Shown piece after piece: positions 1 to 64,000 of a stretch of DNA of 64,000 bases; within the stretch, counting starts at the first letter, position 1, and each line of letters opens with the position of its first letter. Source of the stretch: Hymenobacter sp. (lineage in GTDB: Bacteria; Bacteroidota; Bacteroidia; Cytophagales; Hymenobacteraceae); the NCBI GenBank assembly GCA_028288445.1, contig JAQBNT010000286.1, forward strand, positions 57 through 64,056, written 5' to 3'. A program made the translations under genes and the position numbers. Below the pieces are notes generated by a model. The model did not search any database. It worked only from the letters and a program-made list of their open reading frames with translations, and had not been told where the DNA came from.

Positions 1-98
1 TTGGGGACTGTCTTTCATGACATTCGAAAGGTAAGGCCCTATTCTGTCCAGGTTTATCCGACCACCTCATATGAGCATTCAAGTTTAGCTGTTTGTTC

Positions 99-476
99 CT
101 ACTGGCAAGCAGCCTTCATGATGGTATCCGTCACTACCCCGAACAAGTGGTCGTTCCGTTTGAAATAATACCCGGTTACTTTCAAGTACGCACTGTCGCA
201 GCGGCCGGTAATAGTGCAAGAGAACGCGGCAGAGTCGCCTTCCGCCAGGGCGTGGTCGCTATAGGTGTAGCTGGTAGCGGTTTTCTCGCCAATGGTTTGC
301 ACCACGGCCGGGTCCGCGAGCAATTGCTCATCGAGGGTAAACAGAAAGCGTGGCGCGGTCCGATAAACATCCCACAAAGCATAACTGCCCCCAGCCAAGA
401 GGATAAGCAAAACGATACCCATAATCGCATTTCTTAGCCTTCTGACCCAGACAAACAACAGTCTAATTATCTCCAC
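99..476 (-). CDS. hypothetical membrane-anchored protein
   Basis: 125-aa ORF with an N-terminal hydrophobic segment (IMGIVLLILLAGGSYALW); lies in the lower-GC patch; no recognised family. Confidence 0.5.
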   Translation of the reverse strand: MEIIRLLFVWVRRLRNAIMGIVLLILLAGGSYALWDVYRTAPRFLFTLDEQLLADPAVVQTIGEKTATSYTYSDHALAEGDSAAFSCTITGRCDSAYLKVTGYYFKRNDHLFGVVTDTIMKAACQ

Positions 477-691
477 TTGGTTTACTGAAACAGTCCAATG
501 AGAGTGCCAGCGACAGTTGCCAGCAATCTGTTAATATTGCTCTTGAGTATTTCTAACTAAATTCATCCGCTACGAATATGCGAGGTCTCCTGCACCACAT
601 TGCTCAATTTGTGATAGCCCTAGCTCGCAGTATTACTTGCAGTATGGGTATCCATCCTTAGCAAGGATTCCAACGCCAAAGGAGGGTTAGT

Positions 692-1234
692 TTAGTGACT
701 GCTCCGCCAGTGAAAATAAGCGCATGCAACCTCTTGCTTAAACCATTCTCCTCCGAGCACGGGGTTAAAGCGGGTGAGCATGCCATCGGTGTCTACGTCC
801 TGCGGAGAGAGGGACTCGATAAATGAATAGGTTCGCACCAGATGGACTTTGGCGGTCACCAACCGCGGCGAGGAGGGCTGGTACTGGTGCAGGTACGCCA
901 ACACCTGGGGCACACTAACGCCGGGCCATTCCGGGCGCAGGCAAGTAATGGGCTGGTCCAGCAGTTCCATGGCGATGCCGTTCAACAAGGCCAAACACCC
1001 CTCTTCGACCAGCTTTTGGTAGCGAACTGATTCGGCCCATTCCTGCTCGAACGACACGGAGAGGTATTGCCAATAAGCCAGCGGGTACTGCCCCTCCGGC
1101 ATCAGCACGGATATGGCTTCTTCGAGGTTGTCATCGAAGTAAAGCAAGATGTCCTTGCGTAGGGCATGGATTTCGGCAAACGCTACGCCCACACGTTCCC
1201 CATTCAATTCGGTGCGGTAGAAAGGACTGTCCAT
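692..1234 (-). CDS. hypothetical protein
   Basis: 180-aa ORF with globular-protein-like composition; no recognised motif. Confidence 0.6.
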   Translation of the reverse strand: MDSPFYRTELNGERVGVAFAEIHALRKDILLYFDDNLEEAISVLMPEGQYPLAYWQYLSVSFEQEWAESVRYQKLVEEGCLALLNGIAMELLDQPITCLRPEWPGVSVPQVLAYLHQYQPSSPRLVTAKVHLVRTYSFIESLSPQDVDTDGMLTRFNPVLGGEWFKQEVACAYFHWRSSH

Positions 1235-1643
1235 GGAGTCAGAATGGGGCCAGCGTTCACGAGCTGGTTATGCACCACGAAGTAAGCAGACGATACGAAA
1301 AAATGCCCTGCCAATAGGTTCAGCGAAACGGTGGGGCCTTGAACAAGGCCCGTCCAGATTAAGGAGCATTATCGCTTCTTTTTTCTCAACTCGTGCACGC
1401 CACAGGCAATGAGAATGAGAAGCCCCAAGAATAAGGGAAGCAGGCGGATTCGTAGGCGGATGGTAAAAGGGATTACCGGCTTCCACCGAAGTCGGCAGCG
1501 CCCATAGTAAGGCAAAGAGTTGGGTTGGCCAACCGGTGAGGCGTTTTAGCATTTGACCAAAGGAGTCAACTGTTCAGGAAACCATGATATCCGCTACGTT
1601 CAAATTAGATTTCTTTGTTGAACACTTTTAGCAACCCACCTGA

Positions 1644-1678
1644 AGGCCCCGAAAGTAGTGTTTTCGGGGCCTCTTTTA
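1644..1678 (+). terminator. possible intrinsic terminator
   Basis: AGGCCCCGAAA / TTTCGGGGCCT 11-bp stem with a 7-nt loop, followed by CTTTTA; no clear upstream + strand gene. Confidence 0.4.
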
Positions 1679-1859
1679 TTGGGAGTAATTTGAACACCCC
1701 TACCTTTCAGAAAACTACAGATTTCCTGCACGTCGCTGGAATGGGGGTCGGGTATCGGGTGGGGTAGAGCGGCAGCATCGCCTGCCCCCACAGCAGCTAG
1801 CCGCCGCATTGCAGAAGCAAGCAGCGAACAGGAGCTGTTTCATTGGGATGAAATAGAAT

Positions 1860-1897
1860 AAAAAAGACCGTCATGCTGAGCATGACGGTCTTTTTTT
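1860..1897. terminator. bidirectional intrinsic terminator downstream of the T9SS gene
   Basis: A6-GACCGTCATGC-TGA-GCATGACGGTC-T7, a perfect 11-bp stem. Confidence 0.85.
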
Positions 1898-1920
1898 CAT
1901 TGGCTGACTGCTGCCAGCCG

Positions 1921-3039
1921 CTACTGCTTCACCACTTTCGTCGTGATGCGCTGCTGACCATCAGCATATTCGGCCAAATAAATGCCGCTGGCCAGCTGGC
2001 CCAGCGGCAAAGCCGTGCTGGCCGTGCCGGGCTGCGCCGCCAGCGTAGCCACCGGCTGGCCAGTGGCCGAGTACAGCGTCAGGCGGGCACCGGCCGGCGC
2101 GGCCGGGTGCTGAATCGTCAGGTTATCGGCCACCGGGTTGGGGTAGGCCACCAGGGTGGTTTGCACGCGGGCAGCGGCGGTGGCGGTAGCCGTGCCGGCC
2201 TGGCCCTTCAGGGTCACGTCCCGCAGCAGAATGTAGCGGCCGACAGCCGAGTTGTTGATGGTGAAATACAGCCGCACGGTGAGCGTGCCGCCGGCCGGCA
2301 GCACCACGCCGGCGGCCTGGTTGAGGGCGAAGCGGAAAGTGCCGTTGTTGCCGTTGGAACTCACAAACTGCGGCACGATGGCCGCCGCCGTGCTGGTACT
2401 GCCGGTAGCCGGAAACGAGCCGTCGGCCGTGGCGGGCAGCACGCCGCCGCTGGAGGCGGGCACTACCAGGGTGCCCGAAGTGTAGCCCGCGTAAGCCGGC
2501 CCCTTGCCCCCGGTGAAGTTGGAGGAGTCGGCCGTGAAGTTGCTGAGCGAGTACATCACCGCTACCCGGCCGCCGGGCGAGCTGGTAGCCGCGGCGGTGA
2601 ACAGCAAGGAGTCGATGCGCGTAGCGGCAGCGGCTGTCACAGAAAATTGCTCATAATGGCTGCGCCGGGGCGTGGAGCCCGGACCAGCCGAAGGGGCGGC
2701 CGAGGGCCAGCCGCTGCCGTCCGCATTCGGTGCGAAAGCCTGGCCGCGCGTGGCCGAATAAGCCGTGGTGGCAGTGCCGCTGGCCGGCGTGGAGCCGTCC
2801 GACACCACAAGGCGCGAGAAGCGGGCGGCCGCCGTGAGGCCCGCCGAGCGCAGGGCCACGCTGTCCTGGTTGCTGCGCTTCATCGACCACACGGCGCGGC
2901 CGGCCGTCTGGGCCTGCGCTTGCCCGGCCAGGCCGGCGCTAACGACTGCGGCTACCGCCAGCGTTTTTAAAATTGAATTTAATTTATAATCAGCATTTGA
3001 AATTTGATTAGCAAATGGCAGGAGTAAAACGTTCTTCAT
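1921..3039 (-). CDS. T9SS type A sorting domain-containing secreted protein, unknown function
   Basis: Signal peptide (LAVAAVVSAGLAGQAQAQ), Thr/Ala linker, C-terminal YPNPVADNL...YSATGQ...L..GIY...KVVKQ. Confidence 0.88.
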   Translation of the reverse strand: MKNVLLLPFANQISNADYKLNSILKTLAVAAVVSAGLAGQAQAQTAGRAVWSMKRSNQDSVALRSAGLTAAARFSRLVVSDGSTPASGTATTAYSATRGQAFAPNADGSGWPSAAPSAGPGSTPRRSHYEQFSVTAAAATRIDSLLFTAAATSSPGGRVAVMYSLSNFTADSSNFTGGKGPAYAGYTSGTLVVPASSGGVLPATADGSFPATGSTSTAAAIVPQFVSSNGNNGTFRFALNQAAGVVLPAGGTLTVRLYFTINNSAVGRYILLRDVTLKGQAGTATATAAARVQTTLVAYPNPVADNLTIQHPAAPAGARLTLYSATGQPVATLAAQPGTASTALPLGQLASGIYLAEYADGQQRITTKVVKQ

Positions 3040-3178
3040 GACTTATGGGAATTCTGTTGAGCGGAAAAATGGAAATGAGTAGTTGGGAAAGCGCCGCCGC
3101 TATTATCACAACGGCTTGAACAATTATCAACTTAAAAATCCGTAATTCCTTGCCATTTGGGCGTTTATTTTACGCACA

Positions 3179-3206
3179 CGTTGCCGGTAACGCTACCGGT
3201 AACGTT
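3179..3206. promoter_or_regulatory. putative LacI-family operator between divergent T9SS genes
   Basis: CGTTGCCGGTAACGCTACCGGTAACGTT; core CCGGTAACGCTACCGG is a one-mismatch palindrome with central CG; near-identical to 21457-21481. Confidence 0.7.
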
Positions 3207-3451
3207 ATTTTGAGAAAGGTTTTTTCCAGGCGTTTTGTCGAATGAGTCGATTATCTCTCGATTTGCCAATGACTAGCCAGCCCACTGGCCGGACTGCGCG
3301 GGCAGCAGACAAAAATTGCACTATGTTTAAGGCACAGTAATTTCTGGCACCAGCTTAAAGAAGTTTAGTCGCCAGCCTGATGCGGGCCGTGTGCCCGCGC
3401 CAAAAGCCGCAAGCCCGCATTGCAATTTTCCACTTCCCACCCATTTTCCTG

Positions 3452-5239
3452 ATGCGACTTTTTACTCGCCCGCTCCGGGCGCTGCTCCCCTTCCTGGCCC
3501 TGGCCAGCCTGCCGGGCCGGGCCCAAACCCCCAGCGCCCTGATTCGGATTTCGGTGCAGGGCCGCCTGCAGTACGTGCCCGACAGCCGGGGCAATACCGT
3601 GCCCGATTTCAGCGCCGTGGGCTACCGCAGCGGCGACGTGGCCATCCCCACGGTGCCCGTGGCGGTGACGCTGGCCCCGGTGGCGGGCGACAACCGGGCA
3701 CGCATTCAGGCGGCCATTGCGCAGGTATCGGCCCTGCCGCTGAATGCCAGCGGGTTTCGGGGTGCGGTGCTGCTCACGGCGGGCACGTATGCCGTGAGCG
3801 GCCCGCTGGTGGTGAGCGCCAGCGGCGTGGTGCTGCGCGGGCAGGGCGCGGGGACGGCGGGCACTAAACTGGTGGCCACCTTGCGGCAGCAGCACACGCT
3901 GGTGGCGTTCACGGGCGCGGGCCGGGCATCGGCGCAGAGCAGCACGGGCAAGCTCATTACCAATGCCTACCTGCCCATTGGGGCGCGCACCTGCACGGTG
4001 GCCAGCGGCCACACGTTTGCGGTGGGCGACTTGGTGGTGCTGCGCCGCACGCCCAATCAGGCCTGGATTAACCTGCTGGGCATGGACACGCTGTACGCCG
4101 AAGACTCGACCTGCGTGGACTGGACGCCCGGCAGCTACACCATTGATTTCAAGCGCAAAGTGACGGCCGTGAGCGGCAACACCATCACGCTCGACGCGCC
4201 GGTGGTGGACCCCATCGACCCGACCTACGCCACCGGCACGCTGCTGAAATATACCTGGACTGGCAAGATTGAGAACGTGGGCATCGAAAGCCTGCGCCTA
4301 GATTCGGAATACAGCAGCCCCACCGACGAGCAGCACGGCTGGGACGGCGTGGATTTCGAAAACGCCCAAAACGGCTGGGTGCGCGATGTGGAAGTGTACC
4401 ACTTCGGGTTCGCGGCGGTGCGGGTGCTCACGAGCAGCGCCTTCATCAGTGTCCTGAACTCGAAGTGCTTCGATGCCATTGCCCTCACGATGGGCGAGCG
4501 CAAGTATTCGTTCTGCATCGAGGGGCAGCGCAACCTAGTAATGGATTGCTTCACGCGCCTGGGCCGGCACGATTTCATGACCGGGGCGCGGGTGGCGGGG
4601 CCGAATGCCTTTGTGCGCTGCACGGCCACGCAGCAGCTCAACATTGCCGGGCCACACGGCCGCTGGGCCACCGGCACCCTCTACGACAACCTGGTGGGCG
4701 ACGGCCCCCTGAACCTTGAAAACCGCCGCACCTCGGGCACCGGCCACGGCTGGGCCGGCGCGCAAAACATGCTCTGGAACTGCACCGCCGCCACGGCCAC
4801 GGTGCAGAGCCCGCCGGGCCACATCAACTGGTCGGTGGGCACGCGGGCCATTGTGTCGGGCGTGGGCATCTTCTTCACCGGCCAGGGCTACGTGGAATCG
4901 ACGGGCACCTTCGTGGCCCCGCAAAGCCTGTACGACCGGCAGCTGTGCGAGCGGCTGGGTGGCGCGGCCTGCGCTACCGCAACGGCGAATAGGGCCGCCG
5001 GGCCCGAGGAGCAGGTTATCGTGTACCCCAACCCGCACAGCCGCAACGTCACGGTCTATTTCCCCGGCACCACGGGCCAGCTCACGCTCACCGATAGCAT
5101 GGGCCGCGTGGTGCGCGAGCAGGCTGGTTTCGCGCCGGGGCTGCTGAACTTGGGGAAGCTGGCGGCGGGGGCCTACTTGCTGCGCGTGGTGACGCGCGAG
5201 GGCAAGGTGTTTACCCGGAAGATTATCCGGCAGGAATAG
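3452..5239 (+). CDS. secreted right-handed beta-helix (pectate lyase-like fold) protein with T9SS CTD
   Basis: Signal peptide from ATG 3452; GNTVPDFSAVGY, GAVLLTAGTY, GVVLRGQG and repeated beta-helix rungs; C-terminal VYPNP...GRVV...LAAGAYLLRV...KIIRQE. Confidence 0.8.
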   Translation: MRLFTRPLRALLPFLALASLPGRAQTPSALIRISVQGRLQYVPDSRGNTVPDFSAVGYRSGDVAIPTVPVAVTLAPVAGDNRARIQAAIAQVSALPLNASGFRGAVLLTAGTYAVSGPLVVSASGVVLRGQGAGTAGTKLVATLRQQHTLVAFTGAGRASAQSSTGKLITNAYLPIGARTCTVASGHTFAVGDLVVLRRTPNQAWINLLGMDTLYAEDSTCVDWTPGSYTIDFKRKVTAVSGNTITLDAPVVDPIDPTYATGTLLKYTWTGKIENVGIESLRLDSEYSSPTDEQHGWDGVDFENAQNGWVRDVEVYHFGFAAVRVLTSSAFISVLNSKCFDAIALTMGERKYSFCIEGQRNLVMDCFTRLGRHDFMTGARVAGPNAFVRCTATQQLNIAGPHGRWATGTLYDNLVGDGPLNLENRRTSGTGHGWAGAQNMLWNCTAATATVQSPPGHINWSVGTRAIVSGVGIFFTGQGYVESTGTFVAPQSLYDRQLCERLGGAACATATANRAAGPEEQVIVYPNPHSRNVTVYFPGTTGQLTLTDSMGRVVREQAGFAPGLLNLGKLAAGAYLLRVVTREGKVFTRKIIRQE

Positions 5240-5256
5240 CCGAGGGGATGGATTAG

Positions 5257-5310
5257 CAGCATCCGCAAGGGGCGGCTTCCTGATTGGAAAGCCACCCCTT
5301 GCGGATGCTG
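5257..5310. repeat. intergenic palindromic hairpin (REP-like or terminator)
   Basis: CAGCATCCGCAAGGGG (5257-5272) pairs perfectly with CCCCTTGCGGATGCTG (5295-5310), plus an inner GGCTT/AAGCC stem. Confidence 0.7.
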
Positions 5311-5334
5311 GTGCGCAACGCCTTATTTTCGCCG

Positions 5335-5697
5335 ATGAAAAACCTGCTGAAAATGGAAGAACTGGCCGAAGCGCTGTTCGCCCTGGTCGTATTTGCCCAC
5401 CTGCCCTACGCATGGTGGATACTTCCCGCTACCTTCCTCCTGCCCGACCTGAGCATGGTGGGCTATCTGGCGGGGCCACGCGTGGGGGCCTTTTGCTACA
5501 ATCTGGCTCACCACAAGGCGTTGGCCGTGGCGGTGGGGCTTGGGGGCTGGTGGCTGGGCCAGCCCGTGCTGATGCTGGCGGGCTCAGTGCTGCTCTTCCA
5601 CAGCGCATTCGACCGGCTGTTGGGCTACGGCCTTAAGTATGCGACCGGCTTTAAGGACACGCACCTGGGCCGCGTGGGCACCGTGCAGCCGGGGTAG
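5335..5697 (+). CDS. DUF4260 family membrane protein
   Basis: LLPDLSMVGYLAGPRVGAFCYNLAHH and H.AFDRLLGYGLKY..GFKDTHLG motifs. Confidence 0.85.
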   Translation: MKNLLKMEELAEALFALVVFAHLPYAWWILPATFLLPDLSMVGYLAGPRVGAFCYNLAHHKALAVAVGLGGWWLGQPVLMLAGSVLLFHSAFDRLLGYGLKYATGFKDTHLGRVGTVQPG

Positions 5698-5776
5698 CAA
5701 ACAGTCAGAAGAAGTGCTTGGCAGCTGAAGGGCATAACCACATGGTTAATTACTACACTGTGCTTCGGGCGCGGTA

Positions 5777-8053
5777 CTACGGAACGTAGAACCGTACCTG
5801 CATTTGCTCGCCAGCGGTCAGCAGCCGGGCCAGGTACCAACCCGTGGGCAGTCCGGCTACGGATACTACCCCAGCTTCACTCGCTGCTTGCCGTTTCACT
5901 AACTGGCCGGTAAACGAATACAGGTCCACGCGGGCATCCGGCGCAAAACCCTGGCCGGAATAGTGAAGCTGGCCTTGCTCGCTAATGGTTGGGTACACTT
6001 CGAAACGGACGGCCAGAGCCGCCGACAGGCCGGTTTGCATGGTGCGCACGGGCGAGTAGGTAGTGGTGCCGTCTTTATCTACCTGCCGCAGGCGGTAGTA
6101 GAGCACGGCGGCGGTAGGCAGGTTGGCATCGCGCCAGGCATAGGCAGTTGGGCTGGTAGAATTGCCTTGCGCCGGCACCTGGTCCAGCGTTTCGAAGGTG
6201 CGGCCGTCGGTGGTGCTGCGCTCGATGGCGAAGTGGGCGCTGTTGCGCTCGGAGGCGGTGTGCCAGGCAAGTTGGGCGGCTCCGGTGCCAGTCGGGGTGG
6301 CCGTGAAATCAACCAGCTCAACGGGCAGCGGGGTGGCGGATGCGGTTAGCGAAAAGTCTTCCACGCCCAGCGCGTCGTCGGTGCCGGCCACGTTGAGGTC
6401 GTTCCAGCGGATGAATAGGCTGCCGCCGGGCGCGATGTTCACCGCAATGATGGCGGTGCGGGCGGCGCGGTTGGCGGGGTCGTTGCCGTCGAGGGCGGTG
6501 TTGGTAGCGGGGCTGGTGGGGCTGGCAAAATTCAGGGCCGGCACGGCGGTGAAGGTGCCGGTGGTGAGGGCCGTTGCACTGGTGCTGTACTCAAACTCGA
6601 TGCGGTCGGTGAGGCCGGAGCCGCCGGCGCGCCACATTTCGCCGGTGTAGCTGATGCGAATGCTGGTGATGGTCTGGCCCGTGTTGTTGACAAACGCCGC
6701 GCCGATAGTGGACTGCACGCCGCTGTTCTGCACCGTGCCGAAGGCGCGGTCGGTGGTGCCGGCGGTGCCCAGGCTATAGGTGTTGCCGGTGTTGCTGGCG
6801 GCGGTCGAGTATGTGTTGTCGGGCGCGCTGGAGCCGGGGCCGCTGGCGGGCACCACTTCCACGAAGTCCCAGCCGGTGGGCAGGGTGGCTTTGGCATTGG
6901 TGCCGCCCGTGCTCGCCAGCGTGTTGAAATTTTCCGCATACGCCACGTTCAGGCCCGTGAGGCTGGTGGCTCCCGCCCCGGATACGAAGGTTTCGACCGG
7001 GCCGTAGCTCGTGCCGTTGGCATTGGTGGCGTAGGCGGCCACGTAGTAGGTGGTGAAGTGCGTGAGCCCTGTGAGGGCCGTGCTGAACGCGCCCAGGCCG
7101 CTGCCCACCGCCACGGCCGTGGCATCGGGGCCGCCGAGGGTGGGCGTCAGGTTGGTGGCGCTGTACACCACGCCCCGGCCCGAAACCGGGCCATTGGTGC
7201 CGGCGCTGCTCACATTGCCGCCCACAGTGGTGCTGAGGGCCGTCACGGCCGGCGCATCCGTGGTCACGGCGGGTAGCTGCACGGCCGTAAGCTGGAAGTC
7301 ATCGATGCCCAGGCCGTCGTCGTTCCCGCTCACATCGAAGTCCACCCAGCGCAGGTAAATGGTTGCGCCCGCATCCAGATGCACGGGCAGGAAGACGCTG
7401 ACCAGCTGAAAATTGCCGGCCGCGTTGCCATCCAGCGTCACGGCGGCGCCGGGCGCGGCGGCGGTGTTGTAGCGGGGGCTGGCAAAGCTCAGGGCGGCCA
7501 CGGTGGTGTAGCCGCCGCTAATCAGGCTGGCGGCCGGCGTGCCGGTGGTGGTCACGTACTGGAAATCGAGCCGGTCGGCATCGGCGCGGGCGCTGTTGCC
7601 GTTGCGCCACTGCTCGCCCTGGTACTGAATGGTGAAGCCGTCAATCGGGCTGCCCGTGAGGTTGCGAAAAGCCACGCCCAGCGTTGCGGCCAGGCTGGTG
7701 CCGGCGCTGGTGTTTTGCACCGCGCCGAAGGCCCGGTCGGCGGCCCCGTTCACGCTGGTGCTGGCTCCGAAGCTGTAGGTGTCGCCCACGCCGGTGCTGC
7801 CCGTTGATACCGCGTAGGTGCCGTTGGCCAGGTCGCCGGTTTCGGCAAAGCCCCAGCCGGCGGGCAAAGCATTGCTGGTGCTGCCCGACGTGCGGAACAG
7901 CGTATTGAAATTCTGGGTGTAGGCATTGGCGCTGCCAAAGCCCGTCACATCGACCGGCGTGATGGTGGTGGGCGTCTGGGTTTGCGCCTGGCCGGCCAGC
8001 GGCAGCAGGCCCAGGCCAAAGCCAAGTCCCAAAACAGTGTAGAGTTTAGGCAT
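5777..8053 (-). CDS. T9SS-secreted protein with a duplicated beta-sandwich-like domain and an FN3-like central module
   Basis: Start at ATG 8053 (MPKLYTVLGLGFGLGLLPLAGQAQ); two copies of NFNTL...LP.GW...YS.G...DRAFG...RW.D.....DD.LG..DF.LTA; LPVELVDF and YYRLRQVDKDG...YSP before the CTD. Confidence 0.85.
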   Translation of the reverse strand: MPKLYTVLGLGFGLGLLPLAGQAQTQTPTTITPVDVTGFGSANAYTQNFNTLFRTSGSTSNALPAGWGFAETGDLANGTYAVSTGSTGVGDTYSFGASTSVNGAADRAFGAVQNTSAGTSLAATLGVAFRNLTGSPIDGFTIQYQGEQWRNGNSARADADRLDFQYVTTTGTPAASLISGGYTTVAALSFASPRYNTAAAPGAAVTLDGNAAGNFQLVSVFLPVHLDAGATIYLRWVDFDVSGNDDGLGIDDFQLTAVQLPAVTTDAPAVTALSTTVGGNVSSAGTNGPVSGRGVVYSATNLTPTLGGPDATAVAVGSGLGAFSTALTGLTHFTTYYVAAYATNANGTSYGPVETFVSGAGATSLTGLNVAYAENFNTLASTGGTNAKATLPTGWDFVEVVPASGPGSSAPDNTYSTAASNTGNTYSLGTAGTTDRAFGTVQNSGVQSTIGAAFVNNTGQTITSIRISYTGEMWRAGGSGLTDRIEFEYSTSATALTTGTFTAVPALNFASPTSPATNTALDGNDPANRAARTAIIAVNIAPGGSLFIRWNDLNVAGTDDALGVEDFSLTASATPLPVELVDFTATPTGTGAAQLAWHTASERNSAHFAIERSTTDGRTFETLDQVPAQGNSTSPTAYAWRDANLPTAAVLYYRLRQVDKDGTTTYSPVRTMQTGLSAALAVRFEVYPTISEQGQLHYSGQGFAPDARVDLYSFTGQLVKRQAASEAGVVSVAGLPTGWYLARLLTAGEQMQVRFYVP

Positions 8054-8162
8054 ATTTTCAATGGAAAATGGGGGTAAAAAGGGCACAGCGCGGCCGGGAA
8101 TAGCATTCGACGAGGCCAATTGACCCCGCCGAATGCCATCCGGCCACTTACCCACAAAGGCG

Positions 8163-8190
8163 AAAAAAAGCCCCGCAATCAGCGGGACTT
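8163..8190 (-). terminator. intrinsic terminator after the esterase gene
   Basis: Minus strand reads AAGTCCCGC-TGATT-GCGGGGCTTTTTTT. Confidence 0.65.
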
Positions 8191-8201
8191 CAGGCATCGG
8201 A

Positions 8202-9083
8202 CTATAGCCCGACTTCGGTCAGAAACTTCATGATGGCTTCATTCACCCGCTTGTTTTCCTCGGCCGGAAACTTGCCGTGCAGGCCGCCGGGCACGGTCAC
8301 AAACTCGGTTTTTACGCCCATCGCCAGCAGCTTTTTATGCAAGTCTACCGACTGCGAGTAGGCCACCGTGGGGTCGGCGTCGCCGTGCGCGATGAAGGTG
8401 GGCGGGCTGGTTTTCTTCACCAGATAGAGCGGCGAAACCGACTGCACAAAGGCCTCATCACCAAAATGCGGCCCCAGCCACTGCTTACCCGATTTGCTGG
8501 GCCAGGTCCCGGCGTTGGTGATGCCGTACTTGTCCACAATAGCCAGCACTTTCACCTTCTCTTTGGTGGGGCAGTTGGTGTCGAAGCGGTGGTCGTTTTC
8601 GAGCAGGCCGCCCACCAAAGCCAGGTGCCCGCCCGCCGAAGCGCCCATAATCACGATTTTGTTCGGGTCAATGTTCAGCTTCTTCGCGTTGTTAATCAGG
8701 TAAATCAACGCGCAGCGCACGTCCTCCACCGCCGCCGGGGCCGGGGCCTGTTGCGAGAGGCGGTATTCCACATTCGCCACCGCGTAGCCCTTCCGGAAAA
8801 AGCCGCTGAACCCCGACTGCGACTCCTTAGTGCCCTTGTTCCAGCCGCCGCCGTGGATGTTGATGATGACGGGCGTGGGCGCACTGCTGGCCGGTGGCAG
8901 GTAAAGGTCCATGCGCCCGTCCCAGCCGTTGACGCGGGTGTACACCACGTCAATCTGCTTGGTGAAGCCTTTCGGTACCGGAATCACCTTCACGGTGGAA
9001 TCGGTGGGAATGGGCGGGCCGGCCTGGCAGTGGGCGAGTTGGGCGCAGGCCAGGAGGCTGAGGGAGAGGATGAGGGATTTCAT
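8202..9083 (-). CDS. secreted alpha/beta hydrolase (BD-FAE/HSL-like carbohydrate esterase)
   Basis: Signal peptide, HGGGW oxyanion motif, GASAGG nucleophile elbow, HGDAD, C-terminal LHG. Confidence 0.9.
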   Translation of the reverse strand: MKSLILSLSLLACAQLAHCQAGPPIPTDSTVKVIPVPKGFTKQIDVVYTRVNGWDGRMDLYLPPASSAPTPVIINIHGGGWNKGTKESQSGFSGFFRKGYAVANVEYRLSQQAPAPAAVEDVRCALIYLINNAKKLNIDPNKIVIMGASAGGHLALVGGLLENDHRFDTNCPTKEKVKVLAIVDKYGITNAGTWPSKSGKQWLGPHFGDEAFVQSVSPLYLVKKTSPPTFIAHGDADPTVAYSQSVDLHKKLLAMGVKTEFVTVPGGLHGKFPAEENKRVNEAIMKFLTEVGL

Positions 9084-9118
9084 TGGAGAAGGGTGGGATT
9101 TGGTGAGGTGAACGCCGG

Positions 9119-10729
9119 CTACCAGCCCGTATTCTGCGTCATCGACTTATTCAGCGAGATTTCCGTGCTCGGAATGGGCCACAGCAAGTCGCGTTGCGAC
9201 ACGTTGTTGTAGGGCACCAGCGTGGCGGCGCGGCCGTAGTAGCCGATGCTGCTGTTCGAGGCATTGGGGGCCTGCGTGGTGATGATGGGCACCATGCCTT
9301 TCATCACGGTGAGGAAGGTGCCCCAGCGCAGCAGGTCGAGTTTGCGGTGGCCTTCGAAGGCCAGCTCGCGGGCGCGCTCGTCTTTGAGGGTGGCCAGGAA
9401 ATCGGCTTTGCTTTGGCCGGCGCGGGTGTCGGCCACGGTCGATACCGTGTTTATTGGTAGGCCGTAGCCCCGGCGGCGCACCTGATTCAGGGCCAGGTAG
9501 CTGTCGGTGGTGGGGCCGTTGTTCACCTCGTTATCGGCCTCGGCAAACATCAGCAGCACGTCGGAGTAGCGCAGCAGCGGCCAGTTGGTGGGGCCGAAAT
9601 TTTTGGCGAAGGCAATGGTCTGGTACTGGCGGCGCCACTTGGCAATGTAGCGGCCCCACACGTAGGTGGCGGCGTAGGGAATCTGGGCTTTGGTGGCGTC
9701 CTGGCCGGTGTAGGTGAAGGGGGCGATGTTCCAGTCGCGGCGCAGGTCGCCGGTGCCGTAGCGCTGGTACTGCACGCCGGTGGCCACGTACTGGCCCTGC
9801 ATGAAGCCCACGGTTTCGTTGTTGTTCGGGATGCCCAGCGTCGAGCCAAACCGCTCGATTTCGCGGTACACGTTGCCCACGCCGTTGCCGTTGAACTCCA
9901 CTTCCCACAGGCACTCCTTCAGGTCGTAGATGTCGGCGCTTTCGTTCTTGAAAATCTGGCTGTAGTCGCTGCTCAGCGCGTGCAGGCCGGAGGTCATCAC
10001 CTTCAACGCCCAGGTGCGGGCGGCGGCGTACCGGGAGGCATCGCCCAGCCGGCCGGCGGCGTGCAGATTAACCCGCGCCAGCATCCCGGCGGCGGCCGTT
10101 TTGCTGATGCGGCCGGTATTACCCCAGTCGGTGTTGTTCTTGAGCACGGCCTCGGCCGAGGTCATGTCATTAATAATCCGGGCGTACACATCGGCGGCCG
10201 GCGTGCGGGCAATGTTCACGTTCTGGGCCGAGGTGGTACTGCTCAGCTTCAGCGGCACATCGCCCCAGTAGCCCACCAATATGAAATAGTAGTAGGCCCG
10301 CAGAAACAGCGCTTCGGCCCGAATCTGCTCTTTGGCAGCAGCGCTGGCCTGGCTCTTGTCGATGTTTTCGAGCAGGGCATTGGCGCGGTTGATGCCTTCG
10401 TAGAGGTCGGTCCAGCAGTTGACGAGGTTGGCGTAGGACGGGTCGAAATTGTAGGCGCTCACGGCCACGGCGGCGTTGCTGCGCAGCAATTGCTCGTCGT
10501 TGGCGCTGGGCGCTTCCAGGGACAGAAAGCGCGAATAGGTGGACTCGTCGCTGTTGCCCATTTCGCTGTACACGGCCATGAGGGCGGCCGTGAGCTGGGC
10601 TTCGGTGTTGTAGTACGTCTGGGGCGCGATGGTGCTTTCGGGCAGCGTGTTCAGGAAATCCTTGCACGAACTCAGGCAGCTCAGGCCCAGCAGCAAGCCC
10701 AGGGTTTTGGGCAGAAATGATTTTTTCAT
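9119..10729 (-). CDS. susD: SusD/RagB family lipoprotein
   Basis: Lipobox LSSC after ATG 10729; EALFLRAYYYF, WGDVPL, LLRYSDVLLMFAEA, ERARELAFEGHR motifs. Confidence 0.95.
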   Translation of the reverse strand: MKKSFLPKTLGLLLGLSCLSSCKDFLNTLPESTIAPQTYYNTEAQLTAALMAVYSEMGNSDESTYSRFLSLEAPSANDEQLLRSNAAVAVSAYNFDPSYANLVNCWTDLYEGINRANALLENIDKSQASAAAKEQIRAEALFLRAYYYFILVGYWGDVPLKLSSTTSAQNVNIARTPAADVYARIINDMTSAEAVLKNNTDWGNTGRISKTAAAGMLARVNLHAAGRLGDASRYAAARTWALKVMTSGLHALSSDYSQIFKNESADIYDLKECLWEVEFNGNGVGNVYREIERFGSTLGIPNNNETVGFMQGQYVATGVQYQRYGTGDLRRDWNIAPFTYTGQDATKAQIPYAATYVWGRYIAKWRRQYQTIAFAKNFGPTNWPLLRYSDVLLMFAEADNEVNNGPTTDSYLALNQVRRRGYGLPINTVSTVADTRAGQSKADFLATLKDERARELAFEGHRKLDLLRWGTFLTVMKGMVPIITTQAPNASNSSIGYYGRAATLVPYNNVSQRDLLWPIPSTEISLNKSMTQNTGW

Positions 10730-10749
10730 GGCCGTTAAGACTGTGAGGC

Positions 10750-13700
10750 TTACAAAGAGAAATTGAGGCCCAGCGTGAAGGTGCGGGCGCGGGGGTACAC
10801 CGAGAAATCGAAGCCCGGCGTGAGGGCCCCGCCGTAGGCCGATACTTCGGGGTCGTTGCCGGAGTACCTGGTCCACGTCAGCAGGTTTTGGGCGGAGGCG
10901 TACACGCGCAGGCTTTGCAGGTGGGCGCGGCGGGCCAGCGGAGCCGGGAAGGTGTAGCCCAAATTCACGGTTTTGAGGCGCAGGTAGGAGCCGTCCTCGA
11001 TGATGCGGGTGGAGTACACGCGCGGGCCCTGGCCGCCCACGCGGTAGAGGTCGTTGGTCGGGTTGTCGATGGTCCAGCGGTTGGCGTAGCTGGCAAACTG
11101 GTTGAGGCCGGGCTTGAGCGCGCCGCCCTCGAAGATGATGCGGTTGGCATTCAGAATGTCGTTTCCGTAGGAGAATTGCAGGAACACATTCAAATCAAAA
11201 CCCTTGAAGGTAAAGTTGTTCGAGAAGCCGCCGATGAACTTGGGGTTGGGGTTGCCGATGACTTTGCGGTCGTTGTTATCCACCACGCCGTCGTTGTTCA
11301 GGTCGGCGTATTTGATGTCGCCGGGCCGGATGCTGGTGCGCGTGATGCCGTTGTTGGGCACGCCGTCCTTCAGGGCGTACACGCCGGGCGACGTTTCGTT
11401 GAAGTCGCTGAGCTGGTAGTTGCCAATCCACTCAAAGCCGTACATCTGCGCCACCGGCTGGCCAATCTGGGCGATGTAGGCCGGCACGTTGCCGTAGCCC
11501 GAGGCCGACGACCACGGCACAGTGGTCAGCAAATTATCCTGGTTTTGGCTCAGCCCCAGCACCTTGGTCTTGTTGAAGGCGATGTTGAAGCTGCTGGTCC
11601 AGCCGAAGGCTTTCTGGGCCACATTCACGGTACCCAGCGTCAGCTCCAGCCCTTCGTTTTGCACCGAGCCGATGTTCTGGAAAGCCGTGAGGTAGCCCGC
11701 CGTCGGCGGCAGCTGCGAGTTGAGCAGCAGGTCGGTGGTTTTCTTGCGGTAGAGGTCGGCCGTGAGGGTAATGCGCTGGTTGAAAAAGCCCAAATCCACG
11801 CCTAAATCGGCTTCGGCGGTGGTTTCCCACTTCAAATTCGGGTTGCCCAAGGCAATGGGCGCGGCGCCGCGCACGAACACGCCGCCCGGCGAGTACGACT
11901 CGGCCACCGGCAAGCTCAGGGTTGAAAACGAGGCGTAGTCGCCCACGCGGTTATTGCCCGTTATGCCGTAGCTGGCCCGGATTTTCGCGTCCGAAACCGA
12001 CTTTAGTCCCTTCATAAAATCCTCCTGGCTGATGTGCCAGGCCACCGAGCCCGAGGGGAAGTAGCCCCACTTCTGCCCTTCCGCGAAGCGCGACGAGCCA
12101 TCGGCCCGGAACGAAAGCGTGAGCAAATAGCGCGACAAGTAGTTGTAGTTCACGCGCTCCAGAAAGGAAAGCAGCGTGTTCTGCCCCTGGTAACTGGTGA
12201 TGGTGTACGGCGTGCCATCGCTCAAGCCGTTGATGCCCAGGCTCTCGTTCGGCACCAGCACCGAGCCGCCGCCCGACAGCGCCGTGCGGTTGCCCTGCAC
12301 CGTGAAGCCGGTTACGGAGTTAATCCGGTGCTTGCCGCTGAACAGCTTGTTGTACGTCAGCGTGTTCTCGTTCACGTAGTTGTTCAGCTCCGTGAACACC
12401 ACCGAGCCGTTCACGCCATTAAAGCCCTGCACGCTGTTCAGGTTGCCGGTGCGGGTGCTGGAATTATTGAACGTCTCGTAGCGCAGTATGCTCCGGTTCA
12501 CGCCGCCGGTCAACCGCAGCCGCAGTGAGCTGCCGATGAGATAGTCGGCGTAAGCGTTGGCCGTGAGCTGGTTGGTGATGCGGTTGCGCAGCTCGTTCTC
12601 GGCCGTCAGGCGCGGGTTCCACTGGAAGTTGGTGGCGGAAGTGACTTCGGCGTCCTGCTCGGCGTTGAGCAAGGTGGTCAGGTCGTTGCCACCGTTGATG
12701 GGCCGGTAGCCGTACAGGCTGGTGAGCAGGGCCAGGTCGGAATTGCCTGCGCCGGCCACCGGCGTGCCGTAGGAGGTGAAGTTGCTGTAGTTGGCATTGA
12801 CGCCCGCCCGCAGGTTGCGGTTCACGTCCTGGTCGAGGGTGAAGCGGCCCTGATAGCGCTTGAAGCCCGAGGCGATGATGGTGCCTTTCTGGTCCAGAAT
12901 CGAGCCCGAAACCGAGTATTTAGTGCCCTTATTCCCGCCGCGCAGGGCCAGGTTGTGGCTCTGCATGGGCGCGATGCGCAGCAACTCATCCTGCCAGTCG
13001 ATGCTGGGCGCGTTGCGGTAGCTGTCCAGGGTCTGGCCGTTTTTCAGGTACAGGTTGGCGGCGTTGATGGGGTCGTATTCAAGCTGGAGCTTCACGAATT
13101 CATAGGGGTCCATCAGCTTGGCGCGGCTCAGGCTTTGCTGCTCGCCAAAGTAGCCGTCGTAGGTGATGGTGGGCGCGCCCTCGGTGCCGCGCTTGGTGGT
13201 CACGAGGATAACGCCGTTAGCCCCGCGCGAGCCATAGATGGCCGTGGCCGACGCATCTTTCAGTACCTGAATCGACTCAATCTCACTCGGATTAAGCGAG
13301 TTATTGTTGTAGCCCTCAATGGGAAAGCCGTCGATAACGTAGAGCGGCGAGTTGTCCTGCGTGATGGAGTTGCCGCCCCGAATGATGATGGCGGGGGCCG
13401 CGCCGGGCTGCCCGTCAGGCGAGGCCACCTGCACGCCGGCCACGCGCCCGGCCAGCGCGTCGTCGAACGACTTCACCGGGGCCTTGTTCAAATCTTCCAC
13501 GTTCACCGAGCCCACCGAGCCGGTGAGGTCGCCGCGCTTCACCTCGCCGTAGCCCACCACCACCACTTCTTCCAGGCTCTGCGCGTCGCCTTTCAAGGTG
13601 ATGTTCAGCAGCGTATTGCCCTTGATGGCGCGCTCTACCGGCTGGTAACCCACGTAGGAAAACACCAGCACCGCCTGGCTATTGGGGGCCTGAATGTTGA

Positions 13701-13941
13701 ATTTGCCCTCGGCATCGGTCACGGTGCCCACGGTGCCGTCCTTCACGCGCACCGTCACACCGATGAGGTTTTCACCGGTCACGTCCTTCACCCGGCCCGT
13801 CACGGTGATGCCCTTGAGCACCTGCGTGGGAGTTTGGGCCTGGGCCGGCGAGATGCCCGGCAGCAGCGCCAGCAGCACCAGCGGCGGGAGGGCGCGGCTC
13901 AGTCGGCGGGCCGGATTGTCTTTCGTAAAAAGAGGAAACAT
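10750..13941 (-). CDS. susC: SusC/RagA TonB-dependent transporter
   Basis: CarboxypepD-like N-domain, EEVVVVGYG, plug (VLKDASATAIYGSRGANGVILVTTK), NLKWETT, C-terminal YPRARTFTLGLNFSL. Confidence 0.97.
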   Translation of the reverse strand: MFPLFTKDNPARRLSRALPPLVLLALLPGISPAQAQTPTQVLKGITVTGRVKDVTGENLIGVTVRVKDGTVGTVTDAEGKFNIQAPNSQAVLVFSYVGYQPVERAIKGNTLLNITLKGDAQSLEEVVVVGYGEVKRGDLTGSVGSVNVEDLNKAPVKSFDDALAGRVAGVQVASPDGQPGAAPAIIIRGGNSITQDNSPLYVIDGFPIEGYNNNSLNPSEIESIQVLKDASATAIYGSRGANGVILVTTKRGTEGAPTITYDGYFGEQQSLSRAKLMDPYEFVKLQLEYDPINAANLYLKNGQTLDSYRNAPSIDWQDELLRIAPMQSHNLALRGGNKGTKYSVSGSILDQKGTIIASGFKRYQGRFTLDQDVNRNLRAGVNANYSNFTSYGTPVAGAGNSDLALLTSLYGYRPINGGNDLTTLLNAEQDAEVTSATNFQWNPRLTAENELRNRITNQLTANAYADYLIGSSLRLRLTGGVNRSILRYETFNNSSTRTGNLNSVQGFNGVNGSVVFTELNNYVNENTLTYNKLFSGKHRINSVTGFTVQGNRTALSGGGSVLVPNESLGINGLSDGTPYTITSYQGQNTLLSFLERVNYNYLSRYLLTLSFRADGSSRFAEGQKWGYFPSGSVAWHISQEDFMKGLKSVSDAKIRASYGITGNNRVGDYASFSTLSLPVAESYSPGGVFVRGAAPIALGNPNLKWETTAEADLGVDLGFFNQRITLTADLYRKKTTDLLLNSQLPPTAGYLTAFQNIGSVQNEGLELTLGTVNVAQKAFGWTSSFNIAFNKTKVLGLSQNQDNLLTTVPWSSASGYGNVPAYIAQIGQPVAQMYGFEWIGNYQLSDFNETSPGVYALKDGVPNNGITRTSIRPGDIKYADLNNDGVVDNNDRKVIGNPNPKFIGGFSNNFTFKGFDLNVFLQFSYGNDILNANRIIFEGGALKPGLNQFASYANRWTIDNPTNDLYRVGGQGPRVYSTRIIEDGSYLRLKTVNLGYTFPAPLARRAHLQSLRVYASAQNLLTWTRYSGNDPEVSAYGGALTPGFDFSVYPRARTFTLGLNFSL

Positions 13942-14033
13942 AGCTGTAAAAGCTAAAGGGTGGGAATTCTAAGCAGGCCGGCAGAGGTGCCGGCTACTTT
14001 GGGGATTCAAGAAAAAATCGAGGTGGGCCCGGA

Positions 14034-15341
14034 CTAGGCCACCCGCCGAATGGTGCCGCTCACGCCCAGCGCCACGGCCGCGCCCAGCGGCACGAGCAGC
14101 GCCGCCAGCGCGAAAAACGGCACGTAGCTGGTGCGCGTGAGCACCGGCACCAGCCAAGTAGTCAGCAATGTGCCGAACACGGCGGCCGTGCCGCCCAGCC
14201 CCGCCAGTGTGCCCACCGACTTGCCCGAGAACAAGTCGCCCGGCAAGGTCTGGATATTGCCAATCGTAATTTGGAAACCCATGAGGGCGAAGAAGATGCA
14301 GCCCATGGCATACTCCGGCGTGGTGGCCTGCGAGCTGAGAATAAGCGCCGGCAGCATGATAATGCAGCCCAGCGCAATGCAGGTTTTGCGGGCCCGGTTC
14401 ACGGTGCTACCGCCTTTGATGAAGCGGCCCGAGAGCCAGCCGCCGCCCAGACTGCCAATGGCCGCGCCCACGTACGGAAACCACGCAAACGCGCCAATCT
14501 GCTTGATGTCGAACTGAAACCGCTCGTGCAGGTAAATCGGCAGCCAGCTCACGAACAGCCACCAGATGGGGTCGAGCAGAAACCGGGAGCCCAGTACCGC
14601 CCACGACTGCCGGTAGCTCAGCAGCGTGCGGATGGGCAGCGCCACTTCGGCCACGGCCGACGCGGCCGGTTGCCCGTCCAGGATGTGCTGGCGTTCGGCC
14701 TCGGTCAGCCAGGGGTGGGTGGCGGGCGTGGCCTTGTTCACTATCCACCACGGAATCACCCAAATCAGGCCCAGCCCGCCAATGAGCAGGAAGGTGATTT
14801 TCCAGCCCACCGCGCCGTAGAAATACGCAATGAGCGGGGCCGAAACCACCGCGCCCACCGACGCCCCCGCATTGAACAAGCCCTGCGCAAACGCCCGCTC
14901 CCGCACCGGAAACCACTCGGCATTCGACTTAGCCGCGCCGGGCCAGTTGCCAGCCTCGCCCAGCCCCAGAATGGCCCGGAACACGGCAAACGACACCAGT
15001 CCGCGCGACAGCGCGTGCAGCGCCGCCCCCACGCTCCACACCACAATCGAGAGCGTGAACCCGATGCGCGTGCCCACCTTGTCAAACACCCGCCCCGATA
15101 CGCTCTGGCTGATGCCGTACGCCACCATGAAAAAGCTGACTACCAGCGCGTACTGGTTCTTATCAAGCTGCAAATCATTGGCAATGCCGGGCCACATCAC
15201 GGCCAGCGCGTTGCGGTCGATGTAGTTAATGACCGTGGCAATGGCAATGAGCACGATAATCCACCAGCGCAGTCCTTCCACCTTGCGGGTGGCGGGTGGC
15301 GCGGAAGCCGGCGTGGGCGGCGGGGCGGTAAGTGGTTGCAT
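14034..15341 (-). CDS. exuT: MFS hexuronate/DEH transporter (ExuT-like)
   Basis: LRWWIIVLIAIATVINYIDR, GLGEAGNWPGAAK..AEWFP..ERA.AQG.FNAG, DPIWWLFVSWLP motifs. Confidence 0.88.
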   Translation of the reverse strand: MQPLTAPPPTPASAPPATRKVEGLRWWIIVLIAIATVINYIDRNALAVMWPGIANDLQLDKNQYALVVSFFMVAYGISQSVSGRVFDKVGTRIGFTLSIVVWSVGAALHALSRGLVSFAVFRAILGLGEAGNWPGAAKSNAEWFPVRERAFAQGLFNAGASVGAVVSAPLIAYFYGAVGWKITFLLIGGLGLIWVIPWWIVNKATPATHPWLTEAERQHILDGQPAASAVAEVALPIRTLLSYRQSWAVLGSRFLLDPIWWLFVSWLPIYLHERFQFDIKQIGAFAWFPYVGAAIGSLGGGWLSGRFIKGGSTVNRARKTCIALGCIIMLPALILSSQATTPEYAMGCIFFALMGFQITIGNIQTLPGDLFSGKSVGTLAGLGGTAAVFGTLLTTWLVPVLTRTSYVPFFALAALLVPLGAAVALGVSGTIRRVA

Positions 15342-15380
15342 TGGGTGGGATTTGAGGGAGGGGGGTTAATTCTAAAGAAT

Positions 15381-15472
15381 GTCATGCTCAGCTTGTCGAA
15401 GCATCTCGCTCGCATCGTTGCAGCGATTGGATTACTCCTGCGGTAGAGATGCTTCGACAAGCTCAGCATGAC
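15381..15472. repeat. REP/MITE-like palindromic element (GTCATGCTGAGC family)
   Basis: 27-bp arms GTCATGCTCAGCTTGTCGAAGCATCTC / GAGATGCTTCGACAAGCTCAGCATGAC with one mismatch. Confidence 0.9.
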
Positions 15473-15505
15473 TATTCTTATGGGGCCACGGGCTGTTCTG
15501 CTGCC

Positions 15506-15886
15506 TTAGACCGCCGCCGTAGCCGCGGGCGCATACGCCGGGTGGCCGGTCATAAAATCCTCACGAATCGGGCTGAAAATGTCCAGCAGCACGCCGGCCT
15601 GGATGGCCGTGGCCCCGTGCGGCACGTTGGGCAAGATGTAGTACACATCGCCCGTGCGCAGCACCTGGGTGTCCTCGCCGATGGTCACGGCAAATTCGCC
15701 GCTTTCGATATAGGTAATCTGGCTGTGAAAGTGCTGGTGGATAGGCCCAACGCCGCCGGTTTCGAAGTCGGCTTTCACCAGCATCAGGGTGTCGTCGTAG
15801 GCTAGAATCTTGCGCCGCACGCCGGGGCTCACGGCTTCCCAGGCAATGTCCTGGTCTTGAATAAAAGGAGTGCTGAAATACCGCAT
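15506..15886 (-). CDS. kdgF: cupin KdgF (pectin/alginate degradation protein)
   Basis: GVRRKILAY, HQHFHSQITY..SGEF, NVPHG, DIFSPIREDF. Confidence 0.9.
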   Translation of the reverse strand: MRYFSTPFIQDQDIAWEAVSPGVRRKILAYDDTLMLVKADFETGGVGPIHQHFHSQITYIESGEFAVTIGEDTQVLRTGDVYYILPNVPHGATAIQAGVLLDIFSPIREDFMTGHPAYAPAATAAV

Positions 15887-15928
15887 AAGGGGGTTGGATT
15901 CAGGTTAATGGGTGGTAGAAACAGTGAT

Positions 15929-18166
15929 TTAGCGGCCGGTGTGGCGCAATTGGTAAGGGCCCTGCCAGCGCAAGGGCTGGCCGGCCACGGTGGCCTGGTG
16001 GGCTTTGGTGGCGGCGGCATCCTGGTTGGCGATGGCCAGGCGGTAGGTGCCGCCGCGCCGCAGCTGCACTTCTACCACCGTGGCCTCGGGACTGTCGGAG
16101 AGGACCGTCACGCGGGCCACATTGCTACGCGAGCCGCTGGCCACTTCCGAAGTTGGGTTGAATTCGCCGTGGCCTTCAATCACCGACACGAAAACCTGAT
16201 TCTGGGCCTTCTGGCGCACAATCAAGGCGGGTTCGGGGCGCAGGTTGAAGTTGGGGTCGGTGGCCCCAACGCGGGCCAGTACCAGGTGCGTGGCCGTGTC
16301 GGTGGCCGTGCTCAGGGAGTAGAACTGCGGGCCGTTGAGCCAGGTAAGGGTGGCAACGCCGGGCGTGCGCATCGGTTGACTGACGGCCTCGCGCCAAAGG
16401 TGCTGGTAACCGTTTTTCAAGCCCACCGTCTGCCGGCTCGTGGCGAAGCTGTCGTACTTGAAGCTGGTTGAAATCAGCTGGCCCTGGTAGTACCACGGCA
16501 GGTCGTACTGGTGCGGCGCGGTGGCCTGCACCCGGAACACGTCCAGCACCAGCGGCTTGCCCGAGAGGCTATCGAGCACCAGCGCCACGGTGCGCTGCAG
16601 CTGCACGCCGGGGTAGGCGGTGTTGGCCTTCGCGCTCACCACTTGGGCTTTGGCGTTGCTGATATCGGCAAACCAGGCCTGGCCAGCGTTCTGCTCGGCC
16701 ACGCTTTCCTTGCCGCCGAAGTCAGAAGTTTCGTCCACCACCAGCGTGTTGTGCGCGATGGTCTGACTGCCCCAGGTTTTGGTCTCGGGCAGGTAGCGCC
16801 CGCCTTCTTTGGCCTCCACATTGAGGAAGCGCACGGCCCCGTAGTCCTGCAGCACCTCGCGGCCCTGGTCGTAGAGCACAATGCCGAGCTTGTCATAGTG
16901 CCCGTGCGAGAGGCCGTGGCTGGTGTACTTGAAAATCAGGCTGGTCTGCGCATCCTGAGTGCCGGCGCGGAGCACGGCCAGGCCGCCCTCGGTGCCGGTG
17001 GGGCCGTCGGTGTAGAGCACGCTCTGGCGCTGGTAGGGCAGCAGGTTCTTGCCGGCTTCCTGCACGGCTTTGGCCACGGCCAGCCCGCCGGGCACTATCA
17101 TCACCTTGCCCTGCTGTTGGGCCAGCCCGAGCAGCGTTTTATCGACGCCATAATGCTGCGCGGCAATCGAAATGGCCCCAACCAGCTCCTGCGTGGTCCA
17201 GTCCTTTTCCTTCAGCGCATCGTTCAGCGGATAGTAGCGGCCGTCGTTGTTCGTGAGCTGGAGCGACGAATTCAGCGCCTTTTTCAGGATGCTGCCCCGG
17301 TACTCAAAAATGTGCAGCTCGGGCTGGTTGTTGTCGATGGCCTGGGCAAACATGAAGAACGGCGACAGCGCGTAACGCGAGTAGTACGGCCCTTCGGTGT
17401 AGTACCCATCGGGCGAAAAAAGCCCGTTCAGCTGGGCCAGGAAGCCGCTTTTGTCGTTGCCGGCGCTGCCGTGCACCGCCAGGTTTATCAGCTTCTGGTC
17501 GTGCATGGCGTAGCCCACCATGCCCACGCCGGCGGCCGCCCACACGCCGTGGTTGTGCACGAGGTCGAACCATGATTTCAGGTCCTGGGTGAAGTAGTTG
17601 CACAGCGGCCGGAAAGCCCCGTCCTCAATCTGCTTGCGCTCGGCGGGCGTCAGCGCATCATACACGGCGTCGTAACCCTGCGCGCTATACACCAGCCAGT
17701 TGGCATCATTCAGCGCCTGGTGAAACAGCCGGCCGGGCGACGAGCTTTTGGCCTCCGGGTGGTTTTTTAGGCCCGGAATTAGCTTGCTGTATTCCAGCAG
17801 CATATCGCGCACGAAGCGGGCGTACTTGCCGTCCCTGGTCAGCTGGAAGCAGATGCCGGCGGCCTGCATGGCGTAGTAGTTACGGGTGTGCTGCTCGTGG
17901 GTGTAGCCGCCGGCGGGGTCCTTGGGTACGGGCACCGCAATGGGGCTGGCCAGGGCCTTATCGGCCGTTTTTTGCAGGGCGCGGTAGCTTTTGTCGAACA
18001 GCGGGTACTGGCCCTGGGCCTGCCGCAGGGCCGGCACCTCGGCCGCCGTGATGAGCAGCGCCGGGTGGCCCGGCGCAGGCGCAACGGCGCGGGCCGGCCC
18101 CGTGGCCAGCAGCCCGGCCACGGCCAGCACCCATCCCCAAATGTTTCCCTGCCGACGGCCGCGCAT
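15929..18166 (-). CDS. PL17 exo-type oligoalginate lyase (alginate lyase plus heparinase II/III domains)
   Basis: GGYTHEQH..NY, LFHQALND..W, HNHG.W, YYTEGPYY.RY, HGHYDKL, QTIAHNTLVVD; start taken at ATG 18166. Confidence 0.92.
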   Translation of the reverse strand: MRGRRQGNIWGWVLAVAGLLATGPARAVAPAPGHPALLITAAEVPALRQAQGQYPLFDKSYRALQKTADKALASPIAVPVPKDPAGGYTHEQHTRNYYAMQAAGICFQLTRDGKYARFVRDMLLEYSKLIPGLKNHPEAKSSSPGRLFHQALNDANWLVYSAQGYDAVYDALTPAERKQIEDGAFRPLCNYFTQDLKSWFDLVHNHGVWAAAGVGMVGYAMHDQKLINLAVHGSAGNDKSGFLAQLNGLFSPDGYYTEGPYYSRYALSPFFMFAQAIDNNQPELHIFEYRGSILKKALNSSLQLTNNDGRYYPLNDALKEKDWTTQELVGAISIAAQHYGVDKTLLGLAQQQGKVMIVPGGLAVAKAVQEAGKNLLPYQRQSVLYTDGPTGTEGGLAVLRAGTQDAQTSLIFKYTSHGLSHGHYDKLGIVLYDQGREVLQDYGAVRFLNVEAKEGGRYLPETKTWGSQTIAHNTLVVDETSDFGGKESVAEQNAGQAWFADISNAKAQVVSAKANTAYPGVQLQRTVALVLDSLSGKPLVLDVFRVQATAPHQYDLPWYYQGQLISTSFKYDSFATSRQTVGLKNGYQHLWREAVSQPMRTPGVATLTWLNGPQFYSLSTATDTATHLVLARVGATDPNFNLRPEPALIVRQKAQNQVFVSVIEGHGEFNPTSEVASGSRSNVARVTVLSDSPEATVVEVQLRRGGTYRLAIANQDAAATKAHQATVAGQPLRWQGPYQLRHTGR

Positions 18167-18170
18167 CTGC

Positions 18171-18929
18171 TTAAATAAAGTAGGTGCCACCATTGATTTC
18201 CATCGAAGCGCCCGTGATGAACGACGACTCACTGGAAGCCAGATACGTCACCAAATCAGCCACTTCCTTGGCCTGGCCCTCGCGGCGCAACGGGGTGCCG
18301 CCGGCCACCCGCTCGCGCACTTCGGGCTTGGTGAAGGTGTCGTGGAAAGCCGTGGCAATCATGCCCGGCGACACGGCATTCACGCGGATGCCTTTCGGGC
18401 CCAGCTCTTTGGCCAGGCCGCGGGTCAGGGTCAGCACGCCGCCTTTGCCGGTGGCGTAGGCCAGGGCACCGGGGCCGCCGCCGTCGCGGGCCGCCTGCGA
18501 GGCGAAGTTGACGATGGCCCCGCCCTCCGTCATGTGCGGCACCACGGCTTTGCTGAGCAAAAACACCGATTTCAGGTTCACGTCAATCACGAAATCCCAG
18601 AAGGACTCGTCCATTTCTTCCAGCGTTTTGCGGGCAACGAGGCCGCCCACCACGTTCACCAGAATGTCGATTTTCGGGCCGAAGGCGTCGGTGCAGGCTT
18701 TTACTACCTGCGCTACGTCAGCGGCTTTGGTCATGTCGCCCTGCGCGGCCACTACCTGGCCCGCGCCCAGCGCTTCAATTTGCCGGCGCGTCTCGTCCGA
18801 CTCCGTTTCCGAATCAAAATAATTGAAGCAAACATTGGCTCCGGCCTTGGCCAACGCGAGCGAAACCTGGCGGCCAATGTCGCGGCCACCGCCGCTAACC
18901 AACGCTACTTTTCCTGATAAATCGTGCAT
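18171..18929 (-). CDS. SDR oxidoreductase, probable DEH reductase
   Basis: SGGGRDIG Rossmann motif, YATGK (YxxxK), located between the PL6 and PL17 genes. Confidence 0.85.
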   Translation of the reverse strand: MHDLSGKVALVSGGGRDIGRQVSLALAKAGANVCFNYFDSETESDETRRQIEALGAGQVVAAQGDMTKAADVAQVVKACTDAFGPKIDILVNVVGGLVARKTLEEMDESFWDFVIDVNLKSVFLLSKAVVPHMTEGGAIVNFASQAARDGGGPGALAYATGKGGVLTLTRGLAKELGPKGIRVNAVSPGMIATAFHDTFTKPEVRERVAGGTPLRREGQAKEVADLVTYLASSESSFITGASMEINGGTYFI

Positions 18930-18989
18930 AAGGGGGAATTTTCGGGCCGAAGCCCAGGGTGTAAGAATTGGGTTGGAAACGGGAAAGAA

Positions 18990-21305
18990 TTATTGCGGAG
19001 CGAGGTAGCCCACCGGACGGCCATCGGTGCCGGCCGCGAGCGCGGCCACGGGCGTTTTCAGCCGGTAGTCGAAGCGCTGCGGGGCCACGAAGGCCGTGGG
19101 CAGGTAGCTGAGCCTAGCGGTGCGCGGCGGAAACTTCGCCTCCACCTTACCCGACTGATAAAAGTTGGTATTCGCCAGCAGGTTGCTGGCCTTGCCCAGT
19201 TCGGTGTATTGGATGGCCGGCCCGGCCGGGGCACTGTTGGCAAACAGGCAGTTCTGGATGGTGGAGCGCTGCACGCCGGTGAGTTTCAGTACGGGCGTGC
19301 CGGCGGCGGTGCCCACGTTGTCGAAGGTGCAGTGGTCCACGGTGAGGAAGGGCCCGAAGGTGCTCTCGTCCTTGCCGCCGCGGTAGAGGTCGAGCGCGGT
19401 GCCGCGCACGTTGCGAAACAGGCAGTTGCGCAGAATCACCACTTCGGCGTTGTAGGTGCCGAGGTCCTGCGTTTCGGTGGCCAGGCTCAGGGCGCTACCA
19501 GCCAGGTCATAAAACCGGCAGTTGGCAAACTGCACGGTATCGGCAAAGGTGGCGGTGGTGGCCCGCAAAACTTGGCTGCCCGCGTCCTTCAGATTGTAAA
19601 ACGCGCAGTTGTCGGCCCACAGGCTGTAGTGGTCCAGCATCGCCTGCGCGCTGGGCTGGATGAGGCCCGTGGCCCCGGCCGCCGCGCCATCGAGCGCCAG
19701 GTTTTGCAGCCGCAGCGTGCCACCGTTTTCGAACCGGAAAAGCGGTTGCGCGCCCGTGGCGGCCAATACTGGCTGGACGCCTTGTTTGGCCCGCACCGTG
19801 AGCGGCGCGGCTACCACCAGCGGCTGCGCCAGCGCGTAAGGTCCGGTTTGGGTTAGCTCGATAATGTCGCCTGGTTTAGCCGTTTGGCAGCTTTGGCGCA
19901 ACGCTTCGGCATTGGCAGCCGGAACCACGCGGCCGGTGCGCGGCGCGGCCTTCGCATCCTCGGGCCGGAACCAGCGGGGGCCGGCTTCGGCGGCCGTGAG
20001 GGGGCGGCGCAGCGTGGGTTTGGGTGCGCCTTTGGGCGTGGGCACCAGCAGGCCATCGGAGGATTTTTGTACCGTGAGTACGGCGGCGTCCAACCCTTTT
20101 ATGTCGGGGCCTTTGCCGCTTATTTGCAGCGCATTGTTGATGAATGTCAGGCCGCTGATGTCGTCGTAGACGCGGAACGGATTGGACAGTCTGGGGCTGT
20201 AGAAGACGTTGTTTTTGAGCGTGACGCCGGTGGGTGGCAAACTCAGCTCGGCGCTTTTGCCGGCGGCCAGCTCCACGCTCTCGCAGTTTACGAAAGTGTT
20301 GTTTTCGATGAGCACGTCGCGCACCGGGGCGTAGCGGTTGAGGGGCGAGTTCGGGATGCCGTTCATGATGACCAGCGCGCCGCGAAAGTCGTGGCCGGTG
20401 AGGTCGGCGAAGTAGTTGCCCACCACGCGGTGCCCGGCGTTGATGACGCGCACCCCACCGGTCTGCTCCTTGCCGTGGCCCAGGAAGTAGTTGCCTTCCA
20501 CCACGTTGTTGTTGCCGTGGCGCAGCACCACCGAACCCTCGCATTCCTCAAACAGGTTGCGGCGCACCACGTTTTCGCCCGACTTAACGGAGATGATTTC
20601 CGTCTCGCCGTTGCAGTGGTAGAAGTAGTTTTCTTCCACCACCGTGTGCGACGAGGACAGCGAGGTTTCGCCCAGCCCGATGCGGATGGTTTCGCCACCG
20701 TTCGAGCCTAAGCGTGGGCGCGGGCCAAAGTAGTTGTGGTCAATCTGGTGGTGGTTTTCGCGGTTTTCGGGCGTAGGCAATTCCACTACTATGGTCACGC
20801 CGCCGGTTTTCTTGCCTGCGATGTAGTTGTGGTCGAAGCGGTTGTACTGGCCGTAGAAGTGAATCCACTTGTCGTCTTTGTCGCTGCTGGGCCGGTTGAA
20901 GTTGTCAATCACGCACTCGGTCACGCGGCAGTGGCTGGCCAGCCCGCTGCTGCCATCCCGAAACTCGATGATGCCACCCTTCGGCGCGTAGCCGTTGCGA
21001 AAATCCAGCCCCATCACCACCAGGTATTCCCCCGCCAGCCGCAGGCTCGACTGCCCGCGCAGCTGCACCGCGCCGGGGCGCTCGGCCCGCAGTACAATGG
21101 GCCGGGCGGCCGTGCCGTGGCCACTGAACACCAGCGGCGCATCGGCCCACGGCCCGGCGGCCAGCACCAGCGTGTCGCCGGGTTGCAGGCGTGGCACGGC
21201 CGCTCGGAACGCCGCCACGTCCGCCACCCGGATGTTGGCGGCGCGGGCGGCTGTGCCACTTGCCAGCAGCGCCAGACTCAGAAACCACTTAGAGAAAGCC
21301 AGCAT
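18990..21305 (-). CDS. PL6 alginate lyase (chondroitinase-B-like, two beta-helix domains)
   Basis: PGDTLVL..G, NGGETIRIG, GETEIISVKS (catalytic Lys), LRHG (catalytic Arg). Confidence 0.93.
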   Translation of the reverse strand: MLAFSKWFLSLALLASGTAARAANIRVADVAAFRAAVPRLQPGDTLVLAAGPWADAPLVFSGHGTAARPIVLRAERPGAVQLRGQSSLRLAGEYLVVMGLDFRNGYAPKGGIIEFRDGSSGLASHCRVTECVIDNFNRPSSDKDDKWIHFYGQYNRFDHNYIAGKKTGGVTIVVELPTPENRENHHQIDHNYFGPRPRLGSNGGETIRIGLGETSLSSSHTVVEENYFYHCNGETEIISVKSGENVVRRNLFEECEGSVVLRHGNNNVVEGNYFLGHGKEQTGGVRVINAGHRVVGNYFADLTGHDFRGALVIMNGIPNSPLNRYAPVRDVLIENNTFVNCESVELAAGKSAELSLPPTGVTLKNNVFYSPRLSNPFRVYDDISGLTFINNALQISGKGPDIKGLDAAVLTVQKSSDGLLVPTPKGAPKPTLRRPLTAAEAGPRWFRPEDAKAAPRTGRVVPAANAEALRQSCQTAKPGDIIELTQTGPYALAQPLVVAAPLTVRAKQGVQPVLAATGAQPLFRFENGGTLRLQNLALDGAAAGATGLIQPSAQAMLDHYSLWADNCAFYNLKDAGSQVLRATTATFADTVQFANCRFYDLAGSALSLATETQDLGTYNAEVVILRNCLFRNVRGTALDLYRGGKDESTFGPFLTVDHCTFDNVGTAAGTPVLKLTGVQRSTIQNCLFANSAPAGPAIQYTELGKASNLLANTNFYQSGKVEAKFPPRTARLSYLPTAFVAPQRFDYRLKTPVAALAAGTDGRPVGYLAPQ

Positions 21306-21365
21306 TCTTTTTAAAATTCAATTCTTATTGAAAAGATGCAGCATTACTGAGCCGCTTTGGTATTT

Positions 21366-21373
21366 CAAATGTA
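21366..21373 (-). promoter_or_regulatory. -7 promoter element of the alginate lyase operon
   Basis: Plus CAAATGTA reads TACATTTG on the minus strand, matching TAnnTTTG about 60 bp upstream of the PL6 start. Confidence 0.65.
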
Positions 21374-21456
21374 TGCTTTCCCACAAACGATTCCAAGCCT
21401 AAAAATGCATTTAACAATCGATTTAAGGCGTTTTTAATGTGTGCTTGGCCCATGAA

Positions 21457-21481
21457 AACGTTACCGGCAACGTTACCGGCA
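21457..21481. promoter_or_regulatory. putative LacI operator
   Basis: AACGTTACCGGCAACGTTACCGGCA; core CCGGCAACGTTACCGG is a one-mismatch palindrome with central CG, between the PL6 and lacI genes. Confidence 0.75.
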
Positions 21482-21559
21482 TCGATTGCGTAAAAACGAA
21501 TTATCCTTTGAAAAATTAAATTAATTTCAACTGTCTCGCTGGCCTTCGCGGCATTTGGC

Positions 21560-21567
21560 TAGATTTG
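21560..21567 (+). promoter_or_regulatory. -7 promoter element of lacI
   Basis: TAGATTTG matches TAnnTTTG about 100 bp upstream of the lacI ATG. Confidence 0.55.
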
Positions 21568-21669
21568 CGCAGGCTTTTAGTGCCTGGCTTGGTCGTGCCC
21601 TGAGTCGAAACGGGACTGCTGGCGTCCCTTTCTGCGGCTGAGAATGTTCTAACCTTTTGCTTCCCACCC

Positions 21670-22710
21670 ATGCCCCTTCAGCGCCGCGAACGGCCGGCCA
21701 AACCGGCTACCATCAAGGACATTGCCCGCTCGCTGGGCGTTTCCATCTCCACGGTTTCGCGCGCCATGCGCGACTTTCCCGATGTGAACCCCGACACCAA
21801 GCAGGCGGTGCTGGAGATGGCCAAGCAGCTCGACTACCAGCCCAACCAGGTGGCCCTGAGCCTGGTGACCCGGCACACACACAGCATCGGTGTCATCGTG
21901 CCGAACCTGGACTACTTCTTCGCCACGGCCGTGCGCGGCATCGACGAAATTGCCCTCGAAGCCGGCTACACCGTGCTCACCTGCCAGTCGAACGAGTCCT
22001 ACGGCCGCGAAATCACCAACACCCAGCGCCTGCTCAACAGCCAGGTCGATGGCCTCATCGTGTCGCTGTCCAGCGCCACGAGCAACGTGGACCACATGCG
22101 CCGGCTGATGACGCGCGGCGTGCCGCTGGTGCTGTTCGACCGCGTGGCGACCGACCTGGATGCCACCAAAGTAGTACTCGACAACCACGACGGGGCCATG
22201 CAGGCCGTGAATCATCTGTTTGAGCAGGGCGGCCGGCGCATTGCGTACATCGCCGGGCCGCCCAGCTTTTCCATCAGCAATCAGCGCAAGGAAGGCTATA
22301 TCACCGCGCTGCTCCAGCACGGGCTGCCTATTGACGAGGACCTTATCGTGCATTGCGAGTTCGACCAGGCCCACGCCTACGCCGCTACCGAGCAGCTGCT
22401 CGACCGGGACCAGCGGCCCGATGCCATTTTCGCCGTCAGCGACCGGCTGGCTATTGGCGCGCTGCTGGCCCTGCGCCACCGCGGGCTGCGCGTGCCCGAG
22501 GATGTGGCCCTGGTGGGCTTCAACGACGAGCCGGTGGCCCGCCTGCTCACCCCCGGCTTGTCGAGCGTGGGGCAGCCAGCGTTTGAGATGGGAAAAGTAG
22601 CGGCCCAGCTATTTCTGGAGCAGCTTAACAGCGAGTCGGTGCTTGCGCCGCGCACCATTACGCTCAGGCCCACGCTGGTGGTGCGGGAGTCGTCTTTGAA
22701 GCGGCGATAG
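21670..22710 (+). CDS. LacI family transcriptional regulator
   Basis: TIKDIARSLGVSISTVSRAM HTH, YQPNQVA.SL hinge, periplasmic-binding-protein-like domain, RVPEDVALVGF. Confidence 0.96.
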   Translation: MPLQRRERPAKPATIKDIARSLGVSISTVSRAMRDFPDVNPDTKQAVLEMAKQLDYQPNQVALSLVTRHTHSIGVIVPNLDYFFATAVRGIDEIALEAGYTVLTCQSNESYGREITNTQRLLNSQVDGLIVSLSSATSNVDHMRRLMTRGVPLVLFDRVATDLDATKVVLDNHDGAMQAVNHLFEQGGRRIAYIAGPPSFSISNQRKEGYITALLQHGLPIDEDLIVHCEFDQAHAYAATEQLLDRDQRPDAIFAVSDRLAIGALLALRHRGLRVPEDVALVGFNDEPVARLLTPGLSSVGQPAFEMGKVAAQLFLEQLNSESVLAPRTITLRPTLVVRESSLKRR

Positions 22711-22792
22711 TCGTTGAATTGAACTACAAATGGTTGCCTATCGAAGCAGAAACCCTGCTTCCGGTCGGGTGTAAGCGGGCCGGCTGCAACTT

Positions 22793-22887
22793 ATGATTTT
22801 CGTCATAACTACTTCACGGCCATGAACTACATCATGCCATGGCATGATACTAGTCATTTTAGCGAAGGGGATTGGTACTGAATTTTG
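22793..22887 (+). promoter_or_regulatory. CRP/FNR-type promoter: three boxes plus -7 element
   Basis: ATGAT-TTTC-GTCAT (22793), ATGAA-CTAC-ATCAT (22822), ATGAT-ACTA-GTCAT (22844), then GAATTTTG at 22880. Confidence 0.8.
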
Positions 22888-23035
22888 GCCCGCCGGGCTG
22901 ACGGTATTCAGTTGTTGCCCGTGTGGTGATTCGGGGAGGCGGAGAACGGGGAAGCCTGGTTTTTGATTGGCACAGCAATAGCCGCACCCGCCACCCATTC
23001 GCCTCCCTGCTGGTTCCCGTTTCCCGCCTCAGCCC

Positions 23036-23998
23036 ATGGCCGCTCCCGATACCCTGCTTAGTGCCCCGCCACGGGCGGTTGCGGAACGCTGGATGCAGCA
23101 GCTACAGAACGAGCTTTGCCGCCAGCTGACCCTGCTGGATGGGAGTGACGAAGTATTTGAGCACGACGATTGGGAGCACGCCACCGGGCACGGCAGCACC
23201 CGGGTGCTCCAGCACGGCGATGTGCTGGAAAAAGGCGGGGTGGCCTTTTCGGTGTTTTGGGGCGCGCTGGCGGCTGAAACGGCGCGGCAGCTGCGTCTGC
23301 CCAGCCCCACCTGTTTCCTGGCGCGGCTGCACGCGGTGCAGTTTCCGCGCAACCCGTGGGTGCCCATCGCGCATTTGAGCGTGCAGTATGTGGAGGCGGA
23401 GAACGGGGAAGCCTGGTTTGGCGGCAGCCTGGATTTGACGCCGGTGTACGTGGACCGGGCGCAGGCGCACTGGTTTCATGCCCAGCTGGCGGCCCTATGC
23501 CAGGCCCACAACGCCGACTACTACGCCCGGTTCAAGCCGGCGGCCGACAACTACTTTTACCTGCCCCACCGCCAGGCCATGCTGGGCATTGGCGGCCTTT
23601 ATTTCGACCAGCTGGGGGTGAATAAAGACGGCTCCTTTGCCCAGCTTTTTGCCTTTGTCCGGCAGCTGGGCCTCACCTACACCCGGCTCTACAACGTGCT
23701 GGTGCACCAGAATGCCGACCGGCCCTTCAACACCCTCAACAAACGCTGGCAGGTGGTGCGTTGGGGGCATTATGCCGAATTCAGCCTCCTGCTCGACCGC
23801 GATACCCGCCTGGGACTGGCCACAGGCGTTCCGCTCGCAAACACCTTGCTGGGCCTGCCGCCCCAGGCCGAATGGCCCGGCCAGCTGCGCCGGGAACCCA
23901 ACCTGGCCGAAGCCCAGACCCAGCAGTGGCTGCGCCCTGGCGTGAACTGGCTGGCCCCGGACCCGGAGCTGCGGGAAGGCCAACCCTCCGATTCCTGA
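23036..23998 (+). CDS. HemF-like (coproporphyrinogen III oxidase fold) protein with degenerate active site, paralogue 1
   Basis: VLEKGGVAFS, WFGGSLDLTP, YFYLPHR, GIGGLYFD recognisable; H-x-N-x-R is H-L-S-V-Q, RRGRY is RWGHY, DRGT is DRDT. Confidence 0.85.
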   Translation: MAAPDTLLSAPPRAVAERWMQQLQNELCRQLTLLDGSDEVFEHDDWEHATGHGSTRVLQHGDVLEKGGVAFSVFWGALAAETARQLRLPSPTCFLARLHAVQFPRNPWVPIAHLSVQYVEAENGEAWFGGSLDLTPVYVDRAQAHWFHAQLAALCQAHNADYYARFKPAADNYFYLPHRQAMLGIGGLYFDQLGVNKDGSFAQLFAFVRQLGLTYTRLYNVLVHQNADRPFNTLNKRWQVVRWGHYAEFSLLLDRDTRLGLATGVPLANTLLGLPPQAEWPGQLRREPNLAEAQTQQWLRPGVNWLAPDPELREGQPSDS

Positions 23999-24019
23999 AC
24001 CACCTTATCTCCTCCTGCC

Positions 24020-24724
24020 ATGCGCGCGCAAATCTGGTTACCCTGGGTGCTGGCCTCCTCCCTGCTCTGCACCGGCTGCGAAAGCCCTCGAACTGGTGAA
24101 GAAACCGATGCGCCCAGCCGGGCCGTGCCCGTGGCCACGCCGCTGCCCCCTGACACGAGTGGCCGGGCCCACCGCCCACTTCCGCCCGCGCTCCCTCTCG
24201 ACACGGAAGTGGCCGCCGCCTGGACGCGCCTGCAAACCGCCCTGCGGCGGCACGACGCCGCGCAGCTCAACCAGCTCATCGACCCCGCGCTGGGCCTGTG
24301 GGTGGTAGCGGATGGCGACACGGGCTTGGTTATCACGCGGGTGACGGCGGGCACGGCGCTGCGGAAGGCCAGTGCCCGTGCACCGCTGCTGCGCCTGGAG
24401 CAGCAGTTTCAGACGTGCCCCGCGCTGCTGGCTGTGGCCCAGTTTCCGGAAATTGACTGCGGCGACTACGGCCACGGGCGCTCCGGCTTTGCGCGGGATG
24501 GCTGCTTTGCCGGCCCGGCCGCCGACTTTCAGGCCGTGGATGTGTGGTCCCGCGCCCGGCTGGCGGGTGGCACTGCGGCCCAGGGCCGGGCAGCGCAGGC
24601 GCGGGTGGGGCGCACGGTGCTCCATACGCGCAGCGGCTGGCGGTTTCATTTTGCCCAGGCACCGGGCGCGGGCGGGCGCTGGTACCTGGTGTTCGTTGAC
24701 CTGCGCGCGCCCTGCATCAGCTGA
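24020..24724 (+). CDS. hypothetical lipoprotein
   Basis: Signal peptide with lipobox LLCTG-C; 21 bp downstream of hemF-like 1. Confidence 0.75.
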   Translation: MRAQIWLPWVLASSLLCTGCESPRTGEETDAPSRAVPVATPLPPDTSGRAHRPLPPALPLDTEVAAAWTRLQTALRRHDAAQLNQLIDPALGLWVVADGDTGLVITRVTAGTALRKASARAPLLRLEQQFQTCPALLAVAQFPEIDCGDYGHGRSGFARDGCFAGPAADFQAVDVWSRARLAGGTAAQGRAAQARVGRTVLHTRSGWRFHFAQAPGAGGRWYLVFVDLRAPCIS

Positions 24725-24754
24725 AGCGGCCCGCCCGGCCCGCGCGGGGGTCCC

Positions 24755-24821
24755 ATGACCATAATCAGGGGGTTAAACTGATTGGCATCATGCCCGGCGA
24801 CCGGCGATAACAGGAACTTTA
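24755..24821 (+). promoter_or_regulatory. CRP/FNR-type promoter: two boxes plus -7 element
   Basis: ATGAC-CATA-ATCAG (24755), CTGAT-TGGC-ATCAT (24778), GAACTTTA (24814). Confidence 0.8.
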
Positions 24822-24918
24822 GCCCACTTGCTATCGGCGGCGGCCGAGCCGTGCTGCCCGGTTGATACTGGTATTCAAACCAATGTTTTTCAGTCACTTA
24901 TTTTCTTTCTCAGCCGCC

Positions 24919-25215
24919 ATGAAAACAACCACGAAACCGTTTCGAATGCGAAAGCCAGTCCTCCTGCAATGGTCGGCGTTTGGGGCGAGCGTCCTGGCCG
25001 GGCTTACGGCGGGGGTGCTGTGGGCTCCGGCTTCGGGGCAGCACTCCCGCGGCCGGCTGGCCGCCGGCATCCGGGACTGGTCGCGCAGCGTGGCCGGCCG
25101 CTGGAACCTGTGGCAGCCCTGGCCGCTGGCCCGGGCCACCCGGCACCGCGTGCCCAATATTCTGCGCTCCAACGACCTCGCCATGCAGCCCAACCGCCTG
25201 CTGACCGAAGATTGA
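24919..25215 (+). CDS. YtxH-like small protein
   Basis: FGASVLAGLTAGVLWAPASGQHSRGRL resembles the YtxH signature G..AG...G.L.AP..G...R. Confidence 0.65.
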   Translation: MKTTTKPFRMRKPVLLQWSAFGASVLAGLTAGVLWAPASGQHSRGRLAAGIRDWSRSVAGRWNLWQPWPLARATRHRVPNILRSNDLAMQPNRLLTED

Positions 25216-25429
25216 AACCGAGCTACCTCCTTTCCCTCTTGCCATCGAATTCAAAGCGGCCCAACGGCCACTACTCCGGCATGGACGGGCAGTCTGCGAT
25301 GGCTGCCCGCCCTCCGGTAATTACCGCAACGCCGATGTACCCGGCGAGCCACAGCTTCTGGGCGGCCTTCGGCTTTCAGCAAATAAGACTGGCTTTTCTC
25401 CCTTTTTCTGCATTTAACACCCTTGTTCT

Positions 25430-26263
25430 ATGAAACCGGCTTTTGTTGTCCTCACCGATTTATCGGCCGCCGCTGGCGATGCGCAGGCCTACACGGCCCG
25501 TCTGGCCGCCCGCCTGCACGGCTGCATGGTACTGCTGCACGTGTACCTGAACCTGAACCCGCTGCGCGACCCCGAAGAGTTGGTGCTGACCACCGCCGCC
25601 GAGTTGGCCGGCCGCCAGAAAATGCAGACCGACTTGCAGCAGCAGGTGCGCCAACTGCCCGTGCCCGCCGAGGCTGAGCTGTCGTTCGACCCGCTGGCCT
25701 CGGCCGTGGACAAGGCCGTGCGCCGCCACCAGCCGCTGCTGCTGGCCATGGGCCGCGCCGCGCACCCCGGCCGGCTCGACCGCCTGCTGCCCAACGAGGT
25801 GGAGCCCATCCTTCAGGCCACCCACTACCCCCTGCTGCTGGTGCCCGAGGGCTGGGCCGAAACCGAGCTGCCGCAGCGCATGCTGGTGGCCGCCGATGGG
25901 CGCGCCTTCACGCTGGCCGCCCCGGCCCTAGCCCTGCGGGAGCTGCTGCTGACCTTACAGCCCACCACTGCCGTGGCCCACGTAGCCCACGAAACGCACG
26001 GCCCCTCGCACGGCGACGTGGCCCTGAAATCGGTGCTGAGCACGCAGCTATTCGGGCACCTCACCAACAACAGCCTGTATGAAGTGCGCGAGGAAGCCCC
26101 GGCCGACGGCATTCTGCACGCGGCGGCCGAGCTTAACAGCCAGCTGATTGTGATGCTGGCCCGGCCCCACACCTTCCTCGGCGGGGTTTTCCACCGCAGC
26201 GTGACGGCGCAGGTACTGCACCGCAGCCCCGTGCCCGTGCTGGTGCTGCCCACCGTGGCCTGA
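25430..26263 (+). CDS. universal stress protein (tandem USP) 1
   Basis: FVVLTDLS N-terminal strand, PLLLVP, C-terminal FLGGVFHRSVTAQVL..SPVPVLVLP. Confidence 0.92.
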   Translation: MKPAFVVLTDLSAAAGDAQAYTARLAARLHGCMVLLHVYLNLNPLRDPEELVLTTAAELAGRQKMQTDLQQQVRQLPVPAEAELSFDPLASAVDKAVRRHQPLLLAMGRAAHPGRLDRLLPNEVEPILQATHYPLLLVPEGWAETELPQRMLVAADGRAFTLAAPALALRELLLTLQPTTAVAHVAHETHGPSHGDVALKSVLSTQLFGHLTNNSLYEVREEAPADGILHAAAELNSQLIVMLARPHTFLGGVFHRSVTAQVLHRSPVPVLVLPTVA

Positions 26264-26289
26264 GGCTGCGTCACCCTAACTTCTGCCCT

Positions 26290-27228
26290 ATGCTTACGCC
26301 CGTAAAGCCCCATCACCAGCAGCCCCACTCCGTGGAATCGCCCGTGGGGAAAGTCCCGGTTCCTACGCTAATTGTGCTGACCAGTTTTTTCCCGGAAAGC
26401 CGCCGGGCCCTGCGGTTTGCCGCCGAACTGGCCGGCCCGCTGGCGGCCCCGCTGGTGCTGCTGCACATTGATGCGATGGCTGCACAATACCCCAACGTGC
26501 CGATGGCAACCGCGCCCGCCGACCGCCGTGAGCTGCGCCACGACTTGCAGCAGCTCGCCGATGAGTTGCACCGGCCCGCCACCATTGAGCTGGCCAGTGG
26601 GATGCTAAGCCGCGTGTTGGCCGACGCGGCCCACCGCCACGCCCCGGCCCTGTTTGTGCTGGGCCGTCCCGCCGATGAGCAGGCCGATTTTGAGCTGAGC
26701 GAGGCGATGGTGGCCGAGCTGCGCGCCGCCCACCTGCCTCTGCTGCTGGTGCCCGAAGTGTACGCCGGCCCCGACCTGCCCCAGCACCTGGCCGTGGCTT
26801 CCGACGACGAGCCCTTTGCCCTGCACGCCGGGGCGCAGGCCGCCCAGCTCCTGCTGCGCCAGCTGATGCCCAGCCAAGTAACGGTGGTGGCCGCCTCGCC
26901 TTTGCAGGACGACAACGTGTGCGCCGCCGCCCTGCACCACGTCCGCACCAGTGGCCTGCTGCCCACGCCCGGGCCGGTGCCCACCGTGGAGGGCTTTTAC
27001 GCCACCCAAACCGAGCAGGGCCTGCTGCACGCCATTGCCACCACGCAGGCCGACTGGCTGGTGCTGCTGGCCCACCCGCGTCGCTACCTCGACCAGTTGC
27101 TGCACCACAGCATTACGAAACGCATGTTGCGCTGGAGCCCGGTACCGGTGCTGGTGGTGCCCTCCCAAACGGCCCGCAGCCGGCCCTCCAAACGCTCTAC
27201 GCAGCTGAACAACGGCTTCCTTATTTAA
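26290..27228 (+). CDS. universal stress protein 2
   Basis: LIVLTSFF, PLLLVPE, YLDQLLHHSIT..ML..SPVPVLVVP. Confidence 0.9.
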   Translation: MLTPVKPHHQQPHSVESPVGKVPVPTLIVLTSFFPESRRALRFAAELAGPLAAPLVLLHIDAMAAQYPNVPMATAPADRRELRHDLQQLADELHRPATIELASGMLSRVLADAAHRHAPALFVLGRPADEQADFELSEAMVAELRAAHLPLLLVPEVYAGPDLPQHLAVASDDEPFALHAGAQAAQLLLRQLMPSQVTVVAASPLQDDNVCAAALHHVRTSGLLPTPGPVPTVEGFYATQTEQGLLHAIATTQADWLVLLAHPRRYLDQLLHHSITKRMLRWSPVPVLVVPSQTARSRPSKRSTQLNNGFLI

Positions 27229-27271
27229 CAGGAAACAACCAGTATTAAACTAATAATAAACGCCTTAAGCA

Positions 27272-27688
27272 ATGGAATCCATCACCACATCCGCCCCCAA
27301 GATGGCGATAGCCGAAACCACGGCCGCTTTGTCCAATTCAGCGCTCACGCCCTCGGTGGCTGAACGGCTGGCGCAGCTTCTGAGTTCGTCGGTTAATGCC
27401 CAAACCATCTACGGCACGCCCGTGGAGCGCGACAGCGTGACGGTGATTCCCGTGGCGCAGGCGGCCTATGGCTTTGGCGGGGGCAGCGGCACCGGCCCCA
27501 ACGCGCAGGGCGGCACGGGCGGCGGCGGCGGCGTGCGCCTCAAGCCGGTGGGCTTCATCGAGCTGAAAAAAGGCCGCAGCCGCTTCCGGCCCATCCGGCG
27601 CTCGGTAGTCCCGCTGGTGGCCGTGAGCGGGCTGCTGGCACTGCTGCTGCTACGCGCCGTGCCCCGGCTGTTGTCGAACGGCCGCTAG
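27272..27688 (+). CDS. GerW/YtfJ family (spore germination-like) protein
   Basis: IYGTPVERDSVTVIPVAQAAYGFGGGSG...GGGGGV.LKPVGFIE signature. Confidence 0.85.
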   Translation: MESITTSAPKMAIAETTAALSNSALTPSVAERLAQLLSSSVNAQTIYGTPVERDSVTVIPVAQAAYGFGGGSGTGPNAQGGTGGGGGVRLKPVGFIELKKGRSRFRPIRRSVVPLVAVSGLLALLLLRAVPRLLSNGR

Positions 27689-27792
27689 CAGGCGGGGGCT
27701 TGGTTCGGCGGCAGTTTCTACCGGGAGTGCATCGTAAAAAACGGATGTGATTACGGAGATAGTAATGGTCAAGATTGAAATCAGCCATGAGG

Positions 27793-27836
27793 TTGATTCT
27801 CGTCATACTCCGCGCCGAATGGTTTTTCTATTTTTA
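27793..27836 (+). promoter_or_regulatory. CRP/FNR-type promoter: box plus -7 element
   Basis: TTGAT-TCTC-GTCAT (27793), TATTTTTA (27829); weak upstream box AAGAT-TGAA-ATCAG at 27771. Confidence 0.72.
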
Positions 27837-27900
27837 AGAAGCTGCCTGTTGGCCGTTGCGCAGTGGTCGATTTCCACTCATTTTTAACGCCCCTTTCCCC

Positions 27901-28167
27901 ATGAAAAACACCGCGCACCGACAACCGCAAAAGACGACCGAGGATGCTCGGGTCCACCTGACCGGCCTGAGCGCCAAGTACGTGCGCAAGCTGGAAAAGC
28001 CCTTGGTAAACACGCTGCGGAAGCTCAGCCGCAAGTTCAGCAAGCTGCTGGATAAAAACCGCAAGGCCGCCCGCAAGGCCACTCGCGAGGCGGCCAGATT
28101 CCTGGTGAAGCGGCTGTATAAATCCGTGGAGTGGCGCGGCGCTGGCCCGGCCCTGCGGCCGGCCTGA
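27901..28167 (+). CDS. small highly basic hypothetical protein
   Basis: 88 aa, Lys/Arg-rich helical sequence, GC3-biased codons, first gene behind a regulon promoter. Confidence 0.7.
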   Translation: MKNTAHRQPQKTTEDARVHLTGLSAKYVRKLEKPLVNTLRKLSRKFSKLLDKNRKAARKATREAARFLVKRLYKSVEWRGAGPALRPA

Positions 28168-28223
28168 CCCCTACAGGCGTGGGCGCGGCTGCCGTGGTGG
28201 CGCGCCCGGCCCTGCTGCGCGCC

Positions 28224-30239
28224 ATGAACCACTCTCTACTCTACGATTTGCTGGTTATCCTGCTGTTGTCGGTGAGCGTGACGCTGCTGTTCAACCGCAT
28301 CCGGCTGCCGTCCATCATCGGGTTTCTGGTGACGGGGATGCTGGCCGGGCCCTACGCGCTGGGCCTGGTGAAGGTGCCCGCCAAGGTGGACCAGGTCGCC
28401 GAAATGGGCATTATCATGCTCATGTTCACCATCGGGCTGGAGTTTTCGGTGCAGAACCTGGGCCGGATGCGGCGGGCGGTTTTTCTGGGGGGCACGTTGC
28501 AGGTGGGCCTCACGGTGGCGGCTGTGGCGGTGCTGGGCATGGCCATGGGCAGTTCGCTCGGCTCAGCCGTGTTCTGGGGCTTTTTGCTGTCGCTCAGCAG
28601 CACGGCCATTGTGCTCAAGCTGATGCAGGAGCGCATGGAAGTGGAGTCGGTGCACGGGCAGATTGTGCTGGCCATCCTGCTGTTTCAGGATTTGGCGGTG
28701 GTGCCCATGATGCTGCTTATTCCGCTGCTGAGCGGGCAGGGCAGCGGCGGCAACCAATTTCTGGTGCTGGGCCTGATGGTGGCCAAAATCCTGGCCGTGG
28801 TGGCCATGGTGGGGCTGAGCGCGCGCTACCTCATGCCGCGCCTGCTGCTGGCCGTAGCCCGCACCCGCAGCCGCGAGCTGTTCCTGCTCACCATCATCGG
28901 CACCTGTTTGGGCGTGGCCGTGCTCACGGAACAGGCGGGGCTGTCGCTGGCGCTGGGGGCCTTTTTGGCGGGGCTCATCATCTCGGAATCCGAATACAGC
29001 TACGAGGCCGTGAGCAGCGTGCTGCCGTTTCGGGAGGTGTTTGCGAGCTTCTTTTTCGTGTCCATCGGCATGTTGTTCGATGTGCACGTGCTACTGGCCC
29101 ATCCAGTTCAAATCGTGCTGCTCACCATCGGAGTCATCTTGCTTAAAATGCTGCTGACGCCGGTTGCCACGGCCTTTTTGCGCGCGCCGGTGGGCGAAAT
29201 TCTGTTTACCGGCATGGCCCTGGCGCAGGTGGGCGAGTTCGCGTTTGTGCTCTCGCGGGAGGGCCTGCGAGCCGGCCTCATCAGGCCCGATAGCTACCAG
29301 ATTTTCCTCGCTATTTCGGTGCTCACCATGTGCTGCACGCCCGGCGTGATGGCCCTGGCGCGGCCCGTGGTGGCGTGGGTGATGCGCCTGCCGTGGCCCC
29401 TGGAGCTGGAGCAGCGCCTGCACGTGGCACCTGTCCCGCCCCCGCCGGCCGTGGCCACAGCCGGGCCGCCGCTCACCGACCACCTCGTCATCGTGGGCTA
29501 CGGCCTGAACGGGCGCAACCTGGTGCGGGCCGCCAAATTTGCCAAGCTCCCCTACATCATCCTCGAAGCCGACGCCGACAAAGTGCACCGGGGCCTGAAG
29601 CGCGGCGAGCGCATGATGTACGGCGACGTAACCCACGAGCACGTGCTGGAGCACCTGGGCGTGGTACGGGCCCGGGTGGTGATGGTCGCCATCTCCGACC
29701 CCGCCGCCGCGCTGCGGGCCGTGGCCGCCATCCGGCGGCTCAACCCCTTGGTGTGCATTCTGGTGCGCACGCTGTACGTGTACGAACGCAAAAACCTCTA
29801 CCACGTAGGTGCTACCGAGGTAATTGCGCAGGAACAGGAAACCTCCATGGAGGTACTGGCGCACGTGCTGGCCCGTTTTCTGGTGCCGCAGGACGACATC
29901 GAAAAGCTCATCGGCGAGCTGCGGCACGGCAGCCACGCCATGCTGCGGCCCCACTCGCTCACCAAAGCCGCCTGGGCCAGCATTCACCTCGGGCTGACCG
30001 GAGCCGAGTTGGCCGCCGTGCCCGTCGAGGCCGACCCGCAAACCTGCCTGCACGGCCAGGTTTTGTCGGAGGCCGAGCTGCGGCGACGCTTCGGGCTCTG
30101 CCTGCTGGCCATCCGGCGCGACGGCGCGATGCTGGAACCGGTGACGAACGAAACGGCCATTCTCCTGCACGACACGCTCTACGTTTTCGGCAAGCCGGCC
30201 CAGGTAGCGCAGCTGCTACAGGTGGTGGAAGCGGCCTGA
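28224..30239 (+). CDS. CPA2 (KefB/KefC/YbaL-like) cation:proton antiporter with RCK N and C domains
   Basis: AEMGIIMLMFTIGLE, LSLSSTAIV, ILLFQDL, LGAFLAG, FFFVSIG, QVGEFAFV, IVGYGLNG (GxGxxG), C-terminal TrkA-C. Confidence 0.93.
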   Translation: MNHSLLYDLLVILLLSVSVTLLFNRIRLPSIIGFLVTGMLAGPYALGLVKVPAKVDQVAEMGIIMLMFTIGLEFSVQNLGRMRRAVFLGGTLQVGLTVAAVAVLGMAMGSSLGSAVFWGFLLSLSSTAIVLKLMQERMEVESVHGQIVLAILLFQDLAVVPMMLLIPLLSGQGSGGNQFLVLGLMVAKILAVVAMVGLSARYLMPRLLLAVARTRSRELFLLTIIGTCLGVAVLTEQAGLSLALGAFLAGLIISESEYSYEAVSSVLPFREVFASFFFVSIGMLFDVHVLLAHPVQIVLLTIGVILLKMLLTPVATAFLRAPVGEILFTGMALAQVGEFAFVLSREGLRAGLIRPDSYQIFLAISVLTMCCTPGVMALARPVVAWVMRLPWPLELEQRLHVAPVPPPPAVATAGPPLTDHLVIVGYGLNGRNLVRAAKFAKLPYIILEADADKVHRGLKRGERMMYGDVTHEHVLEHLGVVRARVVMVAISDPAAALRAVAAIRRLNPLVCILVRTLYVYERKNLYHVGATEVIAQEQETSMEVLAHVLARFLVPQDDIEKLIGELRHGSHAMLRPHSLTKAAWASIHLGLTGAELAAVPVEADPQTCLHGQVLSEAELRRRFGLCLLAIRRDGAMLEPVTNETAILLHDTLYVFGKPAQVAQLLQVVEAA

Positions 30240-30255
30240 ACAGGGCGCTAAAATC

Positions 30256-31038
30256 CTAAAGCAACCGCAGCTGGTCGACCAGGATTTCCTGCACATCGGT
30301 GGGGCGGATGATGCCGCGGCGGGGGCGGTCCAGCTCCAGCGTGATGAAAACCACCAACGTCACCATCAGGTGGAAGGTGACGATGGCCATCCAGTCGAAC
30401 CGGGCGCGGTTGGCGCTCACGTAGCCCGAAAAAAAGGCCGTGATGAGGGCAATGATGAACAGCATATACATCACGGCATCGGGCACATGCACGCGCAGCG
30501 AGGCTTGGCGGGTCACCCCGTTCACCGTCACTTCGTTCAGTGCATCCACCATTTTATCGGTCGCCATGGCGTACTGCGGGTTGCCCGACAGTCGCACCAC
30601 CCGGTGCCACACCTGGTTGCTGGCCGTATCGGCATGGACCAGCGTGGCCCTGATGGTCGTCGAATCATCGGGGGCCTCGCCGAAGGCAATGCGCGCCTCC
30701 AGGTAGCGGCGCAGCTCCCGCCGGAACCCGGCGCGCTCGGGGTTGGGGTAGAGGTCGGCCCGCAACACCACGGTGCGGAAGCTGGCGGCCAGGGCCACCA
30801 GGGCATCGCGTCGGGCCTCGAAGCGGGCGCTGGCCATCGAAAACGAGAAGGCCAGCAACAAGCCCTGCAACGCCAGCAGCGAAGCCACGGCCACCGACTG
30901 CTCGGTGGTGTTGGTGATGTAGGATTTGCGGCGGCGGCCCTCCCACAAGCCGGCCCAGGTCAGGAGCAGCAGCAGGCCGAAGAGCATGAATACCAGCAGG
31001 CGCGAATCGGTGCGGTACAGCAGTGAATATTCTCTCAT
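30256..31038 (-). CDS. DUF4239-like (bestrophin-like) membrane protein
   Basis: LLALQGLLLAFSFSMASARFEARR, R.ELRRY, TLELDRPRRG motifs; start could be 31131 or 31038. Confidence 0.75.
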   Translation of the reverse strand: MREYSLLYRTDSRLLVFMLFGLLLLLTWAGLWEGRRRKSYITNTTEQSVAVASLLALQGLLLAFSFSMASARFEARRDALVALAASFRTVVLRADLYPNPERAGFRRELRRYLEARIAFGEAPDDSTTIRATLVHADTASNQVWHRVVRLSGNPQYAMATDKMVDALNEVTVNGVTRQASLRVHVPDAVMYMLFIIALITAFFSGYVSANRARFDWMAIVTFHLMVTLVVFITLELDRPRRGIIRPTDVQEILVDQLRLL

Positions 31039-31284
31039 CAGTCCCTGGCTCAAATCACCGAAAACCCCATTCATCAGCAGGAAACCGTCTTGCTGGCCGG
31101 GCCAGTCAGGGCCGTCGATGAAAGGCATCATGGTATTGCCGGCAATTTCTTCATGCGGTGAATATCAACCCCATAAAGGCGGCAATACTTAATGAAAATC
31201 AGGTCATCACCTATTCATTGTTCTGTTTTTTCCCGAAAGCTCCGCCGGGTCGATTTTGCCATTCAGCGGCCTGCGCCCGATGAT

Positions 31285-31350
31285 GTGATATAAATCAAGT
31301 GGTAAGCTGATTGTATTCAATGCACTGCCCACTGTAGGGACGGAAATTTG
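31285..31350 (+). promoter_or_regulatory. CRP/FNR-type promoter: two boxes plus -7 element
   Basis: GTGAT-ATAA-ATCAA (31285), CTGAT-TGTA-TTCAA (31307), GAAATTTG (31343). Confidence 0.8.
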
Positions 31351-31477
31351 CGAAGAGTTTGCCGCGCACGGCCGCGCCGCTCCTGCCCGTCCAATCTGCC
31401 GCTGTGCGAAGGCCGCTTCGGCCCGGCTAGCCATCTCCCACGCCGCCTTTTTTCCCTCTTCTAATTCCCGTAAGCTC

Positions 31478-32935
31478 ATGGAAACCATTGAACATCCGAC
31501 CCAGACCGTTGCGCAGGAAAACGTAGCAGACAGTGACATCACGGCGGCCATCGAAACGCTGTTTTCAAGCGGCCGCGGGGTCACGGCGCACCTCATCGAT
31601 GTGACCACCCTGCACGGCGTGGTGGAGCTCACCGGCTTCACCGACAGCCTGTTATCTAAGCAGCGAACCAGGGACATTGCCTTGGCCGTGCGGGGCGTGC
31701 GCAGCGTGGTGGACGAGTTGGAAATCCGCACGCCCGAGCTGCCCGACCCCGAGCTGCGCCGCAACGTGGAGCGCGCCCTGGCCCACGACTCCGCCACCAG
31801 CGACTACAAGGTGAGCTGCACCGTGGCCAACGGGGCCGTGACGGTGAGCGGCGTGGTGCAAACCTGGCAGGAGAAGCAGCTGGTGCTGCGCGTGTTGCGC
31901 GGCGTGCGGGGTGTGCGCCGCATCGAAGTTGATAACCTGAAGGTGCGGGGCGGCGAAAACATGAATTCCGACGAGGAAATCTCCACCGAAATCCGCGAGA
32001 TGCTCGACTGGGACATTCGGGTAAACAGCGCGCTGGTGGAGGTGCACACCAGCAAGAAACAGGTGCAGCTGTCGGGCACCGTAGGCTCGGCGGCTGAGAA
32101 GGAGCGCATTATCGACGTGGCCTACCAGGCCGGGGCCGCCCGCGTAGATGCCCACGACCTGTTTGTGGCCTACTGGGCCGTGGTGGGCGATTTGCGGCGC
32201 GACAAGTTCGCCCACCGGCCCGACGAGGAGATTGCCAAAGCCGTGCGCGACACCTTCCGCTACGACCCGCGGGTGCTGTCCTACGAGCCCGGCGTGCTGG
32301 TGCACGACGGCTACGTCACGCTCACGGGCACGGTGAGCAACCTGCGCGCCAAGCTCGATGCCGAGCAGGACGCCCGCCACGTAGTGGGCGTGTGGGACGT
32401 GCAGAACCGCCTGAAAGTGCGTCCGCCCCACCCGCTGCCCGATGCCGTAATCCGCCAAAACGTGAAGGACGCGCTGGGCCGCGACCCTTACGTGGGCGAT
32501 TTTGACTTCATGGTGCTGGTGTACAACGGCAAAGTGTACCTGGACGGGCGCGTGGGCAACCACTTCGAGCAGGAGCACGCCGCCGACGTGGCCGCCGGCA
32601 TCACCGGCGTGGCCGAGGTGGCCAACCGCCTCGAAGTGACCGGCACCACCTGCGCCACCGGGCTGCGGCCCTACGGCCGGCCCGCCGCCGGCCTGCACCC
32701 CGCCCCCCTCGCCGACCCCGACTACGCCCTGGCCGAGCGCATTCGGCGGCGGCATTACTGGTCGGCCGGCCTCTACCACCAGGAGGTGAACGTGCAGGCC
32801 GAAAACGGCGTGGCCACGCTCTCCGGCATGGTCGACACGTGGTTCGACCGCGAGCAGGCCGGCTTTGAAGCCTACGAGGCGGGGGCCCGCTTCGTGAACA
32901 ACGAGCTGCAGGTGCGCACGCCCGTGCATGGGTAA
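31478..32935 (+). CDS. multi-BON domain protein (about six BON domains, no signal peptide)
   Basis: Repeated D..I...(V/I)...L ... G.V.L.G.V ... A....GV..V.N.L units. Confidence 0.92.
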   Translation: METIEHPTQTVAQENVADSDITAAIETLFSSGRGVTAHLIDVTTLHGVVELTGFTDSLLSKQRTRDIALAVRGVRSVVDELEIRTPELPDPELRRNVERALAHDSATSDYKVSCTVANGAVTVSGVVQTWQEKQLVLRVLRGVRGVRRIEVDNLKVRGGENMNSDEEISTEIREMLDWDIRVNSALVEVHTSKKQVQLSGTVGSAAEKERIIDVAYQAGAARVDAHDLFVAYWAVVGDLRRDKFAHRPDEEIAKAVRDTFRYDPRVLSYEPGVLVHDGYVTLTGTVSNLRAKLDAEQDARHVVGVWDVQNRLKVRPPHPLPDAVIRQNVKDALGRDPYVGDFDFMVLVYNGKVYLDGRVGNHFEQEHAADVAAGITGVAEVANRLEVTGTTCATGLRPYGRPAAGLHPAPLADPDYALAERIRRRHYWSAGLYHQEVNVQAENGVATLSGMVDTWFDREQAGFEAYEAGARFVNNELQVRTPVHG

Positions 32936-32970
32936 TTCCGGGTTTTCACTGCTTATTTTCTTAACGCGCC

Positions 32971-33798
32971 ATGTCGCCCTGCCTGGTTGTCCTCACCGAT
33001 TTCTTCGCCGTTTCTAACCGGGCGCTTTCCTACGCGGCGGGCCTGGCCGTGCCCCTGAAGGCGCATTTGCTGCTGCTGCACGCCCAGCACGACCAGCTGC
33101 TGGCACCCGACGAATTTGGGGCCTACCACACCTGGGCCGGCGAGGAAAAAACGCTGCACGCGCTGGAAAAGCTGGCCGCCGCCCAGGCGGTGCCCACCGA
33201 AGTGGAATTCTCTGACAACTCCATTTCCGACACCGTGCGCGAGGTCATTGGCGAGCGGGAGGTGCTGGCCGTGGTGCTGGGCCAGGCCGGCTTCCGGCAC
33301 GCGCCGCCGGGACTAGTGGCCCGCACCGCTATGGGGGTACTGCGCCGTGCGGCCTGCCCGCTGCTGCTGGTGCCGGCCATGGGCTGGGACAAGTTTCCGC
33401 CTCGGCGCCTGCTGCTGGCCGTCGATGGCGACCCGTTCAGCCTCGGGCCGCACCACGGCGCCATTTACCGCCTGCTGCACGCCCTGCAAAGCACCCTGGA
33501 AGTGGTGCACATCACCGACGATGAGCACGAACGGCCCACCGCCAGCGCCCTGCTCGCCACCATCACCCAGAACGACCTCGTGGAAGACATCGCGGATGCG
33601 CCCCTGCACCTGCACGAGCGGTACCACGCCCGCGTGGCCAGCGGTGTGCTCACCGAAGCTGCTCAGCTGGAGGCCGATATGCTGGTGGTGGTGGCCCGGC
33701 ACCGCAGTTTCATGGGCAATTTATTTCATCGCAGCGTCACGGCCCAGCTCATTCTGGAAAGCCCGATTCCGGTGCTGGTGCTGCCGGCGGAGGACTAA
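32971..33798 (+). CDS. universal stress protein 3
   Basis: LVVLTDFF, CPLLLVP, SFMGNLFHRSVTAQLILESPIPVLVLP. Confidence 0.92.
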   Translation: MSPCLVVLTDFFAVSNRALSYAAGLAVPLKAHLLLLHAQHDQLLAPDEFGAYHTWAGEEKTLHALEKLAAAQAVPTEVEFSDNSISDTVREVIGEREVLAVVLGQAGFRHAPPGLVARTAMGVLRRAACPLLLVPAMGWDKFPPRRLLLAVDGDPFSLGPHHGAIYRLLHALQSTLEVVHITDDEHERPTASALLATITQNDLVEDIADAPLHLHERYHARVASGVLTEAAQLEADMLVVVARHRSFMGNLFHRSVTAQLILESPIPVLVLPAED

Positions 33799-33834
33799 AG
33801 GATAGAGTCGGGTGATAAAGAAACGTTAGAAACG

Positions 33835-33929
33835 GTCATGCTGAGCGCAGTCGAAGCATCTCTACCGCTTCGTTGTGGCAGCATTGATTACTAATGAGGT
33901 AGAGATACTTCGACTGCGCTCAGCATGAC
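33835..33929. repeat. REP/MITE-like palindromic element (GTCATGCTGAGC family)
   Basis: 32-bp arms GTCATGCTGAGCGCAGTCGAAGCATCTCTACC / GGTAGAGATACTTCGACTGCGCTCAGCATGAC with one mismatch. Confidence 0.9.
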
Positions 33930-33988
33930 GGGCTATTAGCCCACTTTTTAGCTCTCCTTACTCACCTTTTTTCTGTTGATTCCCTCCC

Positions 33989-34837
33989 ATGGCACCCTCC
34001 ATTCTGGTACTCGCCAATGTGTCGGCCACCGCCGAGCGGGCCGCCCGCTACGCCGCCAGGCTGGGCGCACCTCTGCATGCCAACGTAGTCCTGCTCAACC
34101 TGCTCGCCCTCAATACCTACCCGGTGACGCTAACCCCGGAGCTGGCCGAAATAGAAACCCGGGAAGCCGCGCTGGAACGCAATGAGCGGCTGGAAGGCCT
34201 GTGGTCGATTGCCCGGCAGCTGCCCGGCCTGGCCGTGGTGGAAGAAGCGTCGGGGCCCATGTTCGATGCCGTGACCACGGCCGTGCGGCAGCACCAGTCC
34301 CAGCTGCTGGTGATGGGCCTGAGCCCCGAGCACAGCCTGCTCGACCACTTGCTGCACAACCAGATATTGCCCGTGCTGCGCGCCACGCACCTGCCCCTGC
34401 TGCTGGTACCCGAGGCGGCTCCGCCGCCCGGGCTGCCCCGGCGCGTGCTGCTGGCCCTCGACGGCGCGCCCTTCACGCCCAATGCGGCGGCCCGGCACCT
34501 GGCCCCGCTGCTGGCCGCCTGCCCGGCCACCTTCACCATCGCGCACCTAGCCGAGGACGACGAGCCGCTCGAATTCTCCAACCAGCTGGTGCGGGCCGAG
34601 CTGCGGGCGAGCATGCTCCTGCCCGCCAGCACGTCGGTCGAGCTGTACCAGATAACGAACCAGTCGCCCGCCGACGGCATTCTGCAGGCCAGCTTCGATA
34701 CCCAGGCCGATTTGGTGGTGCTCATTGCCCGGCCGCGCAGTTTTCTGGGGCGGCTGTTTCATCGCAGCGTCACGGCCCAGGTCATCAGCCGCAGCCAGAA
34801 GCCGGTGCTGCTGCTGCCCGCCGAGGAATCGGACTAG
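33989..34837 (+). CDS. universal stress protein 4
   Basis: ILVLANVS, LPLLLVPE, SFLGRLFHRSVTAQVIS.SQKPVLLLP. Confidence 0.92.
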   Translation: MAPSILVLANVSATAERAARYAARLGAPLHANVVLLNLLALNTYPVTLTPELAEIETREAALERNERLEGLWSIARQLPGLAVVEEASGPMFDAVTTAVRQHQSQLLVMGLSPEHSLLDHLLHNQILPVLRATHLPLLLVPEAAPPPGLPRRVLLALDGAPFTPNAAARHLAPLLAACPATFTIAHLAEDDEPLEFSNQLVRAELRASMLLPASTSVELYQITNQSPADGILQASFDTQADLVVLIARPRSFLGRLFHRSVTAQVISRSQKPVLLLPAEESD

Positions 34838-34897
34838 GCCCCGGCCTCCTCTCGCATTGCTTTATTCCGGCAGTATTCACCCCTCACTATTGCTATC

Positions 34898-35152
34898 ATG
34901 AAAACGAAACGCAAATTCACCACTCCCGCCTACGAGCCGGCCACCAAATCCCACGCCGGCACCCCGCACTACGCCGCCTTCGGCAAGGAAACCGATAAAC
35001 AAACGCCCGCCAACCCGGCCCGCGACGCTGCCGCTGCCCTCATTGCCGAAGGCGGCCCCGAAACCAAGCTCCACAAAGCCTACGCCGCTGAAGACCCGCG
35101 CTACGCCGGTGGCGACGTGTTCGACCTGAACAACGAGCAAACAGGCTTATAA
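34898..35152 (+). CDS. small hydrophilic hypothetical protein
   Basis: 84 aa, GC3-biased codons, follows USP4 on the same strand. Confidence 0.7.
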   Translation: MKTKRKFTTPAYEPATKSHAGTPHYAAFGKETDKQTPANPARDAAAALIAEGGPETKLHKAYAAEDPRYAGGDVFDLNNEQTGL

Positions 35153-35246
35153 GCAAGCGGTTCTACCCGAACAGCCGCGGCGCACGCCCGTAAAACCAGG
35201 GCTGGGCCCAGCGCCCTTTGTCCTTTTGAACTAGCCGGCACGCCGC

Positions 35247-36017
35247 GTGCAGTTAGCCGTGAATGAAGGCTCGTTGCTGAACCAGACCGGCTTGTTGACC
35301 CGCTTTGCCGGGCGGTTTTTTCGTGAGCTTTTCCGGCCGGGCTTCGAATGGGCCGAGTTGCTGCGCCAGTGCTTCGCGGTGGGGTATCAGTCGCTGCTGG
35401 TGAGCGTTACGGGATTTATTATGGGCCTGGTCATCACCATGCGGCTGCGGCCCACCATGGTGCAGTTCGGGGCCGAGGCGTGGATTCCGACCATGGTGGG
35501 CATCACCATCATCCGCGAGATGGGGCCCATCATCACGGGCCTGATGGTGGCCGGCAAGGTCAGCTCCAACATCGGGGCCGAGTTGGGCTCGATGCGCGTG
35601 ACCGAGCAGATTGACGCCATGGAAGTTTCGGGCACCAACCCGTTTAAGTACCTGGTGGTGACGCGGGTGGTGGCCACCACGCTCATGGTGCCGGTGCTCT
35701 CCATCCTGGCCGATGCCATCAGCCTGAGCGGGGCTTACCTGGGCGTGCGGCTGCACGGCGACACTTCCTTGCCGCTGTTTATCAACGATGTTTTGAACAA
35801 GCTCACCCTGGCAGCGGTAGCGGAGTCCCTGGTTAAATGCGTCTGCTTCGGCTTCGCCATCGGCCTGGTGGGCTGCTACAAAGGCTACTACGCCACGGAA
35901 GGCACCGAAGGCGTGGGCCGGGCAGCCAATTCCGCCGTAGTAGTCGCGTCGCTCATCGTCTTCGTGCTCGATTTGCTGACCGTTCAACTGAGCACCATCC
36001 TCGGGATTGACAATTGA
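35247..36017 (+). CDS. mlaE: MlaE family ABC transporter permease (orphan)
   Basis: IIREMGPIITGL..AGKV.S.IGAELGSMRVTEQIDAMEV.G..P..YLV..R; EGVG.A...AVV; GTG start uncertain. Confidence 0.9.
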   Translation: MQLAVNEGSLLNQTGLLTRFAGRFFRELFRPGFEWAELLRQCFAVGYQSLLVSVTGFIMGLVITMRLRPTMVQFGAEAWIPTMVGITIIREMGPIITGLMVAGKVSSNIGAELGSMRVTEQIDAMEVSGTNPFKYLVVTRVVATTLMVPVLSILADAISLSGAYLGVRLHGDTSLPLFINDVLNKLTLAAVAESLVKCVCFGFAIGLVGCYKGYYATEGTEGVGRAANSAVVVASLIVFVLDLLTVQLSTILGIDN

Positions 36018-36120
36018 TTGGCGGACCAGTGAATTTTCAGATTAATAAATTGATTTTCAGAGCTAATTACAGCGCGAAATCACGACACTATCAGGAGCAA
36101 ACCCGCTGCTGCCGTGGGCG

Positions 36121-36975
36121 CTACGCCACGGCGGGCAGCACCAGCACGGGCACGGGGCTGGTGCGCAACAAATCAGCCGTTACATCATGGTGAAACAGGT
36201 TGCCGGGGAAGGGATGAGGGCGGGGCATCACCACGAGCAGGTCGGCATCCAGGTCGCTCACGGCGTGCAGCAGGCCCGCCACAGGGCCCACTTCGCGCTC
36301 TTCGTACAAGCTGTTGCCATCCAGCGGCCCGAACAGGCCAGTTTCGCGCACGGATTTCAACGCTTCAGCAGCGCGGGAGGAGCCGTGGGCGTGGGCTGCT
36401 ACGTGCACCACCGTGACGGCGGGGTGCAACCGGGCCAGCACCGGGGCCAGGTCCTGGGTGGCAGCCGTCAGGGCCAGGGGTGCGCCATCGGCCGCTACCA
36501 CCAGGTGGCGCGGGAGTTCCGGCCGGGGCCAGTCTTCGGGCACCAGCAGCACCGGAATGTGGGTGGCGTCCAGGGTCGCGGCCTTGTGCGACTGCGTGAG
36601 CAAATGCGTAAACCAAGCGTGGGCGTGGGCCCGGCCCAGCACCAGCAGCTGTGGGTAGCGGTGGGCCAGCAGGCGGTGAAGCGCCTTGCCCATGGGGGCT
36701 TCCATCAGCTCGGCCTCGGCGGGCACGGGCAGCAGTTGGGCCTCCCGGTTCAGCTCGGCCAGTACGGCGTCGCGGCTGGCCCGGGGGCGGGCATGCATTC
36801 CGGGCTGGCCGAAAGCTGGCCCCGGGGGAAAATCGGTGGGGCCAACGGCGTGGTCTTCGAAGACGTGCAGCAGCAGCACCTGCCCCTCCACCAGCGTGGC
36901 CAGGCGGGTGGTGTAGGCCAGGGCGGCCTCCGCCGCCGCCGAAAAATCGGTCATTACAACAAACGTCGGTTGCAT
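36121..36975 (-). CDS. universal stress protein 5
   Basis: Start at ATG 36975 (MQPTFVVMTDFS); IPVLLVPE; FPGNLFHHDVTADLL..SPVPVLVLP. Confidence 0.92.
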   Translation of the reverse strand: MQPTFVVMTDFSAAAEAALAYTTRLATLVEGQVLLLHVFEDHAVGPTDFPPGPAFGQPGMHARPRASRDAVLAELNREAQLLPVPAEAELMEAPMGKALHRLLAHRYPQLLVLGRAHAHAWFTHLLTQSHKAATLDATHIPVLLVPEDWPRPELPRHLVVAADGAPLALTAATQDLAPVLARLHPAVTVVHVAAHAHGSSRAAEALKSVRETGLFGPLDGNSLYEEREVGPVAGLLHAVSDLDADLLVVMPRPHPFPGNLFHHDVTADLLRTSPVPVLVLPAVA

Positions 36976-37098
36976 AGTGGCAGGGGAAATGGCCCGCGCC
37001 GGGCGGTAATTAAAAACCAGATTGCACGTGTGCAAAAGCGTCGATTCCGGGGCGCTACCGGGGCTGTGCCGACGCTGAATGGCCTGGCAGCAAGGATG

Positions 37099-37142
37099 TA
37101 AAACTGCACCCGTTTGGGGCGGAAAACCATGATTTGCATCAG
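37099..37142 (-). promoter_or_regulatory. CRP/FNR-type promoter of USP5
   Basis: Box ATGAT-TTGC-ATCAG (37129-37142); minus-strand CAGTTTTA at 37106-37099, 22 bp away. Confidence 0.72.
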
Positions 37143-37314
37143 GTAATAGGGCAGTGCTTCGCAGAGGCTCAAAGAACTGAGCAACTGCCCATTCCATAGG
37201 CCGGGTTTGCTTTTCGGCAGATGCTTGTCATCGCCTGCCGCTCGGGCCCTGGCGGCATTGCACGCTGCCCAGCGCCCGGCCGCCTGAACCGTGGGGCAAC
37301 CCAAGCGGCTCCAT

Positions 37315-37380
37315 GTGATTAAAATCAAGCCCCGCCTTGATTAGCGTCAATTTCCTCGCTTGGGCCGGGGTCTACCTTTG
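37315..37380 (+). promoter_or_regulatory. CRP/FNR-type promoter of the kinase-regulator operon (autoregulation)
   Basis: GTGAT-TAAA-ATCAA (37315), TTGAT-TAGC-GTCAA (37337), canonical TACCTTTG (37373). Confidence 0.85.
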
Positions 37381-37579
37381 CGCTGAGCACTCACTCCTGC
37401 TGCGGGCGGGAAGCAAATGGCTTTCTGCTCGCAGCTTTGGGAGAGCTGGATACGATAGAACGGGGCGCTGATTCATGGCTCGAACGGCGGCTCTGTATGG
37501 GAATTAAGCTGAACATTATTGGATTACTGATATATTTATGATTATTGCAAAAACGTAAGGCTCTAGCCTGCGTTTGCAT

Positions 37580-39190
37580 ATGCCGGCCACATTATACCGC
37601 AATCCGCTGACGGACATTCTCTTTGAGCAAAGCAAGGAGTTTGTGGGGCTGTATCATGTCGAACAGGGGTGGTTCACGCACGTCAACACGGCGGGCTACC
37701 GCCTGCTGGGCTACCCCTCGGCGCAGGCCTTGTACGACGAGCCGGCCCGCACGCTGCGCGCCCGGCCCCTGCCCCCAGCCGAATTGGCCGCGCTTCGGGA
37801 ACGGGTATTGCGCGATGGGTCCCACGAGTTTGAGGACGAGATGCGCCGGCAGTCGGGCGAGCTGTTTTGGGCCAGGGTCGAGCTTACCTGCCTCGTGGTT
37901 GGGCAGCAGACCTATTTTCTCGTGCGCCTCACCGACACCACGCCCCTGCACGTAGCCGAGCACCGGCTGGCCGAAAGCATGGGCCGCTTCGAGGCCGTGG
38001 TGAGCCACGCCACCATCGGGATTGTGATGTGCGACCGGGCCGGCGAAATTGTACTGGCCAACGACAAGGCCCAGCAGCTGTTTGGCTATCAGAACGATGA
38101 GCTGATTCATCAGCGCATCGAAGCGCTGGTGCCCGATGCCATGGCCCACTACCTCGGGCAGTTGCGCGAGTCCTTCGACGCCCGCCCCGAAACGCGGGCC
38201 ACGGGCCAGAGCCGCAACCTGCTGGCCCGCCGCCGGGACGGCTCCGAATTCCCCGTGGAAGTCAGTCTGAGCCATTTCCGGCTCGGGGAGGAGCTGTTTG
38301 TGGTGGCTTACGTCATCGACATCACCTTCAAGAAAGAGGCCGAGCGGGAGCTACGGGCCCAGCACCTGCGCGTGGCGCGCCTCAATGCCGAACTGGAGCA
38401 GAAAGTAGCCGACCGCACGCACACCCTGGCCGATACCCTGAGCCAGCTGGAACAGCGCACCCGCGAGCTCACCCAGGCCCTGGCCCTGGAGCAGGAATTG
38501 GGCGAGCTCAAGACGCGCTTCGTGGCCATGGCCTCGCACGAGTTTCGCACCCCGCTCACGGCCGTGCTCACCTCGGTAGCGCTGCTCGAAAAGTACCCCA
38601 GAGCCGAGCAGCAGGCCAAGCGCCAGCGCCATTACGACCGCATTCGGACCTCGGTGATGCACCTGACCGATATTCTGGAGGAGTTTCTGTCGGTGGGCAA
38701 AATGGAGGAAGGCCGCCTGGAGGCGCATCCGGCCCGGCTGGAGCTGGTCCCGCTGGCGCACGAAACCGTGGCCGAAGTGGAGGGCCTGCGCAAGCCCGGC
38801 CAGCACATCATCCTGCAGCTGCCGCCCCTGCCGCCGCTGTGGCAGGATGCGTCGCTGCTGCGCAAAGTGCTGGTCAACCTACTCTCCAACGCCCTGAAGT
38901 ATTCGCACGAAAACACCACCGTCACCGTGCGGGCCACCGCCCAGGACCACGCCCTCTGCCTCGCGGTGCAGGACCAGGGTATGGGCATCGCCCGCGACGA
39001 CCAGACGCGGCTGTTCCAGCGGTTTTACCGGGCCCGCAACGCGGCCAATACGCCCGGTACCGGCCTGGGCCTCTACACCGTGGCCCGCTACGTGGAGCTG
39101 ATGGGCGGCACCATTGCCCTGCACAGCGAGCTGAACGTGGGCACCACCGTCACCATCACGCTTCCCTATGAAAACCATTCTGCTGATTGA
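37580..39190 (+). CDS. cytoplasmic PAS-PAS sensor histidine kinase (FixL-like)
   Basis: Two PAS domains (second ends RRRDGSEFPVEVSLS), HisKA MASHEFRTPL, HATPase NLLSNALKYS/DQGMGI/GTGLGL; no TM helix seen. Confidence 0.95.
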   Translation: MPATLYRNPLTDILFEQSKEFVGLYHVEQGWFTHVNTAGYRLLGYPSAQALYDEPARTLRARPLPPAELAALRERVLRDGSHEFEDEMRRQSGELFWARVELTCLVVGQQTYFLVRLTDTTPLHVAEHRLAESMGRFEAVVSHATIGIVMCDRAGEIVLANDKAQQLFGYQNDELIHQRIEALVPDAMAHYLGQLRESFDARPETRATGQSRNLLARRRDGSEFPVEVSLSHFRLGEELFVVAYVIDITFKKEAERELRAQHLRVARLNAELEQKVADRTHTLADTLSQLEQRTRELTQALALEQELGELKTRFVAMASHEFRTPLTAVLTSVALLEKYPRAEQQAKRQRHYDRIRTSVMHLTDILEEFLSVGKMEEGRLEAHPARLELVPLAHETVAEVEGLRKPGQHIILQLPPLPPLWQDASLLRKVLVNLLSNALKYSHENTTVTVRATAQDHALCLAVQDQGMGIARDDQTRLFQRFYRARNAANTPGTGLGLYTVARYVELMGGTIALHSELNVGTTVTITLPYENHSAD

Positions 39191-40220
39191 GGACAACGAC
39201 ATCCTGCGCGAAAACACGGCCGAAATCTTGGAGCTGGCCGGCTACGCCGTGCTCACGGCCGAAAACGGCAAAGTGGGCGTGGAGAAAGCCTTGGCCACCA
39301 AGCCCGATTTGGTGGTGTGCGACATCATGATGCCCGTGCTGGACGGCTACGGCGTGCTGCACATCTTTAGCCAGAACCCGCCGCTGGCCGGCGTGCCCTT
39401 CATCTTCCTCACCGCCAAAACCGAGCGCACGGACCAGCGCCGCGGCATGGAGCTGGGGGCCGACGACTACCTGACCAAGCCCTTCGAGGAAACCGAGCTG
39501 CTGAGCGCCATCAGCAGCCGCCTCCAGCGCTTCCGGCAGCTGCAGCCCGACTACGACCTGCGCGCCCCCGACGGCTTAGGCAGCTTTCTGGACGATGCCA
39601 CCGCCGTGGCCAGCCTGCACAGCCTCACCCTGGACCGCCGGCCCCACGCGCTGCGCAAAAAGCAGGTGCTTTATGCCGAGGACGAAGAGGCCACCCGGCT
39701 CTATTTTGTGGAGAGTGGGCGGGTGAAAACCGTGCGCCGCACGGCCAGCGGCAAGGAATTAATCACGGGTGTGTATGGCCCCGGCGAGTTTTTCGGCTAC
39801 CTGCCGCTGCTCCAGCACCGGTCGCACAGCGACTCGGCCGTGGTGCTCGATGATGCCCAGGTGCTCTACATTCCGCAGAAGGATTTTGAGCTGCTGCTCC
39901 ATTCGCACCCGGACGTGGGGTGGCAGTTCATCCGGCTGCTGGCCGGCCAGGTAGAAGAGCGGGAACGGCAGCTGCTGGGCATGGCCTACGACTCGTTGCG
40001 CCGCCGCGTGGCCAGCACCCTGCTGCGCCTGCAGGAGCAGGCCGGCAATGGCGCGGCCGCCATCCGGTTCTCGCGCGATGACCTGGCCGCCGTGGTCGGC
40101 ACCACCCCGGAATCGCTCATCCGCACCCTGAGCGAGTTTAAGCAGGACGGCCTGATTGAGCTCACCCCCAAAAGCATTCACGTCCTACAGCCCGACAAGC
40201 TGCACACGCCTAATTGGTAG
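39168..40220 (+). CDS. hybrid response regulator: REC + cNMP-binding + CRP/FNR HTH
   Basis: ILLIEDN, VCDIMMP..DG, FLTAK; CRP domain YFVESGRVK, GPGEFFG; HTH SRDDLAAVVGTTPESLIRTLSEFKQDGLI; overlaps the kinase by 23 bp. Confidence 0.95.
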   Translation: MKTILLIEDNDILRENTAEILELAGYAVLTAENGKVGVEKALATKPDLVVCDIMMPVLDGYGVLHIFSQNPPLAGVPFIFLTAKTERTDQRRGMELGADDYLTKPFEETELLSAISSRLQRFRQLQPDYDLRAPDGLGSFLDDATAVASLHSLTLDRRPHALRKKQVLYAEDEEATRLYFVESGRVKTVRRTASGKELITGVYGPGEFFGYLPLLQHRSHSDSAVVLDDAQVLYIPQKDFELLLHSHPDVGWQFIRLLAGQVEERERQLLGMAYDSLRRRVASTLLRLQEQAGNGAAAIRFSRDDLAAVVGTTPESLIRTLSEFKQDGLIELTPKSIHVLQPDKLHTPNW

Positions 40221-40264
40221 CGGCTGAACTGGCTTTGCGAAACCGGCTGGACCGAATAGCAAAC

Positions 40265-40330
40265 CTGACAGGAATCATCCTGCAAGGTGATACGCGTCAG
40301 GGTGGTATTAGCGCAAAGGCAGGAGCTTTG
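40265..40330 (+). promoter_or_regulatory. CRP/FNR-type promoter: two boxes plus -7 element
   Basis: CTGAC-AGGA-ATCAT (40265), GTGAT-ACGC-GTCAG (40287), GAGCTTTG (40323). Confidence 0.82.
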
Positions 40331-40466
40331 CCCAATTAACCGGCGGTGCTGATTACCTAGTATGGTTTACCTAGTATGGTCCGCAGGCTCTGGCCCCCGG
40401 TTTGGTGGGGTTGGCTGGCGGGGCTTCTCGCAGTTTCTGTTACCATCATAAGTGCATTGAGCAGCC

Positions 40467-41405
40467 ATGAAACAGCAGGCTATTTCGACATCGGCTTTTA
40501 CGCCGCGCCCGGAGGTCGAGAATTGGATGCGGGAATTCCAGGACTGGCTATGCCACCGACTGGAGCTGGCGGATGGCGGCAGCCGGTTTGTGCACGAAGA
40601 ATGGACGCACCCCGGCGGCGGTGGGGGAATCACCTCCACGCTTCAGCACGGGGCCGTGCTGGAGAAGGCGGGCGTGTCCTTTTCGGCCGTGTGGGACCAG
40701 CTGAGCGAGCCGATGGCCCGCCAGCTCCAGGTGAAAGACCGGCACTACTACACCGCTGATGTGAACGTGGGCCTGCATCCGCACAGCCCCATGGTGCCCA
40801 TTTCGCATCTCAACGTGCGGTATTTCGAAGCCCGCACGGGCGAGGCCTGGTTTGCCGGCAGCCTGGACCTGACCCCGGTTTACGTGGATGTGGTGCAGGC
40901 CCGCTGGTTTCACGAGCAGATTCGGGCTATGTGCCACCGCCACGATACCGGCTACTACCCGCGCTTCAAAGCCGGGGCCGATGCCCATTTCTACCTGCCC
41001 CACCGGGGCGAAACGCGGGGCGTGGGCGGCCTGTATTTCGAGCAGCTTATGGTGGAGCGCGACGGCTTGTTTGAGGAGCTGCTGGCCTTCGTGCAGGACG
41101 TGGGCGAGGTGTACGGCCGCGCCTACGGCACCATCATGCGCCAGAATGCCCACCTGCCCTACGCCGCGCCCGAGAAGCGCTGGCAGCAGCAGCGCCGCGC
41201 CCGCTGCGCCGAATTCAACCTGACCGTGGACCACCCCAGCCGCTTCGAGCTGGCCGCCCACGGCCCGGAAGGTTTCGTCCTCAGCCTACCTCCACGGGCC
41301 GAGTGGCACAATGCCCCTGCTCCCGCCCCCGACTCGGCCGAAGCCCGGACCCAGCAATGGCTGCGCCCCGGCGTGGACTGGATAACGCCCACCGGCGCGG
41401 CCTGA
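40467..41405 (+). CDS. HemF-like protein with degenerate active site, paralogue 2
   Basis: GGGGG, VLEKAGVSFS, LHPHSPMVPISHLNVRYFE, RGETRGVGGL kept; GVS is DVN, RRGRYVEF is RRARCAEF, DRGT.FGL is DHPSRFEL. Confidence 0.87.
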   Translation: MKQQAISTSAFTPRPEVENWMREFQDWLCHRLELADGGSRFVHEEWTHPGGGGGITSTLQHGAVLEKAGVSFSAVWDQLSEPMARQLQVKDRHYYTADVNVGLHPHSPMVPISHLNVRYFEARTGEAWFAGSLDLTPVYVDVVQARWFHEQIRAMCHRHDTGYYPRFKAGADAHFYLPHRGETRGVGGLYFEQLMVERDGLFEELLAFVQDVGEVYGRAYGTIMRQNAHLPYAAPEKRWQQQRRARCAEFNLTVDHPSRFELAAHGPEGFVLSLPPRAEWHNAPAPAPDSAEARTQQWLRPGVDWITPTGAA

Positions 41406-41459
41406 GCGCACCCGCCGCTCGCACAGTACGCATCCTGCTCCCCATCAACCCCCAAGCTC

Positions 41460-42416
41460 ATGTCCCTGGTAGCCACCCTGACGCTGAACCCGGCCCTGGA
41501 TACGAGCACCTCCGTGGCGGGCATCGTGCCCGACCAGAAGCTGCACTGCGCCGCCCCCAAAACCGAGGCCGGCGGCGGCGGCATCAACGTGTCGCGGGGC
41601 CTGCACCGGCTGGGCACGCCATCGGTGGCTGTGTACCCGGCGGGGGGGCACACGGGAGTGCTGTTGGAAGCGCTGCTCACGGCCGAAGGCATTGCCTCCT
41701 GCGTAATTCCGACCCAAAGCGCGGTGCGCGAAAACTTTGTGGTGGTGGATACCGCCACCCACCAGCAGTACCGTTTCGGCATGCCCGGCGCGCCCCTCAC
41801 CGACGTTGAGCAGCAGCAGATACTGGCGGCGCTGCACCGGCTGGTACCGCTGCCCGACTTCGTGGTGCTGAGCGGCAGCCTGCCGCCCGGCGTGCCACCC
41901 GCATTCCTGGCCCAGGTGGCGCGGCAGGCCCGCGAGGCGGGTAGCAGGGTGGTGGCCGATACGACCGGGCCGGCCATGCTGGCCGTTATCGAGGCCGGGG
42001 CCTACCTCATCAAGCCCAACCTGGGCGAGCTGAGCCAGTTGGCCGGCGTGCCCGAGCTGGACAACGCCGGTGTGGTGGCCATCGCCCGGCAGCTCATCGG
42101 CGCGGGCCGCTGCGAAATCGTGGTGGTGTCGATGGGCCCGCAGGGGGCCTGTCTCGTCACCCGCGACCTGGAAGACCAGATTTCGGCCCCGGTCGTGAAG
42201 CGACGCAGCACCGTGGGGGCTGGCGATAGCATGGTGGCTGGCATCGTGCACGCGCTGGTGCTCGGGCAGCCCCTGCGCGAAGCTGTGCGCCTGGGCGTGG
42301 CCTGCGGCACGGCCGCCACCATGAACCCCGGCACCGAGCTGTTCCACCCCGCCGATGCGGAAAAGCTCTATCGCTGCCTGCTGCAGGCCATGCCCGCCCC
42401 GCACCCCACCGCCTGA
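41460..42416 (+). CDS. pfkB: 1-phosphofructokinase family hexose kinase (PfkB/Pfk-2)
   Basis: TLTLNPALD, GGGGINVSR, SGSLPPGVP, IKPNLGEL, STVGAGDSMVAG. Confidence 0.93.
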   Translation: MSLVATLTLNPALDTSTSVAGIVPDQKLHCAAPKTEAGGGGINVSRGLHRLGTPSVAVYPAGGHTGVLLEALLTAEGIASCVIPTQSAVRENFVVVDTATHQQYRFGMPGAPLTDVEQQQILAALHRLVPLPDFVVLSGSLPPGVPPAFLAQVARQAREAGSRVVADTTGPAMLAVIEAGAYLIKPNLGELSQLAGVPELDNAGVVAIARQLIGAGRCEIVVVSMGPQGACLVTRDLEDQISAPVVKRRSTVGAGDSMVAGIVHALVLGQPLREAVRLGVACGTAATMNPGTELFHPADAEKLYRCLLQAMPAPHPTA

Positions 42417-42456
42417 ACCGGCCGCTTTGCCTTCGCTTTTTGTCCGTCGTTGCCCG

Positions 42457-43344
42457 CTACGCCTCGGCGGCATCTGAGGCAATGGACGCATCCTGCGGCA
42501 CCTCGGCGGCGGTGGGCAGCACCAGCACTGGCACGGGGCATTGCTCCACGAGCCGGGCCGTGATGCTGCGATGAAACAAGTCGCTCATGAAGCTGCGCTC
42601 GCGGGCCAGGGTGATGACCAGGTCGGCCCCAACTTCCTGCGTGGCGATGAGCATGCCCTCGGCGTAGTCGCTGTTGAGGTAGCCCCGCAGCTCGGGGTGG
42701 GTGAAGTCGACCAGGCCGCTGACGCGCACGGCCCGCAGGGCGGCCGCGCAGCCATCGTCGTCCTCCACCCCGTCCGACACATGGGCTACCACCACGCCGC
42801 CCGTGCCCAAGTGGGCCAGCAGGGGGCGCAACGCCTGAGCAGCCGGCCCGAGGGCAAACGGCTCACGGTCGGCCGCAATCAGGAAGCGGTGCGGCGGCTG
42901 GTTGGCGGACGTGGTGGTGGGCACGGCCAGCACCGGGTAGTGGCCGGCGCGTAGCAGCTCGGCGCACAGGGCCGTCATGCCAGCGTAGTCGGGATGGTCG
43001 GCATCGGGCTGGCCCAGCACAAACAGGGCCGGGGCGTAGCGGGAAGCCAGCTCGCGGGCGATGTCGGGGAGCAGGTCGGTGGCCATTTCCACGGCGGCGG
43101 GCACGTGCAGGCTCCGCGCCAGCTGGTGCAGGGCCACCACGGTATCGGACTGGCCGGCCAGCTCCTGGCGGTGGTACTTCTCCCCCACCGCGCCCACCAG
43201 CTCGTAGGGGTCGAGCAGCGACGCCCGGTTGACGTGCAGCAACACCAGTTGGGCCTGCACGGCCTGCGCCAGCTTATCGGCGTAGTGAATGGCGTGCCGG
43301 GCGGGCTCGTAGAAACCGGACAGCACGATGAGCGTGAGGGGCAT
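42457..43344 (-). CDS. universal stress protein 6
   Basis: LIVLSGFY, YPVLAVP, SFMSDLFHRSITARLVEQCPVPVLVLP. Confidence 0.9.
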   Translation of the reverse strand: MPLTLIVLSGFYEPARHAIHYADKLAQAVQAQLVLLHVNRASLLDPYELVGAVGEKYHRQELAGQSDTVVALHQLARSLHVPAAVEMATDLLPDIARELASRYAPALFVLGQPDADHPDYAGMTALCAELLRAGHYPVLAVPTTTSANQPPHRFLIAADREPFALGPAAQALRPLLAHLGTGGVVVAHVSDGVEDDDGCAAALRAVRVSGLVDFTHPELRGYLNSDYAEGMLIATQEVGADLVITLARERSFMSDLFHRSITARLVEQCPVPVLVLPTAAEVPQDASIASDAAEA

Positions 43345-43358
43345 GGCGAAAGCGGGTT

Positions 43359-44243
43359 TTAGTGAGTGACGGGGATGAAGGCCCGCGTCTCGACCGGGGC
43401 AAAAACTGGGGCGGAAATGTGGGCCGAGAGCAGCAGTACGGGCACCGGCGTGTGGCGCAGCACATAGTCGATAACACTGCCGCTGAACAGCTTGTGTGCC
43501 CAGCCGTGGCCCTGGTCGAGCAGGGCCACCAGGTCGGCTTTCAGGTCATGCACGGCCTCCAGAATGCCCGAGCCGGGCTCCTCGCCCACTACTTTGTGCA
43601 GGCCGCAGCCGGCCATGCCAGCGGCCAGGCCGCTGTGCTGCGCGGCCCGCAGGCCGTCCCAGCCGCCGGGGCTGTCTGCTTCCGATAGCACGGTGACGGC
43701 TACCACGTCCAGGCCCAGCCCGTCGAGCAGGGGCGCGACGGCCCTAGCAGCCGGGGCCAGCCGGAAGGGCCGGTCCTCCACGGCCAGGGCCAGGCGGCGG
43801 GGCTGGTGCAGGGCGGCATCGGGCAGGTGCTCGGGCACGAGCAGCAGCGGGCAACCCGTTTGGTGCGGCAGCGACGCAGCGCGGTTGCTGAACCACTCGT
43901 CGAGGAAGCCATTGGTGGCGGTGAGCCCGGCCACGATGAGCATGGGCTGATATTTTTCGATGGCTTGGGCAATGGCCCCGGGCCAGTCGGCTTCCAGCAC
44001 TTCGGCGGTGGTGGGCACGGGCATGGTTTCGGCTACATGCCGCAGGCAGCGGCAGGTTTCGGGCACGTAGCCCTCATCCTTGGCCGGCAGCACCATGCCG
44101 AATTCCGTGACCACGGGCACCGGCAGAAACACGTGCACGAGGTGGAGCTCGGCATCCAGCGGGGCGGCTAGCACGGCGGCGTAGGCTCGGGCCCGCTCGG
44201 CGGCGAGCGAGAAGTCAGTCAGCACAACGATGTTGGGGAACAT
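43359..44243 (-). CDS. universal stress protein 7
   Basis: MFPNIVVLTDFS, CPLLLVPE, KLFSGSVIDYVLRHTPVPVLLL. Confidence 0.92.
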   Translation of the reverse strand: MFPNIVVLTDFSLAAERARAYAAVLAAPLDAELHLVHVFLPVPVVTEFGMVLPAKDEGYVPETCRCLRHVAETMPVPTTAEVLEADWPGAIAQAIEKYQPMLIVAGLTATNGFLDEWFSNRAASLPHQTGCPLLLVPEHLPDAALHQPRRLALAVEDRPFRLAPAARAVAPLLDGLGLDVVAVTVLSEADSPGGWDGLRAAQHSGLAAGMAGCGLHKVVGEEPGSGILEAVHDLKADLVALLDQGHGWAHKLFSGSVIDYVLRHTPVPVLLLSAHISAPVFAPVETRAFIPVTH

Positions 44244-44296
44244 GACAGACAATCAGCTAAAAGTGAGACAACAGCAATGAGCAGCGCACCGAGGCT

Positions 44297-45811
44297 TTAG
44301 CGAATGGCCGTGGCCGCGTGGGTGGCCACGACCTGCCGGGCAGCTTCCTTTTCGGCTTCGGCAGCCAACCCGGCCAGGGCGGGCAGGGTGAACAGGCGGC
44401 CGCGCAGCACCACCGCCTGAATCAGGCGCAGGTTGCGGATGTCGTCGAGCGGATTGCCATTGAGCAGCACCACATCGGCCGCGTAGGCGGGGCGAATGCG
44501 GCCCGTGTCGAAGCCGTGGCCGGTGGCCATGGCCGGGTTCACGGTGCCGGCGCGCAGGGCTTCGGCCGGCGTGAGGCCAAGGGCCACCAGGCGCTCCAGC
44601 TCATCGTGCAGACTACCGCCGTAGAAGAGGTTTGGCGTGCCCGAGCCGGCATTGGAGCCCGCCACCAGGCGCACGCCCAGCCGCCCAAACGTGGCCACCA
44701 TGCCGCGCTGCAAGGAATCGGCGACGCGGATTTTAGCCAGCCTAGAGGCCGACAGGTGCGGCCGGTCGTGGGCGGCCTGCGCCCACTGCCGGCGCAGGTT
44801 GGCCGGCACCGAGCGAAAGCGCGGGTCTTCCGGGGCGGGGTCGTGCCGCAGGTCGAAGTCGTGGGCCACCAGCCCGGGCATCACCGCAGTGCGGTTCTGC
44901 ATCAGGGCCTGGGCCAGGGCCGTGCAACGGGCGGGGCTGAAGCTGGCCACGATGTCCTTTTGCTGAGCTTTGATGCCGGCTTGCAGCGTGGGCAGGGGCC
45001 GGGGGCCGGCCAGGGCCGTGGCCCGCGCCGCCACCAATTCAGCCTCATGGTCGGAGCAGGCCAGCAGCAGCTTGTCGGCGTGCTCGATGCTATGCTGACC
45101 GGCCGCAATGGCATCGAGCACCGGCACGGCCTCGGGCACGGTGCCAGCCAGATGCACCCGCCCCAGACGGGCAGCAGCGGCAATCCCCGCAAAGGCCTCG
45201 GGCGACAGGTACGCGCCGGCTTGCAGGCTGCACCAGCCCGTTCGCATCAGGGCTTCGGCCCGGGCGTAGCCCTCGGCGCGGGTGGCCGTGAGGGTCAGAC
45301 TGGTGCTGGCATCGGCCGAACCGTCGAGGACCGGGCCGGCCAGCTCAAGGTGCGGCCCCACCCGCTCGCCGGTTTCCAGGGCCTGGTAGGTGCTTAGCAG
45401 GTCGGCCAAGGGCCGGGCCGAACTCACGTCGCGGATGCTGGTGATGCCGTGGGCCACGTACAGCGGCAGGGCCAGCTGCTCATCGGCGGCCGAGGCCAGG
45501 GCGTGGGTGTGGAAATCCCAAAGGCCGGGCACCAGGTATTTGCCGGTGCCGTCCAGGGTGGGCACGCCCCGGCCGGCCGGCAGCCACTGGCCCACCGACA
45601 CAATGAAGCCGTCGCGCAGCACCACGTTGCGGTGGGTTTCGATTTCGCCCAGGTCAACGTCCACCACGTTCACGTTGGTAATCACCAGCTCATCGACCGG
45701 CGGGGGCGCGATGACCGGGGGAATAATGACCACCGCCGGACGCTGCCCGGCAGCCAAGTGCCCCGAGCAGCTCAGCCCCAGCAGCAACCCCAGAAAAAGA
45801 CGCGGTTTCAT
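44297..45811 (-). CDS. secreted amidohydrolase-fold protein with degenerate metal site
   Basis: Signal peptide; LDGTGKYLVPGLWDFHTH, SIEH, SLHDEL..LV..GLTP.EAL, ADVVLL.GNPL.DI; Lys, His and Asp ligand positions read Q, T and N. Confidence 0.88.
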   Translation of the reverse strand: MKPRLFLGLLLGLSCSGHLAAGQRPAVVIIPPVIAPPPVDELVITNVNVVDVDLGEIETHRNVVLRDGFIVSVGQWLPAGRGVPTLDGTGKYLVPGLWDFHTHALASAADEQLALPLYVAHGITSIRDVSSARPLADLLSTYQALETGERVGPHLELAGPVLDGSADASTSLTLTATRAEGYARAEALMRTGWCSLQAGAYLSPEAFAGIAAAARLGRVHLAGTVPEAVPVLDAIAAGQHSIEHADKLLLACSDHEAELVAARATALAGPRPLPTLQAGIKAQQKDIVASFSPARCTALAQALMQNRTAVMPGLVAHDFDLRHDPAPEDPRFRSVPANLRRQWAQAAHDRPHLSASRLAKIRVADSLQRGMVATFGRLGVRLVAGSNAGSGTPNLFYGGSLHDELERLVALGLTPAEALRAGTVNPAMATGHGFDTGRIRPAYAADVVLLNGNPLDDIRNLRLIQAVVLRGRLFTLPALAGLAAEAEKEAARQVVATHAATAIR

Positions 45812-45868
45812 GGCCGGATACAGGTTAAAAAGTAGGGTTGCAGACAAAACCAGTGAAGCCCGGCCAAT

Positions 45869-46051
45869 TCAGATGCCTTCAAACAGGCTGACGGATTCCA
45901 GGTATTCGGGCACGGCCACGCCGGGCCACTGGCGCTGGATGGCGGCCGGTTTTTCGGCGGCTGTCGTTGTCATCAGGCGCAGGCCCGCGAAATCGAACCC
46001 GCTGCCGTGCTCCAGCCGATACACGCTTAACAGCAAATTACAGGTTGACAT
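45869..46051 (-). CDS. small hypothetical protein (60 aa)
   Basis: GC3-biased codons; ATG lies about 30 nt downstream of the predicted minus-strand regulon promoter. Confidence 0.45.
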   Translation of the reverse strand: MSTCNLLLSVYRLEHGSGFDFAGLRLMTTTAAEKPAAIQRQWPGVAVPEYLESVSLFEGI

Positions 46052-46083
46052 TCATCGCCTTGAAATAGAGATGATTTGTACCA

Positions 46084-46127
46084 CAATGTTCGTCAACCCA
46101 CGCGCCCGAACCCATGACAAAAATCAA
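46084..46127 (-). promoter_or_regulatory. CRP/FNR-type promoter for the small ORF-amidohydrolase-USP7-USP6 unit
   Basis: Box ATGAC-AAAA-ATCAA (46114-46127); minus-strand GAACATTG at 46091-46084, 22 bp away (one extra mismatch). Confidence 0.6.
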
Positions 46128-46288
46128 GGCTTCGACTAATAATGCGCAGGGCATTGCGGCACGGCGGGCCGGTTCTTTGCACTCAGATTCCGCCTTTTCC
46201 CGGCTGGATTATGGATTATTGCCCGGCACGCGCGCAATCCTGCTGGCGGCAGGCCCATTCGCATTCGGGTATTTCCCCTGCCGATGTC

Positions 46289-48166
46289 ATGGCTGAGCCC
46301 ACGCTGCCTGTTTCGGTTGCTCCCCGGCACAGCCCCGACCTCGACGGGCTGCTGGCCGAGCTTGCCACCGTGCGCGCCGAAATGGTGGCATTTGCTAAGC
46401 AATGCGCTGAACACCTGAAGCCTGTTCACGCAAATTTTCAACTGGGGGCCCGCAACCTGTTGCACTACCTGGCCCTGCGCCAACGCGACCTGCGCCCCCT
46501 GCAATACCGCCTCGCCGAGCTCGGCCTCTCGTCCCTGGGCCGGGCCGAGGCCCACGTCCTGGCCAGCGTGGAAGCCGTACTGACTGTGCTGCACGCCCTG
46601 ACGCGACTCACCGCCACGGGGCCGGTTGAGCCGAATGAAACCGGCCCCACCTTCAGCAGCGGCCCGCGCCTGCTGGCCGAGCACAGCACCGCCTGCCTAG
46701 GGCCGACCCCGGCCGAGCGCGATGTGCGCATCATGGTGACCATGCCCAGCGAGGCCGCCACCGACTATGCTTTGGTAGAAGAACTGCTACGGCAGGGCAT
46801 GGACTGCCTGCGCATCAACTGCGCCCACGACGATGTGGCAGCCTGGCAGCAAATGATTCGGCACCTACGCCGCGCCGAGCAGGCCCTGGGCAAGTCCTGC
46901 AAGGTGAGCATGGACCTGGCCGGCCCCAAGTTGCGCACCCAGGGCCTGCCGCCCGGCCCGGCCGTGCTGCCGATTAGCCCGAAGTTTGATGCCTTTGGGC
47001 GCAAGCGGGCCCCGGCGCGGGTGTGGCTGAGCGCCGCTGAGCCGCCCACGGCGGCCCCGGCTCCGGCAGTGGCCCGGCTGGCCTTCCCCGCGGCCTGGCT
47101 GCCGGGCCTGCACGTCGGCGAGGCCATTGCGTTTGTGGATGCGCGGGGGCGGCGGCGCAAGCTGCGCATAAGCAGCTGTAGTCCCGAAGGCTGCTGGGCC
47201 GAGCTTCGCAAGACAGCTTATATCACGCCATTCACGCAGTTTCGGGGGCCGGGCGGAATGGCTACGATTCAGCACCTGCCCGCGCTGGAGCCGTTTATCC
47301 TGTTGCGGCCCGGCGATAGCCTGCTGGTGCGCCGCTGGCCGGCCGGCGGCGGGGCGCTGCCCGCCCCAGCGGCGGTGGATGGTGAAGCCGCGGCGGCCAT
47401 TGGCTGCGCGTGGTCCGGGGCATTCGACTACGTGCGGGCCGGCGAGCCCATCTGGTTCGATGACGGAAAGATTGGCGGAGTCATCGAGCAGGTCGGGCCC
47501 GAGGGCTTGCGGGTGCGCATCACCCAGGCCCGCCCGGAGGGCGAGAAGCTGCGCAACGACAAGAGCATCAACTTACCCGAAAGCCAGCTGCCCCTCGCGG
47601 CCCTGACGGAAAAGGACCGGCGGGACCTGGCCTTCGTGGCCCAACACGCCGACCTGGTGGCCCTCTCCTTCGTGAGCTCGGCGGCCGACGTGGAGCAGTT
47701 GCGGCAGGAAATCAGCCGCCTCACGGACCGGGAGCTGCCCATCATCCTCAAAATCGAAACGCGGCGAGGCTTCGAGCAGCTGCCGGCCCTGCTGCTCAGC
47801 GCCATGCAGGCCAGCAGCTGCGCGGTGATGATTGCCCGCGGCGACCTGGCCGTGGAATGCGGGTTTGAGCGCCTGGCCGAAGTGCAGGAGGAAATCCTGT
47901 GGCTGTGCGAAGCCGCCCACGTCCCGGTCATCTGGGCCACGCAGGTGCTGGAGAGCCTGGCCAGGGGTGGCATGCCCTCCCGCGCCGAAATCACCGACGC
48001 CGCCATGGGTGACCGCGCCGAGTGCGTGATGCTCAACAAGGGGCCACGGGTGGTAGAAGCCGTGCGGATTCTGAGCGGGATTCTGCGGCGTATGCAGGCC
48101 CACCAGCGCAAGAAAAGCGCCATGCTGCGCGGACTGCGCGTGGCCCAGGCGTGGCCGGGGGCCTAA
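46289..48166 (+). CDS. pyk: atypical pyruvate kinase (N-terminal extension, long B domain, no C-terminal regulatory domain)
   Basis: LRINCAH, DLAGPKLRT, LKIET, MIARGDLAVE, WATQVLES, PSRAEITD, ECVMLNKG; start taken at ATG 46289. Confidence 0.9.
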   Translation: MAEPTLPVSVAPRHSPDLDGLLAELATVRAEMVAFAKQCAEHLKPVHANFQLGARNLLHYLALRQRDLRPLQYRLAELGLSSLGRAEAHVLASVEAVLTVLHALTRLTATGPVEPNETGPTFSSGPRLLAEHSTACLGPTPAERDVRIMVTMPSEAATDYALVEELLRQGMDCLRINCAHDDVAAWQQMIRHLRRAEQALGKSCKVSMDLAGPKLRTQGLPPGPAVLPISPKFDAFGRKRAPARVWLSAAEPPTAAPAPAVARLAFPAAWLPGLHVGEAIAFVDARGRRRKLRISSCSPEGCWAELRKTAYITPFTQFRGPGGMATIQHLPALEPFILLRPGDSLLVRRWPAGGGALPAPAAVDGEAAAAIGCAWSGAFDYVRAGEPIWFDDGKIGGVIEQVGPEGLRVRITQARPEGEKLRNDKSINLPESQLPLAALTEKDRRDLAFVAQHADLVALSFVSSAADVEQLRQEISRLTDRELPIILKIETRRGFEQLPALLLSAMQASSCAVMIARGDLAVECGFERLAEVQEEILWLCEAAHVPVIWATQVLESLARGGMPSRAEITDAAMGDRAECVMLNKGPRVVEAVRILSGILRRMQAHQRKKSAMLRGLRVAQAWPGA

Positions 48167-48184
48167 GCCAGCCCACGGCGGCAG

Positions 48185-49495
48185 CTATTTACCGGGCTGC
48201 CATTCCAGCACATACACCGGCTGGGGGGGCAGGTTTTCGAGGGTTTCGCCGTCGCCCTGGCCGGTGCGCTGCACGAAGAGGCTGAGGATGCCTTCGGTTT
48301 TCCAGCGCTCGGTGTCGTAGCTGGGTTCCCAGTTGCCTACGGAGGTGGTGGTAAGGTCGAGGGCGGCCCAGTGGTTGGTAGCCAAGTCAGGGCATTGCAG
48401 CACCGAGGCGCGGTCCTGGCGCTCGGCGTCGCGGTAGAGCAGGTAGGCGGCGGTGCGGCCTTTCCGGGTCGAAACCAATAGCTGCGGGCGCGAAATCGGA
48501 ATCTTCTTCGTGCCCACGCCGCTCAGGCTGAAAGGCGTGGTGCGCTGGCTAATCTGAGCGGTTTTCCAGGTTTTACCATCCAGATAAATAAGCTGGTATT
48601 GCGGCACCTGGGTGCCGGCCGGCCGCCAGTAAGTAGCGATGTAGGGCTGGCCCTGAGCGTCGGCGGTGATGGAGGTTTGGTTAATCAGCTCGCTGTTCTG
48701 GGGGATGCGGGCGGCGTACTCGGCGGTTTTTGCGGTGATGGGCAGGGCGTATTTCTCGCCGGTGCTGCGCTGCCAGGTCAGGCCGCCGTCCTTCGAGCAG
48801 GCGTAGGCCATGTCGTGGTTGGAGGCCACGTTGGGCGACTCGCGCCACACCCATGAGACGTGGATGGCACCCCGCGCATCGATGCAGGCCTGCCAGTAGG
48901 CATTGCGCTGGCCCTCACCGTCGATGAGTACGCTGTGCAGGCGGGTCCACTGCTGGGTTTTGGGGCGGTAGCGGTTCAGCACGAGATTGCCGTTGCCGGA
49001 GCCGCCGTCGCGGTACATGAAGAGCACATCGCCGCCGGGGAAACGGTGAAATTCGGGGTACGACACCTTCTGCTCCTGCTGGCCGGTCATGGGCTGGAGC
49101 GGACCCATTTTCAGGGAGCCGGGCACTTTGCCGCGGCAATAGTGCAGGGGGTTGTTGTGGTGGTCGAAGGACAGGTGCACGTAGCCCGCGCCGTCCACCA
49201 TCAGGCTGATGACGTTGTGAGCATCCTTCACATTGCCTTGGTATTGGGTGCGTTGCACCTGCCACGGCCCGCCCGGCAGCCGCCGCTTGGCCAGCACCAC
49301 GTAGGCCGCCGAATCGTACCAGGCCACGTACTGGTCGCGGCCCTGCGTCACGACGGAGTTTTTGCGGAACACCGCGCCGTTCACGTTATTCTTTGCCCAG
49401 CCCAGGCCCACCGGCGCTTGGGCGCGGCTGGTTGCAGGCGGCAAGACAATGCCCAGCCACAGCAGCAAGCAAGCGAAAAAGCGAGTCGAAAGCAT
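48185..49495 (-). CDS. BNR-4 seven-bladed propeller, GH145/PL42 family (Rha-alpha1,4-GlcA cleaving)
   Basis: GNVKDAHN.IS..VDG.GY.H.SFDHH, RNAYWQ, WVWRE, NHD, IPQNSELINQTS, WEPS.D, QGDGE resemble BT3686 as recalled. Confidence 0.85.
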   Translation of the reverse strand: MLSTRFFACLLLWLGIVLPPATSRAQAPVGLGWAKNNVNGAVFRKNSVVTQGRDQYVAWYDSAAYVVLAKRRLPGGPWQVQRTQYQGNVKDAHNVISLMVDGAGYVHLSFDHHNNPLHYCRGKVPGSLKMGPLQPMTGQQEQKVSYPEFHRFPGGDVLFMYRDGGSGNGNLVLNRYRPKTQQWTRLHSVLIDGEGQRNAYWQACIDARGAIHVSWVWRESPNVASNHDMAYACSKDGGLTWQRSTGEKYALPITAKTAEYAARIPQNSELINQTSITADAQGQPYIATYWRPAGTQVPQYQLIYLDGKTWKTAQISQRTTPFSLSGVGTKKIPISRPQLLVSTRKGRTAAYLLYRDAERQDRASVLQCPDLATNHWAALDLTTTSVGNWEPSYDTERWKTEGILSLFVQRTGQGDGETLENLPPQPVYVLEWQPGK

Positions 49496-49504
49496 AAATA
49501 ACTT

Positions 49505-50158
49505 TTAGAGCGATGCCGTGCCGCGAATCATGATGCGCGGCGGGCCGGAAGCAGGAACAGCACTCGGCGGAACTATTCGGCGAGCCGTTTGAATATCAAT
49601 CAGCGTGAGGGGATTATCGGCAGTGGCAGGCGTCACTTTCACGTCGCCAATGGATTGGCTGGCAATGCGTAGGCTCGTATCGGTCGTCGGCATGCCATTC
49701 ACCGAATACCTCACCGGGCCCGTCAGCTTGAGCCGTTTGCCAACGTCAGCGAGCGTCTGGCTTTTCACCTTGCCGGCCCGCTTGCTTTTCAGGGAAACAT
49801 CGATAATGCCGTGCGCTGCCAAGGCACGCCATTGTAGCGGCGCCGTGCCGCCCTTGTACACCATCAGCGACCCGATTTCCTGCGCAGAAACCCCTAAAAA
49901 GCTCTCATCAATGATAATCGACGAGTTCAACAGAATTAGGGGCGCAGGTATCGCCTGCGGCCGCACCGGCCGGACAGTTGGTGCAAAGACCTGAGCAACG
50001 GGCTGTTGGTTGGGTAAAGCCGATTGCATTGGCCCCGACGGCTGCACCGCCGGCATACGGGGAGTAACGGGTTCAACAGCGGCCCGCTGGGCCAGACTGG
50101 CCTGGGCAGTAAACAGGCCAGCAACAACAAACAGCGAATAAAATCGGGAGTAGCGCAT
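49505..50158 (-). CDS. secreted hypothetical protein
   Basis: Signal peptide from ATG 50158, Pro-rich linker, less GC3 bias than neighbours. Confidence 0.65.
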   Translation of the reverse strand: MRYSRFYSLFVVAGLFTAQASLAQRAAVEPVTPRMPAVQPSGPMQSALPNQQPVAQVFAPTVRPVRPQAIPAPLILLNSSIIIDESFLGVSAQEIGSLMVYKGGTAPLQWRALAAHGIIDVSLKSKRAGKVKSQTLADVGKRLKLTGPVRYSVNGMPTTDTSLRIASQSIGDVKVTPATADNPLTLIDIQTARRIVPPSAVPASGPPRIMIRGTASL

Positions 50159-50226
50159 GAGTTGGAGGAGGTAGGAATAACAGGAATTTATTGGCCACAC
50201 AAGGAACGCATTTCTAGGTGGCCTAA

Positions 50227-52398
50227 TCATTTGCCCTTGCTCACCTGCTTCACTTTCACTGGCTGAATCCCGGCGTGCGTGGGTGTCACGGGCCGGATGC
50301 TGCCGTCGGCATTGAATTCCATCTTATCGATGCAGACCTCGCGGTGGTAGCCAGCGGCGCGGCCCATCCCGAGGCCCTCGGGGTAGGTGAAGCGGTGGTA
50401 GACGAGGTACCACTCGTCGCGGCCCGGCACCTGTATGGTGGAATTGTGGCCCGTGCCGTAGAGGCCGGCCGCCGCGTCTTTACTGATAACCAGATTATTG
50501 GCCGGCACCGTGATTTTGCCCAGCGGACTGGTGGCCGTGCCGTAGCGCACGCGGTAGTCGGGGTCACGGGTGTCGTTTTCGCTCCACATGAAATAGTAGG
50601 TGCCGTTGCGGTAGAGGACGTGGGTGCCCTCACGGAAGGTGGCATCGGGCGTCAGCAGCTGCGTGGTACCGGGTTTCAGCGAGGTGAGGTCGTCGTTCAG
50701 CTCCGCGCCGGCCAGGTAGCCGTTGCCCCAGTAGAGGTAGTTTTTGCCGGTTTTGGGGTCGTGGAATACGGCCGGGTCAATCTGCTGGCCGCCCTTTGCG
50801 CCCTCGGGGCGCGTGTCAATGAGGGGCTTGCCCGAGTCCACAAACGGGCCGGTGGGGCTGTCGGCCAAAGCCACGCCAATCTTGCCCTCCGCGCAGAAAT
50901 AATAGGCGTACCGGTAGCCAGCGGGCGTTTTCTGCTCGATGATGCAGGGGGCCCAGGCGTTTTTCTTGGCCCAACTCACGTCCTTTCCCAAATCCAGTAT
51001 CACGCCCTCGTCCTTCCAACCCACCAAATCCGGCGACGAAAACGTCTTAAAGTAGGTGCCCGACCAGCCCGTAAAGCCGTCGCTCGTGGGGTAGAGGTAG
51101 AATTTGCCGGTTTTCTCGGCGTAGAGAATGGCGGGGTCGGCGTAGTAGCCGGTCAGGGCCGGGTTGTGCGTTTCGGTGATGCTCAGCGCGACGGGCTGTT
51201 TTTGATTGCCACCGCTGACGGTGTAGCGCGCGGGGCCTTTAGTGAAGTCCTGCGAGCCGGCGGGCTGCACCTTCACCCCCACGAAAGTGCTGAACTGCGG
51301 GTCGAAGGCTTTCAGGTTGGTGCCCGGCTTGGCCAGGAAAGCCAGCCTGCCGGCGGCTGAGTCGGCCACGGTATTTTGCGGGCGCAGGGCGGGATTGCGG
51401 GCCGAGCGCAGCACCGCCGTGGGAGTCAGCCAGTGGGCGGCCAGGCGCGCGCCCTCCTGCGCTGTGATGGGCAGCACGGTGCCGTGGCGCGGGTGGAAAT
51501 CCATGCTCACCTCGCCATCAACTACTTTGAAATTTCGGAGGTCGGAGGTGCGGGTGAACTGGTAGCGGCCCTTGGTGTACACGTCGTACATCAGGATGTA
51601 ATCGTTGGAATTATTGAGCTTGAAGGTACCCGCGCCTTCCACCGGGTCAGTGGTTTGCTGCACGTACTCGTCGCGCAGCACGTAGCCCCCGGTCAGCTTA
51701 TCCGACACGGCGATTTTGATGCCGTTGCCCTGGCCTTCGGTCTTGAAAAACAGGTAAAACTTCCCGTCTTTCGCCACGATGTCGCCATCGATGCACGAGC
51801 CGTTGGTGGGGCTCACGAACAGCTGCTTCGGCTCGCCTTCCAGGTCGGTGAAGTCCTTGTTGGCGTAGGCGTAGTATATTTTATCGGGGTCGGAGCCGTG
51901 CTTCAGCGAGAAGTAAATCAGGTATTTGCCGGCCTGAGCATCGTAGATGGTTTGCGGGGCCCACACCCGTTTCAGGTCGTCCTGGCCGGGGTAGCGCTTC
52001 TGGAAATTGATGGCGCTGGACTTCCAATTAATCAGGTCAGTGGACTTCATGAGCACCATGCCCCGGTTCGAGTCCCAGCCTTTGGCCGATACCATATCGG
52101 TGGCCACCAGGTAGAAGGTTTTGCCATCGGCCCCGCGCAGGATGTGCGGGTCGCGCACGCCGCCCGTTTCGCTGATGGCGGCCGAGGCGATGACCGGCCG
52201 GTTGCCGTTGAGGGCCGTGTAGTGGTAGCCGTCGGGGCTGAGGGCTAAGCGGATGGCTTCCTCTTTTATGTCGTTACCCGTGAAGTAGACGAACATGTAG
52301 GCGCTGGTTTTTTCCTTCGCAGGCGGACCGGTTTTGGTGGCCGCCGCGGGCTGGATGAATCCAAGCACGAGCAACAGGAGCTGAAAGCAGTGTTTCAT
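50227..52398 (-). CDS. tandem GH43 glycoside hydrolase (probable arabinofuranosidase)
   Basis: Domain 1: YFTG, GGVRDPHI, WAPQ, CIDGDI, EG; domain 2: YYADP, WAP, IDP, FREG, GTGHNS; start at ATG 52398. Confidence 0.9.
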   Translation of the reverse strand: MKHCFQLLLLVLGFIQPAAATKTGPPAKEKTSAYMFVYFTGNDIKEEAIRLALSPDGYHYTALNGNRPVIASAAISETGGVRDPHILRGADGKTFYLVATDMVSAKGWDSNRGMVLMKSTDLINWKSSAINFQKRYPGQDDLKRVWAPQTIYDAQAGKYLIYFSLKHGSDPDKIYYAYANKDFTDLEGEPKQLFVSPTNGSCIDGDIVAKDGKFYLFFKTEGQGNGIKIAVSDKLTGGYVLRDEYVQQTTDPVEGAGTFKLNNSNDYILMYDVYTKGRYQFTRTSDLRNFKVVDGEVSMDFHPRHGTVLPITAQEGARLAAHWLTPTAVLRSARNPALRPQNTVADSAAGRLAFLAKPGTNLKAFDPQFSTFVGVKVQPAGSQDFTKGPARYTVSGGNQKQPVALSITETHNPALTGYYADPAILYAEKTGKFYLYPTSDGFTGWSGTYFKTFSSPDLVGWKDEGVILDLGKDVSWAKKNAWAPCIIEQKTPAGYRYAYYFCAEGKIGVALADSPTGPFVDSGKPLIDTRPEGAKGGQQIDPAVFHDPKTGKNYLYWGNGYLAGAELNDDLTSLKPGTTQLLTPDATFREGTHVLYRNGTYYFMWSENDTRDPDYRVRYGTATSPLGKITVPANNLVISKDAAAGLYGTGHNSTIQVPGRDEWYLVYHRFTYPEGLGMGRAAGYHREVCIDKMEFNADGSIRPVTPTHAGIQPVKVKQVSKGK

Positions 52399-52458
52399 AG
52401 AGACGATAAAGTAGCCGGAGCCACTTGAGAATGAAGCTGGGTATCTGTTCAAAACGCC

Positions 52459-52559
52459 TGTCATCCTGAGCTTGCGAAGGACCTTATCACTTTCACTCAA
52501 TTTGGAATCAGGCCCAAATAAGCAGTCATGATAAGGTCCTTCGCAAGCTCAGGATGACA
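52459..52559. repeat. REP/MITE-like palindromic element (GTCATCCTGAGC variant)
   Basis: Perfect 31-bp inverted repeat TGTCATCCTGAGCTTGCGAAGGACCTTATCA / TGATAAGGTCCTTCGCAAGCTCAGGATGACA. Confidence 0.92.
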
Positions 52560-52571
52560 AACAATCAGGGC

Positions 52572-52740
52572 AAAAAACACGAACGCACGGCCCGACCGGT
52601 GGCCGGCAAGGGTCCCACCTCCCACCGGCCAACGGCTCCGTTTGCAGCGGGGCCGCGCTCTCACTGTTGGGCCAGCTGATTTCTCACTGCGCAGCTGGCC
52701 GGGTTGGTGCTGGTCGGGGCCGTACGTTCGTTAGGTTTTT
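52572..52740 (-). other. multibranched structured intergenic element
   Basis: About 19-bp basal stem (52579-52597 with 52712-52731) enclosing three hairpins; U-run at the minus-strand 3' end. Confidence 0.6.
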
Positions 52741-52746
52741 CGCGAG

Positions 52747-54789
52747 TTAGTCATACTTGATGGTCTTGCTGCTGCCGTCGCTGAAAATCACCACGACGCT
52801 GCCGTTCTGGGTCGTTGGCAGTAATTTTTTCACGGGCATGAGCTCGGCATCGGTCCAGGTTTCACCGGATTTTTTCCAGAGCATGAGCGTGGCGTAGAGC
52901 GTGGGTTGGGCGGGCGCGAACTGGGCCGAGACGTTGATAACGGCGCTTTCGGGCTTCACGGGGTTAAGGCCGGTGGTGGTCAGGGTTTCGGTTTTGGTCC
53001 AGCCGCTGAGGGGAATGAGAGCCAACTGGTAGGTGCCGTTGTCGATAAGCTGGGCCTCGTAGCCGCCCACGCGGCGGGTGCTGCGCCGGATGGTGCCCGT
53101 GAGGTTGGGCAATGAATAATGGCCCAGGCGGGCCGCCACCGCTTCGGTGCTCAGGTTCTGGTCGATGCGCAGGATGCCGTTGGGCAGGGTGATGTCGGCC
53201 AGGTGGAGCTTGATGTTGTGGTTGGTTTCCAGCTCGGCATCGCGGTAGTAGACGCCGTTTTCGAACTTTTTGAAGGTGTAGAGGCGCAGCGGCTCCCACT
53301 TGTTTGCCTGGTTTTTGAACACGTAGTCCATGGCCACTTCGCCGTTGGGACCATCGGCCTGCCAGGGGAAGGCGCTGTTGTAGCTCAGGCGGTTGTAGTT
53401 TTCGTTGCCCCGGTTGCCGTCGCTGGCGGGTTGGGCCGAGGGCACGCGGATTTCGGCCGCGCCGGTGTTGGGGTAGTCGGTCACGAGGATATTGGGGCCG
53501 GCCTCGAACTTGTTAAACACGGTGCCCGGCTTCAGCTCCTTGCTCCAGGGCCCCTCGTTCTCGGTGGCGGTCCAGAAGGGCGAGTCGGCCGGCACGAGCA
53601 GGCCCAGAAAGGCCTTGGCCATCCAGAACACGCTGCCCCGGCAGCTGTAGGACTGCACGGCGGGGTCAAAAGAGCCATAGAAGCCCAGCGTGGGAATGTT
53701 GTCCTGCAAGAAGTCCGGGGTTTCCAGGAACTGCAGCAGCGAGCCCGAGGCAATACGCCGCATCCAGCCGAAGTTGGTGCCGGCCTCGGGGTGCAGGCCC
53801 ATCAGCGGGAAGGGCACCACCGCCGCAAAGCGGTAGGTGATGCTGCGACCCCACATTATCATGCTGCCGTCGCGCCCGAACTGGTAGGGGTAATTGTCCT
53901 TCAGCGGGGCAAAATTGGCGGTGAGCTGGGCGGCAATTTCGGGGTAGTGCGCTCGGCCGTAGTATTCGCTCCACAGCCGGCCGTACATCTGGAAGGCCCA
54001 CATGCTGTAGTAGTCGAAGGTGGGCGCGTCGTGATACCAGCCTTCGCAGCGGTAGTGCGTGAGCTGCTTTTGCAGGTACTCCTCCATCAACTTTTCATTG
54101 ACGGCATAGCCCCGGCTTTTGTAAAAACTCAGGATGAAGATGTTGAAGTAGCGCCAGTTCTGAGGCACGGTGGGGCCGTCGCCGTAGCTGAGCATGGTGG
54201 CGGCCAGGGCATCTTTGGTGGCCTGGGGCAGCGGGTCCCACAGAATCTCGGGAGCCGCGAACAATGCCACGCTCAGTCCGCCGAACTCCACCAGGTTCTG
54301 GCTGGGGCCGCCGTCTTTGGCGCGGGGCTGAATGAACGACGGGCTGGCCGGGTTCACCAGCTGGGCCAGCTGGTGGCGGTAGTAGTCGGCCACTTTCACG
54401 CCGTTCAGCGTCAGGGCGGGGTCTTCTTTCAGCAGCGGCGCGGCCATGAACAGCGTGCGGCACAGGCCTTCCAGCTTCTCGGTGGGCACCTGGACGGCGG
54501 TGCGCGGGTAGCTTTTGCCGGGCTGCTTCGGGAATTGCATCGGGTCGTCCAGCGTGTGCACGTAGCTGAACGCGCCGCTGAGCAGGTAGCGGGCGGCGTC
54601 CTGCCAGTGCCGGCGCGTCATGCCGGTGAAGGGGCTGAGCTTCTTGTCGGGCTGCTTCACCTGGAACAGTGGCAGCTTGGTAGCGGGCGGCGTGACGGCG
54701 GTGGTGAAGGCGGGCGGCGTGGTCTGGCCGTGGGCCGGAGCGACGGCCAGCGCGACGAGGGTTCCGAGGAGTAAGCCGGTTGTTTTCAT
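52747..54789 (-). CDS. DUF2264 domain protein, probable GH154 beta-glucuronidase
   Basis: EKLEGLCRT, QNLVE, NWRYFN, Y.CEGWYHD...FDYYS.WAFQ.Y, WGRSITYRFA, SYSC.GS.FW..KAF; signal peptide from ATG 54789. Confidence 0.82.
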   Translation of the reverse strand: MKTTGLLLGTLVALAVAPAHGQTTPPAFTTAVTPPATKLPLFQVKQPDKKLSPFTGMTRRHWQDAARYLLSGAFSYVHTLDDPMQFPKQPGKSYPRTAVQVPTEKLEGLCRTLFMAAPLLKEDPALTLNGVKVADYYRHQLAQLVNPASPSFIQPRAKDGGPSQNLVEFGGLSVALFAAPEILWDPLPQATKDALAATMLSYGDGPTVPQNWRYFNIFILSFYKSRGYAVNEKLMEEYLQKQLTHYRCEGWYHDAPTFDYYSMWAFQMYGRLWSEYYGRAHYPEIAAQLTANFAPLKDNYPYQFGRDGSMIMWGRSITYRFAAVVPFPLMGLHPEAGTNFGWMRRIASGSLLQFLETPDFLQDNIPTLGFYGSFDPAVQSYSCRGSVFWMAKAFLGLLVPADSPFWTATENEGPWSKELKPGTVFNKFEAGPNILVTDYPNTGAAEIRVPSAQPASDGNRGNENYNRLSYNSAFPWQADGPNGEVAMDYVFKNQANKWEPLRLYTFKKFENGVYYRDAELETNHNIKLHLADITLPNGILRIDQNLSTEAVAARLGHYSLPNLTGTIRRSTRRVGGYEAQLIDNGTYQLALIPLSGWTKTETLTTTGLNPVKPESAVINVSAQFAPAQPTLYATLMLWKKSGETWTDAELMPVKKLLPTTQNGSVVVIFSDGSSKTIKYD

Positions 54790-54809
54790 TGGTGCAAGGT
54801 CCCGCAAAA

Positions 54810-54906
54810 ACGTCATGCAGAGCGTAGCGAAGCATCTTGCCCGCAGTAAGTAACTCATTCGATTGGTTTACTGGTGGCGGGCAAGATGCTGCGCTCTGCA
54901 AGACGT
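54810..54906. repeat. degenerate REP/MITE-like element
   Basis: Left arm ACGTCATGCAGAGCGTAGCGAAGCATCTTGCCCGC; right arm GCGGGCAAGATGCTGCGCTCTGCAAGACGT has a 5-bp deletion. Confidence 0.82.
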
Positions 54907-54936
54907 TCCTTATTCTGGACGCTCTACTACTTAGGC

Positions 54937-56517
54937 TTAGTAGCCATCATTCTGCCCCAGCGTGGCCATCCCGTTCAGGTCGATGGACGTTTGCGGGATG
55001 GGCAGCAGCAGCTTTTTGGTGGTGAGGCCGGAAACCGGGGCGGGGTTCAGGCGCGTCACGCGGTCGATGAGCGTGCCGGTGCGCAGGAGGGTGAGGCGGC
55101 GCTGCTCCTCCCCTATCAGCTCGCGGGCGCGCTCGTCGAGGATGAAATCGAGCGTCATCTGGCCGGCCGAAACCGGGGCGGCCTGGGCGCGGGTGCGCAG
55201 CTCGTTGATGCTGATGGCGGCGTCAGTCGTTTTGCCCTGCTTCACCTGCGCCTCGGCCAGCAGCAGGTAGGTTTCGCCCAGGCGCATCATCGGCAGGTCC
55301 TTGATGGTGCCGAAACCGAATGTATCGGTGGGGTCAAACTGGTTCCACTTGGTGGTGTAGGGCGTGATGAAGAAGATGGTATCCGAGCCGGTGAGGCCCG
55401 TCACGCGCTTGCCGTAGAGTGCGGGAACGGCGGGATTGTTATAGTAGAAACGGCGCTTGATGTTGTACTTCGAGTTGCGCATGTCGGGGCCGTTGTTGTA
55501 TAGGCGGTAATCCACCCAGTTGCTGAGGCGCAGGCGGCCCAAGCCGCGCCCGCCCAGGGAGTCGACCAGCAGCATGCCGTTCACGTTGTAGTAGGCCGGT
55601 ACCCACACGCGGCGCTGCTGGGCGCTGGTGGTGCCGCCGGGTATCAGCAACTGTTGCTCAATGCCCCAAATCAGCTCGGTATTGCCCTGATTGCGGCGCT
55701 GATTGCCGATGATGAACATATCGGAGAAGTAGTCGCCCGGCTGGGTCGATTTCACCCCGTAGCGGGCCTTAATCAGGCTGTACTGGCCGCCAGTGATGAC
55801 TTCTTTCAGCTGCGTTTCGGCCAGCGCGGGCTGGTTGGTGCGCAGGTACACTTCCCCGAGCAGCTGCTGGGCCGCGCCCTTCGTGATGCGGCCCGAAGCG
55901 GCCTTGCTGGCCAGAAACAGCTTGGGAATGGCCGTGGTCAGGTCATTGATGATAAACGTATTCACCTGGGCGATGGGCGTGCGGGTGAAGTCGGTGCGCG
56001 GCGTGGTCACGGGCTGCTCAATCAGCGGCACGTCGCCCCAGAGCGTCACCAGGAAGTTGTAGGCGTAGGCGCGGTAGAAGCGGGCCTCGCCGCTGATGCG
56101 GTCCTTGTAGCCCTGGCGCAGGGTGCCGGGCGCGGTGGCCGCCCCCTGGATAATCTGGTTGCAGTTGTTGATGGTGCGGTAGGCCCAGCTCCACATCACG
56201 CCGGCGGCCACGTCCTGCGAGTTCAGCAGGGTGTAGTTGTAGTAAGGAATCTCGGCGCCCTGCACCTGGCCGGGAATGGCCACGTCGGTGCCGAGCTGCA
56301 TCATGCCCAGCAGGCCCTGCTCATCGGAGCGGGTATACTGCTCACGCACCACGGATTGCAGGCCGGCCATGGCGGCCTCGAAGCCCAGCGAATCGGTCAG
56401 CACGGTTTGGGGCGTGTAGAGCGACTTGGGGGCTTCGTCGAGGAAATCTTTCTTACAGGAGCTCAGCAGCTGGGCGGCTGCCAGCAGGGCCAGGCCCATT
56501 AATCCAATGCGTTTCAT
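54937..56517 (-). CDS. susD: SusD/RagB family lipoprotein
   Basis: Lipobox LSSC after ATG 56517; GEARFYRAYAY, WGDVPL, MRLGETYLLLAEA, ILDERAREL.GE..R. Confidence 0.95.
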   Translation of the reverse strand: MKRIGLMGLALLAAAQLLSSCKKDFLDEAPKSLYTPQTVLTDSLGFEAAMAGLQSVVREQYTRSDEQGLLGMMQLGTDVAIPGQVQGAEIPYYNYTLLNSQDVAAGVMWSWAYRTINNCNQIIQGAATAPGTLRQGYKDRISGEARFYRAYAYNFLVTLWGDVPLIEQPVTTPRTDFTRTPIAQVNTFIINDLTTAIPKLFLASKAASGRITKGAAQQLLGEVYLRTNQPALAETQLKEVITGGQYSLIKARYGVKSTQPGDYFSDMFIIGNQRRNQGNTELIWGIEQQLLIPGGTTSAQQRRVWVPAYYNVNGMLLVDSLGGRGLGRLRLSNWVDYRLYNNGPDMRNSKYNIKRRFYYNNPAVPALYGKRVTGLTGSDTIFFITPYTTKWNQFDPTDTFGFGTIKDLPMMRLGETYLLLAEAQVKQGKTTDAAISINELRTRAQAAPVSAGQMTLDFILDERARELIGEEQRRLTLLRTGTLIDRVTRLNPAPVSGLTTKKLLLPIPQTSIDLNGMATLGQNDGY

Positions 56518-56549
56518 ATATCGGGAGCGGTAAGTCGGGTGGGATGGGA

Positions 56550-59500
56550 TTACAGAGTCAGGTTCAGGCCGAACACGAAGGTCCTGAGCTGCGGGAAGTT
56601 GGGGTTGGTACCCGTGCCGGGGTTGCCGAGCGTGGTCAGGTTGTCCACGTTGCCGGAACCGTTGCCCAGGGTGTAGCCCTGCTCGGGGTCCCAGCCCACC
56701 CACTTGGTCCAGGTGTAGAGGTTGCGGCCGCTCACGTAGACGGATACGCCGCCCATTTTCAGGCGCTCGGTCAGCGACGCGGGCAGCGAGTAGCTCAGTG
56801 TCACGTCTTTGAGGCGGGTGTAGCTGGCGTTGGTGGGGTAGCCGTACTGGCGGGTGTTGTAGAAGTTCAGGCCGGGGCGGTCCTGGCTGGCGTTGGTGGG
56901 CGTCCAGTAGCCCACCTCCTGTGGCGTGTTGAGACGGCCGCCCAGGTCCACGAAGTTCAGGATACCGTTGTTTTTCAGGATGCCCTGCGCCGTTTGCAGG
57001 AACACGCGCAGGCTCAGCCCCTTGTAGGTAAAGGTGTTGGTGAGGCCGGCCGTGTAGTCGGGCAGCGTCGAACCCTGGTATTCGCGGTCGCCGGTGTCAA
57101 TTTTCTTGTCGCCGTTCAGGTCCGCAAATTTCAGGTCGCCGGGCTTGGCGCCGGGGTCCTGCTGCGAGGGGTCTTCGCCCACCTGCCACACGCCAATCTT
57201 GCGGTAGTCGTAGATGGCACCCAGCGGCCGGCCCAGAAAACGGCGGTTGCCGATGTCGTCGGTGCTGGTGTAGCCCAACTCCAGCAGCCGGTTGCGGTTG
57301 GCCGAGATGTTGAAGGCCGACGACCAGCTAAAATCCGCTTTCTGGATATTCACCGTATTCAGCGTCAGCTCGATGCCCTTGTTCTGCACCCGCCCAATGT
57401 TGTCGAGAATGGAGGTGTAGCCCGAGATAACCGGAATCTGGCGAGCCAGCAGCAGGTCCTTGGTGGTGGCATCGTAGTATTCGAGGCTACCGGTGATGCG
57501 GTTTTTCAACAGGCCAAAGTCGATGGCGTAGTTGGCGCTGGTGGTTTGCTCCCACTTCAGGTTGGCGTTGCCGATGTTGTTGGCCCGCACGCCCACTGCC
57601 GCCACGCCGCCGTAAGCGTACTGGAGCAATTCGCCGCCCGTAATGGTCTGGTAAGGCGTGATGCCTTCGTTGCCGGTAGTGCCGTACGAGAAGCGCAGCT
57701 TCAGTACGTTCAGGATAGAATTATCCTTCAGGAAAGCCTCATTGGCCACGTTCCAGCCCACGGCTACCGAGGGGAAAACTGCGTATTTATCCGCGTTAGC
57801 CCCGAACACCGAGGAGCCGTCGCGCCGGGCCGTGGCCGTGAACAGGTAGCGGCTGTCGTAGGAATAGTTCACGCGGGCCATCTGCGATTCCAGGCGGCGC
57901 ATCTCGCTGTAGGAGCGAATCGTGGGCGTGTTCGAACCCGAGCCGATGCTGTTGAAGCCAATCTGGTCGTTGATAAAGCCGCTGGCGTTTTCCGTAGTCG
58001 TGAAAAATTTGTTCTGCTGGGCACTTTGCACCAGCGTCACGTCAACGTGGTGCTTGTCAATGTCTTTGTTGTAAGACAGCACGTTCTCCACCGTGTAGTT
58101 GGGCCGCTCCTCGTTCACCAGCGCCGCCGAGCCGCGCAGGTCGCCGCCCTGCCGGCCCACATAGCTGGCGAAGCGGTAGGTGCGGTAGCCGTAGGTCACG
58201 TTCAGGCGGTATTTCAGGCCGCTCAGGAAGGTGGGGGCCACCTCCAGGTAGCCCGTGCCGGTGAGCTGGTTCACGCGGCTTTCGCGGGTAGTGGTGGTGC
58301 CAATCAGCGGGTTATTGAAAAGCTGCTCGGGCTGCTGCGGGAAAATGGTGTAAGTGCCATCGGGGTTATACACGTTGCCGTAGGGGCTGGCAATCTGGGC
58401 CGAGCTGAGGTTGGCGCGGCCGCCGCCGTCGTCGTTGTTGGCGTAGAAGGCCGAGGTGCCCACCCGCAGCCAGTTGGTCAGGTTGGCATCAATATTCGTC
58501 CGGAAGCTGATGCGCTGGTACTGATACCCTTTGATGATGCCCTGCTGCTTGAAGTAGTCGCCCGATACGAAGTATTTCACGTCGTCGTTGCCGCCCGAAA
58601 TCGACACGTTGTGGTCTTGGATAAAGCCCTGCTGCTTAATCAGCTCCATCCAGTCCACGGTACGGCCGGCGTTGTAGTTATCCACCTCGCTCAGGTTGGG
58701 AACGTGGCCAAAGGTGATGCCCCGCTGCCGGGTAAACTCCTCGTACTTCGCCGCGAACTCCGGCCCGTTCAGCGGGTGCAGCTTGTCCACCATGTACTCC
58801 GGCCCGGCGTAGCCCGCGTAGCGAATCTGGGGCTTGCCGGTTTTGCCGCGCTTGGTAGTCACCAGAATCACGCCGTTGGAGCCTTTCGTGCCATAAATAG
58901 CCGTCGAAGAAGCGTCCTTCAGAATCTCAATCGAGGCAATGTCGTTGGTGTTGATGTCGTTGAGATTGCCCGCAAACGGCAGCCCGTCCACAATCAGATA
59001 CGGGTCGGTATTAGCCGTAATGGAGCGCACCCCGCGAATCTGAATGCTGGACTGCGAGCCCGGCACGCCCGAGCCGCTGGTGACCTGCACGCCCGCCACC
59101 GCGCCCTGCAGGGCCTGGGCCACGTTGGCCACGGGCAGCTTTTCCAGCCGGTCCTGCGGCACCGATACCACCGAGCCCGTCACGTCGGAGCGCTTCTGGG
59201 TGCCGTAGCCCACCACCACTACCTCGTTCAGGTCCTGGGTGTCGGGGGCCAGCTTCACGGTGAAGGTGCTCTGGCTGCCCACCGCAATTTCCTGCTTCAC
59301 GTAGCCCACAAAGGAGATGACCAGCGTGGGCGCGGCCGTACCGTTGGGGATGGCCAGCGTGAAGCGGCCCTCGTTATCGGTGGAGGTGCCCACGGTCGTG
59401 CCCTTCAGCACCACCGTCACGCCGGGCAGGCCCGCGCCCTTCTCATCGAGCACGGTGCCCGAGATGGTGCCCTCCGCCGCCGGCGCGGCCAGCCCGTGGG

Positions 59501-59588
59501 CCAGCAGCGGAGCCTCGGCCCGGCTGGCAGTGGGTTGGAGCGCGGCGAGGGGCAGCGCTCCGCAAAGGAGTAAAAGTTTTGCCTGCAT
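56550..59588 (-). CDS. susC: SusC/RagA TonB-dependent transporter
   Basis: NEVVVVGYG, ILKDASSTAIYGTKGSNGVILVTTK, NLKWEQT, C-terminal RTFVFGLNLTL; start at ATG 59588. Confidence 0.97.
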   Translation of the reverse strand: MQAKLLLLCGALPLAALQPTASRAEAPLLAHGLAAPAAEGTISGTVLDEKGAGLPGVTVVLKGTTVGTSTDNEGRFTLAIPNGTAAPTLVISFVGYVKQEIAVGSQSTFTVKLAPDTQDLNEVVVVGYGTQKRSDVTGSVVSVPQDRLEKLPVANVAQALQGAVAGVQVTSGSGVPGSQSSIQIRGVRSITANTDPYLIVDGLPFAGNLNDINTNDIASIEILKDASSTAIYGTKGSNGVILVTTKRGKTGKPQIRYAGYAGPEYMVDKLHPLNGPEFAAKYEEFTRQRGITFGHVPNLSEVDNYNAGRTVDWMELIKQQGFIQDHNVSISGGNDDVKYFVSGDYFKQQGIIKGYQYQRISFRTNIDANLTNWLRVGTSAFYANNDDGGGRANLSSAQIASPYGNVYNPDGTYTIFPQQPEQLFNNPLIGTTTTRESRVNQLTGTGYLEVAPTFLSGLKYRLNVTYGYRTYRFASYVGRQGGDLRGSAALVNEERPNYTVENVLSYNKDIDKHHVDVTLVQSAQQNKFFTTTENASGFINDQIGFNSIGSGSNTPTIRSYSEMRRLESQMARVNYSYDSRYLFTATARRDGSSVFGANADKYAVFPSVAVGWNVANEAFLKDNSILNVLKLRFSYGTTGNEGITPYQTITGGELLQYAYGGVAAVGVRANNIGNANLKWEQTTSANYAIDFGLLKNRITGSLEYYDATTKDLLLARQIPVISGYTSILDNIGRVQNKGIELTLNTVNIQKADFSWSSAFNISANRNRLLELGYTSTDDIGNRRFLGRPLGAIYDYRKIGVWQVGEDPSQQDPGAKPGDLKFADLNGDKKIDTGDREYQGSTLPDYTAGLTNTFTYKGLSLRVFLQTAQGILKNNGILNFVDLGGRLNTPQEVGYWTPTNASQDRPGLNFYNTRQYGYPTNASYTRLKDVTLSYSLPASLTERLKMGGVSVYVSGRNLYTWTKWVGWDPEQGYTLGNGSGNVDNLTTLGNPGTGTNPNFPQLRTFVFGLNLTL

Positions 59589-59745
59589 GTGATTTAGGGA
59601 AAAAGGCAACTGGCGAAGGCTGCCCGGGGTGGGAATTATTGGGAATCTCAGGAGGTGTTTTCTGAGGTAAAAATACCGGCTTGCTAATGCGGCAGCCGGG
59701 GTGTTTTTAGGCAAAAAAGGGGGTCGAATTAGGCCTCAAAGCCAG

Positions 59746-59802
59746 ACAATCGATTGTGGGAATTCAGCCATTGTATTAATAATATGATACTTATATTATT
59801 AA
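59746..59802. promoter_or_regulatory. palindromic sites upstream of susC
   Basis: Perfect ACAATCGATTGT (59746-59757) and TTAATAATAT-N7-ATATTATTAA (59776-59802). Confidence 0.55.
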
Positions 59803-59842
59803 CAGCAGAAATCCGTCTTTCAGACCGCTGAATTGCGAAGTT

Positions 59843-59923
59843 GTAGAGACGCATACTTGCGCCTTGGCGCTGAACGGGTACTGTTGAACGATGCGAGCGC
59901 TGAGACGCAAGTATGCGTCTCTA
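59843..59923. repeat. GTAG-type REP-like palindromic element
   Basis: G+TAGAGACGCATACTTGCG / CGCAAGTATGCGTCTCTA, a perfect 18-bp inverted repeat. Confidence 0.85.
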
Positions 59924-59927
59924 AACC

Positions 59928-61085
59928 TTAAGGATTGACGCTCCCTTTGGCTTTGGCGGAGTCAAACGCGCTCAGGTTCCAGCGGGCGGCCCATTGCAGG
60001 CGGGGCTGGTCGCCCTCGAAGCGCAGCGGCAACCAGATGTAGCCGCCGTCGATGGGATTCTTCGGCGTCCAGCGGTCGGCCATGAAGATGAAGGCGTCTT
60101 TGCGGCCCGCCACCGGCAGCAGGCAGGTACTTTGGGAGTGGTAGGTGGAGTCGGCATCGGGGCCGGTGGCCGGGTTTTCCAGCTGCCGCCACGGCCCCCA
60201 GATGGACGAGGCCACGAACGAACGGGCCGCATTAGGAGCCCAGCCGGTGCAGCCGGAGGTGATGAGGTAGTACTTGCCGCCGCGCTTGCAGATGGCCGGG
60301 GCCTCGTTGTGCCCGGCCGGCGCAATGGTGTTCCAGCGCCCCGTGAATCCCTGGTAGTCAGCCGTCAGCTCGGCCACGTGCAGCGTTAGGTTTTCCTCGG
60401 ATGAGTGGATGTTGTAGGCCTTGCCGTCGTCGTCCACGAAGACGGTCATGTCGCGGGCCATCTGGCCGGGCGCAAAATCGCGGCGCACAAACAGGCCCTC
60501 GGCCACGGCTTTTTTCCACTCGGGGGTCCACCCTTTCAGGCTGGCCTCGTTGGGCGCGGGCTTCTTCCATTCCTCCCGGAAGCCCAGCGGCCACTGGCCC
60601 GCGCCCGGCCGGAAGGAACGCACGTAGCGGAACGGGCCGGTGGCTTTATCGCTCACCGCCAAGGCGGTGCGAGCGGCGGCGTAGCCTTTGCCCTTCAACT
60701 CCAGGTGGAACCACATCACGTACTTGCCGGTCTTTTTGTTGAACACCACCTTGGGCCGCTCGATGATGCTGCCCTGCTCTATTTCGGAGCCCGAGCCGGC
60801 GGGCGCTACCGCCAGGGCAATGCCCTCATCGGTCCAGTTATACAGGTCTTTGGAGGAGTAGCAGTGCACGCCCACCTGGGCGCTGTTGCCCTTGTCGCCC
60901 GCAATCTTGTGCTCGCCAAACAGATAGTAGCGTCCCTGGTCGTAGAGCACCCCCGCGCCGTGGGCGTTCAGGTGCGTGCCTTTGTTATCGGGCCACACCT
61001 TGCCGGGCTCGAAGGCCGTGCGCTGCTGCGCCTGGGCCAGGCCGGCCACCGCCAGCAACGCGGTTATCAGGAGAGACTTTTTCAT
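59928..61085 (-). CDS. GH43_24-like exo-beta-1,3-galactanase
   Basis: NAHGAGV, GEHK, IERPKV, RDMTVFVDDDG, SSEEN, EAPA, SQST, DRW. Confidence 0.88.
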   Translation of the reverse strand: MKKSLLITALLAVAGLAQAQQRTAFEPGKVWPDNKGTHLNAHGAGVLYDQGRYYLFGEHKIAGDKGNSAQVGVHCYSSKDLYNWTDEGIALAVAPAGSGSEIEQGSIIERPKVVFNKKTGKYVMWFHLELKGKGYAAARTALAVSDKATGPFRYVRSFRPGAGQWPLGFREEWKKPAPNEASLKGWTPEWKKAVAEGLFVRRDFAPGQMARDMTVFVDDDGKAYNIHSSEENLTLHVAELTADYQGFTGRWNTIAPAGHNEAPAICKRGGKYYLITSGCTGWAPNAARSFVASSIWGPWRQLENPATGPDADSTYHSQSTCLLPVAGRKDAFIFMADRWTPKNPIDGGYIWLPLRFEGDQPRLQWAARWNLSAFDSAKAKGSVNP

Positions 61086-61087
61086 GA

Positions 61088-62971
61088 CTAGAGGCTGGCT
61101 GCAGCCGGTTGCAACTCACTGAGGATGGAATGATTGAGGAAGGGCAGCGCCGTCTGGCGGGGCTTGAGCAGCTCCAGCACCTTGATTTCGTTGGCGCCTT
61201 TTTTCAGCCATTCGGCGGGCACGTAGAGGGTTTGCTGCGGGCCGATGGCCCAGTAGCGGCCCAGGTTGTGGCCATTCACCCACACGCTGCCCTTGCCCCA
61301 GGCGCGCAGGTCGAGGTAGGTATCCACGGGCTGGGCGACGGTGAAAGTGGCCGAGCGCAGCACCGGTCCGCTGGCAGCAGCCGGGGCAGTTGCGGCGGCC
61401 TTCGCCACAGCCGGGGCCTGGTCGAAGGGCAGGCCGTACATCCGCCATTCTTTCAGCTCTTTGCCATCCAACTGCGCGCTTTTGGTGATGCCTTTGGTGT
61501 TCTGGAGCAGGTACTCGCCGAAGTTGACGCGGCCCATGTTCTCCACCAGAATATCAAGCTGCACGGGGCCGGCGGGCAGCGTCAGTTTCAGCTGGTCCTG
61601 CCGCAGGCGGCGGTCGAGGGTGCCCACGCGCTGGCCGTTCACCATGATTACCGCGTAGTCGCGCAGGTCATTCAATTTCAGCGTTTTGGTGCCGCCGCCG
61701 GCCACGGTGGCACGGTAGAGCACGAAGCCGTAGGCCTGTTTCAGGGCTTCGAAGGTGAGGGGTGTGGCGCTGGCCACGGGCGCGGGCAGGCGGTCGAGCA
61801 AGCTCACGGCTTTGGTAAGTTGCAGAGCCGGCAGGGCGGCGCTGGGGCGGGCGGCCGGCACGGGCGGCAGGGGCTGCCCGGCGGGCCGGTATTTGGCAAT
61901 AACTTCTCTAAAGGCCAGAAACTTGGGAGTAGCGTTGCCGGCTTCATCGAGGGGCGCGTCGTAGTCGTAGCTGCTCACCTGGGGCTCGTAGTGCGAGCTG
62001 TCGCCCTTGTAGTTGGCCCCGTTCATGAAGCCGCGCGTGCTGCCGCCGTGGAACATGTACATGTTGATGGACATGCCCGCTTTCAGCACCGAATCGAGGC
62101 CCGGCGTGTACTTGCTGGCGGGCACGGTGTGGTGCTTGGTGCCCCACCAGTCGAACCACGCGGGGTACCACTCGGCCACATAGTAGGGGCCCTTGCCGCC
62201 GTGGTTGGCCCGCACCAGCTGGCGGATTTGGCTGGGCTTGTCGGTGCCATTCACGGCGGGCAGCAGGCCGTCGAGGTGGCCGGCAGCTACATCCGTCACG
62301 GGGTCGCAGGTGTAGAGCAGGCCATCGAAGCCGACTTCCTCAAACATCTTCTTATTCGAGGCTAGATAGGCTTTATCTGAGCCGTAGGAACCGTACTCGT
62401 TTTCCACCTGTACCATCAGGATGGGGCCGCCGTGGTTGACTTGCAACGGGGCCAGCTGCTTGGCCACGGCCTGCAAATAGCGCCGGTAGGCGGCCACGTA
62501 CTGCGGCTCCTGGCTGCGCACTTTCAGGCCGGGCACGTTCTGGAGCCAGTAGGGGTAGCCGCCGAATTCCCACTCGGCACACACGTAGGGGCTGGGCCGC
62601 AGCACCACCCACAGGCCTTCCTCTTGGGCCATCTTCACGAAGGCGGCCACGTCGTTGTTGCCCGTGAAGTCGTACTTCCCCGGCTGGGGCTCGTGCGCGT
62701 TCCAGAACACGTAGGTACCTACCGTGTTCAAGCCCATGGCTTTGGCCATTTTGAGGCGGGCGCGCCAAGCCTCGCGGGGAATGCGCGGGTAGTGCAGCTC
62801 GCCCGAAATCATCTGAAAGGGCTTGCCGTCCAGCAGGAAATTATCGGCGGAAAGGCCGAAGGTGTGGGTGGTTGGCGGCGTAGGTGGCGCGCTGCCCAGG
62901 CCCAGGCCGGCCACTGCCAGTAGAGGCAGTACGCGGCGCAGATGACGGGAAAACGAAGGAAGGGTGGGCAC
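61088..62971 (-). CDS. GH35 beta-galactosidase
   Basis: SGELHYPRIP, YVFWNAHEP, PYVCAEWEFGG, VQVENEYG, YMFHGG, SSYDYDAPLDEAG, GRYWAIGPQ. Confidence 0.95.
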   Translation of the reverse strand: MPTLPSFSRHLRRVLPLLAVAGLGLGSAPPTPPTTHTFGLSADNFLLDGKPFQMISGELHYPRIPREAWRARLKMAKAMGLNTVGTYVFWNAHEPQPGKYDFTGNNDVAAFVKMAQEEGLWVVLRPSPYVCAEWEFGGYPYWLQNVPGLKVRSQEPQYVAAYRRYLQAVAKQLAPLQVNHGGPILMVQVENEYGSYGSDKAYLASNKKMFEEVGFDGLLYTCDPVTDVAAGHLDGLLPAVNGTDKPSQIRQLVRANHGGKGPYYVAEWYPAWFDWWGTKHHTVPASKYTPGLDSVLKAGMSINMYMFHGGSTRGFMNGANYKGDSSHYEPQVSSYDYDAPLDEAGNATPKFLAFREVIAKYRPAGQPLPPVPAARPSAALPALQLTKAVSLLDRLPAPVASATPLTFEALKQAYGFVLYRATVAGGGTKTLKLNDLRDYAVIMVNGQRVGTLDRRLRQDQLKLTLPAGPVQLDILVENMGRVNFGEYLLQNTKGITKSAQLDGKELKEWRMYGLPFDQAPAVAKAAATAPAAASGPVLRSATFTVAQPVDTYLDLRAWGKGSVWVNGHNLGRYWAIGPQQTLYVPAEWLKKGANEIKVLELLKPRQTALPFLNHSILSELQPAAASL

Positions 62972-63276
62972 GTTTGGGTATCGTTAAATGGGTAGGTTCT
63001 CCGGTTGGATGTAGGATGCTATTGAGTCTTTTAGGAAAAATTGCGAAGGCAAAACTACCGGCGGGTTACAGGGATGCCGGGGGGTATTTTCGTTAAAAAG
63101 GCGGGTATAATTGGCCACCAGGGCCTGAAAACGTACCCGCTGCTTTGCTGGAAAGCACAGGATGCAATCCGATTACAAAACGATTACCTTGCCGGGCAAC
63201 CGGGGCAGTTTAATTCGCTGAACACCTCCCCGGCAGCCCGCTTACTCTTCCCGCTGCATCCAATTCCCACCACCAC

Positions 63277-64000
63277 GTGCAGACCTCGTTTGCCCTCCGA
63301 TGGGCTTTTTGCTTCCTCCTTCTTTTACTCTTGAGTCTTCGTGTGCAGGCCCAGGACGTGGCCCCCAGCGCCTTCCGCTTCGAGCACCTGACCGTGGACC
63401 AGGGCCTGTCGCACTCCGACGGCATGGCCGTGGCCCAAGACCGAGCCGGCTTCATCTGGGTGGGCACCAACCGGGGCATCGACCGCTACGACGGCTACCA
63501 CCTCAAGCAGTACATGCTGCCCATCAACCCGCACAACGGGGTTTCGGGCAACCGCATCAAGGCCCTGCACCTGGCCCCCGACGGCCGCCTGTGGGCCGGC
63601 ACCGAGCGCGCCGGCCTGGGCCTCTACGACGCGGCTGCCGACCGGCTCCTGAACTACAACGAGCAGCAGGTACCGGCAGCCTTCCGCCCGTTGATGCTGC
63701 GCCTGTCGCAGTGCAGCATTGCCGCGCTGGCGTCTGATAAGCAGGGCCGGCTGTGGGCTGGCACGCCCACCGAGGGGTTGTTTGTGCTGAGCTTCGACCG
63801 GCAGGGCCACCTCCGCGACCTGCGCCAGGTGCCGCCCCCGTCCAGCCAACCCACTGAGCAATACAATATAACCAGCCTGGCCACCGATGCGGAAGGTAAG
63901 GTGTGGGTGGGCACTTTCAACCACGGCCTGCGCGTGATTCGGCCCGAAAACCAGGCCCTGACTGCCGAGCCCACCGAGGTGAGCCAGCCGGTGCGCGTGC
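63277..64000 (+). CDS. 5' part of a hybrid two-component system sensor (Reg_prop beta-propeller), runs off the window
   Basis: Frame not in the ORF track (no stop before the window end): GTG 63277 gives signal peptide then FRFEHLTVDQGLSHSD..AVAQDRAGFIWVGTNRGIDRYDGY, GRLWAGT repeats. Confidence 0.88.
   Translation, partial: MQTSFALRWAFCFLLLLLLSLRVQAQDVAPSAFRFEHLTVDQGLSHSDGMAVAQDRAGFIWVGTNRGIDRYDGYHLKQYMLPINPHNGVSGNRIKALHLAPDGRLWAGTERAGLGLYDAAADRLLNYNEQQVPAAFRPLMLRLSQCSIAALASDKQGRLWAGTPTEGLFVLSFDRQGHLRDLRQVPPPSSQPTEQYNITSLATDAEGKVWVGTFNHGLRVIRPENQALTAEPTEVSQPVRV

Follow-up and report, generated by a model that had tools for sequence, protein, structure and literature searches.

A Stress-Survival Island in Hymenobacter as a Candidate Arm of a Multi-Locus, Probably Low-Oxygen Regulon

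Gene Content of the Island

We analyzed a stretch of 64,000 nt from Hymenobacter sp., a soil bacterium; this whole stretch is referred to below as the window. A stress-survival island of ~25 kb lies at positions 22793–48166. Since both of its flanks consist of polysaccharide-utilization genes (with LacI and a chondroitinase-B-like lyase to the left and BNR_4 and GH43 to the right), these limits, proposed in a first-pass annotation, are right. Comparison with Pfam and NCBIfam profiles established the gene content and agreed with the genes listed earlier, including seven USPs, PfkB, pyruvate kinase and a six-BON protein, with YtxH recognized weakly. The MlaE, bestrophin-like and amidohydrolase genes were absent from the earlier inventory.

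The plus strand of the left part begins with HemF-like 1 (23036–23998), a protein of the coproporphyrinogen oxidase fold that has substitutions in conserved motifs (GGGGGR, HPxNP, RGIGG, GGRTES) and scores below the NCBIfam HemF cut-off. The 234-aa protein encoded next to it (24020–24724) resembles a lipoprotein at its N-terminus and matched no family; its paralogue, 52% identical, adjoins a canonical HemF on contig C228. Further along the same strand are genes for a small YtxH-like membrane protein (24919–25215; weak match, E 5.5e-4, below the Pfam cut-off), two two-domain USPs in tandem (25430–26263 and 26290–27228), a Spore_YtfJ/GerW-like protein (27272–27688), a small basic orphan (27901–28167) and a Kef-type CPA2 antiporter with TrkA_N and TrkA_C domains (28131–30239). 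A 201-aa ORF that overlaps the YtxH-like gene (24828–25433) is probably not a gene. The bestrophin-like membrane protein is encoded on the minus strand (30256–31131). The six-BON protein (31478–32935, plus strand) is followed on its strand by two more two-domain USPs (32971–33798 and 33989–34837) with a repeat hairpin between them (33835–33929), an 84-aa orphan (34898–35152) and an MlaE permease (35247–36017).

The right part starts with a two-domain USP on the minus strand (36121–36975, likely start 36975). Then come, on the plus strand, a PAS-HisKA-HATPase sensor kinase (37574–39190), a REC-cNMP_binding-HTH_Crp response regulator (39168–40220), HemF-like 2 (40467–41405), in which DRGT is replaced by DHPS and GGRTES is degenerate, and a PfkB-family hexose kinase (41460–42416; TIGR03168, 289 bits, cut-off 216). 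A minus-strand operon (42457–45847) comprises an amidohydrolase with a signal peptide (44297–45847) and two two-domain USPs (43359–44252 and 42457–43344). The last ORF (46142–48166, plus strand) encodes a long-form pyruvate kinase of the PRK14725 type (NF011314, 764 bits, cut-off 642). Each of the two HemF-like genes heads an operon of the island.

Promoter Architecture

The window contains 28 copies of the motif TGA-N6-TCA, far more than the 5.7 expected by chance. The motif is part of a composite promoter in which a TGA-N6-TCA box is followed by 10 nt, a second box, 23 nt and a Bacteroidota −7 element. Box pairs in the window are spaced 22–23 bp, and the −7-like octamer begins exactly 23 nt past the proximal box. 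Nine composite sites were found, all within 22845–46137, and none in the rest of the 64-kb window outside the island. The single promoter motif reported earlier is thus shared within the island, and the earlier view that this Cytophagales bacterium has a stress island under common regulation is supported.

Promoters P1 to P6 are on the plus strand. P1 (22794–22887) has an extra box (22794–22805) in addition to the distal (22823–22834) and proximal (22845–22856) ones, and its −7 element is GAATTTTG (22880–22887); its predicted targets are HemF-like 1 and the 234-aa lipoprotein-like gene. P2 (24756–24821) has boxes at 24756–24767 and 24779–24790, a 23-bp period, and the −7 element GAACTTTA (24814–24821). 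The distal box of P3 (27772–27836) contains one mismatch; its proximal box is at 27794–27805 and its −7 element, TATTTTTA, at 27829–27836. The boxes of P4 (31286–31350) are at 31286–31297 and 31308–31319, with GAAATTTG at 31343–31350. P5 (37316–37380; boxes 37316–37327 and 37338–37349; −7 element TACCTTTG, 37373–37380) is predicted to be autoregulatory. P6 (40266–40330) combines boxes at 40266–40277 and 40288–40299 with GAGCTTTG at 40323–40330.

The minus-strand USP gene at 36121–36975 has a single-box promoter (box 37130–37141; −7 element CAGTTTTA, 37099–37106). P7 (46084–46179) is bidirectional and was found as a relaxed match, with one exact box (46115–46126). Its plus side has a degenerate proximal box (46137–46148) and the −7 element GTTCTTTG (46172–46179), and its minus side has GAACATTG (46084–46091). 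Because of the −7 element at 46172–46179, the pyruvate kinase probably starts near 46289 rather than at the ORF opening, 46142. The window scan revealed no composite promoter for the bestrophin-like gene, and no separate promoter was detected for the run of genes that begins with the USP at 33989 and ends with MlaE.

Outside the window, the same promoter recurs: the Hymenobacter genome has at least 18 such promoters, at four loci, as well as three paralogous kinase–regulator pairs. The description of the island as self-contained therefore does not hold. The other loci encode Hsp20, phosphoketolase, two cation ATPases, L,D-transpeptidases, the cbb3 oxidase and fixI group (fixI/ccoNO/FixH) and eight more USPs. 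Genome-wide, the strict composite was found at 18 sites, whereas none of six control offsets gave any. Boxes were spaced 22–23 bp apart in 11 cases and at any other spacing up to 60 bp in 0–2 cases, and offsets of 23 and 45 nt between box and −7 element accounted for 16 cases apiece, other offsets for 1–7.

This arrangement recurs in the surroundings of 80 orthologous loci of other Bacteroidota (64 + 42 for offset 23, 51 + 68 for offset 45, 27 + 41 for spacing 22). Of 18 genomes that encode the regulator, 16 have the composite (78 sites), compared to 4 of the 13 genomes without a regulator gene (6 sites). The reversed-pattern control yielded 0 in every genome, and the real sites cluster beside regulator genes. 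With this conservation across Bacteroidota families, and with 18 real sites facing none in either type of control, it is extremely unlikely that the genes are mere neighbors whose similar motifs play no part in regulation.

The first genes downstream of the composite at the orthologous loci were ccoNO (20), a fixI-type ATPase (9), YkuD (5), USP (4), the kinase itself (4) and globin (3). Plasmid pHsw1 of H. swuensis carries the kinase–regulator pair together with truncated haemoglobins, fixI, ccoSNG, FixH, USP, hemF, adhP and hemA. As orthologous modules adjoin ccoNO/fixI, truncated haemoglobins and hemF, with the same promoter upstream, the link of the module to oxygen suggested by the first-pass annotation is supported. 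In F. psychrophilum, cbb3 oxidase and haem-synthesis genes are induced under O2 limitation (PMC9723704).

The Response Regulator

Domain profile matches support the earlier identification of the building parts of the system, a PAS kinase of FixL-like type and a hybrid REC-CRP/FNR regulator. The receiver of the regulator matches PF00072 (91.4 bits) and carries D52 (in CDIMMP), T82 and K101, residues shared by at least 90% of the family. The output part, a beta-barrel and a C-terminal Crp HTH, matches PF00027 (77.9 bits) and PF13545 (62.1 bits). Among the stand-alone CRP/FNR models of NCBIfam, FixK scored best. The regulator has no FNR-type N-terminal Cys cluster; the receiver domain is located there, and the single Cys is C51. 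The kinase gene adjoins the regulator gene at 76 of the 80 orthologous loci, and the module is widespread in Bacteroidota. We found no description in the literature of this regulator type, which is common in the phylum.

The recognition helix, PESLIRTLSEF, contains the family-wide conserved ESLIR and is identical in the three paralogues, so all three regulators should read the same boxes. We infer that the likeliest binder of the boxes is the REC-CRP/FNR regulator, activated on phosphorylation. Two regulator dimers would occupy one face of the DNA, and the proximal box would be placed near −42, a class II activator position, replacing the −33 element.

The boxes might instead be read by another CRP/FNR protein, such as the product of a stand-alone gene on contig C84, with the REC-CRP protein being merely one input or binding elsewhere. 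TGA-N6-TCA is a generic CRP/FNR core, and the C84 gene (helix VRETASRF) sits between box-bearing promoters. However, its protein is just 33–34% identical to the CRP part of the regulator and lacks an N-terminal Cys cluster for O2 sensing, while the composite tracks the REC-CRP regulator across genomes and clusters beside its gene, including upstream of its own operon. We thus regard a different reader as very unlikely and retain the REC-CRP/FNR regulator as the candidate.

The Sensor Kinase and Its Signal

The window kinase consists of PAS-A, a FixL-like PAS-B, HisKA and HATPase, with HisKA and HATPase_c scoring above cut-offs and the H-box reading SHEFRTPL. The best solved-structure matches of PAS-B are all haem-PAS domains: FixL (E 5e-11) and DosP/EcDOS. 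PAS-B retains 27 of 30 family-conserved positions, and R214 aligns with the distal Arg (BjFixL Arg220). The position of the proximal haem ligand (F-alpha, P+7; BjFixL His200), a His in 66 of 76 kinases, is Leu194 here, with a His two residues before, and T210 stands at the position where 64 of 76 have Met. The claim that the island is run by a gas sensor was not supported, given the loss of this His and Met, and the input of the window kinase may not be O2. The paralogue on contig C256 has the proximal His, whereas the one on C116 lacks five pocket residues (H194Y/R198H/R208Q/M210L/G211D).

His-less kinases never had a cco neighbor (0 of 7, compared to 36 of 66; p = 0.011), so the island may answer to a non-oxygen signal. 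It could then be a general dormancy, desiccation or osmotic module that has only the DNA code in common with the oxygen regulon, its kinase sensing another cue through PAS-A or the remodelled PAS-B. Such a cue might be redox state, a metabolite, light or envelope stress. The presence of the six-BON (OsmY-like), Kef, YtxH-like, YtfJ-like and MlaE proteins fits this reading, as do L194 and T210. The BON, Kef, YtxH and YtfJ proteins are equally compatible with osmotic or desiccation stress. Against it, the identical recognition helices imply that a canonical oxygen-sensing pair should activate these boxes too, and in H. monticola and H. artigasi, which have the closest orthologues of the window pair, the His is retained and the pair adjoins fixI and ccoNO. 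Furthermore, low O2 induces the same gene classes in B. cenocepacia (PMC3721108). Overall, we consider a non-oxygen module possible, though unlikely.

A more elaborate scenario, which we see as quite unlikely, is that the window (H194L/M210T) and C116 kinases independently lost haem ligation after duplication and now sense another cue, with all three pairs converging on one promoter code. The HemF-like proteins, with their degenerate catalytic motifs and porphyrinogen-binding fold, could in that case be tetrapyrrole- or O2-linked sensors or buffers, not enzymes.

The reading we favor, and hold to be reasonably likely from the sequence evidence, is that the island forms a single arm of a regulon with several loci, probably a low-oxygen one, read by the REC-CRP/FNR regulator. 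As ccoNO and fixI are the commonest targets, low oxygen would be the ancestral signal of the module; oxygen as the signal is itself inferred. The paralogue beside cco is the predicted canonical sensor, from which hypoxic induction would mainly stem, and the window kinase, with its remodelled haem pocket, probably contributes an input that is modified or of another kind. The window island would represent a lineage-specific expansion of the survival arm of the regulon, made up here of the USPs, BON protein, Kef antiporter, PfkB, pyruvate kinase and HemF-like proteins.

Comparison with Known Systems

With ccoNO and fixI as its commonest targets, the module amounts to a FixLJ-FixK analogue collapsed into two proteins and is probably a Bacteroidota-wide equivalent of FixL-FixJ-FixK. 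It shares with rhizobial FixL a PAS kinase family with the FixL haem signature and phosphotransfer to a receiver, and with FixK an FNR/FixK-type box (TTGAT-N4-ATCAA core). The typical Fix targets ccoNOQP and fixGHIS are also found in orthologous modules and at the third locus of the genome. Unlike in the Fix cascade, a direct fusion joins the receiver to the FixK-like module, and a LuxR-type FixJ output is missing. Further differences are the absence of the proximal His from the window kinase and the nature of the window targets, which are stress proteins instead of the oxidase.

Mycobacterial DosR belongs to the NarL/LuxR type of regulators, and its kinases DosS and DosT use GAF-haem domains, whereas the island has a Crp-type output and a PAS sensor; the DNA motif differs and the regulators are not homologous. 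The DosR regulon comprises several tandem USPs, pfkB, alpha-crystallin, the ctpF cation ATPase and a nitroreductase, controlled by a haem-sensor two-component system (PMC3721108). All of these gene classes are present in the regulon of the island or its orthologues, with seven USPs and PfkB in the window and Hsp20, the two cation ATPases and eight USPs at motif-bearing loci elsewhere. The convergence in content proposed earlier on the basis of USPs and pfkB therefore stands, and the likeness to DosR is one of convergence and not of membership.

The first-pass annotation knew of no characterized system with this composition; a very similar one is the lxa locus of B. cenocepacia, an island induced by low oxygen with six USPs, alpha-crystallin, BON-type proteins, a PfkB-type kinase, a cation ATPase, CRP/Anr regulators and TGA-N6-TCA at 17 sites (Sass et al. 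2013, PMC3721108). That study itself pointed out the similarity to DosR (PMC3721108). Both the lxa locus and our island cluster many USPs, BON-type "phospholipid-binding" proteins and a PfkB-family kinase under TGA-N6-TCA, which occurs at many intergenic points, with CRP/FNR-type regulators and two-component genes within the locus and further co-regulated loci elsewhere in the genome. The alpha-crystallin and cation ATPase of lxa have their counterparts at other loci of the same regulon here. In the proteobacterial locus, the candidate regulators are stand-alone and Anr-like, whereas here the CRP/FNR module forms one protein with a receiver and is under the control of a PAS kinase, and the rigid tandem boxes are locked to the Bacteroidota −7 element. 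Of the two, only the island has HemF-like proteins, pyruvate kinase, Kef and YtfJ. Low-O2 induction and an anoxic-survival phenotype were established experimentally for lxa (PMC3721108); these are features of lxa, and the island is known here from its sequence. By analogy, the island appears to be a functional counterpart of both the lxa locus and the mycobacterial DosR regulon, with lxa providing an experimental precedent for such a gene set under TGA-N6-TCA at low O2 (PMC3721108).

Gene content and limits of the island

Genes in the window (G+C content of about 64%) were called from GC3-rich ORFs and then scanned against Pfam and NCBIfam. Between positions 22793 and 48166, the scan identified seven two-domain USPs, a PfkB-family hexose kinase, a six-BON-domain protein, a Spore_YtfJ/GerW-like protein, a small, weakly YtxH-like membrane protein, a CPA2 (Kef-type) antiporter with TrkA_N and TrkA_C domains, MlaE, a bestrophin-like protein, two HemF-like proteins (HemF1, 23036–23998; HemF2, 40467–41405), and a long-form pyruvate kinase of the PRK14725 type that scored over its cut-off. 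An amidohydrolase encoded on the minus strand (44297–45847) possesses a signal peptide and is matched by amidohydrolase models at its two ends only; several small orphans complete the set. The single PAS-PAS-HisKA-HATPase kinase gene (37574–39190) overlaps the gene of a REC-cNMP_binding-HTH_Crp response regulator (39168–40220). A 201-aa ORF at 24828–25433 is probably not a gene, given its odd composition and low GC3, and the overlapping YtxH-like ORF was preferred.

The island sits between polysaccharide-utilisation genes, with LacI and a chondroitinase-B-like lyase to its left and BNR_4 and GH43 to its right. For the left-hand locus (18990–22710), no orthologue of its PL6-like lyase was found at an E-value of 1e-80 or better in 30 related genomes, and the neighbourhood around it is entirely accessory. 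In 30 relatives, the BNR_4 gene of the right flank was at no point found near the regulator gene. Four of the 18 congeners have the long pyruvate kinase, adjoined by no more than one or two USPs, and synteny of the whole island traced via this gene revealed no comparable island in the 18 congeners.

A 32-nt inverted repeat with 97% complementarity and a loop of 31 nt (33835–33929) is located between two of the USP genes. Within it, an 18-nt core, GCTGAGCGCAGTCGAAGC, recurs in 57 copies on 39 contigs of the genome, and the hairpin is thus a dispersed REP/MITE-like element. It could serve as a terminator or processing site inside the BON-USP-USP-MlaE stretch.

A composite promoter shared throughout the island

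The TGA-N6-TCA box was observed 28 times in the window versus 5.7 expected, with intergenic copies paired at a spacing of 22–23 bp. At six window promoters, the Bacteroidota -7 element, an octamer nAnnTTT[GA], begins exactly 23 nt past the proximal box; at a seventh, it begins 45 nt (23 + 22) past a lone distal box. When the 64-kb window was scanned for this composite (tandem boxes plus the -7 element at fixed offset) with small departures allowed, nine sites were found, every one within the island. Composite sites precede HemF1; the YtxH-like gene followed by two USPs and YtfJ; a small orphan and Kef; the BON protein and a USP; the minus-strand USP at 36121–36975; the kinase-regulator operon itself; and HemF2 with PfkB. 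One bidirectional box precedes the amidohydrolase-USP-USP operon on one side and the pyruvate kinase on the other. Taken as a whole, what the first-pass annotation had observed, namely gene content, limits and a shared promoter, was confirmed.

Across the 5.5-Mb assembly, 11 box pairs are spaced by 22–23 bp, and each further spacing to a limit of 60 bp accounts for 0–2 pairs. Between box and -7 element, an offset of 23 nt is found 16 times and one of 45 nt likewise 16 times, against one to seven times for other offsets. The strict composite has 18 sites, versus none at each of six control offsets. The centre of the proximal box is 29.5 nt upstream of the -7 octamer; the box would therefore lie near -42, the class II CRP/FNR position, and would replace the -33 element.

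On another contig of the same genome (C228:44988–45021), a single palindromic box pair is bordered on each side by a -7 element at the exact offset, and therefore a single tandem site serves two divergent promoters. Two-sided pairs are also present in several relatives (e.g., C22:81485–81580 of genome G002 and C1:4000932–4001027 of genome G006), and the box at window positions 46115–46126 seems to be two-sided as well, in degenerate form. A promoter code this exact is easy to search, which makes whole low-oxygen regulons readable directly in Bacteroidota genomes.

The regulon beyond the island

The island had been described as self-contained, a view that did not hold, as the genome encodes three paralogous kinase-regulator pairs and 18 composite promoters in four loci. 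Besides the window pair, pairs are located on contigs C116 (68% and 79% identity) and C256 (60% and 70%). The recognition helix, ESLIRTLSEF, is identical across the three regulators, which should therefore read the same boxes. The composite promoters are spread over five contigs, but a ccoNO gene is split between the end of C256 and the end of C228, so these two contigs are adjacent and the five represent four loci.

Regulon members at C256+C228 include fixI/ccoI, ccoNO, FixH, a canonical HemF and USPs. Joined, the two contigs make up the canonical locus, in the order kinase, regulator, fixI, ccoNO, FixH, DsbD_2, USP, HemF, a paralogue of a 234-aa island protein, a divergent USP, and a cation ATPase. 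On C116, the regulon comprises four USPs plus an L,D-transpeptidase. On C84, its members are Hsp20, a second six-BON protein, two USPs, phosphoketolase, a cation ATPase, MlaEFD, another L,D-transpeptidase, and a probable truncated haemoglobin. All 15 USPs of the genome are found at regulon loci.

Both island HemF-like proteins carry a degenerate GGRTES motif. HemF1, which scored below the NCBIfam HemF cut-off, is also substituted in the GGGGGR, HPxNP and RGIGG motifs, and in HemF2 DRGT is changed to DHPS. The altered motifs are intact in the two other, canonical copies of the genome (C228 and C28) and in a solved CPO structure. Judging from these substitutions, HemF1 and HemF2 may not be active oxidases.

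The kinase-regulator module across Bacteroidota

Aerobic soil and surface Bacteroidota have to outlive oxygen-free spells; to our knowledge, how they sense and respond to oxygen loss is poorly described. The kinase / REC-CRP-FNR module was found in hundreds of species. A scan of one genome per species yielded at least 593 relatives of the regulator, which among the matches listed came from Hymenobacter, Spirosoma, Rudanella, Chitinophagaceae, Cyclobacteriaceae and others; the regulators of Hymenobacter monticola and H. artigasi were 80–81% identical to that of the window, which places the present organism in Hymenobacter (Cytophagales). At the best 80 of the at least 593 loci, the kinase adjoined the regulator in 76 cases, and the promoter architecture was represented by 64 + 42 instances of offset 23, 51 + 68 of offset 45, and 27 + 41 of spacing 22. 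Behind 99 promoters of this type, the first genes were most commonly ccoNO (20) and fixI-type ATPases (nine), followed by L,D-transpeptidases (five), USPs (four), the kinase itself (four), 2-hydroxyacid dehydrogenases (three) and globins (three). The module extends across Bacteroidota, with the high-affinity oxidase at its centre.

In several strains of Hymenobacter and Runella, the module is carried, together with cco, haemoglobin, USP and hemF genes, on large plasmids (NZ_CP007144.1, locus L099; CP014769.1; NZ_CP114768.1; NZ_CP030856.1), one of them typed as mobilizable. On plasmid pHsw1 of H. swuensis, the annotation runs from the kinase and the regulator through two truncated haemoglobins, fixI, ccoS, ccoN, ccoG, FixH, USP, hemF, adhP and USP to hemA. 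A few hits were labelled as Rhodanobacter, Bacteriovorax, Halobacteriovoraceae, Azovibrio or Akkermansia MAGs (L019, L046, L055, L076 and L079). At least the L019 contig looks mis-binned, since it falls within Hymenobacter in the kinase tree.

Independently of the locus survey, the composite pattern was searched for in 31 related genomes. It was present in 16 of the 18 genomes encoding the regulator (78 sites) versus four of the 13 lacking it (six sites), whereas a reversed-pattern control gave zero in every genome. Many composite sites flanked the regulator gene. The regulator has a patchy distribution in the genus, being present in 12 of 18 congeners in one to three copies. With 12 exact sites, the present genome tops the composite count, and its regulon is the largest among the 31 compared. 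In F. psychrophilum, cbb3 oxidase and haem-synthesis enzymes are strongly induced at oxygen limitation (PMC9723704), which fits an oxygen link.

Sensor pocket and regulator

For the PAS-B domain of the window kinase, the top solved-structure matches were haem-PAS domains without exception (FixL, DosP). Across 76 aligned kinases, the position of the FixL proximal His (P+7, residue 194 in the window kinase) is His in 66, and the pocket residues R198, R208 and M210 are conserved in 65, 69 and 64, respectively. The window kinase has Leu in place of this His and Thr in place of Met. In the C116 kinase, five conserved positions are changed, all in the pocket segment; its identity to the H. artigasi orthologue is 85% overall and 53% in the 30-residue pocket segment. 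The C256 kinase, encoded beside cco, keeps the full signature. On the kinase tree, the window and H. monticola kinases form one sister pair, and the C116 and H. artigasi kinases another. The H. monticola and H. artigasi kinases retain the His and are encoded beside fixI and ccoNO, indicating that the two losses were recent and independent. None of the seven kinases without His lies beside cco, compared with 36 of the 66 others (Fisher p = 0.011). The proposal that a gas sensor runs the island is therefore limited to the FixL-like kinase family and does not extend to the remodelled window copy. The genome offers a natural experiment, with three converging sensor pairs, two of which have remodelled sensor pockets.

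In the regulator, a complete receiver domain with D52, T82 and K101 is joined to a CRP-type barrel and an HTH; the FNR cysteine cluster is absent from it. No cyclic-nucleotide input is proposed because the family does not conserve the Arg that contacts cNMP. NCBIfam contains no dedicated model for the kinase or the regulator, and in RefSeq the latter carries no name more specific than "response regulator" or "transcriptional regulator". Of the NCBIfam models for stand-alone CRP/FNR proteins, FixK was the top scorer, and functionally the regulator is a fusion of the FixJ and FixK roles.

A possible second reader of the boxes is encoded on C84 by a stand-alone CRP-family gene (about 21397–21954, minus strand), which sits between two box-bearing promoters and adjoins Hsp20 and the probable truncated haemoglobin; its helix is VRETASRF, and it is devoid of the Cys cluster. 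Homology, architecture and co-occurrence point to the receiver-containing regulators as the putative box-binding proteins, which would be activated by phosphorylation, with oxygen as the probable signal.

Comparison with known systems

In the library searched, no paper was found on a characterised Bacteroidota REC-CRP/FNR regulator or on the kinase / REC-CRP-FNR module. The RgzAB system of F. johnsoniae (preprint) was rejected as a counterpart, being an unrelated hybrid kinase with a CheY-like regulator. The main value of the present observations lies in a widespread uncharacterised regulator module with an exact promoter code, and in the remodelling of sensor pockets in this genome.

The closest known system to the island is the B. 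cenocepacia lxa locus, whose "phospholipid-binding" proteins we take to be of the BON type. It is made up of 50 genes with 2- to 240-fold induction at low oxygen, among them six USPs, an alpha-crystallin, two "phospholipid-binding" proteins, a PfkB-family kinase, a cation ATPase, Anr-like CRP regulators and two-component systems (PMC3721108). The TGA-N6-TCA motif is present at 17 intergenic points of the locus, further co-regulated loci exist elsewhere, deletion of the locus causes a survival defect after anoxia, and its authors listed the overlap with DosR (PMC3721108). Given this gene set and motif, the composition that the first-pass annotation had thought unprecedented has a characterised counterpart; its interpretation is supported in part: the make-up from a FixL-like kinase and a REC-CRP/FNR hybrid and the convergence on DosR stand, while self-containment, gas sensing by the window copy and unprecedented composition do not. 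The Hymenobacter system differs from lxa in its regulator, a receiver fused to a CRP/FNR module and driven by a PAS kinase, in its rigid tandem boxes, and in its phylum, Bacteroidota. The DosR/lxa theme of many USPs with PfkB, BON proteins, Hsp20 and a cation ATPase is thereby extended to a third phylum, under unrelated regulators.

Follow-up and report, generated by a model that had tools for sequence, protein, structure and literature searches.

A putative stress island of Hymenobacter with eight box promoters of fixed spacing and an operon for a receiver-Crp/Fnr hybrid regulator

A region of approximately 23 kb (22.8-46.1 kb) in the window, the whole 64,000-nt stretch of Hymenobacter DNA analysed here, is probably a stress and low-energy island whose eight box promoters would be activator-dependent sigma-A promoters with a hybrid regulator acting on the boxes. 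Judging from the sequence, these promoters are most likely switched on by a type of regulator in which a two-component receiver is fused to a DNA-binding module of the Crp/Fnr kind. This reading draws on direct observations of sequence architecture, its statistics and its conservation, and of the domain composition and conserved residues of the regulator. The island encoded USPs, a BON protein, two HemF-like proteins and an ion exchanger, and contained the regulator's own operon.

Box and spacing pattern

The boxes had the form TGAY-N4-RTCA, which supports their assignment to FNR/FixK-type half-sites, TGA-N6-TCA with inner Y/R. Thirteen boxes were observed in the window versus 1.23 expected from shuffles, none of 100 shuffles reaching 13; 12 of them fell within 22.8-46.1 kb, and a relaxed rescan of the window gave no additional good site beyond the island. 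Eight units of box, 22 bp, and nAnnTTT(G/A) had been described in the first-pass annotation, and all were located where it had placed them; in each, reading of the sequence gave a 14-bp box separated from the 8-mer by exactly 22 bp (23 nt from the 12-bp core to the 8-mer). Plus-strand cores started at nt 22845, 24779, 27794, 31308 (TGATTGTATTCA, with one mismatch, TTCA), 37338, and 40288, and minus-strand cores were at nt 37130-37141 and 46115-46126, the 8-mer of the latter having one mismatch.

Across the 5.49-Mb genome, the exact composite was present in 11 copies at the 23-nt gap versus 0, 1, 0, 0, 0, 2, 0, 0, 1, 0, 0, 0, 0, 1, 1, and 0 at the 16 other gaps from 15 to 31, in this order. A compositional effect of AT-rich intergenic DNA within a GC-rich genome might be suspected from the bare boxes, whose genome-wide total of 196 was near the mononucleotide expectation of 173, but the excess was tied to the spacing, the shuffles fell far below the window count, and the pattern was kept in other genera of differing GC content. 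A chance or compositional origin is refuted by the spacing controls and retains a negligible probability; the observation is genuine and far beyond chance.

Loci around orthologous regulators gave approximately 36 composite matches versus 4, 1, 0, and 1 at neighbouring gaps; another 80 loci (Hymenobacter, Spirosoma, Rudanella, Chitinophagaceae, and Cyclobacteriaceae) gave 45 versus 1 and 3, and 19 Hymenobacter genomes gave 92 versus 8 (gap 25) and 10 (reversed pattern). In nine relatives, the divergent stretch ahead of the kinase gene could be aligned in the order -7 / 22 bp / box / box / 22 bp / -7. Conservation of the geometry extends through Hymenobacter and into other Bacteroidota. At the class level (75 Bacteroidia genomes), median composite numbers were 10.5 without the hybrid versus 10 with it; the geometry is therefore no signature of the hybrid and is a general feature of Bacteroidia promoters of the Crp/Fnr type.

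With one mismatch allowed, six of the eight window promoters had a partner box upstream, at 22 bp in five and at 23 bp in one; the distance of 22-23 bp given in the annotation was correct, whereas its count of five was too low. Partners accompanied 12 of 16 genome promoters, all 22 or 23 bp upstream, and none was found at any other offset from 12 to 70 except one at 51. Tandem boxes in related loci were 22 bp apart in 21 cases, 23 bp in 10, 21 bp in one, and 24 bp in none. This phasing corresponds to two helical turns.

Organization of the island

The promoters and genes were arranged as follows.

22794-22887, + strand: promoter 1; extra exact box 22794-22805, partner 22823-22834 (one mismatch), proximal box 22845-22856
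22880-22887, + strand: -7 element of promoter 1, GAATTTTG; predicted TSS about 22892
23036-24724, + strand: operon 1; HemF-like coproporphyrinogen oxidase (23036-23998) and a 234-aa ORF (24020-24724)
24756-24821, + strand: promoter 2; partner 24756-24767, proximal box 24779-24790
24814-24821, + strand: -7 element of promoter 2, GAACTTTA; predicted TSS about 24826
24828-27688, + strand: operon 2; small ORF(s) in 24828-25433, tandem-USP genes (25430-26263, 26290-27228), YtfJ/GerW-like gene (27272-27688)
27772-27836, + strand: promoter 3; partner 27772-27783 (one mismatch), proximal box 27794-27805, -7 element TATTTTTA at 27829-27836
27901-30239, + strand: operon 3; 88-aa basic protein (ATG 27901, end 28167), Na+/H+ exchanger with TrkA-N/C domains (28131-30239)
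31159-31201, - strand: possible weak ninth promoter; box 31190-31201 (one mismatch), 23 nt to GATATTCA (one mismatch)
31286-31350, + strand: promoter 4; partner 31286-31297 (exact), proximal box 31308-31319 (one mismatch), -7 element GAAATTTG at 31343-31350
31478-34837, + strand: operon 4; six-BON-domain protein (31478-32935), tandem-USP genes (32971-33798, 33989-34837)
35247-36017: MlaE gene, downstream of operon 4
36121-36977, - strand: USP gene under promoter 7; likely start ATG 36975-36977 (MQPTFVVMTDF...)
37099-37141, - strand: promoter 7; box 37130-37141, -7 element CAGTTTTA at 37099-37106, partner absent
37316-37380, + strand: promoter 5 (putatively autoregulatory); partner 37316-37327, proximal box 37338-37349, -7 element TACCTTTG at 37373-37380
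37574-39190, + strand: PAS histidine kinase
39168-40220, + strand: hybrid response regulator, its gene overlapping the kinase gene by 23 nt
40266-40330, + strand: promoter 6; partner 40266-40277, proximal box 40288-40299, -7 element GAGCTTTG at 40323-40330
40467-42416, + strand: operon 6; second HemF-like gene (40467-41405), PfkB-family sugar kinase (41460-42416)
42457-45811, - strand: operon 8; secreted amidohydrolase-fold protein (44297-45811), USP genes (43359-44252, 42457-43344)
46084-46126, - strand: promoter 8; box 46115-46126, -7 element GAACATTG at 46084-46091 (one mismatch), partner absent

The first HemF-like protein matched PF01218 (Pfam, E=1.8e-78), its NCBIfam score being under the equivalog cut-off, and the 234-aa ORF following it had no family match and a GC3 of 0.82. 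Within 24828-25433, the coding frame changed near nt 25190. The amidohydrolase-fold protein had an ATG start followed by a signal-peptide-like N-terminus. For the USP gene under promoter 7, a start at nt 37197 was rejected, as it lies upstream of the promoter and the start at 36975-36977 resembles those of the USP paralogues. The weak ninth candidate, upstream of a bestrophin-like gene (30256-31131), was at noise level in the genome-wide mismatch statistics.

Promoter geometry and mode of control

TAnnTTTG is the house -7 element of the genome, occurring upstream of genes 306 times in sense versus 130 times in antisense orientation. In the TSS map of F. psychrophilum, the sigma-A TAnnTTTG box lies at -12 to -5 (PMC9723704). 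By analogy with that position, which comes from another family of the phylum, the proximal boxes would centre at -41.5 (class II) and the partners at -63.5/-64.5, with TSSs predicted about 5 nt past the 8-mers. These values agree with the earlier placement near -41 and -63, a class II site plus an upstream site; a partner at -63.5 would be 2 bp away from the classical class I position, -61.5.

The -7 elements had been called mostly non-consensus at the first base, and this base was indeed non-T in six of the eight window promoters; at 92 Hymenobacter sites it was G in 48, T in 22, C in 18, and A in 4, a preference for G over T that fits activator dependence. Neither a conserved -33 element nor TTTG after the box was observed at the regulated sites. 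The boxes could instead be repressor operators, at which the regulator on the -33 region shuts out RNA polymerase, since a site spanning -47 to -36 overlaps the expected place of the Bacteroidota -33 element, and repression from such positions is known for some Crp/Fnr proteins. This is very improbable: the distance from box to -7 element is invariant to the base pair at more than 100 sites, a precision that steric block does not need, the -7 elements depart systematically from the house consensus, the -33 TTTG is not conserved, and the partner box is helically phased. Activation by the boxes, not repression, is thus suggested.

The hybrid regulator, its sensors and the regulon

The regulator possessed REC, cNMP_binding, and HTH_Crp_2 domains (Pfam), with REC residues D52 and K104, a cNMP-like beta-roll, and a Crp-type HTH whose recognition helix, P-E-S-L-I-R, comprised residues 314-319. 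In 35 homologues, D9, D52, K104-P105, E315, and R319 were invariant. The E-S-L-I-R helix is likewise invariant. The AF2 model (mean pLDDT 82.9) consisted of REC, a flexible linker, the beta-roll, a long helix, and the HTH, and its fold matched CAP, MtbCRP, GlxR, and FNR. The helix had been termed FNR/FixK-like, which the invariant Glu and Arg bear out in part, but E-x3-R occurs throughout the CRP/FNR superfamily, and the FNR-specific Ser before the Arg is replaced by Ile. No paper on a REC plus Crp/Fnr hybrid type was found in the literature.

The island promoters are weak at -7 (mostly G for T at the first base) and lack a conserved -33 element, and their box centre would fall at -41.5. In the proposed mechanism, a dimer of the hybrid would bind the boxes via Glu315 and Arg319 of the recognition helix and, from -41.5, recruit or activate RNA polymerase in the class II CRP/FNR manner, while the upstream dimer may add cooperative binding or a further polymerase contact. 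The adjacent kinase, with its FixL-like PAS, would phosphorylate Asp52 to gate DNA binding or activation, the gating presumably using neither an Fe-S cluster, as the whole regulator has a single Cys and hence no such cluster, nor a cyclic nucleotide. The autoregulation suggested earlier is plausible because the kinase/regulator operon bears a full tandem box promoter, and this same promoter type would make it positive.

Only four confident Crp-type HTH genes were present in the genome. It encoded three kinase/hybrid-regulator pairs with identical recognition helices (ESLIRTLSEFK), and, on contig C84, a plain FNR-like protein of 254 aa (helix ETASR, N-terminal cysteines) that could read the same boxes. 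The suggested genome scan for remote members yielded composites on other contigs at cbb3 oxidase (ccoN), CcoI/FixI ATPase, Hsp20, further USP, and thioredoxin-like genes; the two paralogous kinase operons did not show the canonical 23-nt composite in their promoters. The regulon had also been thought directly readable as that of one regulator; this was not supported in that form, because with three identical-helix pairs and one plain protein it is not assignable to the local regulator alone. Because the helices that read the DNA are the same in all three pairs, up to three sensors probably feed into one regulon shared through these boxes.

That the boxes are chiefly read by the plain regulator, whose cysteines could hold an Fe-S cluster, with the hybrids binding something else or just a subset of boxes, is unlikely. 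This would suit the frequency of the composite in Bacteroidia genomes without the hybrid, the FNR-type Ser retained before Arg in the plain helix, and the exact composites upstream of Hsp20 and YkuD genes that flank the plain gene; in Hymenobacter genomes without the hybrid, the few composites adjoin the plain Crp gene. However, while all 11 exact composites adjoin a Crp-type regulator gene, nine cluster round the three hybrid pairs and none of these nine is near the plain gene. Moreover, site number within the genus follows hybrid presence (mean 6.2 per genome with it versus 2.0 without it), the hybrid operon is box-flanked in most of approximately 100 related loci, and E315 and R319 of the hybrid are invariant.

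The signal is most likely oxygen or respiratory limitation. Gene content (ccoN, CcoI, Hsp20, and USPs) matches FixK/Anr-type low-oxygen regulons. In F. psychrophilum, cbb3 and heme-synthesis genes are induced under O2 limitation (PMC9723704). The second PAS domain of the window kinase had FixL heme domains and DosP as best PDB matches and kept the distal Arg of FixL in the alignment, but Leu occupied the proximal-His position (P+7), with a His two residues earlier, which makes oxygen sensing by the window pair doubtful. The position of this His differed among all three paralogous kinases, and only the paralogue next to cbb3 genes had it at the FixL position. It is possible, though less probable, that the architecture and hybrid binding are as described and that a heme-less PAS responds to a different cue (redox state, energy or stationary phase, desiccation, or light-related stress, for example), which would make the island a general dormancy/stress regulon. 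USP, BON, YtfJ, and ion-exchanger genes, not respiratory genes, dominate the island, and Hymenobacter species are known as strict aerobes of dry and irradiated habitats. Against this, the structures closest to the PAS domain all belong to heme-PAS oxygen sensors, and ccoN and ccoI, both classical targets of low-oxygen regulation, are preceded by the same boxes. In addition, since the three regulators have one DNA specificity, any paralogue that senses oxygen would act on the island as well.

USP-rich clusters with Hsp20, as here, are known from DosS/DosT-DosR of Mycobacterium and the lxa locus of Burkholderia cenocepacia, the latter having six USPs induced by low oxygen (PMC9104464). Both systems are linked to non-growing survival of an aerobe at low oxygen, and the Dos kinase is of the heme-sensor type, similar to the island kinase. 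DosR, however, belongs to the NarL/LuxR type and has a box of another kind. To our knowledge, the lxa regulator is not a receiver-Crp hybrid either.

Class II FNR/Anr/FixK promoters of Proteobacteria (TTGAT-N4-ATCAA at -41.5) share with the island the TGAT-N4-ATCA core, the 22 bp from the 14-bp site to the first base of the downstream element that gives -41.5, a weak core promoter, and targets including cbb3 oxidase, ccoI/fixI, heme synthesis, USPs, and a small heat-shock protein. In the island, however, the Bacteroidota sigma-A -7 box TAnnTTTG takes the place of a -10 hexamer downstream, the outer T/A, read in FNR by the Ser that is Ile in the hybrid, is not conserved, TGAC/GTCA half-sites are as common as TGAT/ATCA, and a further box at exactly 22-23 bp is usual and not exceptional. 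E. coli FNR has in common with the hybrid the Crp/Fnr fold, the recognition-helix Glu and Arg, the box core, and class II placement; in place of its N-terminal Cys cluster the hybrid has the receiver domain, which rules out oxygen sensing through an Fe-S cluster.

The FixL-FixJ-FixK cascade of rhizobia, Caulobacter, and Burkholderia, in which FixL/J activates fixK at low oxygen in B. dolosa (PMC9104464), likewise begins with a FixL-like PAS kinase and ends with a Crp/Fnr protein on FixK-like boxes, and its regulon content resembles that of the island. Two proteins here correspond to three there: with the receiver fused directly to the Crp/Fnr module, neither FixJ with its LuxR-type output nor a transcriptional relay is needed. 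Besides the kinase without the proximal His, a further difference is the presence here of three parallel pairs with one DNA specificity.

Box promoters of the island

The window contained 13 copies of the box core TGAY-N4-RTCA (12 bp, or 14 bp with the outer bases), compared with 1.23 expected from 100 dinucleotide-preserving shuffles, none of which reached 13, and 12 of these copies were located within an island at 22.8–46.1 kb. Eight operons in this island were preceded by a proximal box of the inverted-repeat type TGA-N6-TCA, seven exact and one with a single mismatch. The first-pass annotation had described these as eight units in which exactly 22 bp separate the 14-bp box from an nAnnTTT(G/A) 8-mer, and direct reading of the flanks gave this distance in each case; counted from the 12-bp core, it is a 23-nt gap, and box plus 8-mer at this gap are referred to here as a composite. 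The two exceptions already described were also found, namely the box at 31308–31319 with one mismatch (TTCA) and the minus-strand unit at 46115, whose 8-mer is GAACATTG. When the entire window was rescanned with relaxed criteria, no comparable unit appeared beyond the island, and one marginal additional candidate was found upstream of a bestrophin-like gene. Gene families in the operons, assigned with Pfam and NCBIfam, are listed below.

Operons preceded by box promoters in the island (USP, universal stress protein)
Promoter 1, plus strand: HemF-like gene and an unknown ORF
Promoter 2, plus strand: small ORF(s), two USP genes and a YtfJ-like gene
Promoter 3, plus strand: 88-aa basic protein and Na+/H+ exchanger with TrkA domains
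Promoter 4, plus strand: six-BON-domain protein and two USP genes
Promoter 5, plus strand: PAS histidine kinase (37574–39190) and receiver-Crp/Fnr hybrid regulator (39168–40220)
Promoter 6, plus strand: second HemF-like gene and PfkB kinase
Promoter 7, minus strand: USP gene, likely real start ATG at 36975–36977
Promoter 8, minus strand: secreted amidohydrolase-fold protein and two USP genes

Several details of the window accompany this list. The only exact box outside the island (20138–20149) was located within a chondroitinase-B/PL6-like gene (18990–21305), lacked a -7 element at the required distance and probably arose by chance. Another exact box (22794–22805), the third at promoter 1, was found 51 bp upstream of the proximal box, off the 22-bp register, with no -7 element in either direction. 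At promoter 2, the predicted transcription start at about 24826 would leave a TTG start at 24828 leaderless; the region 24828–25433 had no family match, and its third-position GC indicated coding at about 24950–25160 (ORF 24862–25215) and in another frame at about 25190–25330, so that either two small genes or a frameshift is present. Divergent from promoter 8 was a pyruvate-kinase-like gene (46142–48166, 674 aa; NF011314, 763 bits), the real start of which may be later since the family match begins at residue 62; the box at 46115 was only 15 bp before its annotated ATG, with no -7 element facing this gene. Long 5' leaders of about 120–270 nt were predicted at 22887–23036, 31350–31478, 37380–37574, 40330–40467 and 45811–46084, and an Rfam scan of the entire window for leader RNAs gave no match. 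Intrinsic terminators, tried for delimiting the operons, were uninformative (18 found versus 16.1 expected).

The first-pass annotation had also raised the possibility that the spacing was a chance feature of intergenic DNA. In the whole assembly (5.49 Mb, 311 contigs, 62% G+C; the window is on contig C216), two counts are as chance would give them: bare boxes were not enriched (196 found versus 173 expected from base composition), and in a scan for one-mismatch composites the 23-nt gap was no more frequent than the others. Exact composites numbered 11 at the 23-nt gap versus 0–2 at each of 16 other gaps in the range 15–31, which answers the objection for the exact sites. As the one-mismatch signal was lost in noise, sites with a mismatch were accepted only with a partner box (a second box upstream) and gene context.

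Position relative to the -7 element and conservation

Upstream of genes in this genome, TAnnTTTG occurred 306 times in the sense and 130 times in the antisense orientation, and the same 8-mer with G, C or A as the first base showed no sense-strand enrichment. The 8-mer is thus the -7 box of the Bacteroidota sigma-A, with T at the first base as the house consensus. Only one sigma-70-type promoter match was found versus 2.7 expected, in line with Bacteroidota, in which transcription activation is poorly understood because sigma-A uses -33/-7 instead of -35/-10 elements. In the transcription start map of F. psychrophilum, TAnnTTTG is located at -12 to -5 (PMC9723704). With this position, taken from another Bacteroidota species, and the fixed 23-nt gap, the 12-bp core would span -47 to -36 with its centre at -41.5, in agreement with the earlier proposal that the boxes lie near -41. 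In E. coli, a 14-bp FNR site at -41.5 and the -10 hexamer are 22 bp apart; this class II spacing is reproduced here with the -7 box in place of the hexamer.

In contrast to the genome consensus, the first base of the -7 box was other than T in six of the eight window promoters and in 70 of 92 sites collected from the genus (G 48, T 22, C 18, A 4). At these 92 sites the base after the box was T in 49, and no -33-like TTTG was conserved in the spacer after the box. That the sites deviate so systematically from the house consensus speaks for dependence on an activator, as had been suggested from the window promoters. Repression from the same boxes is the alternative; the spacing fixed to the base pair, which blocking of the polymerase would not require, and the bias at the first base speak against it. 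Taken together, these boxes very probably function as Crp/Fnr-type sites in a class II position, and within the island the class II geometry appears, from sequence, to be preserved base for base alongside a -7 box.

Partner boxes had been claimed for five promoters at 22–23 bp; the distances were confirmed, and the count rose to six of eight when one mismatch was allowed. Apart from the extra box at 51 bp, no other partner offset between 12 and 70 was observed. With offsets of 22 and 23 bp, the partner box would have its centre some two helical turns further upstream, at -63.5 or -64.5. Among related loci, exact tandem boxes were separated by 22 bp in 21 cases, 23 bp in 10, 21 bp in one and 24 bp in none.

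Partner boxes and box-to-8-mer gaps
Partner box with at most one mismatch, window: 6 of 8 promoters; offset 22 bp (5), 23 bp (1)
Partner box with at most one mismatch, 16 box-bearing promoters of the genome: 12 of 16; offset 22 bp (10), 23 bp (2)
20-kb loci around orthologous regulators (genus and order): about 36 composites at the 23-nt gap; at gaps of 22, 24, 21 and 25 nt: 4, 1, 0 and 1
80 further loci (Hymenobacter, Spirosoma, Rudanella, Arcicella, Chitinophagaceae, Cyclobacteriaceae and others): 45 at the 23-nt gap; controls 1 and 3
19 whole Hymenobacter genomes: 92 at the 23-nt gap; 25-nt gap, 8; reversed pattern, 10

Most loci from other genomes were scored by pattern matching, not by weight matrices. 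For nine relatives, the sequence separating the kinase gene from a divergent small gene could be aligned as -7 element, 22 bp, box, 10 bp, box, 22 bp, -7 element, each box being proximal for one direction and distal for the other. The region upstream of the window kinase did not align with these relatives, which align among themselves, because its intergenic layout differs.

The receiver-Crp/Fnr hybrid and its kinase

The regulator encoded at 39168–40220 is a 350-aa hybrid with a receiver (PF00072, E=5.4e-26), a cNMP_binding domain (PF00027, E=6e-22) and an HTH_Crp_2 domain (PF13545, E=4.8e-17). Among 35 aligned homologues, the most distant at 46% identity, D9, D52, K104-P105, E315 and R319 were invariant, and S316 and I318 were at least 90% conserved. 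An AlphaFold (AF2) model (mean pLDDT 82.9) comprised the receiver, a beta-roll (strands within 160–236), a long helix (248–292) and an HTH (303–326); its pTM of 0.42 is attributable to a flexible linker at 127–138. The best Foldseek matches were CAP, MtbCRP, GlxR and FNR (E down to 1.6e-18), and no solved structure spanning both halves was found. The hybrid therefore has the features of the CRP/FNR superfamily (beta-roll, dimerisation helix, Crp-type HTH with Glu and Arg four apart) together with those of a response regulator (receiver with acidic pocket, phospho-acceptor Asp and conserved Lys, adjacent kinase). Its closest public relatives were from Hymenobacter monticola (81% identity) and H. 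artigasi (80%), and all near matches were in Hymenobacteraceae or Spirosomataceae.

Assignment to FNR or CRP in the strict sense was rejected. The sole Cys is C51, in the receiver, which excludes the N-terminal [4Fe-4S] cluster of FNR, and the Glu and Arg-Ser by which CRP contacts cAMP appear to be absent from the corresponding stretch, FFGY...HSDSAV, in which the contacting positions are presumably occupied by Tyr and Asp. With neither switch available, phosphorylation of D52 is, from the residues present, the likely switch. The E-x-x-x-R motif that had been read in the recognition helix (PESLIR) as FNR/FixK-like was correct as to its residues (E315, R319), but it is common to the whole superfamily. 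FNR has Ser directly before the recognition-helix Arg, whereas the hybrid has Ile, which fits boxes without a conserved outer T.

The kinase gene (37574–39190; HisKA and HATPase_c) overlaps the regulator gene by 23 nt, and the adjacent kinase/regulator pairing is repeated in two paralogous loci. For the second PAS domain of the kinase, the top nine PDB matches were FixL heme domains and DosP came next (E=6e-11), indicating homology to FixL heme domains. The proximal His of FixL, seven residues after a conserved Pro (P+7), was not found at this position in the window kinase.

Kinase/hybrid pairs in the genome and the residues at the FixL His position
Window (C216), plus strand: VPDAMAHYL (window 37980–38010, residues about 186–194); P+7 is Leu, His at P+5
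C256:2030-4736, plus strand, PAS kinase and REC-Crp regulator (70% identical to the window regulator): VPNAVGRRH; P+7 is His
C116:62113-64765, minus strand, PAS kinase and REC-Crp regulator (79% identical): VPDALRNRY; P+7 is Tyr, His at neither position

The C256 pair was located between a thioredoxin-like gene and ccoI/ccoN. Judged by the P+7 residues, oxygen sensing is plausible for this pair, which neighbours the cbb3 genes, and uncertain for that of the window.

Candidate readers of the boxes, proposed regulon and signal

The first-pass annotation predicted remote regulon members, and composite sites were indeed present on four other contigs, as follows.

Remote composite sites
C84: before an Hsp20 gene and an L,D-transpeptidase gene
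C116: before a thioredoxin-like small gene and three USP genes
C256: before a CcoI/FixI-type P-type ATPase gene and a thioredoxin-like gene
C256: before ccoN, with one box mismatch and a partner box
C228: before a USP gene (45120–45992)

The ccoN gene was split over contig ends (C256:7990-8391 and C228:53915-54790), and C256 and C228 are thus neighbours in the genome. Six of the 11 exact composites were in the window and five on three other contigs; all 11 adjoined one of four Crp-type genes, nine of them a hybrid pair. The recognition helices of the three hybrids were identical (ESLIRTLSEFK), and no canonical composite was found before the two paralogous kinase operons. Apart from the hybrids, the genome has a single confident Crp-type HTH gene, which encodes a plain FNR-like protein (C84:21370-22134, minus strand, 254 aa) with the helix ETASR and N-terminal Cys residues (14, 21 and 34, numbered on the longest ORF). 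Thus, the earlier view of a directly readable regulon of one regulator did not hold: three hybrids share the same helix, and the FNR-like protein is encoded among composites.

The FNR-like protein may itself read the boxes. Its gene is flanked by composites for Hsp20, a 138-aa unknown gene and the YkuD L,D-transpeptidase, and its orthologues in Hymenobacter genomes lacking the hybrid retain the adjacent composite. The distribution of the hybrid, which was found in 40 of 301 Bacteroidota genomes sampled evenly (34 of 143 genera), bears on this question at two levels. Within Hymenobacter, composites numbered 6.2 per genome with the hybrid versus 2.0 without it, which ties the boxes to the hybrid. 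Among 75 genomes of the same class, the tie by phylogenetic profile failed: the medians were 10 with the hybrid and 10.5 without (Mann-Whitney p=0.08), both far above the reversed-pattern control (1.6). Since composites were equally frequent without the hybrid, box, 23 nt and -7 element are a general geometry of Crp/Fnr-type activation in the class, not a hybrid signature, and the order box, 23 nt, TAnnTTTG offers a simple rule for reading Crp/Fnr regulons across it. In the present genome, the local hybrid is a strong candidate regulator of the boxes, cross-regulation among the regulators is likely, and we consider it reasonably probable that the hybrids are the main readers.

The gene content under the boxes is of the same kind as that of FixK/Anr-type low-oxygen regulons. 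In F. psychrophilum, cbb3 oxidase and heme synthesis are induced under oxygen limitation (PMC9723704), and six USPs carried by B. cenocepacia's lxa locus are low-oxygen induced (PMC9104464). These parallels, and the FixL-like PAS domain, point to oxygen; Leu and Tyr at P+7 of two of the three kinases point to some other signal. The chances that oxygen limitation is the signal are about even.

According to the mechanism proposed, phosphorylated receiver-Crp/Fnr hybrids would read the boxes of activator-dependent, class II-type promoters, the upstream box would be a helper site, the box promoter of the kinase/regulator operon would provide positive autoregulation, and the boxes would belong to a regulon common to three sensor pairs. 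A broader picture, offered tentatively and with somewhat less than even confidence, is that aerobic Bacteroidota may mount a low-oxygen or dormancy response by means of a FixL-FixJ-FixK cascade reduced to one step, with the receiver fused directly to the Crp/Fnr module; upon phosphorylation, two dimers might bind cooperatively to boxes 22 bp apart, at -41.5/-63.5 of sigma-A -7 promoters, and three kinases with different PAS pockets might converge through identical helices on one box regulon, acting as a signal integrator. Geometry of activation and DNA specificity follow the classical pattern, unlike the fusion to a receiver, the -7 context, the tandem boxes 22 bp apart and the paralogy in three copies. 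Literature with little coverage of subscription journals yielded nothing on receiver-Crp/Fnr hybrids, FNR-type regulation in Bacteroidota or FNR-type boxes at Bacteroidota -7 promoters. The hybrid would represent an uncharacterised and widespread type of regulator in which a phospho-receiver appears to stand in for the switch, Fe-S or cAMP, found in Crp/Fnr proteins, and about 16 promoters and three pairs make the sensing of oxygen or energy limitation, and survival, testable in strictly aerobic soil Bacteroidota. A third HemF-like gene, on C228 (46864–47808), may be the housekeeping copy.

Follow-up and report, generated by a model that had tools for sequence, protein, structure and literature searches.

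Two divergent HemF paralogues in a Hymenobacter stress island are maintained and probably handle heme precursors otherwise than by the standard step

The window, that is, the whole stretch of DNA analysed here, comprises 64,000 nt of Hymenobacter sp. (contig JAQBNT010000286.1, positions 57 to 64,056, forward strand). Two HemF-like proteins, P1 and P2, are encoded in a stress island within it, together with the following features:

22794..22856, + strand: Crp/Fnr-type operator region upstream of P1 (pattern scan)
22794-22805, + strand: strict box TGATTTTCGTCA, upstream of P1
22823-22834, + strand: degenerate box TGAACTACATCA, 22 bp ahead of the strict box at 22845
22845-22856, + strand: strict box TGATACTAGTCA, upstream of P1
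23036..23998, + strand: P1 (HemF-like 1), ORF of 320 aa, PF01218
24020..24724, + strand: predicted lipoprotein with lipobox LLCTGC, starting 21 nt after P1
24756..24790, + strand: box pair at 24756 and 24779, upstream of a tandem-Usp operon (pattern scan)
27794, 31286, 37130 and 46115: single TGAY-N4-RTCA boxes (pattern scan)
37316..37349, + strand: box pair TGATTAAAATCA and TGATTAGCGTCA with a spacing of 22 bp, located between a divergent Usp gene and the kinase gene
37574..39190, + strand: PAS-PAS histidine kinase (HK)
39168..40220, + strand: response regulator (RR) with REC, cNMP-binding-like and Crp/FixK-type HTH domains fused
40266..40299, + strand: box pair TGACAGGAATCA and TGATACGCGTCA with a spacing of 22 bp, located about 180-200 bp ahead of P2
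40467..41405, + strand: P2 (HemF-like 2), ORF of 312 aa, PF01218
41460..42416, + strand: PfkB-family hexose kinase (1-PFK / PFK-II subfamily), following P2 after 55 nt

As claimed in an earlier note on this DNA, P1 and P2 are both full-length HemF-like ORFs with normal codon bias: each matches Pfam PF01218 end to end (263.6 and 287.1 bits, respectively), and their GC3 (0.81-0.83) is similar to that of the adjoining genes. The two proteins are 49% identical to each other. They score 249.5 and 266.2 bits, respectively, with NCBIfam NF003727, below the HemF equivalog cut-off of 297 bits, whereas the canonical HemF copies of the same genome score 375 and 363 bits. These canonical copies are two in number, one of them of the island type (type A), and hemN was not found in the genome, where the best TIGR00538 match reaches 123 bits versus a cut-off of 325 bits. 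The QQWLRPG tail had been regarded as a mark of the pair. It is indeed present in P1 and P2, but canonical type-A Hymenobacter HemFs have it as their consensus, and the genome's own type-A copy, P0124, shares it.

The motif changes previously listed for the two proteins are all present. Conservation across 154 homologues reaches at least 93% in 124 columns, of which P1 differs at 28 and P2 at 20. As a second reference, 28 active-site or landmark columns were compared in 139 canonical Hymenobacter HemFs; 27 of them are 95-100% invariant, and the remaining one is naturally variable (82%). In the numbering of human CPOX, P1 carries S244H, H248F, N260S, R262Q, G280S, W318A, R332L, R389W, R391H and G402D, and retains the equivalents of H258, D282, D400 and R401. 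N260S, R262Q, R332L, R389W and R391H represent a loss of propionate-recognition residues. P2 carries S244N, G280S, W318G, Y392C, R401H, G402P, T403S and G406E and lacks the GGRTES motif; it retains the equivalents of H258, N260 and D282 as well as the arginine cage (R262, R328, R332, R388, R389 and R391). Its S244 site and its active-site loop, which harbors G402P and G406E, are remodelled. S244, G280, W318 and G402 are thus replaced in both proteins, and both keep D400 and the equivalents of His258 and Asp282; the latter two are the residues most closely tied to the chemistry. The C-terminal Trp (equivalent to E. coli W274) is invariant in all members. Several replacements are fixed: F248, S280, A318, L332, W389 and H391 in all six members of the P1 clade, one of which is only 64% identical, and S280, P402 and E406 in all seven members of the P2 clade. 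The R-to-H change underlying 'DHPS' does exist in P2, but it is not clade-wide, since orthologues show R, Q, C or H at this position.

A deep mutational scan of human CPOX (CPOX preprint) found S244, H258, N260, D282, R332, D400, G402 and G406 to be intolerant, most R262 substitutions to be null-like, and R328, R389, R401 and K404 to be tolerant. Intolerant positions are altered at least four times in P1, where the sensitive sites S244, N260, R262, R332 and G402 are all replaced, and three times in P2 (S244, G402 and G406); the scan concerns single substitutions of the human enzyme assayed in yeast, and compensating combinations are possible. These data bear on the possibility that P1 and P2 are genuine oxygen-dependent CPOs, induced by stress or low O2, whose altered residues tune the affinity for O2 or substrate. 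Hypoxia-induced HEM13 in yeast and Anr-induced hemF in Pseudomonas are analogues of such isozymes. The full-length domain and CPO fold, the retained catalytic His and Asp, D400 and W274 equivalent, the complete set of arginines plus N260 in P2, the lack of HemN in the organism and the usual membership of canonical HemF-A in such islands are all consistent with this possibility. However, the DMS-intolerant sites just named are 100% invariant in the 139 canonical proteins, both P1 and P2 fall below the equivalog cut-off, and the genome already contains two canonical copies, one of the island type. We consider such isozymes unlikely, although worth bearing in mind. CPO activity could still be present, especially in P2, because the His258 and Asp282 equivalents are kept. 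For the same reason, the label 'pseudoenzyme' proposed before is not supported; moreover, tolyporphin HemF2 sets a precedent for a divergent HemF with a new substrate.

The AF2 models of P1 and P2 have pLDDT values of 91.3 and 90.2, respectively, with only 66-70 in the P2 loop at residues 250-270. Foldseek TM scores to solved CPOs are 0.8-0.9 for P1 and 0.84-0.93 for P2, and the models therefore predict that the CPO fold is retained in both. HemF is a homodimer, and the W274 residue is reportedly needed for dimerisation of E. coli HemF. Together with the retained fold, the invariance of this dimerisation-linked Trp would agree with P1 and P2 being non-catalytic partners that heterodimerise with HemF-A or HemF-B to inhibit or modulate them, or with each other. 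It had been suggested in this context that the lesions of P1 and P2 partly complement each other. They probably do not, because S244, G402 and G280 are lost in both, as is W318. Each CPO active site is contained in one chain (CPOX preprint), which also makes mutual complementation unlikely, and at least two species (G079 and G010) have P2 but no P1. Nor is there any obvious benefit of inhibiting CPO during O2 shortage in an organism without HemN. Overall, a heterodimeric role seems improbable.

A single small clade of about 12 sequences, nested in canonical type-A Hymenobacter HemFs, contains both P1 and P2, and the stem branches of the divergent sequences are long (0.44-0.73). Intact orthologues are found in G053, G079, G010, H. 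segetis, H. terrigena, H. armeniacus and strain DH14; at least 12 ORFs are intact among sequences down to 56-64% identity. The dN/dS ratio is 0.19 (CI 0.12-0.30) for P1 versus its G053 orthologue and 0.15-0.19 for P2, with bootstrap intervals below 0.33 that exclude 1. The canonical copies show 0.06-0.10 and the island neighbours 0.12-0.33; compared with the canonical copies, selection on P1 and P2 is relaxed 2-3-fold. The single clade, the intact orthologues and ratios far from 1 agree with the earlier view of a maintained divergent family. This family is small and patchily distributed: only 2 of 165 Hymenobacter species representatives carry P1, which is missing from the close relative G079. 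The H. convexus member adjoins a truncated regulator gene and has no strict boxes. In G009, a canonical-type extra hemF copy has decayed, with stops and a deletion of roughly 130 residues, so dispensability is evident. The long stems, the raised omega, the patchy distribution, the decayed G009 copy and the truncated H. convexus regulator might indicate redundant duplicates that have been slowly decaying since an island duplication and have not yet acquired stops. However, because their dN/dS is 0.15-0.19, similar to that of functional neighbours, P1 and P2 are not decaying. The number of intact ORFs, the many replacement residues fixed in each clade and the conserved operators upstream of both genes also argue against slow decay, which we regard as very improbable.

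The pattern TGAY-N4-RTCA occurs 13 times in the window versus 1.2 expected (about 10-fold enrichment), and 12 of the 13 sites are intergenic and inside the island. Pairs precede both P1 and P2, in line with the regulon membership claimed for these genes. Upstream of P1, the 22823/22845 pair lies inside a block conserved with the orthologous region of G053, where conservation of the 22794 box was not found. Both boxes at 40266..40299 are conserved islands in a four-species alignment of P2 upstream regions, and the gene order HK-RR-P2-PfkB is kept in four other species. The pair at 37316..37349 is probably an autoregulatory site; similar pairs are found upstream of paralogous HK-RR pairs on contigs C116 and C256, and also in G053 and G066. 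The boxes are presumably bound by the REC-Crp/FixK regulator, whose C-terminal half matches FixK and CRP models and whose family is present in 120 of 165 Hymenobacter genomes. The second PAS domain of the adjacent kinase resembles the heme-PAS of FixL, EcDos and DosP (1d06 FixL, E=5e-11). Heme binding is only putative because the kinase His aligns two residues ahead of the FixL proximal His. This kinase and regulator probably control P1 and P2. The proposed link to an O2-type regulon is plausible: the PAS and regulator similarities stand, but the proximal His is not aligned, and only the PAS similarity would point to O2 as the signal.

The lipoprotein gene, for which no family match was found, is probably part of the P1 operon and is syntenic in G053. 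On contig C228 of this genome, canonical HemF-A is followed by a 52% identical paralogue of it, so P1 and the lipoprotein gene represent a duplicated two-gene module. Species with divergent HemF also have a second island, in which canonical HemF-A lies near a paralogous HK-RR pair.

We propose, with a probability of roughly 0.55, that P1 and P2, paralogues of oxygen-dependent CPO, have been neofunctionalised and are maintained, being neither standard isozymes nor decaying copies. The best reading is that they handle tetrapyrroles as binders or as enzymes with an altered substrate. In Hymenobacter stress islands, a PAS kinase and a REC-Crp/FixK regulator occur together with numerous tandem Usp genes, BON proteins and, normally, a canonical type-A HemF. 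In one subclade the island may have been duplicated, and the redundant HemF copies may have undergone a burst of change before being fixed by purifying selection, under direct control of the island's paired operators. Both proteins would still bind tetrapyrrole in the old pocket, since the CPO fold, the W274 equivalent and the catalytic His and Asp are kept. In P2, the arginine cage for a tetra-propionate ligand is complete, but S244 is missing and the lid loop is rebuilt and probably floppy; most likely, P2 would bind coproporphyrinogen or harderoporphyrinogen, or would decarboxylate slowly or in part. The P1 pocket would be less cationic and more hydrophobic, with four arginines, N260 and S244 changed to Q, L, W, H, S and H. 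P1 would most likely favour a less carboxylated tetrapyrrole (protoporphyrinogen, protoporphyrin or heme), which may serve as its ligand or, as in tolyporphin HemF2, as a new substrate. Activation of the regulon by the kinase and regulator, probably during O2 limitation, would trigger production of P1 and P2; in that state, an organism without HemN could not carry the O2-dependent steps through, and porphyrinogens would accumulate. Sequestration or chaperoning of porphyrin(ogen) is a reasonable hypothesis. We infer, rather than observe, these ligand preferences, the inducing signal and the loss of standard CPO activity.

Compared with canonical HemF, P1 and P2 have the same full-length domain and predicted fold (TM 0.8-0.9 to 2qt8, 2aex, 1tkl and 8t7w), share the His258, Asp282, D400 and C-terminal Trp equivalents, and derive from type A. 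They differ by scoring below the equivalog cut-off, by their long branches, by being extra to two canonical copies, and by the paired Crp/Fnr-type operators directly preceding them; S244, N260, R262, R332, R389, R391 and G402 are replaced in P1, and S244, G402, T403, G406 and the GGRTES motif are altered in P2. The closest precedent is tolyporphin HemF2 (Ushimaru et al. 2023, reviewed in PMC10548856 and PMC10459692), a divergent paralogue found beside canonical HemF, with a remodelled pocket and a new substrate, protoporphyrinogen IX, that has fewer propionates. This is the direction suggested by the arginine loss in P1, the likeness being one of description. However, HemF2 comes from a secondary-metabolite cluster of cyanobacteria that also encodes TolI and P450s, whereas P1 and P2 belong to a Bacteroidota stress regulon without such partners. 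Another CPO paralogue, of the O2-independent enzyme, is HemW, a HemN-family radical SAM protein and heme chaperone long misannotated as CPO, which lost CPO activity and kept tetrapyrrole binding. It is a functional analogy for the binder or chaperone reading only: its fold and family are unrelated, and it is widespread, whereas the P1/P2 clade occurs in a few Hymenobacter species only. Finally, the FixL-FixJ-FixK and Anr/Fnr low-oxygen regulons share with the island a heme-PAS-like kinase, a FixK/CRP-like DNA-binding module, palindromic TGA-N6-TCA operators and a CPO-family gene in the regulon. In the island, however, the kinase His is shifted by two residues relative to the FixL proximal His, the signal being presumed; a single fusion protein combines the REC and Crp/FixK modules; and the CPO family is represented by divergent HemF instead of HemN. 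The regulon consists mainly of tandem Usp, BON, KefB-like and PfkB genes, making it more like the mycobacterial DosR dormancy set.

The observation in the earlier note holds up, and its interpretation finds support in part. We put at roughly 0.55 the probability that P1 and P2 are maintained, neofunctionalised HemF paralogues of a non-standard kind. Both are encoded by intact reading frames:

23036-23998, forward strand: P1, HemF-like protein of 320 aa
40467-41405, forward strand: P2, HemF-like protein of 312 aa

The two proteins are 49% identical to each other. Against PF01218 (Coprogen_oxidas, gathering cut-off 31.8 bits) they score 263.6 (P1) and 287.1 bits (P2) and cover profile positions 2/3-295 of 295, so the earlier note was right to describe them as full length. 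Against NF003727, the NCBIfam equivalog model for oxygen-dependent coproporphyrinogen oxidase (CPO), they score 249.5 and 266.2 bits, both below the cut-off of 297; the two canonical copies of the same genome score 375.2 and 363.5 bits. The GC3 of both genes (0.81-0.83) is on par with that of neighbouring genes. AlphaFold2 models based on a 96-sequence alignment have a pLDDT of 91.3 for P1 and 90.2 for P2 and a pTM of about 0.9, and their sole soft internal stretch is the former active-site loop (P2 residues 250-270, pLDDT 66-70). In Foldseek searches of the PDB with both proteins, the top matches are exclusively CPOs (E about 1e-23, TM 0.8-0.93), and the next ones are the bilin reductases PcyA and PebB, plus RCCR. 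The structural kinship of CPOs with PcyA/PebB/RCCR-type proteins is already in the literature (PMC10151467).

A MAFFT alignment of 154 homologues, E. coli HemF (P0123, from NC_000913) among them, bears out the motif changes in P1 and P2 and shows them to be non-random. Where conservation reaches 93% or more (124 columns), P1 deviates 28 times and P2 20 times, and typical canonical sequences deviate 0-5 times. Among 28 landmark positions, 25 are 100% invariant and 27 at least 95% conserved in 139 canonical Hymenobacter sequences. Residues are numbered here as in human CPOX, which is the E. coli HemF number plus 152; this offset was checked at CPOX N260, R262, R332, R389, R391 and R401 (E. coli N108, R110, R180, R237, R239 and R249). 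For the GGRTES segment the offset is 153. P1 carries S244H, H248F, N260S, R262Q, G280S, W318A, E330A, R332L, R389W, R391H and G402D, with GVPLAN in place of GGRTES. P2 carries S244N, G280S, W318G, Y392C, R401H, G402P, T403S and G406E, with HG-PEG in place of GGRTES. At S244/N260/R262/R332 (E. coli S92, N108, R110, R180), P1 has H/S/Q/L, and P2 has N at the first site and keeps N260, R262 and R332. The active-site loop D400-R401-G402-T403 and G406 (E. coli 248-251 and 254) reads D-R-D-T with G406 kept in P1, and D-H-P-S with E at 406 in P2. Some replacements are fixed: F248, S280, A318, L332, W389 and H391 in all 6 sequences of the P1 clade, and S280, P402 and E406 in all 7 of the P2 clade. Position 244 drifts in both clades and position 401 in the P2 clade.

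Both proteins keep H258, D282, H327, R328, R388, D400 and the C-terminal Trp (E. coli W274). His258 and Asp282 are the residues thought to perform CPO chemistry, and their equivalents (E. coli H106 and D130) are found in P1, P2 and every other clade member, with one exception, Q258 in the protein P0117. The description of the catalytic motifs as broken is therefore only partly apt: recognition (P1) and the lid or retention loop (P2) are altered, but the chemistry residues survive.

The likely cost of these changes can be judged from a deep mutational scan of human CPOX. According to the scan preprint, His258, Ser244, Asp282, Asn260, Gly406, Arg332, Asp400 and Gly402 are intolerant, Arg262 substitutions are mostly null-like, Arg328, Arg389 (R389W 0.84), Arg401 and Lys404 are tolerated, and R391H (0.55) and N260S (0.46-0.59) have intermediate scores (10.64898/2026.07.02.735896). 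By this yardstick P1 bears at least four damaging changes (at S244, R262, R332 and G402) plus the partial N260S, and P2 three (at S244, G402 and G406). They speak against standard CPO activity, though only indirectly, because the scan consists of single substitutions in the human enzyme assayed in yeast. We consider it unlikely that P1 and P2 are ordinary CPO isozymes: the surviving His/Asp pair would suit such a role, and the predicted damage speaks the other way.

The earlier note also proposed that the lesions of P1 and P2 partly complement each other in a dimer. According to the same preprint, CPOX is indeed a homodimer, but each chain holds its own active site (10.64898/2026.07.02.735896). 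The losses in P1 and P2 overlap at S244, G280, W318 and G402, and P2 occurs without P1. Complementation was for these reasons abandoned as the leading idea, and a role of the two proteins as heterodimeric regulators seems improbable.

The closest proteins to the window's genes come from H. segetis, H. terrigena and H. armeniacus. In the databases, the P1 group comprises proteins of H. segetis (88%) and H. terrigena (80%) and two metagenome proteins (81% and 64%). The P2 group comprises proteins of H. terrigena (85%), H. armeniacus (72%) and strain DH14 (67%) and one Logan protein, with P0154 of H. convexus as a more distant member; all remaining matches are canonical HemF. Among 165 Hymenobacter species genomes, full-length divergent copies are found only in G053 (P1 and P2), G079, G010 and G111 (H. 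convexus). In the maximum-likelihood tree, all divergent sequences form one clade (SH-aLRT 97) nested within the large canonical type A, the group that carries the QQWLRPG tail; the housekeeping-like type B (P0125) forms a deep clade of its own. The tail, previously taken as a marker of the P1/P2 family, was discarded in that role because it is the consensus of canonical type A. The stems of the divergent clade are long (0.44-0.73) and the branches within it short, and there is a residual chance that long-branch attraction caused the joint P1/P2 clade, but G280S and the loss of W318 are derived states common to P1 and P2.

Pairwise NG86 omega values (with codon bootstrap intervals) between this genome and G053 are 0.19 (0.12-0.30) for P1 and 0.15 (0.09-0.23) for P2, and that for P2 against G079 is 0.19 (0.11-0.32). 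For comparison, the values are 0.06-0.07 for canonical B, 0.10 for canonical A and 0.12-0.33 for island neighbours. Purifying selection acts on P1 and P2, if somewhat less strictly than on true HemFs. With respect to pseudoenzymes, purifying selection is seen, the lost residues are those of recognition, kinetics or the loop, and the His/Asp pair is kept. The decay foreseen in the earlier note as the opposite outcome is not observed, since omega is not near 1 and the orthologues have no frameshifts. Simple decay was rejected for P1 and P2 in view of omega, the fixed replacements and the conserved operators. Slow decay is highly improbable on our estimate, even though related extra copies do decay, as illustrated by a fragment in G009 and a truncated regulator in H. 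convexus.

The G009 fragment is a canonical-type HemF (L070 ~9895-10411; G009:C9:877.9-878.4 kb) that adjoins Usp and BON genes, is interrupted by stop codons and lacks ~130 internal residues (roughly residues 110-238). In H. convexus (G111:C14, L068 10922-11458) the REC-Crp gene beside P0154 is cut to ~180 codons and has therefore lost its DNA-binding part. No strict box is present upstream of P0154, and the HemF/regulator module may be degenerating in this species.

P1 and P2 belong to an island (~22.7-46.2 kb) encoding 7 tandem-Usp proteins, a six-BON protein, a KefB-like exchanger, a bestrophin-like protein, MlaE, a YtfJ-like protein, a PfkB hexose kinase, an amidohydrolase, a PAS-PAS histidine kinase and a REC-cNMP-HTH_Crp response regulator. 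It also contains palindromic boxes, TGAY-N4-RTCA, whose TGA-N6-TCA core is that of Fnr and Crp sites. Features of the island are as follows:

22823 (degenerate) and 22845: box pair upstream of P1, spacing 22-23 bp
24020-24724: predicted lipoprotein gene, probably co-operonic with P1, without family match
24756/24779: box pair upstream of the Usp operon, spacing 22-23 bp
36121-37197, reverse strand: Usp gene, whose longest reading frame has a ~75-residue N-terminal extension containing the box 37130-37141
37316/37338: box pair upstream of the kinase gene, spacing 22-23 bp
37980-38280: second PAS domain of the kinase (residues about 139-260), best PDB matches the heme-PAS domains of FixL, EcDos and DosP
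40266/40288: box pair upstream of P2, spacing 22-23 bp
44297-45847, reverse strand: amidohydrolase-family gene at the island end, signal-like N-terminus, box upstream at 46115

The window contains 13 boxes against 1.2 expected, a number reached in no shuffle, and 12 of the 13 fall between island genes. Box density is at its genome maximum on this contig. Close box pairs number six genome-wide: four in this island and one each on contigs C116 and C256, where they sit upstream of paralogous kinase-regulator pairs. The footprint of the P2 pair is conserved in 4 species and that of the P1 pair in 2, and the order kinase, regulator, P2, PfkB is kept in G053, G079, G010 and G111. We infer that the boxes are bound by the adjacent REC-Crp protein. 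The placement of P1 and P2 at the head of regulon operons is borne out: P1 is followed by the lipoprotein gene and P2 by pfkB, with paired boxes upstream. No strict box lies directly upstream of the canonical HemF-A copies in the loci examined, and only the divergent copies appear to be under direct operator control. The second PAS domain matches the heme-PAS domains of FixL, EcDos and DosP with E values of 5e-11 to 1e-7, and its sole nearby His aligns 2 residues ahead of the proximal His of FixL. Heme binding by this domain is uncertain; O2 or heme is a plausible signal for the regulon. A literature search found no publication dealing with HemF-like pseudoenzymes or describing a Usp/Crp regulon in Hymenobacter.

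The genome has three paralogous kinase-regulator pairs, on C116 (L087), on C256 (L089) and at 37316-40220 of the window, with regulators 70-79% identical; all three are preceded by boxes spaced 22-23 bp. The true start of the Usp gene at 36121-37197 is probably further downstream.

As to the need to confirm a canonical hemF elsewhere in the genome (5.49 Mb, 311 contigs, 92.8% complete), there are two. Its four PF01218 genes are the canonical copies on C228 (HemF-A, P0124, 384.5 bits) and C28 (HemF-B, P0125, 373 bits), P1 and P2. No HemN is found in the genome; the best TIGR00538 match, at 123 bits against a cut-off of 325, is a HemW-like radical SAM protein. Therefore, within this incomplete assembly, HemF is the sole route from coproporphyrinogen to protoporphyrinogen. 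About half of Hymenobacter genomes have two canonical hemF genes.

On C228, the gene after HemF-A is a paralogue of the lipoprotein gene downstream of P1 (52% identity), which suggests that the lipoprotein is a conserved HemF partner. Regulators of the REC-Crp family are encoded in 120 of 165 Hymenobacter genomes, frequently as 2 or 3 copies. Some 50 genomes have a canonical HemF that shares a contig with such a regulator at a distance of ~10-30 kb (mostly 11-17 kb), as judged by eye from coordinates, with three loci (L084, L085 and L086) checked by sequence. Thus normal HemF seems to be a regular member of the Hymenobacter stress island. Wherever a species carries a divergent copy, it has two islands: canonical HemF-A is in one and P2 in the other. 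CPO genes belong to other low-oxygen regulons too. In the simplest history, canonical HemF would be an old member of the regulon; in one subclade the island or its modules would have been duplicated, and the redundant HemF copies then remodelled and retained.

In G066, a canonical type-A HemF lies directly beside the kinase-regulator pair. A long array of ~17-bp G/T-rich tandem repeats (GGTGGAGGGTGTTTTGG-like) occurs on C228 (L001 ~3400-3760; G000:C228 ~48.79-49.15 kb), upstream of the Usp / canonical HemF-A operon.

If P1 and P2 are neofunctionalised, the choice between a binder and an enzyme with an altered substrate is roughly even. The pocket would have been rebuilt rather than destroyed. 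P2 keeps the whole arginine cage and the His, Asn and Asp; what differs is the retention loop, which in human CPOX holds harderoporphyrinogen back for a second round of decarboxylation. P2 is thus a putative binder of coproporphyrinogen or harderoporphyrinogen, or a slow or partial decarboxylase. In P1, four arginines, N260 and S244 are replaced by Q, L, W, H, S and H. The resulting pocket would be less cationic and more hydrophobic and would suit a tetrapyrrole carrying fewer propionates, be it a ligand or a substrate. For proteins holding or re-routing porphyrinogens in an aerobe that lacks HemN, a regulon switched on as O2-dependent steps stall would be a sensible home.

More tentatively, P1 and P2 could be the first HemF-derived tetrapyrrole carriers or sequesterers, induced at low O2 through heme-PAS/REC-FixK signalling in an obligate aerobe without HemN. 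They would then be the counterpart, within the oxygen-dependent family, of HemW, a CPO paralogue turned heme chaperone. The ligands would be tetra- or tri-carboxylate porphyrinogens for P2 and protoporphyrin(ogen) or heme for P1, whose fixed new His (R391 site) and Trp (R389 site) are possible ligand contacts. This could avert phototoxic porphyrin build-up on re-aeration, or route heme to sensor and respiratory proteins.

Databases label P1/P2-type proteins coproporphyrinogen oxidase, some of them "oxygen-dependent", although they lack residues invariant in real HemFs; pathway reconstructions would therefore miscount them. The analysis also exposes a widespread uncharacterised Hymenobacter regulon of PAS kinase, REC-Crp fusion, paired operators and tandem Usp genes. 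Canonical HemF as a regular member would link heme-precursor handling to a dormancy-like response in these radiation- and desiccation-tolerant aerobes. The narrow taxonomic range and evident dispensability of the divergent copies would limit their significance.

HemF is treated as a one-function family, and to our knowledge the sole exception is tolyporphin HemF2. Neofunctionalised P1 and P2 would represent a second case, independent of the first, in which the CPO pocket was remodelled, and its regulatory setting is unexpected. With a stress regulon as its home instead of a pigment cluster, it would mean that the fold is more adaptable than assumed, and the pair would serve as a natural test of which pocket residues govern the recognition of propionates. 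In HemF2, the one characterised divergent HemF, the substrate has shifted to protoporphyrinogen IX (PMC10548856, PMC10459692). This shift to a substrate with fewer propionates parallels the direction proposed for the P1 pocket. However, TolI, P450s and duplicated heme genes accompany HemF2 in a tol-type cluster, whereas the neighbours of P1 and P2 are Usp, BON, KefB-like, PfkB, histidine kinase, response regulator and lipoprotein genes.
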